A stretch of 64,000 nt of DNA from Epiperipatus broadwayi (GCA_028023455.1 JAQFVV010000006.1:11904001-11968000); one strand, 5' to 3'; positions 1-64,000 are shown, counted from the first letter of the stretch. Made by a program: numbers and translations. The notes: a model not told the origin generated them from the sequence alone.

Positions 1-751
1 TGTTTTATATTATAATAACTAGAAAGTACAATCTTTTACAAAATGTAACTAATAATGAAACAGTTTATTTTTTGGGAATTCGTAAGAAAATCCAAACACT
101 AGAAGTGATGGAACAATCCCACAATCCATGAATTTTGATTTCCGGAGTCCGCCGCATTACTCCTGCACTAAACTACTTGCTATTAAAAATTCTCTTGAAA
201 ATAAAATACTTAATTTTTATTCTAATTACTTAACAGTGTACAGAATCTGTTTGCTGAAGAGTAAACTGTATTTTGAGCTTTTTAAAAAAATAATTAAAAA
301 ATCTATTGCTCGGGAGTATTAGTTTGAGCACAGTGACAGCCAGAGTCACGATTTACAGATGTCATATGAACACTTAGATTAAACATAATTGTTAAATATT
401 TACTTTTTCTATATATTGTGATAGTTTCTGAGGACAAAATTATAAGTCTCTTAGCACCAAAGCCATTTTTCCATCTTTTTCTAAAAGAATGATTTTCACG
501 CATTTAAAGTTCGACGGCACAATGCCAAATTCAGTACAGTAAATTATGAAAATCATTGTGTTTTAATTTGATTTCTAGGATATTCTGTCACTTCATGATT
601 TCATGGCCAGCCACTGATAGGGGTGTGATACTTCTGATTTTAGGCACCGAAAGTGCATTACATTATGATGTGTGCTAAATGTAAAAAATATATTACTAAA
701 GAGATAATTTTTTTAAAAATTACTTAAAAATTAAAACAATATATGTAGATG

Positions 752-1231
752 GCGTTTGTAGTTTAATGGTAGCATATCTGTCTACCATGTCAATGGCCTG
801 AGTTCAAATTTAGGCTGAGTAAAATGGAAAAATATTCTGGTTCCAAATAGACGGGCCTTTTTTTATAATCAACTCATCTGACCATTCAGTATTGGTTGGT
901 AAATAGTATCTACTTACATAACTTAGAGGGTAAACATGGATGGAAAGGGATCAAGCTATCAATTTGACAATTGACAAATCAACAGTATTGTTTTTCTGTC
1001 TATGTGGCTGTCAGAGAAACCTGTGTCTTGCAAAGAATATGACGGGCCTTTTTTTATAATCAACTCATCTGACCATTCAGTATTGGTTGGTAAATAGTAT
1101 CTACTTACATAACTTAGAGGGTAAACATGGATGGAAAGGGATCAAGCTATCAATTTGACAATTGACAAATCAACAGTATTGTTTTTCTGTCTATGTGGCT
1201 GTCAGAGAAGCCTGTGTCTTGCAAAGAGTAT
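752..1231 (+). mobile_element. Decayed tRNA-derived SINE with tandemly duplicated body
   Basis: Head has A-box-like TAGTTTAATGGTAG and B-box-like GAGTTCAAATT. The body (CAACTCATCTGACCATTCAG...GGTAAATAGTATC) resembles central domains of metazoan SINEs (recalled resemblance, not searched). Confidence 0.55.
850..1231. repeat. Near-perfect 191-bp tandem duplication
   Basis: GACGGGCCTTTT...GCAAAGA(A/G)TAT at 850-1040 and 1041-1231, with only a few differences. Confidence 0.95.
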
Positions 1232-1308
1232 TTGATCTTTTTACTTTATATTCCAAATATGCTAATGTATCTTAAGAATATTTATGATAAACAACTGTAT
1301 GTAATTAT

Positions 1309-1700
1309 AGGGGATTTGAATCCAGACTTTCAAGCTCCCTTCAATCATCCTTTCCATTTTATTTAACAGACAACACCACGTGAAAAAGATAAATGATCTT
1401 CACTATACATATTTTGCGCTGAACTAGCCCTCATCAGTTGGTCCAGATCATCTCCCACACACATAATCAGTATTTAGTTTATATTAAAATAGCAAATCTT
1501 CAAACTTTAATGGACGGGCATCAATCTTTTTCAACTCTTTGGCTACCCATATCATTGAAAATCTGATGATGGCATGTTCAAAACCTTTGCTGATATTGTT
1601 ATATCCATGTTGATTATAAGTCTTTCTGATCCCCATATGGAAAGATGCATGAGAGGAATGGACAAATCAGGCTGAACCTAATATTTAAATACAAGGTTAG
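1309..1700 (-). mobile_element. Hammerhead repeat family 1, solo copy A
   Basis: Reverse complement reads CCAACTGATGAGGGCTAGTTCAGCGCAAAATATGTATA (core decayed) and ends at the family terminus GAAAGTCTGGATTCAAATCCC. Confidence 0.85.
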
Positions 1701-3934
1701 TATTGCAACAGTACAAATCTCAGGTGATGGCACTCATCATCAACCCCAAATTAATTTAAAATTAATATAAAAATATGTAATCAATATGAGGAGCCTGAGA
1801 GATCAACACAGAATTGACTATATTATAAATTCACCAACATTACATAAAAGTAATCATTTATCATCATGAATGATCAACAAAAATATATTGGTCAATCTTA
1901 TGACTGGATTTGAAATGGGTCTACTATAGACCAGGCTAATTATTTAGCTCTTGCCAGCTTGAGGCAGATGATTTAAACCATAATTTGGATGAACAAACGT
2001 AAAAGTGTTGATCTATTAGAATATATTTAAACATGCTTATCATTATTGTTGTTCTGATCATTTAGTACCTTTAATGTACTGGCCAACTATAAACTTAATT
2101 TCTAATAAATATTAAAGTAAATAAAATATTGCATAGACTTTAAAGGATATCTTTTTTGTGCCAATCCAACTATCAGCATCATCTGGATGTCAACACTAAA
2201 CATAATCCCTTTTTATATAACAGATTGTTGTCACAAATCTAGCTCGGGAACAAAAAGTTCTGAACAAGAGATAACAAACGGGTATTTTAAATGTATTCTA
2301 TGATTGAGTAAATTCACTGGAATAACTATCAATGAAATATCAATTTATTAATAACAAAAATGAAATTAAGATCTATAGCATATGGCTATACATATAAATT
2401 AGGTCTTTGAATTTGATTAATACAAAAAGAAATCCATCATTACATTGTAATTTACAAATATGTTTCAATAGGTTTATATAAGACAAGCTTACAGATGTGC
2501 AGTATAATTAAGAACATATAAAATATTAATTTTAACATGTCTACCTGACACATCTATATAACCACAGACGTAGTATATGGAAATTGTCATGACTGGTTTC
2601 CAAACGGTACCTATGGAAATGTGTTCACACTTACATTTTAATTTGTCAAAATAATGGTCATTAAAAATACGTTTCACAATTCCATGTTAAAAATACATAA
2701 AATTGACACATATAGAAGCACTCGGATGTGCTGTATAATAATTTAAAAATTAACATGTTCAAATTGTCAGACAAAAAAAATTGTTTTTAATAATACATAA
2801 ATGCACACATAAGTGTGTATAAAAATATATAGATAGTATGCATTAAAACGTAATTAGCCTCTTTTATAGTAAAAGTTTTTTTTTAAAAAATATTAACTCT
2901 TGATAGTCCATAAAAGTTTTTCTTTTTTAACTTTCCTTTTGATTAATTATAAATGTCTTTAAATATACTCCAGCAAGTTTTGTTATTCCCTAATCTAGAA
3001 AGATTTTTAGAGTTTTTTAATATACTCTGGAAATGCATCTTAATTATGGTTGAATAAAGTTATTTATAAAAAAATTGTAATTTAAAAAATTACAACTGAC
3101 ATTTTTACTAAAATCATTTAAAATAACTCATCAGCTGTACTATATATATATGATGCAGTACTTTTATCTATGCTCTGCATGTAGTTAAAACAGTTATTCT
3201 TCAGCGACTCTATGTAAGCTGGACCCTTTTAAACAGAAGACTGATTTATTGACATTTTAAGAAAATATAATTCAGGTAACTATTGTCCTTCAATCAGCTC
3301 TATTTAATCTAGAATTTGATAAACTTCCATGTGAATCCAAAATCATTGTGAACTAGTAACATCAGATGGACTTACAATGTCTCTTGCTTTCAGTTACAAC
3401 TTCATGGTTATGCTGTTACTACCTGTAAAAACAAAAACTTCCTCTTGCCAAGCTTTTATGATCATGGTGGGGGGAAAATACAGTAATTAAAAATAAGTTT
3501 TCTCTATCTCGATTGAAAAAAGTTAATGACTTAATTCAACTTAATCCTTTGAAAATCAACTTTTGTGGAATTTTATTAAAATATGTTATGCAAGAATTAA
3601 TTACTAAAATTTGCTAATGAAAATAGATAGTGGAATTTTATAATTATTAGTATATCTATTGTAACATAAAATATGCTTGTTTTAATTTCAAAATAGAATT
3701 AATAAAATATTAATTAGACAGTTTTAAATGTTTACAAAAAAAGAATTTAAATTCAAAATTTTTTTTGCTTAACTGTTATTCCAGTGTAATATAGAAAATA
3801 TCTACAATTTTTTTTTGTCTGTGTTTATTGCTACTTTTCCTTTTAACTTTAAATATATATATGCACACATTACTATATGGTTGAAAGCCATGGGACACAA
3901 TTGTCTTGGTATATAATGTTAAACTAGATATATA

Positions 3935-4630
3935 TTCAGTTTATCTTATACAATCAATACCGATGGTAATATGTGAGATAAATGATCTTCAATATACATA
4001 TTTTATGCTGAACCAGCAGCCATCAGTTTGTATCATCATCTTCCACACTAATGAGTCCTGGTTTAGCATGAAAAATTTATATTGGAGATCATTTATCTTT
4101 TTCGCACATGTATGTGGTTATGTGTATCTGTTGTATAAGATGGAGCAGATTATTGAAAAGGACTCTAAAGTATGGGTTCCAATTTCATCTAGCTTAAGTA
4201 TATATACTATACCTGTATTTAAATATAGATTCAGCCTGAATTCTGCCTGTCCCTGTTCTGTGTATTATATGGACCTAAGGTCCTACATATGAAGGATCAG
4301 ATTGATTTATAGTCAGCATGGGTATGGCAACAATATCAGCAAACAAGGGCTTTGAACATATCAGATTTTCAATGATATGGATAGCTGAAGATGGAGAGGA
4401 TTGAAGCCTGTCCATTGAAGTTTGAAGATTTGCCATCTTAATATAAACTGAGTACTGATTATATATGTGTGTGGGAGATGATGATCTGGACCACATGATG
4501 AATGCTGGTTCAGCAGGCAATACGGATATTGGAAATCATTTTTTTCACATGTACATGGTGATGCATATCTGATATGTAAAATGGAGTGAATGACTGAAGA
4601 GAGCTTGAAAGTGTGGGTTCGAATGCACTC
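3935..4630. mobile_element. Hammerhead family 1 cluster: minus copy B, plus copy C, tandem plus copy D
   Basis: Minus motif at about 3998-4030; plus motifs starting at about 4048 and 4494 (offset about 446). All three are decayed. Confidence 0.85.
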
Positions 4631-4679
4631 AAATTACATCTAGTTCAACTGATACTTCTGCAGATTGAAAGACTATAAC

Positions 4680-5240
4680 AGTTTTTACCATTATATTTAT
4701 TATTTCTATTGTTATATACTAGTATTTCTAAACAATTGATAACGGTTGGATCATTCCTGTTTTGGTGTTGGAGTTTGTAATTATGTTAAAGTATTTAAAG
4801 TTTAGTAGCGTAGAAAGCTTATATACAGTATGTGGGCTGTTTACATCGATATAATCACTTAATTTCCATTCCTTATATATGTGTATTCAAACATTTTTAT
4901 AGATGAAAGGGTCAGTCATAGACACACATGCATAATTGATACTTGTTTGACCAGTACAGTAGTACTATTTGATACTTGTTTGACCAGTACAGTAATACCA
5001 TCTGCACTGAAATGCTGTTTTTATATATTTTTCCATTGTACATTTTGAAGCCGACCATAAATTTTAATTCAAATTCAGGACAGTAATCTTGTGAAATGTC
5101 AATCACATTTTTAAAAATTGATCCAATTTTTATGGAATTACTGTCCTATACTCTGATTAGGTCTAATTTGTTTTCAAGAAGTTTTATATGTAGACAGTCT
5201 TAAGTAGTTTTTAGCCACATACATGAAGTTTCCTGTTCAG
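4680..5240 (-). pseudogene. Penelope-like RT remnant, heavily decayed
   Basis: Minus-strand fragments MYNGKIYKQ, IK*LYRCKQPTY and NCLEILV occur in the order of the PLE RT motifs FNGKxYKQ, WxRYVDD and LPFLDILI. Many stops and frameshifts. Confidence 0.45.
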
Positions 5241-6299
5241 AGATTGTAAACAAACATATTTCATGGAGATATTTGTCTTTTACCAGATGTCTGCTTATAA
5301 AGTTCTGGAATGTGTGGAGAAATTGAAGTTTTAAATATATCTAAAAAATATATGCACATATATTAAATATTGTGGAAATCATTTACTCTTCACACATGCT
5401 ATAAAATGGATACACTCCTGTCAATAAATGTTTAAAAGCACAGGTGGTCCACCTATGCTTACAGCTTGTTCTTTAAGTAAACTAACATTTATTGGCCATG
5501 CTTGATTTAGGCTTGATCTTATTGCTAGCCTGATTTTTAAATTGGTATGTCATTTCCGTAAGTCCAGATTACATATCACTGGGGAAAAGAAAGTTTCTCA
5601 TTTTTAACTGCCTGTGATACTGAACCTTAATACTTGGTAAGTATATAATAATTAATAATATAGCAATTTATGCATGTATTAAAAATTGTGGTAAACTACT
5701 CACACAATATAAAATAGATGCATACTCTCACATCAGTAAATACTTTAACAGAATAGATTGTCCATTTATGATTAATGTATATCTATTACATAGAGCACGA
5801 GTGAGGGGTGATTGATTTCCACACTATTTTATATATATGTGAATTTTAAATATATTTTATATATATGTGGAAATAAGTTATTCTATGTGTTTAACTCATC
5901 TCAAACAGTGATGGCGAAATGCACTGACAGTGAGATTGGGATAGGGGTGATATTTCTGCGCTCATGGGTAGTTGTGATATGACGGAGATGAGTTGAGAGA
6001 TACCGTAATGAAAAACTTGAAAAATATATACTCATGGCACCTGAAAGAGCACTTCGAGATACACTATTTGAAACCCACTGCTCTGAAGTAATACAGATGA
6101 ACTATCATTCTGAAATTCCTGGTTCCCATATTTTTCTGGATTTGGGAATTTTTTGGATTTTAACAAAAAACTCCCATTTTCATCATAAACCCATATTTCA
6201 GATAAAAAATAAACTTAATTTTGCGATCTATAGTTTTACATTTGTAATGATTTTAATGAGCACATGAATAATTTTATGACATATATAACTCCAAGAATA

Positions 6300-6720
6300 T
6301 AAACAAACTAGTCTAAATACATTACTAAGATAATTCAAAAGCAAGAGTCCCAAAGAATCATGTAAATGAACTTATAAATAACTCATCTTTTGTTTATTCT
6401 TAGCGTTACGTATTCAGTATGCTATAAAATTTACATACTCATTAAAAATTCATCTAAATAAATATTTGAAAGTGTTGAGAGCTTGATTAATATAAAACAA
6501 ATATCAGCAAGAAAAAGTTTCAATATTTTCAAGTATTAACGTTTGATTTATTACTATGTAATAAACCAGAGGTCGGGCAAGTACGATCATCTTTTATCTG
6601 ACAAAATTGATTGGCATAGTTATAACAAAAGATCGGCATTATTTACAAATTCATTTAAATGATTCTTGGGGATCTTGTTTGTGAATTACCTTAGTAATGT
6701 ATTCAGATTTGTTTGTTTTG
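6300..6720. mobile_element. MITE-like element with ~95-bp imperfect inverted arms
   Basis: 6300-6393 is an imperfect reverse complement of 6627-6720 (AATACATTACTAAG...AAGAATCAT.TAAATGAA). Confidence 0.7.
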
Positions 6721-8070
6721 TAAAGAAGTTTATAATTCTGTGTATATATAAATTCTTACATGTATAAATTTATTTTATTTATAACAAAATAATACCTTAA
6801 AATACAGAATATTCCTATGTCAGCACAAAATTATTATACAGCAGTAATTATGACAATAAAATTGAACACTATCGGGTAATCTTGTCTGGATAATAGTAGT
6901 TTACAAATTGAAGAACTCTGAATAACTATAAGCTGCCATAGCATTAAATATTTTCAAATAATTTTCAAGAAATAGTGAGAAAATGAGAATAAAAGACAAA
7001 AAAACTTCAATTTTAAGTATGATTTTTATTTGATGGTTGAAGTAATGGTAAAATTTAAACTTTAACAAATATATAAATAAGTTTACAATACTAGCTTTTC
7101 TAACTAGAATTAAAGGTCCATAAATTTTTCTTTTAAAAAAAAAAGCATAAAATTTGAATGAAAATATAATTTTATAGCAGTCAACTAAAAAAATAGAATC
7201 CAGTTAGTACTGCTATCGAGTATAGACCTCAACGCCGACTTTATACACCTTCAATAATTTAACGATATCTGATACAATTTATTAAGAATATCTTAAATTC
7301 TAATGCTTTATTGTTAACTATTTGTTATTAATAACAACAAACAATATTTTTTTTTACAGATCCTCCTGAGACACCCTGAAAACATTCGTTAAGGGTAATA
7401 AAATAGTAAACTATCGTCTGAAGACAAATCACAGGCAAGCTGACTATTGCAGCATTAAATTCTATATATATATAGTTAATAGCACTCAGAATTATTACAG
7501 AGAAGAGACAGAATGGTAAAACAAATAGAAATGAAGCATAAATAAAAATGGAGATCAAGGAAGATTAATATTTTGTTAAGTACACAATATTGAAATGCGT
7601 AAACAATTTTACGTCTAATCTCATAATGTGACTATATAATAGATATCCTCATTTTTTTTATTTTATTAAACATGTTTATTTAGCTTAAAAATTCTAATTT
7701 GTTGTGGTGAAATTTTTTACCGATTTGTAACATACTTGCCTCAAATGTATTTTCTTTCAATTTTGTACTGATATTAGGTATCAACAATGCAATAGAACCC
7801 CAAAATACTTCAGGATTGTCTCACCAGTTGTTTAGTGTATTAGTATTGGCAGGCTAAATTTCAAAACATCAATTCGTTAAGTTTACAATGATGCTTACAA
7901 GATAGCTATTTTTTATTTTTTAAAAAAAAAAGTTCACTAAAAAAATGTTTACCGTTAATCAAAATAGAAATAAAAGTGAAGGATGAAATCATAATTTCTT
8001 TTGATTTTTTAACTAAAACTTTTCAGAAACAAAAAAAAAATCTTGTAAATCGTTTTTAATGCATGTGAAT

Positions 8071-9232
8071 TTCATTTCAACATTAGAAATATGGTAACAT
8101 TGTATATATTCCTAATTTCTAAATTCGGGTATAAAATGTAAAATATCTGAATACTAAAAATGAACAAAATAACAAATATATTTTATAAAACCGCTTTTAT
8201 TTGACGATTAATGCACCCAAAGCCAAACAATAATTTCTTTTGACCACAAATTGGATTGATGTACTTAAGTTGAAATAAAAGCGGATGGTAGCCTTTAATT
8301 TACGGATACTTTCTGCTTTTATTTCAAGTTAAATATACCAACCCAAATTGATATCAAAAACAAATACTGTTTGGCTTTTGGTGCATTATTCTTGAAATTG
8401 AATAAAAGTTTTTTTTTTATTTATAAAATACTTTATATTATTAAGAATAACCCTTTTATAGTTAACGATAATGAAGAGATTTCTATTGAACGTAAGTCAT
8501 TTTAGTATAATTTAACGTAATGAATTCATTTATTTATTGAGAATAGAGATGATATAGTTGTGACATTACTTGGCAGAGATAACTGGATCATAACCATACT
8601 ATTTTAGAGAATTTCATATATATTTAAATTATCAGTATTATTTCTTCATTTCAACATTAGAAATATGGTAACATTGTATATATTCCTAATTTCTAAATTC
8701 GGGTATAAAATGTAAAATATCTGAATACTAAAAATGAACAAAATAACAAATATATTTTATAAAACCGCTTTTATTTAATTTGACGATTAATGCACCCAAA
8801 GCCAAACAATAATTTCTTTTGACCACAAATTGGATTGATGTACTTAAGTTGAAATAAAAGCGGATGGCAGCCTTTAATTTACGGATACTTTCTGCTTTTA
8901 TTTCAAGTTAAATATAGCAACCCAAATTGATATCAAAAACAAATACTGTTTGGCTTTTGGTGCATTATTCTTGAAATTGAATAAAAGTTTTTTTTTTATT
9001 TATAAAATACTTTATATTATTAAGAATAACCCTTTTATAGTTAACGATAATGAAGAGATTTCTATTGAACGTAAGTCATTTTAGTATAATTTGTTTAACG
9101 TAATGAATTCATTTATTTATTGAGAATAGAGATGATATAGTTGTGACATTACTTGGCAGAGATAACTGGATCATAACCATACTATTTTAGAGACTTTCAT
9201 ATATATTTAAATTATCAGTATTATTTCTTTCA
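8071..9232. repeat. ~574-bp near-identical tandem duplication
   Basis: TTCATTTCAACATTAGAAATATGG starts at 8071 and 8645; the units differ by only a few substitutions and small indels. Confidence 0.95.
8195..8407. mobile_element. Palindromic MITE (second copy at ~8770-8990 inside the duplication)
   Basis: Arms TAATGCACCCAAAGCCAAACA / TGTTTGGCTTTTGGTGCATTA, with inner arms AAGTTGAAATAAAAGC / GCTTTTATTTCAAGTT. Related to 52160-52540. Confidence 0.7.
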
Positions 9233-9670
9233 CTTTTTCTTCACATTATTTTAGTTTATTATCCTTAATAATTTGGGTTATGCAGGGTCTCTCATTCTAT
9301 TGTTTATCTCTATACTAACTGGGGACAATAGGATTGTGCTCTACAATTTTGACTACGATATTTTATTTCTTTACACTCTCATAACTTTTTAATCTTTTTC
9401 TTCTATAAACAATTTTTTTTCTCCTGGAGTTAAAATGGCCACAGTCATTTATGATTGGCTGTTAATTCTGATAATAAATTATCATGCACAGTTGTATTTT
9501 TCTCAGTATATATATATATTCAATTAATTTTAACAAACCTATAAGGCTTTTCAAACATACAGAACTGAAAAACTGAGAATATATATTTGTGAAATAATTT
9601 TCAAACTCACATACTGTAGGAATCCTTATAAATCTGATTTTCTAATCATTTTAAATTTCAACTAACACTT

Positions 9671-9708
9671 GCGTTGGTGGCCTAGTGGTTAGAATAGCTG
9701 CCTTCCAA
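9671..9708 (+). pseudogene. 5' half of a tRNA-Gly(TCC)-derived SINE head
   Basis: GCGTTGGTGGCCTAGTGGTTAGAATAGCTGCCTTCCAA matches the 5' half of eukaryotic tRNA-Gly(TCC) and stops just after the anticodon loop. Confidence 0.8.
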
Positions 9709-9720
9709 TAATCTCCAATA

Positions 9721-9852
9721 ATCCTTTCTCTAACTTCTCTTTTCTACATCACTCCAGCACACTTCCTTATTTTATCCATCCATCTTATATGTGATCTCTT
9801 TCTAGGTCTTTTATAATATCTTGAAATCTAATTTGAGATTTCAATTATCCAT
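9721..9852 (-). mobile_element. RTE LINE 3' fragment
   Basis: Similar to the 3' ends of the RTE copies at 16.6 kb and 35.5 kb (KRPRKRxHxRWxD region). Confidence 0.75.
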
Positions 9853-11695
9853 GTATATGTATGTTAAATATAGTCATAGACATTTATAATTCAATTGAAT
9901 TTGAAGATGTAAATATTTAGTTATCATCAAAAACAATAAAAAAAAAAGAAACAACAAAATTGTTGGAAAAGACTAGAATAATACAACTAGAAATAAAGAG
10001 AGAACTCATGGTGAGTATACTAGAGAGAATAATGACAAAGATGACAAACTGGTATTGATGACAGATAGGCATGTGTGGCAAATTTGTAGTTTCAAATTTA
10101 CATGTCCTTTTTTCATTAATACTTTTTCAAACATTGAGTCACTGGAACTATGGATATTGAGTTTGTTGGTTATTGAATGAGATTTTTTTGTTTTAGTATA
10201 TATTTATTAAATTTGCGTAGAGTATCCTGAAAGTACAGCTTTGTATGCAAATTTTTATTTATATGCTGTTATGAAATATGTATATATATTCTTAGGTAAT
10301 AAAGCAATGAAAGGAAACTAAAAATCCTTTGCACTCAACATTTGAATCGCCTGGTGATTTTTTTTCTCTTGTGCTGTTTCTTTTTGGAAGGTCCTTGAGG
10401 AATTGGTCTGCAATGGATGCTTAAAGTTTATAATTGCTCAAGCTATTGGTTACTGAAATGACTGGATAGTAACCACATGGATGCAGGGGAATCCTGTGTA
10501 TATATAAATGATTTTGTTTTGATATACCTAATTTATTTGGTTGTATACTTCATTTCAAAGAGTTTTCATTTTTTTTTTTTGCGATCTTCATTAATATGCT
10601 TTTGTGTGTGTCTGTTTTGTTTATAAGCATATCCATTTTATTCTGATTGTAAGTTTCCCTACTGCAATTATTATTCTTAAGTGTTATTTTTAGATATTAA
10701 GAATCAATTACTATGATACCATTCTGTCTTCTCATCAAAATATAGGTAAAATACCATTAGTCCGAAATCTATTTCCAATGCTTTTTTGTATTTGAAGAAT
10801 ATAGTCCAAACTCCGTTAAGATAGAAAACTGTTCATCACATTTAGGTTTATTAATTTATAGGTATTTACTGAATTTTTTTCTACACTATGAGTGTAGAAA
10901 TCTATTTATTGTAAAAAATTAAAGTTCATCTTTGGACTATAAAAGGTTTTGAAAAATAGATATTCAGATTAACGGCATTTATACCCGTAATGTCATTAAA
11001 TGGCATTTGGTAGGAAAAATATAAACAACTCGGTGCTATTAACTAAATAAATGCGTGCACAGAAAAAGAAAATATAATAACGTATAAAAATAGTTGTAAT
11101 CAGTTGTATATACAGAACCCAAACATTAATGAAGTAATTCTTTACACAATTAAATTGCTCATAAAAGTAACAGTAATGTAATCAAGGCATTGAGATGAAG
11201 AGAGAAATTTAAAAAATATTTAAAACTGTAATGATTTTTGTTAAATTATAAATATTTTGTAATAATCATTACAATATATTTTGTAAATTTATTTCTTTAT
11301 ATATATACGTGCCACATCAGGTCAAGCATAATTAATATTAAAATAGAGATAATTTTAAATATTTTTTTTGTACAATGTAAAAAGATCTCATCACAATTTT
11401 GGACCATAAGTGCAGCTCAGAAAGAGAAAACAGTCGAAAAGAATCTTTCGTAGACACAACAATTACTCTAGCTAATGCTGAAAGGAAAATAAACAGCGCA
11501 ACAAACAATAATTGCATCCATTACTTGTATTTGTAAGTCCAACAGCTTAAGAACTAACGGGAATAGTTCTAATCCAAAATAACAACTATTGCACTGTTTG
11601 ATTTTTCCTTCCCTAACATTTCATCTAACAGTAATAAAACTTGGCACCATATCTGTTCCTAAGATGGTGTACGTTAGTCATATAAAGTTTTTCTA

Positions 11696-11922
11696 TCAGA
11701 CAGGTGTCCAATATTCTGCTTCATAGACCTTGATTGTGGTATACTTGACCAGAAAAGGACAGAAAATGGTCAATGCTGTCCCCATTATGGCAAGCATAAA
11801 ACCCCAGCCAAGACGACATGCACCAGAATAGTAGATACTAGAATCATATCCGCAGTGGTGACGTACAAACGGAGAGCTTAATCCAAGTGGGTAGAGTAGT
11901 AGGCCAACAATCAGGATTATAA
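11696..11922 (-). CDS. Terminal coding exon of an LHFPL-family tetraspan protein (TMEM211/LHFPL7-like)
   Basis: Strong acceptor (TTTTGTTTTATTTTCAG). Phase-1 exon of 227 nt encoding (x)IILIVGLLLYPLGLSSPFVRHHCGYDSSIYYSGACRLGWGFMLAIMGTALTIFCPFLVKYTTIKVYEAEYWTPV*. The GLLxYPxGLxSP...C...Y..G.CxLGWG pattern is the LHFPL TM3-loop-TM4 signature. It is absent from the ORF track because it has no start codon. Confidence 0.9.
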
Positions 11923-13657
11923 CTGAAAATAAAACAAAAAAAAAGTTGTTAGTATAATTATTGTACGCTTAAAAAATTATATTAATACTATTTAATAAAT
12001 ATAGCTTTACTTCTCACTATATGTAAAATATATAATTGTTAATTAGAGAAGATATTAATTAGTATTAAAGTTTATCGGCTTAACGTTTTCGAGGATCCAT
12101 GCCTCATATTCATAGCCTTCATAAAATGTATAATAAAATATGCAAATACAAATATTCAAATAAGCTAGTATTACGTAGCCCATTTCTTCGAGATCTCGAA
12201 GCAAGTATCCTTTCTATTAATGGCATGGATGTTTCCATTGATGTGAAATGCTATTATATAAATAAATGAAAAAAATATTTGTTTTACTAAAAGTTGGCAC
12301 ATTTTTTCCAGAAAGTTTTTAGAGCTAAAGAATTTCCAGTAAGTTTGTGACTTTTTTTAAATAGATGATATATAAAAAACAACCAGTCATCCAATATGTG
12401 TAAGTAAATGGATATCTAGCTATTCATGTTTATAAGTAAATCGTCAACATTTAACACCCTTAAAAAACAAAGTAAAACTGATATTAGTAGAACAATGAAA
12501 ACAAATTCAACCATATCAATAGCCATCATTTCATGGTAGACAAATCTTGGAGCAGCCTTGTTAGGACATTATATTTAAGAGCTGATTTACCTTTTACTTA
12601 TATTAATTCTGCAGCTTTGAGAATATTTCACTATTCTGATTTGTTTTCTACAAATTGTATTACATAATAATAGCAACATAACATTTGATAATTTGAACTT
12701 ACTATAGTATTATAAATAGGTGCAGTTATCCTACTCTAATGCCATCTAATGTAAGAATCAGTAAACTCTAAATACTTAGTACATTATCAACATTCATGTT
12801 CTTCAGCTTACTGTAGTATCGTAAACTAGAGTTCTTTATTGTAGCAACATGTAACCTAGTGTAATAAGTAGTTGCTAGATGGCAGCACAGTTTAATCATT
12901 TTCTTTTATGGTCTTGAGATGTATTTTTTTTTTCGCATCGCATTTCTGGTCTTAGTCTTTATAGTGAAGATTCACAATGCAAATATGGCTGCCAGATGCA
13001 TTTAAGTTTTGAACCTCAAATTCTCATTGATAAAGACAAAAATCCAGAAATGGTCTGGAATGAAAATTAAATAGCTTTATCATTTAGTAATTAATAATTC
13101 TAACTTAAAATACGTGTCACGGGAGTAGGAAAAGACCTATAAAATTCCTAAGCATTTTCTAAATCTTTTATCCTCGCATATCTCTTCCATACAATAATAA
13201 AGTATCTTATATTTAAATATAATATCCATAATTTCAACACCAATTAATTGTCTATTATTTATCTTAAATATCTGCAACTTTGTTTTGATTACATTTACAT
13301 TTTTTTTAACATTGTTTATTAACTAATTTCCTTAACTCGTTTTAATATGATTAAATCCCTTATATTCTTCTTAATTAAAATTTCCCTCCAGCGTGTAAAG
13401 TTGGAATTAAAAATTGATAGTTTAAAACATTTTGTTAAGAGCAGTGCTTTCATTTAAAATGCAATTTGAATGATATAACTGACAAAGTGTTACTGCATTT
13501 TAATTTTATTAAATTTTATATATTTTTTGTTTTGTAGAAATAGAATTCAGATTAGGCAATAAATAATACAAAATAAATAACACAGTGAGAAATAATTAGT
13601 TTAAAAATTAGTCACTTATGGATTAACAATATGGACAACTAAAATTAGAAAGAGCAG

Positions 13658-14240
13658 TATATTAATGATTTTTATTCGTCATTCATTAGACTAGAGATTA
13701 TCCAATAATAAGTAATATTTTTGTAGTGTAATTTTTACGACACCACTTTCATGCATGAACTGGTTTCGATCTGCTTTTAGCAACTTGTGGAGAAATGTAG
13801 TCAAAAACGTATGACCAAAGACAGGTGAAAATGATCTATGATCCCTAAGGTGCACATTTCATGCTGAATTGGCTCAGACTACAATCTCATAATATCTTTG
13901 TCATTGTTTAGTGTATATATATATATAGCAAATTATTACAGTTTATTTGATAAGTGTCAAATGTATTGCCCTCACAACTTTGACAGAAATCACTTAATGA
14001 AAGTATATTAATGATTTTTATTAGTCATTCAATAGACTAGAGATTATCCAATAGTGAATAATATTTCTGAAGTGTAATTTTCACTACCCCACTATCACGG
14101 TATGCATTTTGGGGATTGTAGGTCTTTTCCACATGTCTTTGGTCATATGTTTATGATTACATCCTTTTACAAGGTGTTAAAAGTGGATAAAAATCAGTTC
14201 CAACCTCGTGTGAGTGTAGTGTAGTGAAAATTACACTGGA
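13658..14240. repeat. Composite direct + inverted repeat element
   Basis: 13658-13745 is repeated directly at 14003-14095, and 13723-13840 is an imperfect reverse complement of 14120-14240. Confidence 0.75.
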
Positions 14241-14759
14241 GAGAGAGGAATATTTGAAAAATATTGTTTATGTGAGATAGATCATATGATAATAAATAAA
14301 CAATTATCCATGTTTGCACTCCTTGAGGTATTCCATCCCCTTATTTATTTTGAAATTATACATCTATCATCCTTTGTCTTGTCCATGTATCTAACTATCT
14401 ATTTGTATATAATTTTGTCAGTCTATTTGGCTATTTATTAGCTCTGGATTCCTACTTGGCCTATTTACCCATTGGCTCATCCATCCATGTAGTAACCTAA
14501 TTGCCCTTCATCTGTCCAGTAATTATTTAATTACTAATCTAATCTTCAACATATTATCTTCCTTAATTTTCACCCCTATGATATTAACTTACCCACCTAT
14601 TTAACAATGGTTTTATCTTTTTGTTAATTTCTATCAATCTTTTCATCTTTTACCTACCTACTTGCCTATATTTTTCCAATATTTCTACTGCCATAAAGTA
14701 CTATTAATCATCTCCCCCCTCATATTATATAATACATTCTAAGATCTGTTCTTAATATT

Positions 14760-15060
14760 TTCTAACACACCTTATATTAATAATAAATGGTGTTCATTTT
14801 CTATATCGTAATTAAATACTTCATATGCTAAATTTATATGTTATTCTCATTTTTTAACACTCTTTATGATTTTTATAGTTAACACCTCTTGCTTTAAATA
14901 ATAATTTTCTTACACTACAATTATCAGAACCGCCTTCGTTCTTTAGAACTAATTTTCTCTTGATACCATATAAAGATTTTCTTGTTAGCATTTAATTCAC
15001 TCTTTAATAACATTCTGTATATCCTTGAACAATATTATCTTCTTGTGAGAAAATGTCGAA
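14760..15060 (-). pseudogene. Decayed LINE C-terminal remnant (possibly CR1/L2 group)
   Basis: Minus-strand RKLLFKARG followed by an ENEHHLLL zinc-knuckle-like remnant; very degenerate. Confidence 0.3.
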
Positions 15061-15869
15061 CTAAAACCTAGTTGACTAGCAAAATTAGTTCATGACTTAA
15101 CTAAACGATGGCGCTGTAAGTAAACTTGTTAAATAAATTTGTCGTAAAAATGTTACAGGCATTCACAAAGAATTGAGGCTGTTTTTAGAAGAAATGAAAC
15201 AAAACATACTACCGAATCGATAACTATCTTTAAAATTTTAAATGAATTAATTTTAATAAACTTTTTTTTATATTTAATAGAATTTTAATTAATTAACAAG
15301 GTAAAGTGGAGGATAAGTTTGGAGAAGGGTGCTTATAGAAATTAGACAAAGTTAACAATAGTCCGAGTCAAGAGGTATAATGAAAAGACACATAGTATTA
15401 GATGACAGTAAATACTAATCAATGCACACGCTCACCCGTGTATATATATTTTTTCCACTTGCAACATCTTTATCATTTTTTCTATCCATATATCTATTAA
15501 GTCTAAATATCCATTAGGCGGTTTGATTTTCATCTATTCATTCATCCAAATAAGTTCTTTTATTCATTTATCTATTCACTTGTTATCTACCCATATGTCT
15601 ATCCATGAATTTAAATTCATTTCTTATACATTGCTTGATTATATATGTTTGCCTCTTGAATATTTATCTTTTTTACTTATTTGACTGACTATTCAATCAT
15701 CTATCCACTTAGCTGTTTTTCTTCCTATCTATATTTCTATTCATCCATCTATTGTTATCTTCAATAATATCACTTTCATTTTGAATTTTTTCAAGCAGTT
15801 TATTTGCTTGTAATAAGTGTTGTAGAGTGGGATGTCATTTGAAACAGAAGGAAATAGGTTATTAAAACA

Positions 15870-16020
15870 GGCAAAACACTCCATACAGTAGTGCTACTCT
15901 GTGCCAACCAAAGTAATCAATGGATGTCAGAAGTCTTGTGCATAAAATCCCTATCTAGTGTCTACTCATCCAATATCCCCAGACTAGTTTCTGGCTTGTG
16001 GCCTTCGTCAGTGAGGAGCT
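15870..16020 (-). mobile_element. Hammerhead repeat family 2 copy
   Basis: Shares CATACAGTAG...GTAATCAATGGATG...CTCATCCAATATCCCCAG with 22575-22690 and 27980-28130, and shorter pieces with 17575-17620 and 23070-23110. Confidence 0.8.
15976..16017 (-). ncRNA. Type I hammerhead-like ribozyme, family 2 variant
   Basis: UCCUCA-CUGACGA-A-GGC-cacaa-GCC-A-GAAA-CUAG-UC-UGGGGA. It has a 6-bp stem I, a 3-bp stem II, a palindromic ACUAGU stem III and a GUC triplet. Confidence 0.7.
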
Positions 16021-16611
16021 TTGGATTTGAGAGCACTGCACCTAGATCTTAGGATCTAATGCAACCCTCCAGCAGCCACCTTTTATTTTTACTTAACTAG
16101 GTAATATTGACAATTTATTTTTAAATTTATGCTTGCAATTATTTTTTAAAATCTATTTTAAAATAAAATATTGTAGGTTCATAATAAATTTTAATATGAT
16201 AAATATTTACTATTATGAACTTCATCTTACATATAATACTTTAATTTTGTATAAATTTTAACTAATAACTTTTTAAAATAAATTGACAATATCTACCTAT
16301 ACGTGGACCTTTGCATATGTTCATTGCATTATTTCAGATGAAGAAAATAAAGATTGGTAATCATGAATTCATCCTTGATTTACCTTTTAGCTAATGATAG
16401 CTAGATCCCCATTTACTGACCAATGTTGGATGATAGCTGGTTAGTTATGAGCCATCTATTTGAGAGAAATGTCTTAAATCTTTTGAAAATAATTTTACTT
16501 AGCATAACAGGTATGTACACTAATTCTGCATCACTGGATGACAATTATTTTGCAAGGCATATGTTTCTTAGCTTGAAGACACATCATCAACTGTCTTTGA
16601 GCATTAGCCAA

Positions 16612-17506
16612 TCATCATCATCATCATCAACCATTATCAATCCACTGCAGGATGAAGGTCTCTCCTAGTTCAATCCATCTTTTCCTATCTTTAGCTTCTC
16701 TTCTCCACATCACCCCTGCACACTTTCTTATTTCATCTATCCATCTCATGTGTGGTCTCTTTCTGGGTCTTTTACAATCTTTTGGAATCCAGTTTAAAAT
16801 TTCAATTATCCATCTATTATCATCTCTTCTAGCAATATGTCCAGCCCAATTCCACTTCAATCTTTTAATTTTTTTCAATGAGGTCAGTAACACCTGTTTG
16901 TTCTCTTACCCATATATTGCGTTTTCGATCTCTTCTTGTTACTCCCAACATGCATCTCTCCATACTTCTTTGAGTAGTCTGAAGTCTCTATATTGCTTTT
17001 TTATTAAGTGTCCAAGTCTCAGATCCATAAGTAAGAACTGGAAAAAAACATTTACTAAAAACCTTTCTTTTCAAACACATAGGCATATTTCCTTTCAGTA
17101 TCAAGTTATTTGTACCAAAAGCACTCCAACCAAGTTTAATTCTATGATTAATTTCATCCATTATTTTTTTCATCTATATTAATAATCTGACCAAGGTATT
17201 TGTAGCTGTTAACTTCTTCTAACTCATCATAATCAATCTTTATTTTCATACTTTGAGAAAATCTATTAAACATTACTTCAGTCTTTTTAACATTTATCTT
17301 TAGTCCTACTTTCATCTGATAACTCCTGCAACATTTCCTGTAACTCTAAAGCATTATTTGCAAAAACAATTACATCATCTGCCAAATCTAAATGACTTAA
17401 ATAATCTCTATTTACTTTCACTCCTTTAGCTTCCCAGTTTTAATCCACAAAATACTTCTTGCAGCACTGCTGTAAAAACTTTTGGAGATATGGATCCATG
17501 TTAATT
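16612..17506 (-). mobile_element. 5'-truncated RTE-clade LINE
   Basis: GSISPKVFTAVLQEVF, LSHLDLADDVI, RIKLGWSAFG, PVLTYGSETW, LKWNWAGHIARR, RPRKRPHMRWIDEI; (TGA)n tail at ~16612-16628. Confidence 0.95.
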
Positions 17507-17802
17507 CAACAATCTCATTTACTTGTAAATATCAAAGATAAACCACTGAACATCACATGATCATTTCTTATGCTTGCTCATAACTGAGTGGCATTATTGT
17601 ATGGAGAATTTTGCTTGTTTAAATATCAAAGTTAAGGTATTTGAGATGAATCATGAAGTCATAAGTACTAAATCGTTAATATTTCTGTGAAGTTCATTAT
17701 AATGTGTCGCAAAGTTGACTAGAAGTTAAAGTTATTTAGAGTAGTCTACTTATTATAGTATACAATAATTCTCAATACAGTTATTCTTTATAAATCTTAT
17801 TT

Positions 17803-17987
17803 TAATATTTAAACAGCATTAAACTGTTGCACATGCACTTTAGATTTTAACTATAAAATGAATGAATACTAACACTTCAAACACATGATAAAGTCTTTGG
17901 ATAATGAGTTTGAAGTATTAGTATTCATTCATTTTATAGTTAAAATCTAAAGCGCATGTGCAACAGTTTAATGCTGTTTAAATATTA
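17803..17987. repeat. Near-perfect hairpin (80-bp arms, 25-bp loop) of PLE 3'-end repeat family 5
   Basis: 17803-17882 vs 17908-17987 show two mismatches by eye. The core AGTATTCATT...AAAGCGCATGTGCA is shared with 32850-32945 and 42787-43328. Confidence 0.9.
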
Positions 17988-18984
17988 CAGTTTATAAACA
18001 TGTGCTATATAAAATAATTGACTTATTTAAATCTTATTTTATAAAACTTTTTTCATATCCATATTTAGAATAATATATACATCACTTACATTTCAGCTAT
18101 CTTCTATGTTATTTTCAAAGTTTATTCATTTTTTTATTTATCTTTGCAATATTAAATACATCCTTTTTTCTTCCCTATTTCATCTGTATGAAATATATAA
18201 TGAGCATTTAATTATATAAAGATAACTAGGAAAGGGAATGCATCTTGAAAAAGACTGTAAGAGATGGTTGAAATATAGATGGAAATGAATAATATTATAC
18301 TGTATAAATGGATATAAAAAGAAATGGTTTATGAAACATGATTTATAAAGAAAATGTGTAGTGAGAATTTTTATATACTCCAATTAATGGACTATATTCA
18401 TGGTACATATCAGATACATTATAAGGATTTTTTTGTAAGGATTATCACAGATATTTTAAACAAATGCAATGTCAACTATGTCCATTGAGAAAATACGACA
18501 GATAATAGAATACATTACAGAGCTACAATTTGGACATGGTGTTGAAATAGTCTGGAAAAGTTTCTGAAGAAATTATAAAAAAAACGTAGTGGAATATCAA
18601 GCAAACGCAAAAATGGATCAGCTTGCTCTATATGTGGAGTATTTGTGGTTTACAGATTGGTTTGAATAGTCATCATTCTCTCCTTTTTTTTTGAATTAAA
18701 ATAATCATACTAGGTTCCGCGTAATTGTTTATCATTATTTATTATTTTAAGATAACTCCACCTATCAATAAGCGTCTGTTTACTCAATAAAACGAAACCG
18801 AATCTTGACAATATAAATGCGAAATAAACTTTGTCTTCACTAAGTTTTAAGTTCATTCTTTCCAAGCAATAAACATCCTGTTATATTTATATGCTAAACA
18901 AGTTTACACACATACATGTATACTTGCAAATTTAAACCAGAGATAAAATGTTGTAAATATCTAAAATTACTTTTCGTAAAACTA

Positions 18985-19065
18985 GCCATGGTTAGGGGTA
19001 GTTGGTAGAGCGTCCGATTTAGAATCGGGATGTCCAGAAATCGATTCTGTCGTTTGCAGATCTGG
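18985..19065 (+). pseudogene. Degenerate tRNA-like SINE head
   Basis: A-box-like TAGTTGGTAGAGC and a weak B-box (AAATCGATTC); the cloverleaf is not intact. Confidence 0.4.
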
Positions 19066-19205
19066 CGAGCAATATTGCTATTTGCTCCCCCCCCCCCCCA
19101 CTGTTGCTATTTTAGAAAGAATAGAGGTATTTATTTAAATATTAACTTACTAAATTTACTTATTATAATTGCTAGTTTTACAATTAATAATAATAATATA
19201 GTCTT

Positions 19206-19325
19206 GCGTTGTTAGCCGAGAGGTATCGCAACCGCCATGCAAGCAAGTAGTTGGTTGCAGACGGTTGTGGGTTCGCGTCCCGGCCGATGCTATGACACAT
19301 GGAAAAAAATAATAATAATAATATA
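19206..19325 (+). mobile_element. tRNA-Gly-derived short SINE, diverged
   Basis: GCGTTG...GGGTTCGCGTCCCGGCCGATGCTATGACACATG followed by an A/TAA tail, shared with the other copies. Confidence 0.8.
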
Positions 19326-19904
19326 GATATTTACAGCATTTTATGTCTCATTTGAATTTGCAAGAGTGCATGTATATGCGTAAGCTTGTTTGGCAACATT
19401 AAATATGACAGGATTTTTATTTTTTGGAAAGAGTGAACTTAAAACTTAGTGAATATTTAAAAGTTTATTTCGTATTTATATTGTCAAGATTCAGTTTCGT
19501 TTTATTGAGTAAACATACGCTCATTGACAGGTCGAGTTATCTTAAAATGTCTAAAAAAACCCTAAACCCTCAGCTGAATTTCATCAGCATGACAGAATCC
19601 ATAAACTCGGAATAAGAAAGACATTTTATCAGAAAAGTTCTAAACTTGGATATTTTTTCGACCATTCATCTTTTCAAAATTGAAGTTTTGGTTTTATTAT
19701 TTAAAACAAAACTTGGCAGGAAAAAAAAATTTTGAAAGGATTGTCAGTCAGTTAAAAGGATATATATTGAATAGAAAATACAGGATACAGAGACGATTTA
19801 GCTACCCACACACTTAACACATTCAGAAAACATAGAGTTATTATATTATAGATAATATGAAAAGGAAAATTAATAATAACAAACATTATTAATAGATATT
19901 TTGT

Positions 19905-20155
19905 GGAGTTGATTGAAGTATGTCCATTAAAGTATGAAGATTGGCTATCTTAATATATATCTGAGCACTTATAGCATATATGTGTAAAGATGATAATCTG
20001 GACCAACTGATGATTGCTGGTTTAGCATGAAATACGAATATTGATGATTATTTATCTTTTCGACATATATGTGTTCAAGTGTATCAGTGTTATGAGATAG
20101 AGTGGAGAGTGGTGGGTAGTGTGAAAGTCTGTGCCCACATACCCTATATATTAAT
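19905..20155 (+). mobile_element. Hammerhead family 1, solo copy E
   Basis: ACCAACTGATGATTGCTGGTTTAGCATGAAATACGAATATTGATG at 20002-20046; same subfamily as the copies at 40.9-42.0 kb. Confidence 0.85.
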
Positions 20156-20437
20156 AGATATTGTGAAGTCGCAAACAGATCTTAGCTATCATATGAATAA
20201 ATTCTCCAGAATGTCCTATCAGCTGTTCAATTGTTCAATATATTTAAAAGAATATTCGTTACTGTGATGTTGTTTGTTTTACTTTCTAGGATTTCAATAA
20301 AAGGAACCAAAGATTCAGATCCTGTACTATGACCCTCCCTCCCCTACTGATAATAAAGACTGCAGCATATTGCAATCACATCGTTTATTTTTACAGGCTG
20401 TACGATTGACCCTCATCTGCCAACCCAATTTAAGCTG

Positions 20438-20450
20438 TGACCTTTGACCT
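20438..20450 (-). promoter_or_regulatory. Perfect DR1 nuclear-receptor element (candidate)
   Basis: TGACCTTTGACCT, the reverse complement of AGGTCA-A-AGGTCA, in apparently non-repeat DNA. Confidence 0.4.
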
Positions 20451-20624
20451 GCAGGTAGGAATAGTTAAAAAGGCAATAATAATATGCAGAATATTTACCT
20501 ATCGTGTGCCAAATTTAATTTCTTTCTACTCTTATTATATAAGGAAAAAATAAACCAGTAATCAATCACACGTTTTTAAGATTTCTATTAATTTTCTTAA
20601 ATTCTTTTCACAACAACATCAAAT

Positions 20625-21655
20625 TTACTAGGGTAATAAAAAATATTAACCAACTTCCATTCTTAGATGCTCTTAATTGAAAGAAAGAAGGATGGTTGTT
20701 TATCCCATGGTACATATAGCAAGCGCATACACACTGGGAGATATCCACATTTTTCTTCTCATCACCATCCAGCACAATTATTTTCAGTGGCCAAGATATT
20801 ATCAAATAGAACTAAGAGACTTTCTGATAACAGCCATTTTTTCAAAGTTATCTATGCTACTAAAAAGATTCTTCTTCATAATGGTTTTGATCACAGGATT
20901 ATTAATAGGACTTATTTATATAATAAGAAAAGAGATTTTGATAGATTCAAAAATTAACACAGTTCTGCTATATATATTGGGAGTAACTGATAAAATTGGC
21001 AATGTTTTAAAGAAAAGTAGTATCCATACAGTTTATACTACATTTAAAAATAAATAATAATTTCCACACCCTAAAGAAAAAATTCCTGTCAAACATTGGT
21101 GGTCGAGAGGTCAACACAGCTGCCTTACAAGCAGTTGTCCCGGGTTAGCGGGTTCACTTCCCGGCCGATGCTATGACACATAAAAAAAAAGAAGATAAAA
21201 TTCCTTTGATGTGTCATAGTGTATAATTCCATGTGGAGTTTGTTTACAATCATACATTGACCAGACCAATCACAGAATAAACATAAAAAAAAGAATACAT
21301 TTTGGCAGATAGAGAAAAATCCAATTCATCATTCACACATTAAATTAACTAACCATGATATCAATTCTAATAAAACACATATTCTGGCAAAAATTAAACA
21401 ATATAACCAAAGATTGCTTGGGAATCTATGCAGATTTTTAAAAAGCCTATGGACATAAATGAAAAGTGTGAATTGAAGAAAATTACCAGTATTTGGAAAA
21501 AGCTATTGAAGGATAAAATATTTTTTAAATCTTCTCAACCAATAGAATTTGAGAATGAGGAGAAAATAACAAAGGAAAAAAAATAATGATTTTAAATCTC
21601 ATCACACACATTCTTATGATTTGAGACAGAAGAAACTCTGAGGAAAGTACTTGTT
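20625..21655 (+). pseudogene. Penelope-like element remnant: RT thumb + GIY-YIG endonuclease
   Basis: LPFLD-like start, then YSKRIHTGRYPHFSSHHHPAQLFSVAKILSNR, PKEKIP..SVY.IPCG..SYIDQT and NHDINSNKTHILAK. Frameshifted and interrupted by a SINE. Confidence 0.9.
21088..21190 (+). mobile_element. tRNA-Gly-derived SINE inserted into the PLE ORF
   Basis: tRNA-like head, TATGACACAT plus poly(A); approximate TSD AAGAAAAAATTCCT / AAGATAAAATTCCT. Confidence 0.9.
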
Positions 21656-21658
21656 ATT

Positions 21659-21762
21659 TTTTTTTCTCATGTGTCTTAGCATCGGCTGGGATGTGAACCA
21701 GCTAACCAGGACAACTGCTTGTAAAGCAGCTGCCGCTGACCTCTCGACCACCAATGCTTGAC
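21659..21762 (-). mobile_element. tRNA-Gly-derived SINE
   Basis: Reverse copy with TSD AAGTACTTGTTATT / AAATACTTGTTATT. Confidence 0.9.
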
Positions 21763-22574
21763 AAAATACTTGTTATTGTACTAAAATGTCAGCTATTTAG
21801 CAATTATATTTTTATGATGCAAAAACTTCCAGAAATAATACTATGAATTCATCATTTATCCATGAGAATTTTGACTTTTTTTTTCCCAATGAAAATGTAA
21901 AGTTTGATGCATTGGAAATCACAATTGATGGCATATTAGCATGTTCAATAAATGTTAATGACTTGCTTTATATACAATAGACCATGTTTATGGGCAGGAT
22001 TGGATTGTGGAAGTTAACTTAAGCCTATGTTGGTGGACTTTTACTTTCCACCAACAATGTAGATTTTAATGTTCCTCCTTTGATAATCAATATAAATGTT
22101 TTCACTTAGTTTAAAATCTCTTTTTTGCCTTTTTAATGCAATTTATTTTATTACACAAATTTTTTGCATGAGGCTTCCTTATTCTTTTTACTTTTCATGT
22201 TATCAACTTCAACTTTTTTGTATCAGTGAAGTTTTTACCTTCTAAAACTAATATCAGTATTTGAATTACTGAAATATTTCTATACCATTGCAAACAGGTC
22301 TTAAATAGACACAGAACCCTTTGAGATATAATACTCTTCAATATCTCTTTTCTAGGTACAAGAAAGGATCTTCCACACTTGGTGTGGACAGTGTTGAACC
22401 AGAATCAAGGACTAGTTGAAAGTATTTTTATTATGCTTAAAAACACAGTATAGCAAGCTTGTAATCAATTACAGCCAGTTGGTTAAATCCTTGCATGACA
22501 TTTTTGATATTAATTGCCACAAGAAGGTACTTATCTTCACTTTTTACCATTTTCCAAACAACTTTCCACAATTC

Positions 22575-22690
22575 TTACAGTAATGCCACCTAGTAAAAGC
22601 CATGGTAATCAATGGATGGTAGAAGATCTGAGCATCAAAATCCCTAAGTAGTGATTACTCATCCAATATCCCCAGAAGTTTCTTATTTGC
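22575..22690 (-). mobile_element. Hammerhead family 2 fragment
   Basis: GTAATCAATGGATG...CTCATCCAATATCCCCAGAAGTTTCT; truncated within the ribozyme. Confidence 0.7.
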
Positions 22691-24483
22691 ATTTTTATTT
22701 ATTTACAATTCTGATAAATGATAACATTTTCAAGTAGACCTCATCAAGTCTTTTAAATCTCATTCACTGTAATAATATAAACTCTACTTGAGAATCAAAC
22801 TCAGGATTTTATTAAAAAAAAATTCTTTTGTGTTTTTTTGGTGCAGCATCACTAATCATGTACTTACTTCTGGGAAAGGCAAATTTTTTATCTGTTAGAA
22901 TTCTAAAACCACTAAACATCACGTGATCACCACTCTTTATGCTTACACAAGCCGTTCACACAGAGGTTAAATTCTCATATATATTGCTTATAACACTTCT
23001 TTCATATAGACTTCAATGTAGCAGTCTTCATCAGAGCTCTAATCTTCATCTCTGCTTTAATTAAAATTTTCCATACAGTAGTCCCACTGAGTGCAAGCCA
23101 GGGTAAGCAATGAATGTGAGAAGGTTTGTATATAAAAACACAGAGAGATTTAGTTCTGCCAAGATCTAGCCTTCCCCTCATTCATTCCACCACCAGCAGT
23201 TTTTTCATTGCTCCCTAGAGCCATCTGCTGTACGTTTGATAATCAATGCATACCTGATGATACAATGAAACAATATATCCATCTCCTGACCGATTTCTGG
23301 CTTCAGTCTTCATCAGTAAATATTAGGAATTAAAATTGGAGCTAGTGCATTTATGGATCAAATAGCTGGCTTTTTAAAACCATAAAGTTTTTAATTTCAG
23401 GTCATTATTTTGAATAGCTTAAAGAAGTAAAATGCGACTTCTCATTATGTAAATGCAAAAGTCCCAGCCATGAATTATAGTCTTCAGAGGTAAACACCAA
23501 GTTCAAATTTATTCTTTGGATAGATATAATAGATCATCTGGTATCGACTGGTTATTCAAATTAGAATAGATGTCTTTTGAGCAGAGTAAAGGGAACTGTT
23601 TGTGGAAAAACAGAGTAAGCTAAGAGAGTGATGTAGAGTAGAACAAAGAGAACTGCTCTTGGGAGCATATGTGGATTTTGGGAAAAAATAATCTTCCTCA
23701 CATTTGAAAGTAGACAATTTATATTACAAGAATTTTTTTTTTACTCACGGGAAAACAGATCAATTTCTGGTTAGACCAATACACATTCTAGAAGCTTCCA
23801 CCCTATTTTGATTTCTTTCTGTCAAAGTATACAACACAATGAATTGGTAGATGTCTACTCATGTCCGTGAGTTATTAATAATTTAATAACTAGACTGATA
23901 AACATTGAGCTATGTTTAAGGCTGATGATGGGCTGATATTTGTGCGTAATAAAACTGAAATCTTATGTCTTAGATTATTGTAATTTGTGGATTCACCACA
24001 TTTCTGCTTCACTGATTTTTGACTAAAGGAACTGGAATGTATACGCTTCTTAAAATTAACTTTATTATAATGGGTGATGACAACTAATGAATTCAATCAT
24101 GGTGATTGGGTCAGCGCAAAACTGTTTATTGAAGTCCTATAAAATGTATGATATAATTAGTGTATATCATTGTCCTTTCCCTTAACTTTTGGTATATCCC
24201 AATCTACAGGTATACTCTTTTATGTGATATTGCATCTTTGTTTTTTTTAAAACATCATTTGCAGGCATATGAAGCACTCTGTCTTAAGACAGGGTGAGTA
24301 ACTAGAATTTAGTCATCATCAGTAATTACTTACGTTATTGCTCACCACCTTTTTAAAAGCATCTGACTTTGAGAGCAACAACTTCATATCATCGGGATGT
24401 ATCATTTGTACCAATATAGTATTTTAATAATTAATATTTGAATACAAGCATAATTCAAGTACTTGGAGTTTAGATGTAGTTCA

Positions 24484-24780
24484 GGATATTTGAACACAGA
24501 CTTTCAAGCTACCTTCAATCATCTACTCTTTCTCATACAACCACATATATGTGAAAAAAATAAAATTGCTATCCTAATATAAACTGAGTACTGATTATGT
24601 ATATGTGTGAGAGATGATGATCTGGACCAACTGATGATTGTTGGTTCAGCACAAAATACATATATTGGAGACCATTTATCTTTTTCACATGTGTGTGGTC
24701 ATGTGTATCTGTTGTATGAGATAGAGTGGATAGCTGAAGATAGCTTGAAAGTCTGTGTTCAAATCCTCTCGATTATATTT
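24484..24780. mobile_element. Hammerhead family 1 inverted pair (minus stub + plus copy F)
   Basis: Minus terminus at 24484-24555; plus copy ACCAACTGATGATTGTTGGTTCAGCACAAAATACATATATTGG ending GTTCAAATCCT. Confidence 0.85.
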
Positions 24781-25164
24781 TAGTCATTGTAATTAATGGT
24801 TGTTTGGTAGAAGGGCATCAACCTACCATAAATACAATATGGGTTTGAACCTGACTTTTTTGTTTTCAAATAACTGGCTCATAACCATTGCCTTCCTTAG
24901 ATAACCATCTAATTATTAGTCATAAATGGATATCTAGGTAATCATTGTCTACTTTAGCCAACCATCTAATTATTGGTCAGTAAATGGATATCTAACTGTC
25001 CATAGCTAAACGGTAAAACGAGAATGGAAAAATGCCCAAACATTTTCAACCTGGCAATTGGTGGACCTGGTGAATACTATCTTTACTTTTTATGAAAGAC
25101 TGTTATTAAAATCTTTCACTATCCCTGAATATGTTTATATATATGTAATAATGATAATACTATA

Positions 25165-25340
25165 GAACGAGAGAACCAGGCAGAGGGGGCTATCCCCGCT
25201 TGTACATGAGGTGGAGAAGATACCTATACATCTTGTGGATCAAGGAAGCGTCACTGTAATGGATTATATTTTGAATAATTAAAAGCAGTAGGAAGAGAAA
25301 TATGTTGATAATCTCACCCTGTGCCTAGTTATCTCCGTTC
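25165..25340. mobile_element. Small MITE with ~18-bp imperfect TIRs and TA flanks
   Basis: TA|GAACGAGAGAACCAGGCA ... TGCCTAGTTATCTCCGTTC|TA. Confidence 0.6.
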
Positions 25341-26103
25341 TACTTGTGCTAGCGCTAGCATTAATTATAACTTATAAAAAAAATCCTTGCCTAATCTAAT
25401 AAATGTATAAAATTAAAGCCAAAACGCAAAATGTTTGTAAATTGGTTTAAATGAAACCAAAGATGCAACCATCGGAAATCCTCTTGTCTCTAATGAACTA
25501 TTACGATATGAAATCAATAAACAGATCTGCTAAATCGATACAGTTTATAGAAAATTTTATATTGATAAATTTCTCTGGTTTTTTAGCCTCCGGATTATTA
25601 ACACATTAATTTTAAAATTTCTCTCCAAGTTTGATATTATATTGGCTTACTGTTTTGATTTTTTTTTCATTATTTATTTATTTTTTATTTCTAAAATAGA
25701 AACAGTCAAATTAACATTTGGGAAAGCAAATCCGGAGAAATGCATCAAAATAATCCTCCAAATCATTTATATCATTCTCAATTTGATGGTAATTGTATTT
25801 ACGGGACGTATTGATAAATTTTCTTTACAGAAATCCCATTAAAAATCTAATTAGAAATTTAATTACTTATGATTTATATTTTGAAATATGTAATGTTTCA
25901 TTTTATTGCTTTATTTCATTTTTTTTTTTTAAATACAGAAACTCCTTTAAATAAGATAGCAAAAATGTATGTGTTTATATATACATGTGTATATATGAGT
26001 GCAAGGATCTCATAGGATAGACGTAACTCATTCATCTGCGACCAAATAAAATTCTTTTTAAGGGATTAGACTTTTCTCTGAGGTTCTAGGTCATATCAAA
26101 AAT

Positions 26104-27123
26104 GGATATCTAATATAATAATCAATCTAAATAAAATTGAAATACACAACCAATTATATTTACAATTATTTAATTATCAACCCGATTTTCGTCTCTTATT
26201 GAGACCTTTTCAAGATAAAGTTTTATACATCACATGACCTATTAATTACATTTACTCCACTTATTGGACATTACTCTACCTTCAACAATACAATTAACAT
26301 TATACATATAAATATATTTTGTGTCATTTGTTTATATAATATTTAAATACTGTATATTGTCCATACTAAAGGGATTTGAACTCAGACTTTCAAACTCCTC
26401 ACAACAATCTAATTCATCTTATACAACTGATACACATGCCACATACATGTGAGAAAGATAAATAATATCCAATATACGTATTTTGTGCTGAACCAACACT
26501 CACCAGTTGGTATCACCATCTTCCACACATATATACAATCATATATATACACACATATATAATATCTATATACACAATCATTTATATACACACATATATA
26601 CAATAATATTGGCATCAACAAGAGCTTTGACATTTCATTCTTAGATTTTCAATGATATGGATGGCAGAAGAATTGAAGAGTGGAGACGATTGAAGCTTAT
26701 CCATAAAATTTGAAGATTTGTTATCTGAATATAAACCGAGCATGGATTATATATATGCACGGGAAATGGTGATGTGGACCACTGATAAGTGCTGATTCTG
26801 CATGAAATACATATATTGAAGATCATTTATCTTTCTCACATGTATGTGGTCATGTGTATCAGTTGGTATAAGATGGAGTGGATAGTTGTACAGAGCTTGA
26901 AAGTCTGAGTTCAAGTCCCTTATACTTACATTTATTTATGTGTACAATGTTAATTGTATTCCTGAAAGTAGAATAATGTCCAGTAGGTAAAGTAATTATA
27001 ATTGATAGGTCATGTGATGTATACCTTGAAAAGGTCATAATAAGAGATGAAAGCCAGATAAAATTGTAAATATAATTGTTTGTTCAATTTTATTTAGATT
27101 GATTATTATATTAAGTATATCTA
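26104..27123. mobile_element. ~1-kb imperfect palindrome: family 1 pair G/H plus inverted outer arms with a second hammerhead-like motif
   Basis: Family 1 minus copy at 26365-26530 and plus copy at 26600-26920. The outer segments 26104-26310 and 26930-27123 are also reverse complements. Confidence 0.85.
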
Positions 27124-27404
27124 TAACAACATTGGGCACAAATAATTTTTTATGTTGGATATTTGACTATTGTATATATATATCTAACTTTTCTAGAAGG
27201 AGGAAATAAGCTTGGAAAACTCTTCACACCTTCTGGTAATCTTGATCAGTACTGCATATTTTTTGATTCTTCTCCATGAGGAGCTGTTGGAGAGGTTTTT
27301 ATCATTAGGGGGATATTACTTTTTTTAGTTTATTTATGCCTGTTTTAAATTTTAGGAGATCAGTTGACTCTGACTGAAATCAATGTGTTAATTCTTTTAA
27401 TAGA

Positions 27405-27650
27405 TATTGGCTGTGAGTTGTGAAAGTCGTGATTTTTTGTAAGGTGTATGCCAACAGAGGACAAATGCGACTAACATTGCCACATGCGGTTCTTAATCAA
27501 GCTTCTTTTAATAGACATTGACCGAGAGTTCAAGTCATGTGTGGCTAGCTGACTGTGAATTGTGAAAGTCATGTGATTTTTTGTAACGTGTATGCCAACA
27601 GTGTGCAAATGTGGCTAGCAGAGCCACATGTGGCTCTTAATCAAGCTAAG
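27405..27650. repeat. Two-unit degenerate tandem repeat (~140-bp period)
   Basis: TGTGAAAGTC.TGATTTTTTGTAA.GTGTATGCCAACAG...CTTAATCAAGCT occurs twice. Confidence 0.8.
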
Positions 27651-27979
27651 TGCCATTGAAATCCGATTTTATTTTTATTATTTCAGAATTTCTTTTTAAT
27701 TGTACAAAAATTTGTAATATGAGAGAAATTTTCATTACTTATTTTATTACAAATTACATCATGTATGTATGCACATATTATTTTCAAATATATTAGCAAA
27801 CTGGATGATGAGATCTAGCTACTATTTGCTGACGGTATATGATGATGGTATATTAGATGTGATATTATGTTGGACTATTTCCATCATCTATCAGTAAATG
27901 TTGAATGTACTCGTTAAACCATGAAACATCACATAATCACCATTCTTTATGCTTACACGAGCTGTTTTTCACAGAGGCA

Positions 27980-28130
27980 ATCCATACAGTAGCGCAACTC
28001 AGTGCAAACTAGAAACTAATCTGGGGATATTGAATGAGTAGGCATTATGTAGGGATCTTATGCACAAACTTTCCTGCATTCATTGATTACTCTGGCTTGC
28101 ACTGAGTGGCGCTACTGTATGAAAAATTTT
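27980..28130. mobile_element. Hammerhead family 2 inverted pair
   Basis: CATACAGTAGCGCAACTCAGTGCAA ... TTGCACTGAGTGGCGCTACTGTATG, enclosing a plus copy that begins at GAAACTAATCTGGGGA. Confidence 0.8.
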
Positions 28131-29633
28131 GTCTGTCTGGCAAATCACTTGTTAGTAATAAAATACAAATAGACAACACAGGTTAGTAATTACACAATGA
28201 GTATTATTTTCTACACTTCTTCAGGTGTTGCTAATCTAAGGCAATATTCACATATGTAATCTAAGGCAAAACGCTCTAACCAACTGAAATATCCTGTCAA
28301 CAGATAGTAGAAATTTCATATGTTTATATATGAGGGTTGATTCAAATCCTCATGAATCCTTCAAAGTTTTTCTTCTTCTTCAAGAGCAAGGCTAATTAGA
28401 GTCTGTTTTTTTTTAAAAAAATTTTTTTTCTAAGAGTAAGGTTAATTAGAGGCTTCCATACATTGAATAAGAGTGGAGAATACTACTACCCGAAAACCTG
28501 TGTTGTCTATTTATATGCTATTATTAATATGTTAATTATTCTGTAATTCAAGGGGGAAATGATTTGAGAAGAAAGACAAAAGAGGCCTGCTTTATCGCAA
28601 TAGACAGCAACGTCATTAACAGAAAGGAAACGTGTTATTCTGTTTCCAGGAAATGGAATATTTGAACTTTGCATAGATTTGCATAACATTAGACAATCAG
28701 TTACTTCACAAAGAGCTATGGTTATGAGAACCATGACTCTCAAAAGTGCTCAGTCTATGGTTTAATAAGATATTAAATAGTAGCTTTGTGTTCATGAGTT
28801 TATAGCGCTAGTATTGAATTACATAATATTTACCAAATACGCAAAGTTTAAAATTAAGTTCGTATTATAACATGTTAATAATTGTATTTGAAAAAGTTTA
28901 AATATGAATAAAATTTTTCTATATATTCAACATTTACTGATAGATGATGGAAACCAACATATTATCACATCTAATCTTATAAAAATTACTACATGTGCTT
29001 AATGAGTGATCACGTGTATATTTACGATTTGTGCAATTTTTTGGTTGTATGTTTTAGTTATAGTTTTTCCTATCAACTAAATGTCCTATTTCATATTTTT
29101 TCAAAAACTCTGGTACATAGATTGCTTTTTAAAGTAATTTAAATTTATAATGTGCAATTTTTCCACCGCACCAGAGCAAGCTTTCTAAGGCAATTACTTT
29201 AATTGTTTATAATTAAAGCACTTAGAGTTTCATGGAAAGCATTTTTTGATTTTGTTTATGTTGTTTCTATTTTTGGAGGTAAATAGTAATAAAATAATTA
29301 AGAATTATTAGAAAAATATCAACCAAAAATAAATATAGTCCAAAATTGCTTTTAGTTATTCTAAACTGTTTTTATTCTTATTTTATTTAAAAAAAAACTC
29401 TGTTTCTTCGCCATTCTTTTAAAACAAGAATTAATATTTAGACATTACTATTCTAATTAATTATTTATTTATGTATTTTGTAAATATTTGAAATCCAGGC
29501 ACTCTTCACATACCTAGAGCCCAATTGTAAATAGAGGGGATTTGAACTCAGACTTTCAAGCACCCTTCAACTATCCACTCTATCTCATACCACTGATATA
29601 CATGACCACACATGTAGAAAAAATAAATAATCA

Positions 29634-29675
29634 CCAATATACGTATTTCATGCTGAACCAGCACTCATCAGTTGG
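29634..29675 (-). ncRNA. Minimal type I hammerhead ribozyme, copy I (core intact)
   Basis: CCAA-CUGAUGA-GUGCU-gguuc-AGCAU-GAAA-UACGUA-UA-UUGG. All core nucleotides are present; G-U closes stem II; palindrome AUACGUAU. Confidence 0.88.
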
Positions 29676-30080
29676 CCCAGAGTGTCATCTCCCATATATA
29701 TATATATATATAATCAGCGCTTAGTTTATATTAGGATAGCAAGCCTTCATATTTTAACGGACAGGCTTTACTCTATTCCAAACTCCAACTCTTCAGCCAT
29801 CCATATCAGTGAAATCTGATGGAAAGCTCAAATCCATGCTGATGCCAATATTATTGCCATGCCCATATTGACCTCAAATCACTCTGAACTCTCATATATA
29901 GGACCTTATTCATTTAAATACATAGAAGGGGGATGAGCAGGATGCAGGCTTAATGTGTAAATATTTGAAATACAGACATTTTTCACATACCTAGAGCCCA
30001 ATTGTAAATATAGGGATTTGAACTCAGACTTTCGCTATCTTAAAACTGAGCACTGATTATATATATATGTGGGAGATAAT

Positions 30081-30138
30081 AATCTGGACCAACTGATGAG
30101 TGCTGGTTTAGCATGAAATATGTATATTGGTGATTATT
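30081..30138 (+). ncRNA. Minimal type I hammerhead ribozyme, copy K (core intact)
   Basis: AAUAAUC-ugg-ACCAA-CUGAUGA-GUGCU-gguuu-AGCAU-GAAA-UAUGUA-UA-UUGGU-GAUUAUU, with an extended bulged stem I. Confidence 0.85.
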
Positions 30139-30281
30139 TATCTTTTCTACATGTGTGTGGTCATGTATATCAGTGGTATGAGATAAGAGTGCTTGAAAGT
30201 CTGAGTTCAAATCCTCTATATTTTTGTATTTTGTTTAAATTTCAGACTTTGGACATAAATTTACTTAAAGTTTTTGCTAAT

Positions 30282-31976
30282 ATGACTTCGGAAAACATCA
30301 AAAAATGATAATACGCACAAGAAAATAGAAGCGTTCAGAACGAAAAATTTCTTTTATTGACAAATGAAAAGTTGTTGCGTCTTATTTGTAAAGTTGCAAT
30401 TGCAAACTATAAAGTTAAAAATAAGCCATCCCCACTTTTCAATTCAATATCCACTCAATTCAAAATTGTGAACAGAGAAACTTAAATTATTATAATCAAG
30501 TCTTCATAAGCAACACCGACTCTTGTCCACTTTTAGTCGAGAAGCTAGTTTTGTTGGTGGCTTGGAATATTGCTCGAGCCCAATGCCCATATAGAGAAAG
30601 ATAATTTATTAAAAGAAATTTGGAAGCAGTAGTTAAAGTTTGGGATCCAGGTAATACAAATCTGCATAAATTGATCCCACAAGTCCCCTGGGTCATGCTG
30701 TACCACTGAGCATCTTGCTAATGAAATTAGTAAAAACGTTGAAAATAGTTTGAGGTGTAATGTGAAAAATTGTACAGCATTATGAGTTTACAGACACGCA
30801 GGATGTTCCACAATTGGCTCATTTTGTGGGCTATGTATCTACAGATGCACATATAGAGGAAGAAATGTTAGACCTACTAGCTCTTACTGAAACAACTCAC
30901 AATATCGATATCAAAAAATGCATTTGTTGAGATAATGAACAGGTTTAAATAGTCTTATGATAAACTTTTAAGTGTTGCAATTGAAGAGCTCTTATAATGA
31001 TAGGGGGAAATGTAGGTCTTATTGGATTTTTAAACAATGATCCTAAAATTCCACTTTGTCTCTTTTCACTCCATAATTCAATATGACATCTCATAGGGAA
31101 ATACTTAAAATACAAAAATGTGTGGAAAATTGTTTTGCAGATTGTGAATTTAATTAGAACAAATACCAAAAGCAGTCAATTTAAGAATTTTTTAGAAGAA
31201 TTAAATGACAAAACAGATGAATTGTCCAGTGGACTCTCCATTTGGTCTGTTATAAGATGGCTGTCAACTTACAATGTTTTGAGCAGTTTTGTGTAACTCC
31301 TAAATCTTATAACATTTTTAAAAGAAAACAAATACACAAAATTAGTAAATGAAACTTGGCTTTCTGACTTAATGTTCCTTATAGACATTATGGAACATTT
31401 GGAAACAATTAATTTGGCTCTACAAGAAAAAGGAAAAATGATTAGTGATTTTTGAAGCTAACCTTTAGCTTTTTGCGCATGATCTTAAGTCCAGAATATT
31501 TAATCATTTTCCACGAGTAAAGACAAATATAATTAGTATCAAAAAAGAAAAATGAGACGAATATAAAGAATAATTGGAAGGATTGCAAGAGGATTTCAAA
31601 TGTAGGTTTGATGATTTTAAAAGTTTTAAATCTTCATTTGCAAATTTTGTGTATTATTGAAGATGGATTTCCAATTTCTGAAATAATACTTCTTGAAAAA
31701 GTGATTGGGAAATTGGAGTTATTAAATATAAAAGAGGATCAGGCATTGCATATTCGTCACAAATCTTGTTTTCTAATTAAATTTTGAAAACTCATGCCAG
31801 AATCAAAATATTCACACTTTTGGTACACATATTGCTGTAAACTGTACTCCACAATGAAATTTGTGAAGTCCAAATACTCTTCACAGTTGAACAATCAGCA
31901 TCTCCCTAAATTGATGTGAAGATCTTTCACAAATTATATGCCAAATTTCAAAGATCTGATCCCAAGGTCTTCATTA
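30282..31976 (+). pseudogene. hAT (SPIN/Charlie, GTF2IRD2-like) transposase remnant
   Basis: Fragments ENRSVQNE, LVAWNIARAQCPY, DVPQLAHFVGYV, IRWLSTYNVL and WLSDLMFLIDIMEHLETINLALQEKG appear in canonical order with many stops and frameshifts. Confidence 0.9.
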
Positions 31977-32849
31977 AATGTTATACTGTTAATTAATGAT
32001 TTTCTATTATTGCATTTTATTTTTATCATTAAAATTTTGAAATAATTATTTTGTATTTTATATCTTTCTCTTAATTATATTTTCTTATATACTTTATACA
32101 ATACTTAAAACCTGTGTAGAATATGTCATCACATTAATTAAATTAAATAAAATTGACTATATGTATTTATTTTTGTGTACCTAAATAATAACATGGCAAG
32201 ACTCTTTATAATATGTAAAAACCCAGAATGCAGTTCTCATTTACCTCATGTGTGTCTATTTCTGATATATACCATTTTGCCAAAGAGTATAAGAAGACTA
32301 TAGTTAGCCTAAAGTTTGAGGTCATTAAAACACATAGTTTCTGATCTAGTACCAATATACATAACTGTACAAGCTAGTCAATTTCGATTCAAAACTTTAA
32401 GATGCTTAAATCTCATGCCATTGAGTTAGGTGCTTTAAAAAATATAAAAGATGACTACTACATGTATTCACTGATAAAGATCAGAAATCAAAGATTTAGA
32501 TATATCGCCCCCATCTAATATTCATCAATCAACAGATAACTTTAAAGTAAATTAATAAACTTGTAATGTAAGAATACTATAAAAGATTTTACAATTGAAT
32601 CAGTGCATGAAAAATACTATAACGGAATGTGAGGTTTATATGCTCAGAGAAAAATATTCCTTATATGTATCAGGTTTTTGTATCATTCCTTATATGCATC
32701 CATGTTTTTGTAACACTTTGGCTTTCCAACATGTAATCAATTATACAACAAATTCTTACATTACATAACAGTATCATTTTCAGATACTTAAAATTTGCCC
32801 ATACTTAAACATTTGGGTTGAAAGAATAGGTGGATTTATTCTATTCTTT

Positions 32850-32945
32850 CACAAAGACTTTATCTTGTATTTGGGAAATGAGAGTATTCATTTATTGTTA
32901 AAATCCACAAAGCACATGTGCATTAGCTTAATGCTGATTATTAGT
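32850..32945 (+). repeat. PLE 3'-end family 5 fragment
   Basis: AAAGACTTTATCTTGTATTTGGG...AGTATTCATTTATTGTTAAAATCCACAAAGCACATGTGCATTAGCTT. Confidence 0.7.
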
Positions 32946-33709
32946 TTATAACAGTATCATGGAATGAACCTGAAAACCCAAAATAAATTAACAGAGGAAA
33001 TAAAATCAAGTCATACACCATGTGACTTAATTTGATAGGTTTATAATTATAAACTAAAATAAAGAGCATGCTAATAGCTCTAATAAGCTTTATCGATAAA
33101 TGCCACAAGAAAAAGCATTTAAAATTTGAAACTGGTCTGAGGATGGGGATAATTTTGCGATAGAGATTTTAAATGCTTTCTCTTGCAGAATTTATCGATA
33201 AAGCTTGTTAGAACTATTAGCATGGTCTTTATTTTAATTAACAGAGAAAATGTAAAATTTATGGACTGCAGGTAAAAAAAGATAAGTAAAAGTAACGTGG
33301 AATAAAAGAGAAAAAAAAAAAAAAAATCAAAAAAAGATAAAGAAAATAATTCCATATATTATAAGATTATTTGGGCGTGCAATGCGAATCTGAAAGCATA
33401 AATACATCAAGACTCAATCTAATCCCATTGGTTTAAATAGTTTGCGACAATTGATTTCTGGTGACTGGTGGATATGATAAAAAAAGTAGAGATTGAACGA
33501 AAGAAAACCCAAGAATGGTTAGTTTAATTATAAATGTTAGTAATTATTAGGAATTAAGAAGATGGTAGTTTTCATTTAATATTTTCTCACTACAATGGAG
33601 TCATAATATATGGTATAACTTATTCTAAGGGCTGCTTATGTAGAATGGGCTGCTTATGTAGAATACTATTATATATTTACTTAATCTATGCTTTGATTTT
33701 CAATTAATT

Positions 33710-34080
33710 ATGTACAAATGCACTAAGAAAAGCACTGACTACTCTTCTCTCTTTCTAAACCATGAGCTGATATCTGACCATTGCTTTGATCTTTCCACAG
33801 TCGATGTTATTCTTTCAGAGTGTGATGATAGAAAAAGAAAGATTAAGGAGGTTTTATCAATCATCAGGAATGCCAACACTATCAATAAAAAGGAATCCAG
33901 AACCCACTCCCTAAGAAAGGGTGCCCAGAGCCTCTTCCTTCTTATTAACATGTAAATTTTCTTAGTATTTATTCATTTTGATCCTCTTTATATTTCTATT
34001 CAATCACAATTTCTCCCTTTCTTTATTCTGCTAAAATTATGATACATGGTTGTATTGAAAGTACTTAGAGTCAATAAAGC
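33710..34080 (+). pseudogene. Penelope-like GIY-YIG C-terminus plus 3' UTR
   Basis: SLFLNHELISDHCFDLSTVDVILSECDDRKRKIKEVLSIIRNANTINKKE matches the PLE endonuclease end (H..H.FD....IL..E....RKIKEAL.I....N). A degenerate hammerhead-like ATGATACATGGTTGTATTGAAAGTACTT lies at ~34039-34066. Confidence 0.75.
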
Positions 34081-34879
34081 TTTCTTTTCTGAGTGGTAAC
34101 TTGTTTTGTTGTTGAATGTTGTAACATTTACCTTTCATTATTAATATATGTATGGTGTATTCACATTAAAAATATGATCTGTTATAACTCGCCAATACCT
34201 TAATATTCTTTGCAAACTTAAAGGTTGGCAGTAAAAATGAAGCTATTGGGAACACTCTGGAATTTGAGGGCTCAAACATAAACATAGAAGAAATTAAATT
34301 TCATTAGACTTTGTAAATTAATAAATTATGTCTATATTTGGTACTGATTACTATGTTTAAACAAAAGGCCTCATGTTATAGGGGCTGAACATCTACTGGC
34401 TAGTGAAATTTGGAACTTTCAGGTTACAAAGGATTTTTTTAAACATTTCTCCTATATACAACCACCTATCTCTCTTATTGATCAGTAATTGGGTATCTGT
34501 CTAGTCTTAGCAAAAGAGTAAGATAAAATGGAAAATTGTAAACACCTACCATCCAGAAAATGGCAATGCTAGTGAATAATGACATTTGCCTGCTGGAGAG
34601 ATCTTTATCCTTGCAGTCACTATCTAAAGATAATAGATATTTTAAGTATGACATGGGGGGGGGGCAATGAAAATGAATTTTCTAAATATGACTGTTAGAA
34701 AGTGATTAACATTTTCATTATTTACTATACTTGATATTTAACCCAGTGGAGGATGATGGGCTTTGTATTGAGACTCAATTGGTCATTTCTGGCATTCAAA
34801 CATCACATGACCTCCTAATCAATTTAATCATTCAATTAACCTGTTCATTCAGTATACTGAATGTTTACTATAGTAAATA

Positions 34880-35465
34880 AAGGAATTTGAACTGAGGGTT
34901 TTATAAGTCAATATTCATCCTCCATCCCAAACAATCGATTTAACATGCCTACACACATGTGAAAACAATAAATGATTCCCAATGTACATATTTTGTGCAG
35001 AATTAGCACTTATCAGTTGGCCAGATCATAATTGTCCACACATATATACAATCAGTGCTTGCATTATATTAAGATAGCAATTCCTTAAATGGGGACATAA
35101 TAGTCTGATGTGAGAATTGATTGCCGTATTGTCTACATGAGTATAAATACAATATCAAATCCACCAAGGACTTTGAGCATTCCATCATTGGTTTTCAATA
35201 AAATGGATAGTTGAATTGTTGAAAAGGTGAAAAGATTAAAACCTGTTCATTAAAGTTTAAGGAATTGCTATCTTAATATAAGATGAGCACTGAGGGCATA
35301 TATGCATGGGAGATTATGATCTGGCCCAACTAATGAGTGCTGATTCTGCACAAAATATATGTATTGGGGATCATTTATCTTTTTCACATGTGTGAGGTGT
35401 GTGTATGACTGTTTGAGATGAAATGGAGGATGAATATAAACAAAATTCTAAGATCAAACCCCTCT
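34880..35465. mobile_element. Hammerhead family 1 inverted pair L/M (CCCAA/UUGGG subfamily)
   Basis: Minus copy 34880-35080 and plus copy 35130-35465 share the subfamily marker GCAATTCCTTAAA. Confidence 0.88.
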
Positions 35466-35539
35466 AGTAATCATTCACTTATTTTTTAATTAATTGCTAC
35501 AAATAGTGACTGCAATACCATATGAACTATGAATAATAG

Positions 35540-36125
35540 ATCATCATCATCAATCATTATCAATCCACTGCAGGATGAAGGTCTCTTCAAGTTCAATTCA
35601 TCTCCGATTTTTAGCTTCTCTTTTCCACATCACCCCTGCACACTTTCTTATTTCATCCATCCATCTCACACGTGGTCTCTTTCTGGGTCTTTTACAATCT
35701 CTTAAAATCCAGTTTAAGATTTCAATTGTCCATCTATTATCTTTTCTAGCAATATGTTCACTCCAACTCCATTTTAGTCTTTTAATTTTTCAATGAGGTC
35801 AGTAACACCTGTTTGTTCTCTTACCAATATATTGCGTTTTCGATCTCTTCTTGTTACTCCCAACATGCATCTCTCCATACTTCTTTGAGTGGTCTGAAGT
35901 CTCTGTATTGCTCTTCTATTAAGTATCCAAGTCTCAGATCCATAAGTAAGAACTGGTAAAACACATTTATTAAAAACCTTCCTTTTCAAACGTATAGGCA
36001 TATTTCCTTTTAGTATCAAGTTCTTTCTACCAATAGCATTACAACCAAGTTTAATTCTATGATTAATTTCATTCATTATATTTCCATCTGTATTAATAAT
36101 CTGACCAAGGTATTTGTAACTTACT
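35540..36125 (-). mobile_element. 5'-truncated RTE-clade LINE
   Basis: YKYLGQII, RIKLGCNAIG, PVLTYGSETW, QRSMERCMLGVTRRDR; (TGA)n tail; same family as the 16.6-kb copy. Confidence 0.95.
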
Positions 36126-38902
36126 ATAATCAGACGTTTTTTCAATGATCAACATTTTTCACTGCCAACTATCAAGTTGATACTTCGTATGGTTCGTTCA
36201 GTTGTAGATTGATAAATCCTAGAGATCAAAGCCTATGGGCTGTGATTCTGCTAGAACATTTTACGAACAATCGACAACAATCGACGATGATCAAATTTTA
36301 GCTTTCGGTTGTAGTACCTAATCTATCATGGGGGGGGGGGGAGATGAAAACAGATCATTATTGCAGGATGACAATATGACCATTTGTTAAAGAGCATAGG
36401 TAAATATAATAATTTCATTGTCAAATGTAGATCTGATTCAATGGCAGACATATATACTCACGTAGTGACACTAAATTATTTATGAAATATAAACGCTGTT
36501 TATTTCTCTTAAAATAAATTGTTACTCTGACTGGTTTGGGAAAAGGTAGAATGGCTGATTCTGGTCTACGGATTGCCGGCCAGCTATATCATTTCCGTTA
36601 CTTCTTATGAATTCCCAAAGCAATAGTTTCTACTCGATTATTTTTTAATTAAACTGATTACAATATTGCATTTCAGTTCTAAATATATAAAATGGTTTAA
36701 CCATTGCATTTTTATCAAAGAAATGAGTTTTAAGCTAGGATACGTTCTATTATCGTCAGATTTTTATATTCATTTAAAAGAGCTTTACTATTTAGTTTCC
36801 AAAAAGAAAAGCTAACTCAGGCAGAAAATATGGTAATGTTGAAAGTTATATCGCAAAAAAAAAAAAAAAAAAGGAATTATTTTATATATTTTACTTTTAT
36901 CTATGTAACTTCTTTATAAATATTTTATTTTTAGTTCTTTTTTTTTTGCTTATGTTCCGTTACACAAAAAGAACCCCCAAAAATTAAATTACAAATCTGT
37001 CCATCCGTCTTTCTATCCATCCATTCATCTATATTTTTGGTTTTTATCATTGGGAACAAATGAAATACAGCTTCAGCAGATTTATAATATAACTATATGA
37101 GAAGAGGCGGAAAGTAATATTAAAACAGCCGATAGGGTGATTTTAATTTTGATGTTTATTAAAAGAAGAATTTAAAAATAAGAGATAAATTTGATAACTT
37201 TATGTAAAAAGATAATTCATCATTAAATTTGTCAAGATATATGTATATTTTAAATAAAATATATTAGAAATCAAGTTCGCTAGATAGAGACGATTACAAA
37301 CCAGTTATTAATAACTGAAATGCAGGCTTATTATATACCTGTATCAATATATATATATATATTGTAACCGATCGCTTGCCCTCAAACTACCTATCATGCC
37401 GAACACGTTGCGGCACTCAAAATTGTAACCGTAAATTGTGTGGTCCCAACTACGTAACGTAAGTGCGCTAAGAATCTTAACTTCGATCACTGATCAATTT
37501 CCACTGCACATTATCAGCTATTAAGAGCTGTATCCAAAAGCATATCATGCTATCTATTTTATGCACCAAAGACCACAACCAACATCTGGAGCAACTTACC
37601 ACAGACCAAACTAATGATCTAACATAAACTTTTATGATTTAATTTAATCGCAGCCAGGGTGTACCGCGAAGAACTATCATAGTAGTATGATAAAATACAT
37701 TAAACAAATTATAAGTGCAATGTTATTATTTTTCAAACCTTAATTTGCGATTTTTATTGTATGAGACCCGATGGCCGACCATGTACAAGATGGCATAATT
37801 TGTGGAACTACATAAGATTATGAAATTTTAAACCATCTATATGATTTCTAATACAAATGCTAGTCCAGGTAAAGCTTTGCAATAAATAAACATAAATACT
37901 TGGGTTCTTTTTTTATAGTTTACTATATTACTGAGACTCTTATTATACTGACAAATGACAATTTAAAAACGTTAAGTAAATATATTCAATCATGTCATTA
38001 TTTGGTAAATCTGTTTACAAGTTTAATAATTAATTTGTATTGTATACTAGAATCAACTACGCAAAGCCAAAATGATGGAAAAGGTAAATGGGATTTTATT
38101 GTACCTTACACATCATAAACTACCAAAGACGAAAAGCATCTAAATGTTTTCTCAAAAATATCAATAAACTCTTATATCATGTTGACGATAGTATGTACTT
38201 CAATGTATGCTCTATCCAAGGTTTATGATTTCTGATTTTACGAATGACACATAGCAACGGCACAGTAAGTTTAATTATAAATCAACGTTTATTTACAAAT
38301 TTATGAATAATAAGTAATTAATTCCAATGTTATAATTAAAGACATAAATAAACAAATAAAATAAATAAATTATAATTCCATCGACTTTCTTCAATAACAT
38401 CTCATAGGTACAGTTTTTAAAAACCTAATCATACCTTATATTTCAATTTGATATAATGAATGTATTGAGAAAATTATACTAAATTCAGCATCAACTCATG
38501 AAATATTTAACGTCATTTCCAGATTCAATAAATCCATACCGTAAACTTATAATAATATAATAAATAATATTATATCTGTAGGATTTAGCTATAATGCAAT
38601 CATTAAATAAAGTGAAAATTTAAACTTACATTCCGGTAAATAATAATCAACCAACAGTTAATTATTATGAAGTAACTTGAATAGAATGTCCTGCTACAAT
38701 TTGATGATCTAACTTATAAATTATACTTACAAATGAAAGAAGATGATTTAGCAGATTAACTAAAATACTTTGCCCAACTTATATCTATGAAGTAAAACAT
38801 ATTCCTGTGGATGCATTCATCTACACGTAGGAATTAAATAACACTAAACGTTTTGTGGATTTATACACCATCATAAAGCAATAAGTACAAGTACACCATT
38901 CC

Positions 38903-38980
38903 GCGGATTAACCACCAGCGCAGGAATGAGTGTAAAATACAAAAAATGGCAATTAAGTAATCTGCGGATTAACCACCAGC
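38903..38980. repeat. Exact 17-bp direct repeat GCGGATTAACCACCAGC (61-bp offset)
   Basis: Copies at 38903-38919 and 38964-38980 with otherwise dissimilar context. Confidence 0.9.
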
Positions 38981-39427
38981 ACAGATTAATGCCTTTTAAC
39001 ATTCTAAAACAACATTACTATTTACTTCACATTAAAGTGCAAAATCATCCTCCTCAGTTATTCTGACCATTCAGAAAACACTAACACTTTAGCAAATGTG
39101 GGTTCTTGCATAATAAAATGTTACGCTAATCAGGACAACTAATGTACTAACTTATCTTGCTTAAAATAAAACATATGTAATATAGTATAAGTAATATTAG
39201 TATAGGAATATAAATCTGGAAAGACTCACAAAATACCTCATAAAGATTGATACATCTCATGAATTCATTTAGTACTTTTCAAGCTTTTTCGCAAGCGCTA
39301 TTCTCTTGAATAAATATTTTATTCAACCCCTATTAATTTAAACTTAATAAAATATAACTTATGAACTTCACATGCAAGTTCATATAATGATAAAATTAAA
39401 GTAATGCATTATTCATCAAATACATAA

Positions 39428-39545
39428 AATTTAACAGGTGTGTGTATGATATAAATTAAATGTATAGCATTTTATAGTTCAATACATGAATTTTAGCAGG
39501 TGTGTGTATCACAAATTGGATTGTATAGCATTTTATAACTCCAAA
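39428..39545. repeat. Two-unit ~60-bp degenerate tandem repeat
   Basis: CAGGTGTGTGTAT...TGTATAGCATTTTATA occurs twice. Confidence 0.75.
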
Positions 39546-40856
39546 TATGATCCGTGGAATCCATGTACGATGTGTCGAACAATAAATATACGAAGTAATA
39601 GCTATAATTATAGTTGAATTCCATACATGCAATTTTATCCATTTGTATTAGTTATTATAATCACTATTAGATTAACGATTTTACGTGGCTACATAAACAT
39701 GAAACAATTTCAAAACATGACACGCAGAATTTAAATGAAAATGTTTTTCATAAGTTATTAATCTCTACATTTCTCTATTAAAAATGTTCCAAGTTTATCA
39801 CATCCATGCTAATATTTATTTATCCACGCTTAAATCTAGGAATACTAATTATAGCAATTAATTTAATCATTCCAAACTGACGATAAAATTAGAAAATAGC
39901 TTTGATTAATTATTTGAAGACTATTTATTATCCAAATGTTAAACAAATTAACTAGCAAATATATTACTGGCATTGTAAAGTTAAATATCAATCAATACTA
40001 TATTTTTATTAGAATTAGAAACGGAAATATTAAACTATGTTGATAACTTTAACATTTTACTTTAATTTAAACTTCTTCTTTTTTAAAAAGCAAATTTTCA
40101 TATTCATAAAACTTCTGTAATTAAAATACTTATTTAATTTTTCCAAATTGTAGAATAATAAACATTTTAAAACATACCAAACTCTTGCAATTAATTCTTT
40201 TAAACTGGGAAGCTCCGACATTTTAAAAATGTAATATTGGAAAATTGTTACCGGTGATTTGATCCACTTGGCCAGCCGACTTGAACAGACTTTTAAATTT
40301 AGCAATTCATCTTATAATTAAATACCACTATGTTATTTTTACGTTTATAGCAAATTTTGTGGTAATCCGTTTACTTGTTAACTATTTTAAAATAAGCTTA
40401 TCAAATTTACACCATTTGCCTTTTACCATTTTCTTTTCTTTCTCCCTCCAAAAGCAAACTATCAGACGATCTTCTCTTAAATTCACGCTCTTTTCTTTTA
40501 TTACATTGAGACGCATACGTAATTACTGTATTTATTTTTAATAATTAATTTTAATTGAACAAATGGTTTTTTAATTCAATGGAAATAATAATTTAAGATC
40601 ATTTTAAACAAATAAAAACAAAATATTATTTTAATAATATTTTACCAAATTTTAATGTGTTGTCAAATTTTTAAAAAGTTAAACGTTTTGATATGAGTTA
40701 GTATATGGGAAGAAGCAAATTTAAATTTATTAAAATAATATAAGAGAGTAATCTGTTCAAAGTGCAAATCAAGCCAATCAAATCACCAAAAGAAGAAAGA
40801 GAAATTTTTATACTAGTTACATCAATTATTATATTTTATACTAAAATATATGGTTA

Positions 40857-40886
40857 CAATATATATATATATATATATATATATTG

Positions 40887-40921
<35 letters not shown>
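40857..40921. repeat. (TA)n microsatellite abutting a family 1 terminus
   Basis: Direct sequence. Confidence 0.95.
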
Positions 40922-40927
<6 letters not shown>

Positions 40928-41021
40928 TATGAGCACAGACTTTCACACAACCTACCACTCTCCACTCTATCTCATAACTCTGATGCACTTGAACACATAT
41001 ATGTTGAAAATATAAATAATC

Positions 41022-41065
41022 ACCAATATACGTATTTCATGCTAAACCAGCAATCATCAGTTGGT
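41022..41065 (-). ncRNA. Minimal type I hammerhead, copy N
   Basis: ACCAA-CUGAUGA-UUGCU-gguuu-AGCAU-GAAA-UACGUA-UA-UUGGU. Core intact; stem II closing pair is U-U. Confidence 0.75.
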
Positions 41066-41870
41066 CCAGATTATCATCTCTACACATATATGCAACAAGT
41101 GCTCAGATATATATTAAGATAGCCAATCTTCATACTTTAATGGACAGGCTTCAATCCACTCCACACTCCAACTCTTCAACTGGCCAATTAATTCGTTTAT
41201 GGAAGCCCCCTCCCCGACACTTTTATTTCTAGTTAAATATACCCACCAAAATTATGGTTGAAGTAAACATTTTATTTTGCTTTTTACTGCTTTACTTTTC
41301 AAATTAAATAAAATAATTTTTTAAAAAATGTTTTATATTCAAAATTGTTATCTTAGGAAAAGGTTTATTCGGCATCTTTATTTTACCAACAGTAGCTGAG
41401 CGCACTTTTCTAAAGTGTTGGTGGAGAGAAATGAGATCCATCTACAGGCAATGTTTGATCAAATTCACTAGGCGTTGGGGGAAGACTAAATGATCTTTTA
41501 CCGTCACATTAGTAATATATAGGGTATATGAGCACATCTATATATTACATATATAAACACAGGTATATAATAAGCCTGTGTGTTTCCGTTATTACATAGT
41601 AGAGATGTCTGCCCATCCCTTGTATATGTATTGGATGGATTATGTCCTGTACATGAGGGGTCAGATTGACCTTAGGTCAACATGGGTGTGACAAGAATCT
41701 CGGCCTCAGGGTGGCCTTTGAGCATTCCATCATCAGATTTTCAATCGGATGGACGGTTGAAGAGTTGGAGTATGGAGTAGATTGAAGCCTGTCCATTAAA
41801 GTATGAGTATTGGCTATCTTAATATATATCTGAGCACTTATAGCATATATGTGTAGAGATGGTAATCTTG

Positions 41871-41914
41871 ACCAACTGATGATTACTGGTTTAGCATGAA
41901 ATACGTATATTGGT
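41871..41914 (+). ncRNA. Minimal type I hammerhead, copy O
   Basis: ACCAA-CUGAUGA-UUACU-gguuu-AGCAU-GAAA-UACGUA-UA-UUGGU. Core intact; stem II weakened. Confidence 0.7.
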
Positions 41915-42786
41915 GATTATTTATCTTTTCAACATATGTGTGTTCAAGTGTATCAGTGTTATGAGATAGTGTGAAGAGTAGTGGGTCTTGTGAAAGTCTG
42001 TACTCATACACCCTATATATTACATATATAAACACAGGTATATAATAAGCCTGTGTGTTTCAGTCATCACATTAGGTGATTTTTCTGGAGAAGAGCTTTC
42101 CGAATTTTAACATTTAAAAATTCATTTTATAACTTGCTTTAAGTTTCTCTAATTTTTCCATACCTATTTCTCTCTAATATTTTCCATAATATGAGAATTA
42201 TTAAAGTCAGGACTTAATGCAGTTTTTGAAGTATTAGAGAAATATTCTTCAGCCTATAAACGAAAAGGAGTAACACCATCTAAACCCAAATTCTAATAGG
42301 TTCTCATTAACCGAGCAGTTGCAAAATTTTCTACTGCTTTTAATATACTGGTAAATAAGTGATACTCTGGTTGATATATCACTGTGATATTAAGACAAAG
42401 TGTGAAATGGAAGGTTCGGAATTTTGGAATTTGATTATTTGATGTCCAAATAGATTACCTTCGACTTCAGATGAAAGTTTGAGAAATAGAAGTTCAAAAT
42501 TGTCACTTATCCTCTCTGGTCATCTAAACAATGTTTTTGTGCTCTGGAGAGAAATTCATCCACTTTTTTGTTCTATTTCTGTAGGAAGAATCTGGCTTCT
42601 CTAGCCGAAAGCACTCTCAGCTGCTATTAGCAAAATAAAGATACAGAATAAATCTCTTCCTTAGCCAGCATTGAAACATTTTAGACAACTAATTATAAAA
42701 TGTATCATATATATATTATTTCTATTCTCTTATTAGAATTAAGCAAATAACCAAATATGGGGGGGAGGACTTTTACTTAATAGCAT

Positions 42787-43328
42787 TATTACATTCAAAT
42801 ATCAGCCTTTCAAGCTAATTGTGCATGTGCTTTGCGAGTGTTAATAATAAATGAATACTTTCCCTTCCAATACAAGATATAGTATTCATTTATTATTAAC
42901 ACTTGCAAAGCGCGTGCACAATTAGCTTGAAAGGCTGATATTTGAATGTAATACAATTGTAAACATGTGCTATATAAAATAAATGCTTATTTACATATGA
43001 TTAAAGTTTCAGCTAGAGTGACATTTAGTAAATTCTAGACAATATCACCAACATCATTCGTTCAGACATCATAGATAGTAATTTAAAGTGAGTGGTCTGT
43101 CCTCATGCTTTCCTTGCCAGTACTTCAGATTTGCTCATATATAAGCATTTGAGTTGTAGGAATAGGTGAATTCATTTTATTCCTGCATAAATACTATATC
43201 TTGTATTGGAAGGGAAAGTATTCATTTATTATTAACACTCGCAAAGCGCATGCACAATTAGCTTGAAAGGCTGATATTTGAATGTAATACAATTGTAAAC
43301 ATGCCTATATAAAATAAATGCTTATTTA
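42787..43328. mobile_element. PLE 3'-end family 5: inverted arm + direct partial tandem with endonuclease C-terminus
   Basis: Minus arm 42787-42882 and plus arms 42883-42995 and 43193-43328. The spacer encodes FLASTSDLLIYKHL, similar to the DLLIxEsLxI end of PLE GIY-YIG domains. Confidence 0.75.
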
Positions 43329-45068
43329 ATAGCATTATGTTATATGTAAGCAGTGAAAGCCACATGATAAATTTCAATTTATAGCATCTTGTCCAGTACC
43401 TATGGGTATTAAAAAAAATTAAGGCCACTAAAATATATATACATCTTGGCTTAAGATAATTTGAGTGTGTTGAGGTGTTTTGGAACTTCAGGCAAATGGA
43501 TTAACAGTAAGTAAAGTCACAAGTGGCTACTTCAAAAAAAGGGCATTAGATTAGGATCAAGTTACATTAAGCCCAATCTTCTTATTGACAAAGACAATGA
43601 GCCAATAATCAAACTGCAGATAAGAATAGCATAGTCCCTCAGCAGATGGATCTGGAGTAGAGAGAACAGAATTATTCCTAGCAGCTTATGTTGTAGTAAA
43701 TAGAGATGGCCATGTGATATTAATTATATGCTGGACTATTTCCATACGTCTTCAGAAAATATTCAATTTTTATTTAAACTTTGCAAATATATTCAGCTGC
43801 TATAATAGCACATGGGTTAGTATATACCACATTGTTTCAAGTGGTATTAGTTTTTTTCTACAGGTCTAACCAGTGACAGTTGCAGCATGGGAATCAAATC
43901 TAGAATATTGAATTTGACATGATGAATGATATCTTGTGATTTAAGTGAAACTTATTGGAAGTAATAGCATTTGCCACTATGACTTGACCCAATTCTTTTG
44001 TCACTATTCAATTCCCACAACCCCAAACAGTCACTCAATCTAAAAATAGAATATTGCAAAATATTTGAGGAAAGACAATAAAAAACCCAGAATCTATTAG
44101 AGATTCCAATGAAATCTCGTATTATTATTACAGTCTAGAGTAATATGATATATCCTCAATATATACAACAATGACTCACAAGATTGGTAAGTGTATAAAG
44201 TGTACTTTAAATATAGAATTGTTCTTCCATAGCTGAAAATTCACTATCCACAACTTCATTAAATTAATATTTGAAAAAGTATTAAATAATTAATAAACAT
44301 TTACAGTTTGTAATTGTGAAGTCATAAGTTTCACATGAATGCACAGTTGTACAAGTCCCATCATGTGTGATACTTTTAAAAAACTATTATATATATATAT
44401 ATATATTGTAATGGTCAGATTTGTACATTCAATTAACAAAATCCAAAGTCCAGGTAAAATATACCAAAACCAATCAAAAAGAGATGGTAAATCGCAAGTC
44501 TGACTAAAGTCTAACTCATTCACCAGTGCTCCATAATTTAACACCTTATGAACAACATTTCTGAGTTTACACACAGGTGTCAATTTAATCAGTTTGCCAG
44601 CTCCAAATAGAGAGAAACATGAGACTCCAGAACTGACTAACCAGAATGGATAACTAAAGGGTTAATTGAACTAAATAACACATTAATTAACTAAATATAA
44701 AGTTAACACTTAAAACTATAATGCTTATCTTATATATATAAGATAATAAATGAATTTGAATTGGGCTGGGTTTAGACCATGAGAAAAATGAATTAATTGA
44801 CAATACTTGGGCCAAACCCATTTTTTTTTTATTAAACCTGTAACAGCTTTTTTGTTTGAGTTTTTTGTTGAAGTAATAGGGGTCCTCTTTTATTTCAAAC
44901 CCAAGATCTTATACGGATTTAAACCGAGAATGGGAAAGAATAGCATCTTTCTTGACATCATTAGCATCTTAATATGTACTTACGTAATTTAGTGAATTAT
45001 TAATATCACACTTTGGCATATCAACAATGGTATAGCTGAATGCAGATTCCTAGATCAGAGAGGCGCAA

Positions 45069-45140
45069 GCGTTGGTGGCCTAGCGGATAGCATAGCTGCC
45101 TTCCAAGCAGCTGGCCCGGGTTCGCTTTACCGATTTGACA
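45069..45140 (+). pseudogene. tRNA-Gly(TCC)-like pseudogene / SINE head
   Basis: GCGTTGGTGGCCTAGCGGATAGCATAGCTGCCTTCCAAGCAGCTGGCCCGGGTTCGCTT; the 3' acceptor strand is lost. Confidence 0.8.
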
Positions 45141-45906
45141 TATATATATAAAGACCATTCAAAATAATTCTGCGTATGGGTCCAAAAATTATAATTATGC
45201 CATTGTAAAATATTCTTTTAATATGTATAAGTTAATCTTTTGTCTCTCCACTTAAAATATGATTAAAAGTACAATAGTTAAATAAGCGATTTTTTTTCCA
45301 ATTATTATTTTACTGCAAACAGAAATGAATTAATTCTAAGCTTGATTTATTAATTAAAGCGACAGATTTTATTGCCTTTATTAATTATCTTTTTTTGCTT
45401 TTTTTGTTTGTTTGTTTGTAATGCAAACTCTCAAAACATCTTTATCATTAATAAGATAGATGTTTTCAACATCCCATTTATCATGATGAGAGATATCAAA
45501 TTGCGCCACCTAGAAACAAAATCTAATAACTCGGATGCAGAAACATTACCGACATATAAAAATAAATAAAAGAAGTTTCTTTTTGTAAAGAATATTGTAG
45601 AAAATGAAAGGAAATAGCTTTAAATATTTATTTTAAGAGAGACTGTTATCGTTTCAGACAAGTTCGCTTCATAATCATAAACTTTTCTTTTAAAAATAAA
45701 TCCTAGCAAATGGTTTTAAAAATTATTTAAATGCCAAAAACAATTTAGTCTATAAAAGTTTCTTTAAAATATTTACGTTTTCATTATCAAATAATAATTG
45801 ATTTTGTTTAAAAAAATGTCTTATTGATTAATGTCATAAAAACAGGTTTTGCACATCAAGTCAGTTATTTTCTCATCTCTTACTTTATTCTTTAGGTCAC
45901 TTAGAC

Positions 45907-46304
45907 CAGGGTTTCCAACTTTTTTGGGTCCCCATATCCCTTTGGTTTTTAGTAAATTATACGTAATTCCTATTCATTCTAATAAGAAATAAACAGTAAT
46001 TTAGTTTTCGTAAAAGCTTTATTCAGTAAATACATCTTAATTGGGCATTTTGAGCTATCGGACCCTGCAGTGAGAAAAAATCTATGCAACCTCACTGGGT
46101 CTGTGTCTGAAAAGAGACCTGAAGTGTTTTTGGTGTGGCTGACAGACACTACTGACATGGGATAGCCCAGAAATGATGATAACAGAACTATTTTTTGAAT
46201 ATATTAATAGCATACTATACTTATTTAATAGTTATTCACCATACTTCCTGCCAAGCTTCCTGCACTCCCTGAGGGTATGAGTACCTCAGGTTGGGAACTC
46301 TCTG
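45907..46304. mobile_element. hAT-type non-autonomous element (tentative)
   Basis: Ends CAGGGTTTCCAAC / GGTTGGGAACTCTCTG resemble hAT TIRs; no clear 8-bp TSD. Confidence 0.4.
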
Positions 46305-49300
46305 ACATCACCTACTCTTCCATCACAGAATCTTTCAATCTATCACTCATTTGGATGAAATAAAGAGTTACAAATAAATTATTCTGTCTTTTTGGGTCAA
46401 TCTAAAATAACACATTAAAATCAAAATAGTAATGTATGTGGTAAATCAATTTTTTAATACTTGGAATGCATCAATCCTCATCACAAAATATAAAAACAAG
46501 CATTGTTACATTCATGTGATTGAAGCATTATGTTTAATAAACATTTTTAAAATGATGAAATCTAAAGAGGAAATTATGGCCACCATCTTTATATACACCA
46601 CTAAAACATCACATGGCATCCTCTATGTAAATCCATCATAGATTTCTAAGGATAGTAATTGATTTATTTTGTATGATTCCACAGCCATTACTATAAGATT
46701 AATTAATTAATGAGTAATAGATAACAGTATTGTATTCTTTTCTTCAGACTATTTCTGACTAATGGCTTTTGTCAATAAAAAGATTTGAACCACCTGACCA
46801 GCAGACATTTTGGGTTCTTTATACTATCAAGCTAATAGCCCACTATAAGATTTCAAGCTCAAGTCATCTTGCCTATATAGTTATATATAAATTTGATACT
46901 AGACCAATAGCAGTAGCCTGTTTTAATTGTAGGTAACTGTCATTTTGAGATTAGGATTCATATACTGGTAAGATATTATATGACTTTTAGGTTTATATAA
47001 ACATGGTCTTCCAAAAACCATAATTTGTCTAATCAAAGCCACATTGAAAGTTTGAATAATCAGTTGGCATTAGATCATAGTTCTATATCTATTCTCAAGA
47101 TTAATTTCTGATTAATGATGCTCAAGGCACTGAAATAGAAAAAAATATTATAGATTGATTTACTGTTACAGAAATTTATACATATTAGTTTTAAAATGTT
47201 CATTTGTTTAAACTAATAACATTAATATACATCTACCAGCAGTTGTGGTATAGTATTTTTAATTATTTTGGCTTACAATTAGCTAATTTTTTTTACTCAA
47301 AAAAATTATTTAATATTTTTGAGAAGAAAAAATGTTTTAATTTAAAATTACAGAAATTTCACAATGTGAAATTGACAAAGAAATATCTGAAATTTAACAT
47401 TAGCATCAAACTCTCTAAAATTTTTATTTCTGTATACTCATTCTTTAGGGATCCCTGTGCAGTATTTTTAATTGTTGTAGATTTACAAATAGATGTTTTC
47501 CTTAGTTTTGTAAAATTTAAGTGTTTAATATTTATGAGAGGAAAAATGTTTGAACTCTGGCACTGTGACAGATTTAATTATTTTTCCTTGCTATAAGCTT
47601 TCAATTTTAATTTTAACATTAAGCCATTATTCTATATCAGAATATAATAAATTTGATTTAATATGATAGATATTTACATTTAGAAATAAAATAAATCCTA
47701 AAAAAGCATATTTGAACTTTGGAAATATTGAAAAAAAAATAGATAATCAAAACAACACTATTTCATCATTCAACTTTCAGAGAGGATTAGGTTTTTTTCA
47801 GAAACAAATGAAATCTTTTTTATTTGACATTTATTTTTAAAATGTGAATAAATAAACATTAATATCTGATAATTCAATCAATTTATATATTAAAAGATTA
47901 AATTGTTTTTATAATTTTGCAAGATTCTAATGGATGGTTAATGATAATGTGGTAATGGTCATTTTGAAAAGACATTTTTTGTCATTATGCAGAAAATTTA
48001 ATATTTTTTTAAAAATAAAATGTTTACATATAAGACAAATATATAATAATGTATATTATTGATTTCTAATAATTATTACACAATTATTGGGCAACAGTAA
48101 TCATGTACCTTAATAAACTGCAAAAAATCAAGTTTTAAATTTTTTTCCTTGTTTTCAGCAATTAATTTCATATGCAGCTTTAACTCACCCTCAAACCACT
48201 ATTTTTTACTATATTTTGGTGATTTTATAGTTATTTTATCAAGAAAGCTGTACTGAATAATACTGCCATCTTTAGAATTCTTTTACAACTAATAACTGAA
48301 TAATATTTAAATTGAAAGTTATAACAATGAGGTAAGCCCTGCCTTCCAAGGTGCAGATTGGTTGTTTCTCATTCTCTACACAAGAAAGCACTTGTCAACA
48401 ATTTTGACAGTCTAAAGTTTTTTGTTTTGATTTTCAAAATAAAAATATAGTTTTAGAATTTTTTATTTTTTATTTTCACAACATATGTGTGAAAATATAA
48501 TTATTTTAGACAAACAATTCAGATTTTAAAAGAAATTATTTACTTTTAAACATGAAAGCAAGTTGAAAAAGAAATCAATGACATATGGCTACATTTAGTA
48601 ATTGGTTGAGAAAAGTATGTTTTATGTTGTGTGCTACAGATTATTTTTATCAATTATAAATAGAAATTTATTTTTAAAAAAACTTTGTTTTCTTTAATAA
48701 CCTGACAAATTATTAATTTACTTTTTAGAAACTAAACTAAAACAACTGTTATTTTAAAAGACAAATATATTTTTATTGCTGATTCTGTAATTGACCAATC
48801 AAAAATTCAGAACTTTAATTCGCCGAACCTGTAGGAATATTTGCAGTTAAATAATCTACAGAAGATTTAATAATTCTGAAAATTTTCTTGAAATTATTTC
48901 ATGAAGAATATTAACATCCAGTAATAATGAAAGAGGGGTGAACAATGTCAGATTTTCATTGAAAACCTCTTTGAAGTCCGTACATTTTAAACTATTCTCA
49001 TAATTTTAAATTTTTTTTTAGAATTAAAATATTATAATTAATTATTTATTTATCTGGTGCTGTTTTACTTGTAGTAATCATAAGGGGATTATCCCAATAC
49101 ATATTCTGTATAAGGTGGATTAATTATTATCTTTTGAAAGACTCTATCTTGTATTTAGAATGAGAGTATCCTATGTTTAGAGTGAGAGTATTTCTCAGCT
49201 TTATAAATTCATACAGGACATGGATCAGGGGGATTCCCTTATGATTATTACAATTAAAATATTAAAATAAAATGCATGTAAATTAACAGATCTAAAAAAA

Positions 49301-50034
49301 TTAGCAAAATAACTCAATAGATGAAGACACAAGCATATCGACATTCTCAATTTATTGCACAAATTCACTTGTTTTGAAGGAAACTTCAGTTAAAATGTAA
49401 CAATGTGGAAATGATAATTTTTTTTTACTGCATTTGATATTGTCTGTGATAGTTTCTTTGTTACAAAGTTTTCCATGTTTGATGATATTTTTCATTTCAA
49501 TTTTAAAACATTTGAATTAATATCTTGTACAATCTACATAAAGGTACTTTTAGGAACTTAAACTGGGTAGTGACCCTACATATGCAGTGAGTAAATAAAG
49601 TTAGCATCTACTTTCAGTCTTAATTTTTTATTAAGTAAAGTTTCAAATTAATGCAGGTACACAAATGTTTTTCTATTTCAAATTATTTCCATAGTCTATA
49701 TCTCACAAATTAGAAAATGGTAATTCGAAAAATTGAGAGTGTGTTATTTCTTGATTGTCATGATTTTAAATATCTTCATATTTATTTCAGAATGCATGCC
49801 TAGAGTTGATATTTTAGAACTCATGTCTAAAGGTTGAGGTTCATGAAATATTATGGAAATAGAATACAGATTCTAGTATTTTATACAGATGCTATAAGGA
49901 TTATCTCCAAATTAATTGTACTAGTTTAATGTCAATAGCAATATTATTGATTTTTAAAATTTCTTTGTGAAATGCATTTATATCAGATATACCCAACTTA
50001 TTAAGACTTTTCTTTTTAATTAGTTGCTAACAAT

Positions 50035-50360
50035 TTTTTTTAAAGATTTAATGTAAATTAAACAAAACATTTTAATATTTAAATAAATGTGATAAATGTA
50101 TAATGGCTGTTGGTTTTGTATTATGGTTTATTAATGGCGGAATTACTTCCTAGCTGGCCTGAAATGCCATCATTTTTTAAATTGGTTGTTTTAACAATTT
50201 TTTAGATTTAATGTAAATTAAACAAAAATTTTTAATATTATATAAATAAATTTGATAAATATACGTAGCCTGAAAAACCATCATTTTTATATTACGGTTT
50301 GTTAATGGTGGAATTATCTTCCTAGCCAGCCTGAAAGGCCATCGTTTTTGCAATCGTTTT
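50035..50360. repeat. Two-unit degenerate tandem repeat (~160-bp period)
   Basis: AGATTTAATGTAAATTAAACAAAA...TTAATGG.GGAATTA.TTCCTAGC..GCCTGAAA occurs twice. Confidence 0.8.
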
Positions 50361-50984
50361 TTTAAACAGTCACTTTAACATGTTTTTTTGATTTGTGAAA
50401 TCACTTGCTTTGGATAAAATGCTCCTAATCAAATTAAGCCTCTAAATTAAAATTTTAAAATATACTTGTTATATTTGATATATAAATTTGTTATGCACAA
50501 TTATTAATGGCAGAATTCTTTTCCTTTGCATAAAATATTTTTTGTAATGCTTACAAATTTAATAGTTTTTTTAATTGGTTGTGAATTTGACACATGACAA
50601 CCTTACGGACAAACATACATTCACCAATCAGACAACAGAGAAAATAGAGATTTTATATATATTTTCAGTGTTGTATATTTAAAAGCAAGTACAGTTAAAA
50701 TTACTAGTACTTACAGTAAATATTAAATTAGAGTAATGTAATTTTTTTAAAGGATAAAATATGTCATTACATTTTCCATTTGCAGGTACCACACTTATTT
50801 CATCCACATCTTTGATACCATCCACTTTAGATACCTACTGCAAATATATCTAATAACTTTTATGCACTATATGTGTAATATTGATTTAAAATAAAATTAT
50901 ATGTATTAAGAGAGGTTCATTTACATCGTAAACACACATATTATCATATATTTAAATATATGTATATTATTTAAACTAATTTTT

Positions 50985-51825
50985 CATGCAATTAGACAGG
51001 GCTTGGACTCAGACTTTCAAGTGCCCTAGAACTATCCGTCCATCTTATATAACTGATGCACATGACCACATGTGCAAAAGATAAATGATCTCCCAATATA
51101 CATATTTTGTGTTGAACCAGCACTCATCAGTTGGTCCAGATCATTATCTCCCACACACATCTATAATCAGTGCCCAGTTTATATTAAGATAGCAAATATT
51201 CAAACTTTAATAGACAGGCTTCAATCCTCTCCACTTTCCAACTCTTCAGCCATTCATAAGTTTGAAAATCTGATGATGGAGTGATCAAAGTCCTTGCTGG
51301 TGCCAATATTATCATCACAACCATGTTGATATTAAGTAACTCTGATACCTCATATGTAGAACCTCAATATCCATTTATATACATAGAAGAGGGAACAGAA
51401 TATATTCAGCTTGTATTATGCCATTCCCTCTTTTGGATATTTAAATGAACTTATTAAGATGCTACTTGTGAGGGGTCAGAGTAACAAAGTCAACATGAGT
51501 ATGACAATAAGATTGGCATCAAGGGTTTTGAGTCTTCCATAATCAGATATTCAATGATTTGGATGGTTGAAGAATTGGAGTGTGAAGAGGATTGAAGCCT
51601 GGGCATTAAAGTTTGAAGATTTTCTATCTTGATATAAACTGAGCACTGATTATATATCTGTGGGAGATGATCTGGAATAACTGATGAGAGCTGGTTCAGT
51701 ATGCAATATGTATATTGAAGATCATTTATCTTTTTCACATGTATGTGGCCATGTGAATAAGTTGTATAAGATGGATTGGGTAGCTGTAGAGAGCTTGAAA
51801 GTCTGAGTTCAAGCCCTGTTTAATT
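50985..51825. mobile_element. Hammerhead family 1 inverted pair P/Q
   Basis: Minus copy 50990-51420 and plus copy 51490-51820. Both outer ends share CATG.AATTA.ACAGGGCTTG.ACTCAGAC. Confidence 0.9.
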
Positions 51826-52039
51826 ACATGTATTATCATGTACATATACTAGTTATGATATATACATAAAGAGTATTTTAACTTATAGCAGAAATATCTA
51901 GTGATATATCTATATATATCAACTATAAGTGTCCAGAAAATTTAAAGTACAATATAGTTTTATATTTTCCATTTACTGTGCCAATACTAATGACTTAAAA
52001 ATAATAGGTTTCTTTTTTTAAATATTGAATGCTTTTATT

Positions 52040-52148
52040 TTTATTTTTTTCTCATGTGTCATAGCATCAGCTGGGAAGCGAACTCGCTAACCCGGGACAA
52101 CTGCTTGTAAAGCAGCTGTCACTGATCTCTCGACCATCAATGCTTGAC
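52040..52148 (-). mobile_element. tRNA-Gly-derived SINE
   Basis: Reverse copy with a perfect 15-bp TSD TTGAATGCTTTTATT. Confidence 0.92.
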
Positions 52149-52159
52149 GTTGAATGCTT

Positions 52160-52540
52160 TTATTGGTTGTGCATTAAAAAGCAATAAATAAATAAATTGT
52201 TTCTTCAACCACAATTGGGATTTTTAGATGTAACTTGAAATAAAAATATGTAAGGGGTGTGTGTGTGTGTGTCCAGCAATTAATTAAGTCAATCCCTACT
52301 TTTTATAATAAGCGATTGACTTAATTATTTTCTGGACCCCCACATGCTTTTATTTCAAGTACTTGAAATAAAGCATGGGAGGGGGGGGTCCAAAAATTAA
52401 TTCAAGTCAATTACTGACTTAATTAATTTTTGGAGCCCCCCCCCCCACCATGCTTTTATTTAAACTTAAATCTAAAACTCCAACTGGGATTGAAAGAACA
52501 ATTTTTTTTTTTTGATTTTTAATGCACAGTCAATAAAATC
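52160..52540. mobile_element. Long palindromic MITE/foldback
   Basis: TTTTATTGGTTGTGCATTAAAAA ... TTTTTAATGCACAGTCAATAAAA, with nested inner inverted modules; related to 8195-8407. Confidence 0.75.
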
Positions 52541-53761
52541 ATTTGATATAAAATTTTTTATTTCTGTTATTATTATTATTTATTGAAATATGATACTATA
52601 AATATAATATAAATCAAAATTTTGAATCATATATATATATATATCCATTACAATTTTTAAAATATTATGTAAAAAATATAATACATATGAGCAAAACATT
52701 TGAATTCTAGCATTTTCTAGTAAGTTAGATATCATGTATCTTTTAAAATTTTTATTTTTTTTCAAAAGAAAAACCTCTTTTTATTGAAATTGTTTTTTTT
52801 TTTTAAAAAAAAACAACGACAAATAATTATTATATAACTTACATGTCACGATAAGTAAAAAAAATGCTGATAAGAAATGGATAATAACTGCATCAAAAGA
52901 ATCAGGACATGTGTTCGAACCCGCATCTGCAAAATTGGTTTGTACTGAGAGGCAGCAAAAAGTAAAGGGGGCTTACTTTACTGCAGAGGACTCCTTCACC
53001 ATTAATCGTAAAGAAGCATGTTTTGCTATTTCAAAAAGATGATCTTAAGGACTCATTTGCATAGAATTTGCATATTGTATTTATATAATGACTTCAAAGA
53101 ATAAGTCATAACTGGCTATGATTATGAGAAGTACATCTTCTTGAAAGCGCTCAGCCATTTAATTTATTTTTCTATTTGTTGTTACAGCTTTACGAAAGTG
53201 TAATAGCACGATTTATATTATCATATATTGTATTTATATATCGGACTATTTCTATCATCTAATATTATTAAGTATTGAATAATAGAAATAGTCCAATATA
53301 CACTTAAAATACTAACATCACAAATCTTCAGGAAAACACTAACTACATATATAAATAATACTTCTGTTAATATATAACTATAAATATAATATAACAATTT
53401 GTCAATTGTTAAAACAGATAATCTTTAATATAAATAAAATAAATTAATAACTAAATAACTAACTAAAAAAATAACAGGATAAAAAACACCAGATTAAAGA
53501 ATCGTATCTTTTACAAAATTCATCTTGTGCTATGCATTCAAAATTAACCATCTTTCCGATTAGTTGTTCCTGGCCATTGCAATGAAATGTTGAATTTATC
53601 GCATAGGACAAAATATAATATTTTACATTGCCTTGATAAGAACTCATAAGAGTTGAAAGCATTTGACAATAGTTAGTTATTTGGTTATTAATTTATTTTA
53701 TTTATATTAAAGATTCTCTGTTTTAACAATTGACAAATTGTTATATTATATTTATAACTAC

Positions 53762-54107
<346 letters not shown>

Positions 54108-54673
54108 TTAAGGGAAAATAGATGTGAAGCATTATGGATTCTCCTTTCTTGGAGTCAGAAATCTATTAGCAATATGCCCAGAGAAACTTGTTACATACCT
54201 TACCTCCCTTTCCATTCCCCATCCTGTTTCCCCATATTCTTCTCTATCCTGATGTGGTGAAATAAAAAGAAGCAAGCTTATGTTGTACATGGCTAAATAA
54301 TTTTAATTTGAGCATCATAAACATAATGACACTATGATTGAAATAAGTTATACTCTTGATGCAACATTCTATTAATTTCATTACAAACCAATTTGAATAA
54401 TATCGCATGAACATCTCCATTAATTTTAAGTTTGCTGTAATAAATATCTACAATCCATATAGAATTTCTGGATGATAGGTGAAAGTAGATTCGTCTTTTA
54501 TATGCATCAAGGATTCTTTGATTCCAAATGACTCTGCATTAATATAGATAGTCTTGGTTATCTATTGCTCTATTTATTACAAATCATTAGTGTGGTATAA
54601 TTTGATATTTACATATTTTGTTTTTGGTTTATTAATAAGATTATAAAAATGAAGCCAAAATGAATAAGCTATA

Positions 54674-55511
54674 CAAGCGGGTACCCAGAAGTAACTGGAC
54701 ATTTATAATAATAATTGTTTATTTATTTTTAAGTCATAAATTTAATCACTTTACATTTGATGCAATACACAGGTTTAAACATGTTTTTATTTTTCAAAGT
54801 AGTCCAGATGCCTTTTAACACTTGTGGCACTTTTTCTTCACCACTTCTAAGTTCGCCAAAAAAGGAGACATTTTTTTTCATTCAAGAGATTAAAAAAATT
54901 GTATGAAGTAAGACTGAGCAAATATGACTGATAGATAAGCTAAGTTTTGCTGAACTTAATTAAAAAAAGTTTTACATTTAAGGCTTTGAGAGATGTCACT
55001 TTGTCAGGGTGGAATTTGCCCTCTTTCCTTTGCCACAAAATGGGATGTTTACATTTTACAGCATCACTTAAATGTTTCAGAACATGAAGATAAAATGCTT
55101 GACTGATATAAAGTAAATCTGAGAGAAAAATGCCATTTGCATAAAAAAATCATGTTTTGACTGACATGGTGAATTTAACATTTCAATTAAAACACTCATA
55201 AACTTGTGTTGTTCCAAGATCAGCTTGCTTGTAATCTGTTTCAAACATTACAACTATTTTCCTTGCCATTTTCTATAAATGAAAACAGAATTACACATTA
55301 TTTGAACTTTTGAGTCATTATAAAAATTGATAAATATGTCAAATGCACTTTATAAAAAATGTGCTCCATGTTGCCACATTTTCACATACTGCTGTCCTCT
55401 GACAGAGTGATGGAGAAGGGTTCCTGCAAGAAGTGTATTACAGTAGAAGCTTATACCACAGCAGATGCAAACACCAGAGAATGATTTTGGTTATTTTTGA
55501 GTCTCCCCTTG
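54674..55511 (-). mobile_element. Internally deleted mariner (Tc1/mariner) element
   Basis: TA|CAAGCGGGTACCCAGAAGTAAC ... GTTATTTTTGAGTCTCCCCTTG|TA imperfect TIRs with TA TSD. A minus-strand remnant resembles the WxKCxxxxGDYFEK C-terminus. Confidence 0.85.
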
Positions 55512-55520
55512 TATAGTAAT

Positions 55521-55619
55521 TTCCTTTTTTTAATGTATCAAATGCATTGACCAGGAAATGAACCCAGGCCAGCTGCTTGGAACACAGCTATGCTAACCAC
55601 TAGGCCATCAATGCTTGAC
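55521..55619 (-). mobile_element. tRNA-Gly(TCC)-derived SINE
   Basis: GCATTGATGGCCTAGTGGTTAGCATAGCTGTGTTCCAAGCAGCTGGCCTGGGTTCATTTCCTGGTCAATGCA; TSD ATAGTAAT. Confidence 0.88.
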
Positions 55620-56864
55620 ACATAGTAATGGCCTTTGATTTAAAGTTTATTGTAATAAATCTCATTGCCTAGTCTACTATCCATATATAGATAGTGGGTG
55701 GAATGCAAAAATAAATTCATTTTTCATCTGAAATGAGTTTACTTTGATATTAAAGGGCATTGCAATAATATAATTGGTATTTTAGTAGGAAAGGTATTAC
55801 TCCAATTATTATATGTCATTAGTTCTGTGTAAATACACACATACACATAAAACTGCCTTGTAATCAGATTGAAGATACTCTGTGTTGATAAGTGATGGCT
55901 GATTTCAAATGAGAAAAATCAGTTTTATTATTTTAATAATAATGGGTAGTAATGGAGTTGGAGAAAGTTTTGAAATAATTATTTATTAGACTACTTTCAA
56001 AACAGGTTGTAATTGCCTATTTAATGAGGTTTATTTAAACTTTAATAAATTAAAACTCTCAGTTAGTTGCAGTCCGAATGAAAAACTTTAATATCTATAT
56101 TAACTTCTTAGCAAAGAGATACATTTGATATCACTTGTATATATAAAAGGTTGCTACCTTCATGTGATTTACATACACACATATATACTATTTCATTAGT
56201 CATTAAAAATTAATTTCTTTCATATTAAAAGAAGTTAAATTACACAATGTATGTTAATATGTTTAAAAAAATCTTCAACAACCTTTGAGTTAGATGACTG
56301 TCAGTTTGAGAATATGGGTCAATTTACACACCTTGGTAGCTTTTTAGGCAGAAAGATGAACTTGAATGTTCTAGGATGCTGTAATGTTAGCATCATCATC
56401 ACCAGAAACTACAGTCTCAGTGCTCATATGTGTATAATCTTCCTTCAAACAACTCCCCAGTTTTACCTCTTCCAAGGCTACTGAGAAATATAAGATACTT
56501 CCACAAAATTCTTTAATATCTGTCCATATTACTTTAAGCATTTATCATTTATTTGTGAGAACTATGTAATAATGAAATGTGGAAATTTTAATTTGCCATA
56601 TATGACAAATATTTGTAGCTTCATCTCAATAAATTTCTTTCAACATGGATGGACTCGAGTCTCAATTTAATGCAACATAAGTGTTTCTAAATATAAATTC
56701 AACAAAATTTTTATTGGATTCACTATTTTTAAAACTTCTTCACTGAAAACATTTAATTTCATTTAATTCTCAACAACTTCTTCAAATGCCAAGGTTCATT
56801 TTATGAGTTAAAAATAATTAATTCATCATAGTGATCTTATGATTTCAACTGATTCAATTTACAA

Positions 56865-57110
56865 TTTATTCAGTGTACTTTAAACACTATTTTATTATAC
56901 ATATATGAATACACAATCTTACATTTCGACTGTCCTGCAGTCTTCTTCAGAGCCACTTTTACTTAAATTTTTTAAAAGTAAAAAAAAATAAAAAATTAAG
57001 GTAAAAGTGGCTCTGAAGAAGACTGCAAGACAGTCAAAATGTAAGATTGTGTATGCATATATGTACAATAAAAGATTTTTGCTAAAAAGAGTTTAAGTGC
57101 AGTGAGTAAA
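56865..57110. mobile_element. Hammerhead-like family 3 inverted pair
   Basis: Minus copy CUGAAGA-A-GACUG-cagga-CAGUC-GAAA-UGUA (56918-56952) and plus copy 57011-57046 (G12 lost), on ~110-bp inverted arms. Confidence 0.75.
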
Positions 57111-57664
57111 TTTCATTTATTTAAATGGATTCAAAATATGTCTAAATTTAAGATATGACTATTAACTAGTTGTAAATTGAATGATTTCACGATCAGTAAT
57201 ATTTAACAGAAATAGTAGTCTTACTCAGTGAAGAATTTATTAGCTTCTCCTTCCCAAATCAAATGCTTTAGATTTTCCTATATAATTAGAAAAATAGGTT
57301 GAAGATAAGAGTGGCCACTCTTATCTTTATAAAGTAGAATCTTGCTTTAAGATTTGTAGTGGTCTCTCTTGTAATAAAATTAAGCACACAAGGCACATCT
57401 ACTAAGATTATAGCCTTATTTAAGTATAAGACATAATAACAAAATAAAGAAAATAATGAATTTGGTAATATTTCTGATTCAATTTAGTTTAAGTAAAAGG
57501 CATGGATTCCTTTCCCATCATTGTAACATAAAGGCATTGGATTTTTTAAATTTAAGAACACTTTACAAGATTCTAAATAAACAATAACAAAAACCGAAGA
57601 CTAACCTATACATGCTTCAACTTGTTAAATGTAAGACTATTGATTCTATTATTTATGTAAACAG

Positions 57665-58275
57665 AGAGGTTTAAACTTAGGATTTTTCAGTCTATATTCA
57701 TCCTTTACTCTATCTCAAACAACTGATACACATAATCACATATATGTGAAAAAGATAGATCATCCCCATGTATTTCATGCAGAACTAGTGCTCATCAGTT
57801 GGACCAGATTATAATCTCCCATACATATATACAATCAATGCTCAGCTTATATTAAGATAGCAATTCCTTAAACTTTAATGGACAGGCTTCAATCTTCTCA
57901 CCCTTCCAACTATTCAACCATCCATTTCATTAAAAATCTGACAATGGACACTCAAAGCCCTTCTAGGATTTGATATTGTAGTCATACCCATGTAGACATT
58001 ATTTCAATCTACATTTCAATGAAATGGTTGGTTGAATAGTTGGAAGGTGAAAATATTGAAGCCCATCCATTAAAGTTTAAGGAATTGCTATGTTAATATA
58101 AACCAAGCACTGACTGTATATATGCATGGGACATTATGATCTGGCCCAACTGATGAGTGTTGGTTCTGCACCAAATATGTATATTAGGGAGCATCTATTG
58201 GCATGTATGTGGTCATGTATATCAGTTGTTTGAGATGGAGCGAACAAATATAGACTGAAAATCGTAAAGTCAAAT
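57665..58275. mobile_element. Hammerhead family 1 inverted pair R/S
   Basis: Minus copy 57680-57995 and plus copy 58010-58265; same subfamily as the 34.9-kb pair. Confidence 0.88.
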
Positions 58276-58798
58276 CATTCTACTTATATATATATAATAA
58301 ACCTTTAGTACACTGAATGAATAAGTTGTTTCATCCTTGTAAAAATCCCATCTTCACTAAATCACAAATCAACCTTAACAACTTCTTAAAAAGAACCAGA
58401 GGCAAATATGGGAGAGACAAATTCTCACATTATAAAAATTATCGCAAAGACAAATGGAGAATTACAGTTAGACAATATCTTAAGTCGTTCCAAAAAAGGA
58501 AAAAAATCACTGCAAAGGTTAAAAGATCTCTTAATAAAGATTTGGGTTTAAAAGCATTGATTTTATAGAAATGTATATTTTTGTTGGTAAAACGTATCAA
58601 TAGAGGGCATAAGGGTGATGAGATACAATTTAAAATATGAAAGTTATTTTAATTAGAAAAATGATGCAATTGTAATAAATTTTTAAAAATTATAGTAGAT
58701 ATTTTCTACATTCATTGAAATAAAAAAAATAAATAAATAGTAATACTGATTTAAAATATTGTTTTATAAATTAAACTTTTAAAAGGTCTGAATAAATA

Positions 58799-59047
<249 letters not shown>

Positions 59048-59049
59048 GT

Positions 59050-61400
59050 TTCAAAAGGTACTTTATTATTTTCTTTGGTTTACATAGTTTCTAATTACAT
59101 TGTATTTACAATTTGATTCAGTTTTGGTTGACTTTTCTTTAAACATAAGTTTTTTTCCTGGTGGCTACTTGTTCCTTATTCTATAGTTTATAAATAATGC
59201 TTCAACCTCAGCGTTTTCAGTTGTCTTTGTTTTGAATTTCTTATAGTCTTGATTTTTCATTTAACAGTGACCAAGTTGCAGCATATAAATCTGGTCTAAC
59301 AATAGTTTTATCTCAATCTTTTATTTGTATTAGTTTATTAATGAATGTGGCTGGATGACGTTGAGTATTTTTCCTCATTATAAAGCTGCATCTTGTGCAC
59401 CAAAAAAATATAGGACAAATGTAGATGCCCTAATGTTTGGTATCACTCGACTCTGATATGCATTAATAATTTGTTCCATCACAGTGTTTCTCCTTCTATA
59501 TATGTTGCATGCCATTTGTCTTATTTTTTGCCAAACCTTCACAGTTGTAAATTAGTTGTTCAATTGTTTCTTCAGCTCTATGGCATAGTCCACAAAATGG
59601 ATCTATGTCCCTATACATCCTTTTATAGTGGAGAAAAAAGGTTGTGGGCATAGCAGTTAGGTTCATTTTTATTATAAAATTGAAAAATTTAGGTTCCAAT
59701 GCCCATCGCTTGAATTGTTTAACCATTTTTTTGTTATCGATTCCCAACATTGGTGAAGGTTCATTTACATTAGTTTCTTTATTTATCAGGTTGTATATTT
59801 CCCAATATGAATATTTGTTCTCATATTGTTCGGGTATGTCCTTATTGGTTTTACGTTGATAAATTATGGATGAAATGTATGATCCCGGTGGTGGTGGTCT
59901 GTCAGTAGGAGTAACTTCAATTAGGTGTTTTAGTTTTGGGAATTGTTTCATACTTGTAATAATTGCATTCCTCAAGTTTTGTATGTGGAAGATTTCAACT
60001 GTGTGGAGACCCAGTCCATTATTTATCAGTGGTTGAGACATTTTCCTATTCGATATGGCAACTGTCTTTTTGGACCAGAGTAATTTATTACATATTGCTT
60101 TGATTTTTTTAATGAAAGCCTTTGAGAATTCGATAATTGGCTAATAATAGGTGATTTTTGTCATAATTAGTTGGTTAATTAACTGCACTTTCGAGAAGAC
60201 AGACATATAAGTCTTTGAAAGGGAGTCAGCAATTCTTTTTATTTCTTCCTTAATCCTATCTTGGATTTTTACATCTCATCCCCATGATTCCCAAATGAAA
60301 TGGGAAACCCAGGAAAGATGTTGGTTTTGATTGATAGATCATCACACATGGTTTTCCTGTAAATAGAAACCATGCTGAAGTTTTTGCTTGGTTGAATTTA
60401 AGCTTATAATGTGCAGTGTATTCTGTAGCTGCTGAAGTTGTGGAATTTGTTTTTTGGATGAGAGAAAAACTGTAATGTCATCCATGAATGCTAAGCAAGC
60501 TATGTGCTGTGTTGTTCCAGGTATCTAAATCCCATCAAATGTTTTCTGTATCTTCTTAGAGGATTGATGTAGTATATAAAAAGCAGTGCACTAAGTGGTG
60601 ACCCTTGTGATAAAGACTGGTTTGGTGTGAAAGATGGTGAATTTCTTCCATTGATAGATATATGTATTTCTCTATTGATAAGTAGATTCGCAATGATATA
60701 TAGATGGGTTCTAGGAATGTTGGTGCTTTTGAGCATTTCCAGCAAAACTTTAATATTAACTGAATCAAATGCAGCCTCAATATCCAGTTGAACTACAATA
60801 GGTGCATATTTCTTCTTATGTCTAATTGATGTGAGTACTGCTGCCTGTACTGTTGATGATCCTTTTTTTGCATGTTGTGCTTTGGAAATTAGTGGTAATA
60901 TATATTGTTCAATTTTTTCCTTGATCACCTTCTCTATTATTTTTATGGGCCTATTGATATTGGTCTTAAGTCTGCAATGGCAGGAATATTTTTTTGTTTT
61001 TTATTGTATGGTACAATTGCAAGAGGATAAGTCCCTTCTATGTTCTGAATTTTTTGCTTTAGTTGATTGGCTAAGTTACAGACATATTTTGTTGTGAATT
61101 GGCTTAAGTGTTTCAAAACAAACAATGGGATTCCAGGGCTACCTGGGTGGCAAGCTTCAGTATATTAGCTAGTTTTTTTGCAAAATCATCTATGGTAAAT
61201 GGTCTCTCGGTTTCAGGGATCCCAAATATGTGAGATGCTATTGAAATGTTTTCATCTGATTGCAGCTTACTTTTGAAATATTGATAGATTGGACGGATCA
61301 TATTATGACCTGTATATGTTCCATCTTTTGACTGTATTGCTATTGGTATTTTGATTTTTAGTGGGTTTCCTAGGGCCCAATTAATGTATTCCCTTGTCCA
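59050..61400 (-). mobile_element. 5'-truncated L1/Tx1-like non-LTR retrotransposon (RT + C-terminal zinc knuckle)
   Basis: DLRPISI, QLDIEAAFDSVN, SQGSPLSALLF, AFMDDITV, KFNQAK, QPLINNGLGL, CGLCHRAEETIEQLIYNC; frameshifted. Confidence 0.88.
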
Positions 61401-61434
61401 TGGGTGTGGCTAGGTGAGACAAATTTTATTTTTT

Positions 61435-61455
61435 TAATAATAATAATAATAATGA

Positions 61456-61504
<49 letters not shown>

Positions 61505-61528
61505 ATAATTATTATTATTATTATTATT
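61435..61528. repeat. (TAA)n/(TTA)n microsatellite
   Basis: Direct sequence. Confidence 0.95.
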
Positions 61529-64000
61529 CTGATTGTGAAATGTAAAAACACAATACTTGTTTTTGAATTTTTTTTAATTAATTAAAACATGTATGTTTTC
61601 AAAGGGATTAGAGAGATAAAAATAAAAACTCTGTTTTCAATTAAGGTGTTATTATCACCTTAGATGATTCTATAAAAGGCTGATAACAAAATTAGCTCAA
61701 GTCTGGATAGTGATTTTTGAAGAGAACAGTCTGAATAATAATTTTTGTAAGAACGGTCAGCTGAAAAGTTGGTTACAATATTTTGCTGCAACTTGATGAA
61801 ATGCAGCAGTTGGTTTTAGCTGACCATAGAATTTTCAGAATAGCTACCAAAAACTGATATAGATGTAGGCAAGATAGTAGACTGTTTTCCTTAGCAGGAG
61901 TTTGAATTTACATGGAGAAAAATGACCCACTTCTTTGCACTGAAATTCATAGCCTTAAATGTGGAGAAGACAGTTGCTTGTCTGAAATCTATCAAACCAA
62001 GTCAGCTGCTTGCCTGGAACAGTTCTACACAGATGGAAGACCAACTATGGACCAACATTATACATGGGTTATACTTTTTCCTGATGATGCTGATCCCTAA
62101 AACCAAACTTACCAGGGAACCCAAGCTTCCTGAAGAATCCACTATATATATGTTGATGTATCTAAAGGCAGAGAAGAACAGATAAAAATATATACAGCTG
62201 TGGTGAGTAAAGTTATATATGATAATGAAATTTTAAATAATTTCTTTAGTAAAATTACATTTTGAAAGTGATGCATGAATTTGTACTTTTTATGTTTATG
62301 TGGGTGTATAGTTAAATAGGGCTGTCTGGATGCTCCGAAGTATAGGATCGGCACTGTCTAGACCTAGATGTTGAGCTCCCAGAGTAGTCCAGCAGTGAAT
62401 ATATATAGTCCTCATGAATAGACCTCATTTATACCCCTAAGTCTCACAGAAATGAGCAGGGTTGGCTCAATGCCTTTTTTATGATACTACTCTTTGAGGA
62501 TGATCTGTCTAGGTACTTAGAAGGGGCAGTGCTTAAAAATGAGGTATTTTCTCATGATGTTGTGGAGCATTGGGTACTTGATAGTCCATGCTTGGCTATC
62601 TACTTATCATGGCATGGGGAGTGCTGTTCATGTATTCACTTTTCCTACCTCACCTTGCCTACTTCATCAGCATTATTAACTCATTAAGCAGAAAGATGTC
62701 TTAAAATTTATATTTTTTTTTATTCTATAAAACGATATTAGTTTAAAATCGTTTATTAAAGAAGAAAAAACTGTTTAAAGTTATATTTATAATTTAGAAG
62801 AAAAAAAAAGTACAAACAAAGTTATAATTAATAGTCAAGAAAAAGATTTCCAAAAATCTTTTAGACTAGGAAAAAGAAAGACATTTTAAATCAATTAACT
62901 GTCAAAAATTTGATAGTTCTTATTTTAAAGAAAAAGAGTATATTCAGCAAAGTTATTAAATTGCGAAAATAATCTTTCATAATTTTATTGTAGATAAATT
63001 AATGTTTTGCACGTCTGTGCAAATTATATATACGTGTTTCAGTAAACCTAGTATATAAAATATATTTCATTTAACTGAAACTTCAATCATTTATTGTATT
63101 TTATATAATTTAAGATTTTGATAATTATTTTGTAATAAGTCAAATATGTTTAGAAAATTCATGCACATGCACATATGTGTGCGTATATATGTTAATTGTA
63201 TTGTAAATAACAATGTGTGTCAGATAGACACTTATATGTAAATGTTTGATCATTTTTTAAAATTAAATGTAAATTCAAACATGTTTATTTTGTATCAAGC
63301 CACATGCCTGTGTGCTGAATGGGTTTTAAGTAAACCTAATTTATTAATCATGTAAATCAATGTAAAAATTTTAGTGTGTATATAATTATGTATACTTTTC
63401 AAAATCAGAATCCTATAAGACCTTAAATATCATTTATTTTATTGTTATTAATAAACTTATTTAATTGTTAAAAATTGTTTCCATCATCTCTTGGTCACAT
63501 ACATTAATAGAGCTTGTGTTCTCTGAGCTAGATTCATGCACGGGATGAATATATAAATGGAGATGTGTATTCAGTGCTTTTGGGGCATCCAGCGATGATC
63601 AATTATCATTCTGGTTGGTGCAAAAGAGAATACTCTTTAAAGCACATGCACTATTATCTTTTATTTTACTTTAGTCTTATTAAAAGTTAAGTTATAGTTG
63701 GCCAGTATATTAATGGTACTTAAGTTGCCAGAGCATTGATGATGATCAGCATGTTTTAATGTCCCAGCATTATTGTTTGATTCTTATGTATTCTAATGGA
63801 TGAGCACTTAGTTTATGCCTCCGAATTAATGGTTAAATAATTGCCTAAGCTGAAAAAGGCTCAATAGTTAGCCTGGTCTATAGCCTGGTCTACAGAAGAC
63901 CCATTTCCATTCCAGTCACAAGGTTGACTGTTGATTTATATTTTTTATTGTTCACTTCCAGCCATGAGATGGACTGTTGATTTATTGTACTGATTTATTT

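Follow-up and report, generated by a model that had tools for sequence, protein, structure and literature searches.

A very high-copy, non-coding retroelement with a minimal type I hammerhead motif of the Penelope type in the genome of Epiperipatus broadwayi

The stretch of Epiperipatus broadwayi DNA that we analysed (64,000 nt, hereafter the window) harbors 21 pieces of one 471-nt unit, identified with a profile of the unit (nhmmer), and these form 11 insertions covering ~9% of its length. These belong to a very high-copy, non-coding, non-autonomous retroelement family whose RNA bears a minimal type I hammerhead motif of the Penelope type. With a probability of roughly 85%, we read the family as a non-coding, non-autonomous derivative of Penelope-like elements (PLEs), hammerhead-bearing and inserted by Penelope-like machinery. 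The element is of a kind already published and its copies here are decayed, those in the window being old relics under neutral decay.

The unit comprises 471 profile positions (477 nt in the copy at 29479-29955), in keeping with the 445-480 nt estimated for the repeat in the first-pass annotation of this DNA, and is AT-rich (38% GC). The same annotation had found no conserved ORF, and indeed no frame of a dimerized profile consensus stays free of stops for more than 83 codons, a length reached on the antisense strand, leaving the unit without an ORF. Genome-wide, a 33-nt motif was matched 60,332 times with up to two mismatches (0 for the reversed control) and a 20-mer close to the 3′ end of the unit had 14,640 exact matches, while the 12-mer CTGATGAGTGCT occurred 24 times in the window at up to two mismatches, against 3.5 expected from shuffles. 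All 18 positions previously listed as motif copies hold the hammerhead motif (profile positions 276-319), and a nineteenth, gutted copy whose core is deleted can be added to them. The insertions are as follows, with window coordinates and strands.

1299-1665 (minus): solo 5′-truncated copy, profile 13-429 (nhmmer E 2.9e-74); hammerhead region at 1399-1442 (minus), GAAA lost.
3934-4643 (both strands): single complex insertion, an inverted fragment (3934-4051, minus) followed by a 1.3-unit partial tandem (4046-4219 and 4232-4643, plus); three hammerhead regions, all core-mutated, at 3988-4031 (minus), 4047-4086 (plus) and 4490-4533 (plus).
13807-13960 (minus): fragment, profile 187-356; the nineteenth motif copy, core deleted, at 13844-13873 (minus).
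19903-20149 (plus): solo 5′-truncated copy, profile 177-423; hammerhead region at 20002-20045 (plus), core bases kept, G10.1 changed to U.
24435-24773: head-to-head pair, left arm 24435-24564 (minus; profile 325-469, with tail), right arm 24563-24773 (plus; profile 213-423); hammerhead region at 24626-24669 (plus), G12 changed to A.
26369-26934: head-to-head pair, arms 26369-26541 (minus) and 26600-26934 (plus); hammerhead regions at 26468-26511 (minus) and 26778-26820 (plus), both mutated.
29484-30223: head-to-head pair in a 10-bp TSD (TGTATTTTGT), left arm 29484-30034 (minus; a 1.15-unit partial tandem with tail), right arm 30031-30223 (plus); the window's only two descriptor-intact hammerheads, at 29633-29676 (minus) and 30088-30131 (plus), each with a G10.1-U11.1 wobble.
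34872-35467: head-to-head pair of the C2.5-G1.5 subfamily, arms 34872-35088 (minus) and 35112-35467 (plus); hammerhead regions at 34978-35020 (minus) and 35325-35368 (plus), both core-mutated.
40912-42062: two-arm insertion, arm 40912-41209 (minus) adjoining a (TA)n microsatellite, arm 41608-42062 (plus) with tail, in partial tandem with a 60-nt repeat of its 3′ end/tail that lies before it (~41538-41597); ~330 nt of a different repeat separates the arms; hammerhead regions at 41022-41065 (minus) and 41871-41914 (plus).
50987-51832: head-to-head pair, both units nearly full length, arms 50987-51396 (minus; profile 18-428) and 51407-51832 (plus; profile 2-432); hammerhead regions at 51091-51135 (minus) and 51676-51719 (plus), GAAA mutated in both.
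57656-58287: head-to-head pair, arms 57656-58010 (minus) and 58007-58287 (plus); hammerhead regions at 57765-57803 (minus) and 58145-58188 (plus), both mutated.

The profile consensus contains the full hammerhead core (C3 U4 G5 A6 N7 G8 A9, G12 A13 A14, A15.1-U16.1, H17), with CUGAUGA, GAAA, A15.1-U16.1 and H17 = A all present in the motif and arranged in type I topology. Helix I is open and 4-5 bp long; the 5 bp of helix II are closed by a 5-nt loop and the 2 bp of helix III by a 4-nt palindromic loop, the palindrome being AUACGUAU. The minimal type I hammerhead with palindromic stem III that had been proposed is found in the consensus, most window copies being mutated. A strict generic minimal-hammerhead descriptor applied to both strands accepted only two window motifs, 29634-29675 (minus) and 30089-30130 (plus), both with the C11.1 of a CpG changed to U, and lenient criteria accepted four, all with C11.1 decayed to U; across the genome, the perfect motif (a 42-mer with every core base) was present in only 59 copies versus at least 60,000 near-copies. 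One helix I pair, 2.5/1.5, covaries genome-wide (A..U 13,294; C..G 608; A..G 348; C..U 111; odds ratio ~209), which amounts to one single evolutionary event; it is the sole compensatory pair, the remaining pairs varying through decay only, and in a large subfamily it is an A-A mismatch.

The Rfam hammerhead models (Hammerhead_1 and related), proposed earlier as a check, gave no match even when the cut-off was relaxed from the gathering threshold to E ≤ 10, perfect genomic copies included; PLE minimal hammerheads were first revealed by a relaxed RNAmotif descriptor and not by covariance models (PMC4209133). Thermodynamic prediction gives a rival non-ribozyme hairpin (CUGGACCA/UGGUUCAG) −12.2 kcal/mol versus −4.7 kcal/mol for the monomeric hammerhead, and this competing hairpin is weakened by the same two changes that set off the C-G subfamily. 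The lack of Rfam matches and the predicted hairpin weigh against the preferred reading, as does the poor in vitro cleavage of the PLE minimal hammerheads that have been published (PMC4209133).

The copies are retro-insertions with an anatomy diagnostic of PLEs, as seen in 102 arms from the window plus 34 non-redundant genome loci. Arms were paired head-to-head in 38 cases and tail-to-tail in 2, and in each pair the hammerhead strand is the one whose 3′ end points outward. Their 3′ ends are fixed at profile 419-437 (~430), or at 470 when a tail is present, while their 5′ ends fall anywhere along the unit (profile 2 to 435). The tail, of ~40 nt (about 37-45; profile ~434-470), was one-sided in 18 pairs and absent from 10, and no pair had it at both ends. 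Partial tandems occur, their arms running through the unit junction (4046-4643 and 29484-30034 in the window; the longest, at locus L069, has 2.2 units). A single TSD surrounds each whole pair, clearly so in at least 10 pairs (18, 17, 16, 15, 15, 14, 14, 13, 10 and 10 bp), and the longest flank match averaged 9.7 versus 6.9 in the control.

For PLE insertions, 5′ truncation, pLTR-forming partial tandems, a neighboring inverted 5′-truncated copy and a one-sided tail of 30-40 bp have been described (Craig et al. 2021, PMC8557442), and the minimal hammerheads in PLE repeats include “dual min-HHRs ~100-700 bp apart on opposite strands” (Cervera & de la Pena 2014, PMC4209133). Since the insertion anatomy is the one published for PLEs, a non-autonomous PLE derivative akin to the animal “retrozymes” is the best reading of the family. 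The first-pass annotation had leaned the same way, and its proposal is well supported by the constant 3′ ends, the 5′ truncation, the partial tandems, the inverted double insertions within one TSD of variable length and the one-sided ~40-nt tail.

PLE reverse transcriptase and GIY-YIG endonuclease are both abundant in this genome, the latter with 10,242 candidates; a sample of 150 of these was scored, and every one lay above the Pfam cut-off. Each insertion event leaves one or two arms, usually head to head, inside a single 10-18-bp TSD. The two enzymes would copy the element RNA in trans at a staggered break, with priming from both DNA ends. Judging from the motif and from published work on PLEs and retrozymes, the hammerhead may act mainly as a dimer via the palindromic helix III, and more-than-unit transcripts would be cut after AUA.

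Among the alternatives, the copies could be 5′-truncated autonomous PLEs (3′ UTR/pLTR) with no dedicated non-coding family, which we regard as improbable. Most PLE copies are indeed 5′-truncated, with the hammerhead lying behind the endonuclease gene (PMC4209133), and the unit may share the ancestry of its 3′ end with an autonomous partner. However, arms longer than one unit cycle from profile 470 back to profile 1 (e.g., the junction at 29951-29961) and not into coding sequence, 13 of the 102 arms start within the first 25 profile positions, and the unit has no similarity to PLE proteins. Of the 30 GIY-YIG loci examined for an autonomous PLE sharing the 3′ end of the unit, none had the unit in the 3′ UTR, downstream of the endonuclease, a result that also weighs against the preferred reading.

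Even less probable is a tRNA-derived SINE with RNA polymerase III A and B boxes at profile ~353-415, mobilized by a LINE. This reading draws on a T-loop/B-box-like GAGTTCAAATCC and an A-box-like ATCAGTGG ~45 nt apart, and on an ARAGORN call of “tRNA-Leu” at the 80% threshold (profile 339-427) whose end coincides with the short 3′ end of the unit. The same relaxed setting, however, gives 32 calls in the window, nothing is called at the default, 95, 90 or 85% settings, the drawn fold is poor, and the Rfam tRNA model had no match at E ≤ 10 on unit copies. The element also lacks an A-rich or simple-repeat tail, and its insertion anatomy is PLE-type and not LINE-type, which contradicts LINE mobilization.

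That the inverted pairs are the long TIRs of a MITE or foldback DNA transposon with an incidental hammerhead-like motif, a reading named at the outset as one that would overturn the retroelement interpretation, was tested and rejected as barely credible: most copies do lie in inverted pairs (arms of 100-400 nt, 80-92% complementary) whose hairpins score with miRNA-precursor covariance models, but the arms are asymmetric and truncated, with unequal, variable inner ends and constant outer ends, solo and partial-tandem arms exist, the tail is one-sided (18 pairs versus 0 two-sided), the TSD is 10-18 bp and not of fixed length, and the hammerhead strand has its 3′ end outward in every pair.

The position of the insertion ends relative to the ribozyme weighs against the preferred reading as a PLE derivative. 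The predicted cleavage site lies at profile 314/315 and the insertion 3′ ends (~430 or 470) do not coincide with it, falling ~115 or 155 nt downstream and never at the cut; nor did the 5′ ends of the 102 arms pile up at the predicted site. Family contigs were also recovered from sequencing runs of uncertain RNA status; their profile did not differ from that in a DNA run, and they showed no RNA-specific back-joint. With the 3′ ends off the cut, junctions read through seamlessly and the two arms of one event ending at two different fixed points (~430 and 470), one may picture reverse transcription from circular or more-than-unit RNA, with telomerase-like internal initiation at a fixed site, a scenario that we consider unlikely. 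If it were true, tens of thousands of insertions would be the genomic footprint of a PLE reverse transcriptase using hammerhead-made circles, a step in the life cycle of both PLEs and retrozymes.

Several known systems share part of this description. Newt satellite 2 and Schistosoma Sm-alpha, likened here by description, also consist of short non-coding repeats, and their type I hammerheads have a weak helix III that favors dimeric cleavage; unlike the present motif, theirs are canonical hammerheads with loop-loop contacts, found in tandem arrays or SINE-like elements. Metazoan non-LTR retrozymes, for which derivation from and dependence on PLEs have been proposed (Cervera & de la Pena 2020, PMC7229834; Li, Clavereau & Pollet 2026, bioRxiv 10.64898/2026.07.22.740005), are likewise AT-rich non-coding units of a few hundred nucleotides with a type I hammerhead and species-specific sequence, and direct repeats occur in both. 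Long tandem arrays are in contrast exceptional here (maximum 2.2 units; two or more direct ribozymes in only 5 of 102 arms), the usual form being the head-to-head double insertion, and the family is known from genomic copies. The motif itself is closest to the small palindromic helix III variant of the PLE minimal hammerheads (PMC4209133), with which it shares type I topology, a canonical core, a short open helix I, the G10.1-C11.1 pair (in the ancestral form of this family), a 2-bp helix III with a palindromic loop permitting a dimeric active form, and massive dispersal, mostly as single motifs or opposite-strand pairs a few hundred bp apart. It differs in its helix II (5 bp versus the published 6-8 bp) and in residing in a dedicated 471-nt non-coding unit and not behind an RT-EN gene. 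As for the insertions, their tail is slightly longer (~37-45 nt) than that of published PLEs, while 5′ truncation, pseudo-LTR partial tandems, an adjacent inverted 5′-truncated copy, a tail at a single end and occasional insertion beside microsatellites are all shared with PLE insertions, including those of non-autonomous PLE derivatives such as MRC1 of Chlamydomonas (PMC8557442).

The core 12-mer of the hammerhead motif (CTGATGAGTGCT, with up to two mismatches) occurs 24 times in the window against 3.5 occurrences expected from shuffles. From 25 copies we built a profile of the repeat unit (471 positions, hammerhead core beginning at 281), whose GC content is 38%, compared with about 29% for the window (contig positions 11904001-11968000). 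In an nhmmer search, this profile found 21 pieces amounting to 5.85 kb, or about 9% of the window, which group into 11 insertion events, eight of them inverted pairs with a minus arm followed by a plus arm (an arm being one oriented stretch of the unit). The motif region is covered by 19 of the 21 pieces, among which all 18 motif positions listed in the first-pass annotation were recovered; an additional motif-region copy at 13844-13873, with the core deleted, was absent from that list. The unit, which had also been described as having no conserved ORF, is devoid of coding capacity: even when the profile consensus is doubled into a dimer, stop-free frames reach 83 codons at most, the longest of them antisense. 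Genome-wide (5.6 Gb), the family numbers at least 60,000 copies and is a species-specific new member of a published element class.

To the window we added 34 non-redundant genomic loci, retrieved with either the motif or a 20-mer from close to the unit's 3' end, for a total of 102 arms. These arms were found in 38 head-to-head pairs versus two tail-to-tail adjacencies, and the hammerhead strand is always the strand that reads outward. The outer arm ends are fixed, at profile positions 419-437 or at exactly 470, while the inner ends are scattered across the whole unit; constant outer ends together with variable inner ends imply 5' truncation of copies whose 3' ends face outward. In arms longer than one unit, position 470 joins directly to position 1, as in an arm spanning 2.2 units at a locus outside the window (L069) and in two arms within it:

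Window 29484-30034: arm of more than one unit
Window 4046-4643: arm of more than one unit

In 18 pairs, just one of the two outer ends carries the tail of about 40 nt (profile ~434-470); in another 10 pairs both outer ends are tailless, and no pair has a tail on both sides. A single direct repeat encloses the entire pair, its length in the clear cases being 18, 17, 16, 15, 15, 14, 14, 13, 10 and 10 bp (e.g., TGTATTTTGT flanking the window pair 29484-30223), and the longest flank match averages 9.7 against 6.9 in the control. Given the fixed outer ends, the one-sided tail and the one target-site duplication (TSD) per pair, each pair represents a single integration event.

The arms of inverted pairs in the window are 80-92% complementary over 50-270 nt and resemble long terminal inverted repeats (TIRs), as would befit a MITE or foldback DNA transposon, and the first-pass annotation had named a DNA-transposon TIR as an outcome that would refute its own reading. 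On this check, the DNA-transposon interpretation is rejected by the arm anatomy, the one-sided tail and the variable TSD length. The copies are instead TPRT-type retro-insertions with an anatomy specific to Penelope-like elements (PLEs). In the account of Craig et al. (2021; PMC8557442), PLEs are highly prone to 5' truncation, occur as partial tandems, which gives rise to pseudo-LTRs, have an adjoining inverted 5'-truncated copy and bear a tail of 30-40 bp at one end only, and the unit insertions share with them the truncation, the partial tandems, the inverted neighbouring copy and the one-sided tail. Cervera and de la Peña (2014; PMC4209133) likewise described 'dual min-HHRs ~100-700 bp apart but in opposite strands'.

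The best-supported mechanism would begin with a PLE reverse transcriptase (RT) and GIY-YIG endonuclease, supplied in trans, which would nick the target with a stagger of 10-18 bp. Synthesis of cDNA on the element RNA would then be primed from both DNA ends, one arm beginning at profile 470, the true 3' end, and its counterpart roughly 40 nt further inside the unit, and would halt or switch template at varying points, leaving head-to-head, 5'-truncated and sometimes more-than-unit arms. The putative hammerhead, judging from its motif and the literature, may work as a dimer in more-than-unit transcripts.

The ancestral motif reads CCAA-CUGAUGA-GUGCU-GGUUC-AGCAC-GAAA-UACGUAU-A^UUGG and has every conserved core base of a minimal type I hammerhead, as had been proposed. 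Helix II comprises 5 bp closed by G10.1-C11.1, helix I is open with 4-5 bp, which gives the type I topology, and the 2-bp helix III plus its loop form the palindrome AUACGUAU that the first-pass annotation had pointed out, which, in a dimer, could pair between the two molecules as a helix of 8 bp. Published type I hammerheads of PLEs and other metazoan sequences have this architecture (PMC4209133, PMC7229834). In the proposed Rfam hammerhead scan, the motif was scored in none of the sequences, perfect copies included: there was no match across the whole window at the gathering threshold, nor at E<=10 on a window copy, a locus outside the window (L058) or three perfect copies.

Genome-wide counts for the helix I pair 2.5/1.5 were 13,294 for A..U, 608 for C..G, 348 for A..G and 111 for C..U (odds ratio about 209). 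This covariation is evidence that the fold was under selection in the master copies. It amounts to a single compensatory event, which marks out a subfamily (C2.5-G1.5) that also has A11.5 changed to U in helix II; in a further, large subfamily, this helix I pair is an A-A mismatch. In ViennaRNA predictions, a competing hairpin of 8-11 bp (CUGGACCA/UGGUUCAG; profile 272-299, e.g., window 30078-30105 on the plus strand) reaches -12.2 kcal/mol versus -4.7 kcal/mol for the monomeric hammerhead fold, occupying the helix I 5' strand and the helix II 3' strand. Both substitutions that define the C2.5-G1.5 subfamily weaken this hairpin, which may represent a conformational switch or mere noise. The active conformation was not favoured in the predicted monomer and homodimer folds, and poor in vitro cleavage has been published for PLE minimal hammerheads (PMC4209133).

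The copies in the window are old relics. Their identity to the profile consensus ranges from 69 to 96%, and that between the arms of one insertion from 72 to 95% (median 86%). Both CpGs of the motif have nearly always decayed (C11.1 to U or G12 to A, the latter striking a conserved core position), and none of the window copies keeps the ancestral core. All core bases are retained in four window copies under lenient criteria, and a strict generic descriptor is passed in the window only by 29634-29675 (minus) and 30089-30130 (plus), which are both arms of one insertion. The perfect 42-mer occurs 59 times genome-wide, compared with 60,332 near matches of a 33-mer; one of the perfect copies lies at positions 748-789 of a locus outside the window (L071), which are positions 6711147-6711188 of the contig that holds the window. 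Position by position, the motif was not clearly better conserved than the unit's other blocks, as expected if dead copies decay neutrally.

A unit-length RNA freed by double self-cleavage would need at least two direct hammerheads, which only 5 of the 102 arms carry. Relative to the predicted cut (profile 314/315, after AUA), insertion 3' ends fall about 115 or 155 nt downstream, and the arm 5' ends do not pile up at the cut; weak clusters of 5' ends occur at ~1-20, ~95, ~235 and ~322-337, the last including positions 8-12 nt downstream of the predicted cut. Among Logan contigs from runs whose RNA status was guessed, those with the unit were found for two other organisms as well as in a single run of the source organism. 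Depth over the unit in the presumed-RNA runs (again a guessed status) mirrors that in the DNA run, from which the sole unit-spanning back-joint also came. On positions 470-900 of L071, the runs labelled organisms C and D (X7 and X8) yielded thousands of contigs with at least 85% likeness to the unit; the unit family, or close relatives of it, seems to be common to related species.

Transcripts reading through a head-to-head pair would form long hairpins (e.g., L058 1764-1950), which could be a source of small RNAs. Plant and animal miRNA-precursor covariance models in Rfam score such hairpins (MIR6140, 69 bits, under its gathering score), and we regard these matches as artefacts produced by the inverted arms.

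The genome is rich in PLE endonuclease genes, with 10,242 GIY-YIG candidates and the cut-off passed by 150 of the 150 scored. In a search for the autonomous partner among 30 GIY-YIG loci with blastn and tblastn, none shared a 3' UTR or the unit. At a further locus (L043), a short head-to-head unit pair has, at a distance of 230 nt, a decayed, 5'-truncated Penelope-like RT fragment (1881-2742, plus), 35-42% identical to PLE ORFs of other loci; we judged this fragment an independent insertion. The window has no PLE ORF, and its sole RT remnant is of another kind:

Window 59496-60928 (minus): decayed RT remnant, LINE-like, not Penelope-like (RVT_1 at E 6.8e-13 in ORF 60500-60928, minus; zf-RVT below cut-off in ORF 59496-60041, minus)

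The T-loop-like GAGTTCAAATCC in the unit hinted at a tRNA-like 3' module, a candidate we rejected because ARAGORN made calls only at -ps80 with a poor fold and the Rfam tRNA model gave no match on the unit, either at the gathering threshold (window) or at E<=10 (window copy, L058 and three perfect copies). Other repeats in the window include:

21093-21172 (plus): tRNA-like sequence, Rfam tRNA 35.0 bits, above the gathering score
55543-55614 (minus): related tRNA-like sequence, Rfam tRNA 35.4 bits, above the gathering score
846-1231: 191-bp unit in two copies, 98% identity, TRF score 751
53764-54107: microsatellite (AGAG)n, 86 copies
58799-59047: microsatellite (TAT)n, 83 copies
41210-41537, 8316-8439, 8742-9018 and 52171-52245: another dispersed repeat, copies about 71-75% identical

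Both tRNA-like sequences are followed by an A-rich stretch, have no relation to the hammerhead unit and are probably tRNA-derived SINE heads or tRNA pseudogenes. The 846-1231 repeat is a young tandem duplication, directly adjoining the solo unit copy 1299-1665. The dispersed repeat copy 41210-41537 sits between both arms of insertion 40912-42062 and probably represents a nested element or a neighbouring one. The arm at 40912 is bordered at its 3' end by (TA)n; PLEs reportedly favour microsatellites, an association that is anecdotal for this window.

Taken together, a repeat that outwardly looks like a TIR-bearing DNA transposon turns out to be a Penelope-type retro-insertion, with its PLE hallmarks cleanly quantified in a family numbering at least 60,000 copies: 38 head-to-head pairs versus 2 tail-to-tail, a tail on one side in 18 pairs and on both in none, and a single TSD of variable length around each pair. 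These numbers and the family size make the genome a good data set for the poorly understood integration of PLEs and the role of the hammerhead. No new element class is revealed, as minimal hammerheads in PLEs were published in 2014 (PMC4209133), animal retrozymes in 2020 (PMC7229834) and the PLE origin of the latter in a 2026 preprint (bioRxiv 10.64898/2026.07.22.740005). By anatomy, the best-supported reading is a non-autonomous PLE derivative with a minimal type I hammerhead motif, and the first-pass annotation, which spoke of a hammerhead-bearing, retrozyme-like element or non-autonomous PLE derivative, had thus named its kind correctly, as judged from insertion anatomy and motif. It also overlaps with animal non-LTR retrozymes as these are defined (PMC7229834; bioRxiv 10.64898/2026.07.22.740005); however, whereas the textbook retrozyme forms long tandem arrays, the unit described here occurs mostly as dispersed head-to-head insertions.
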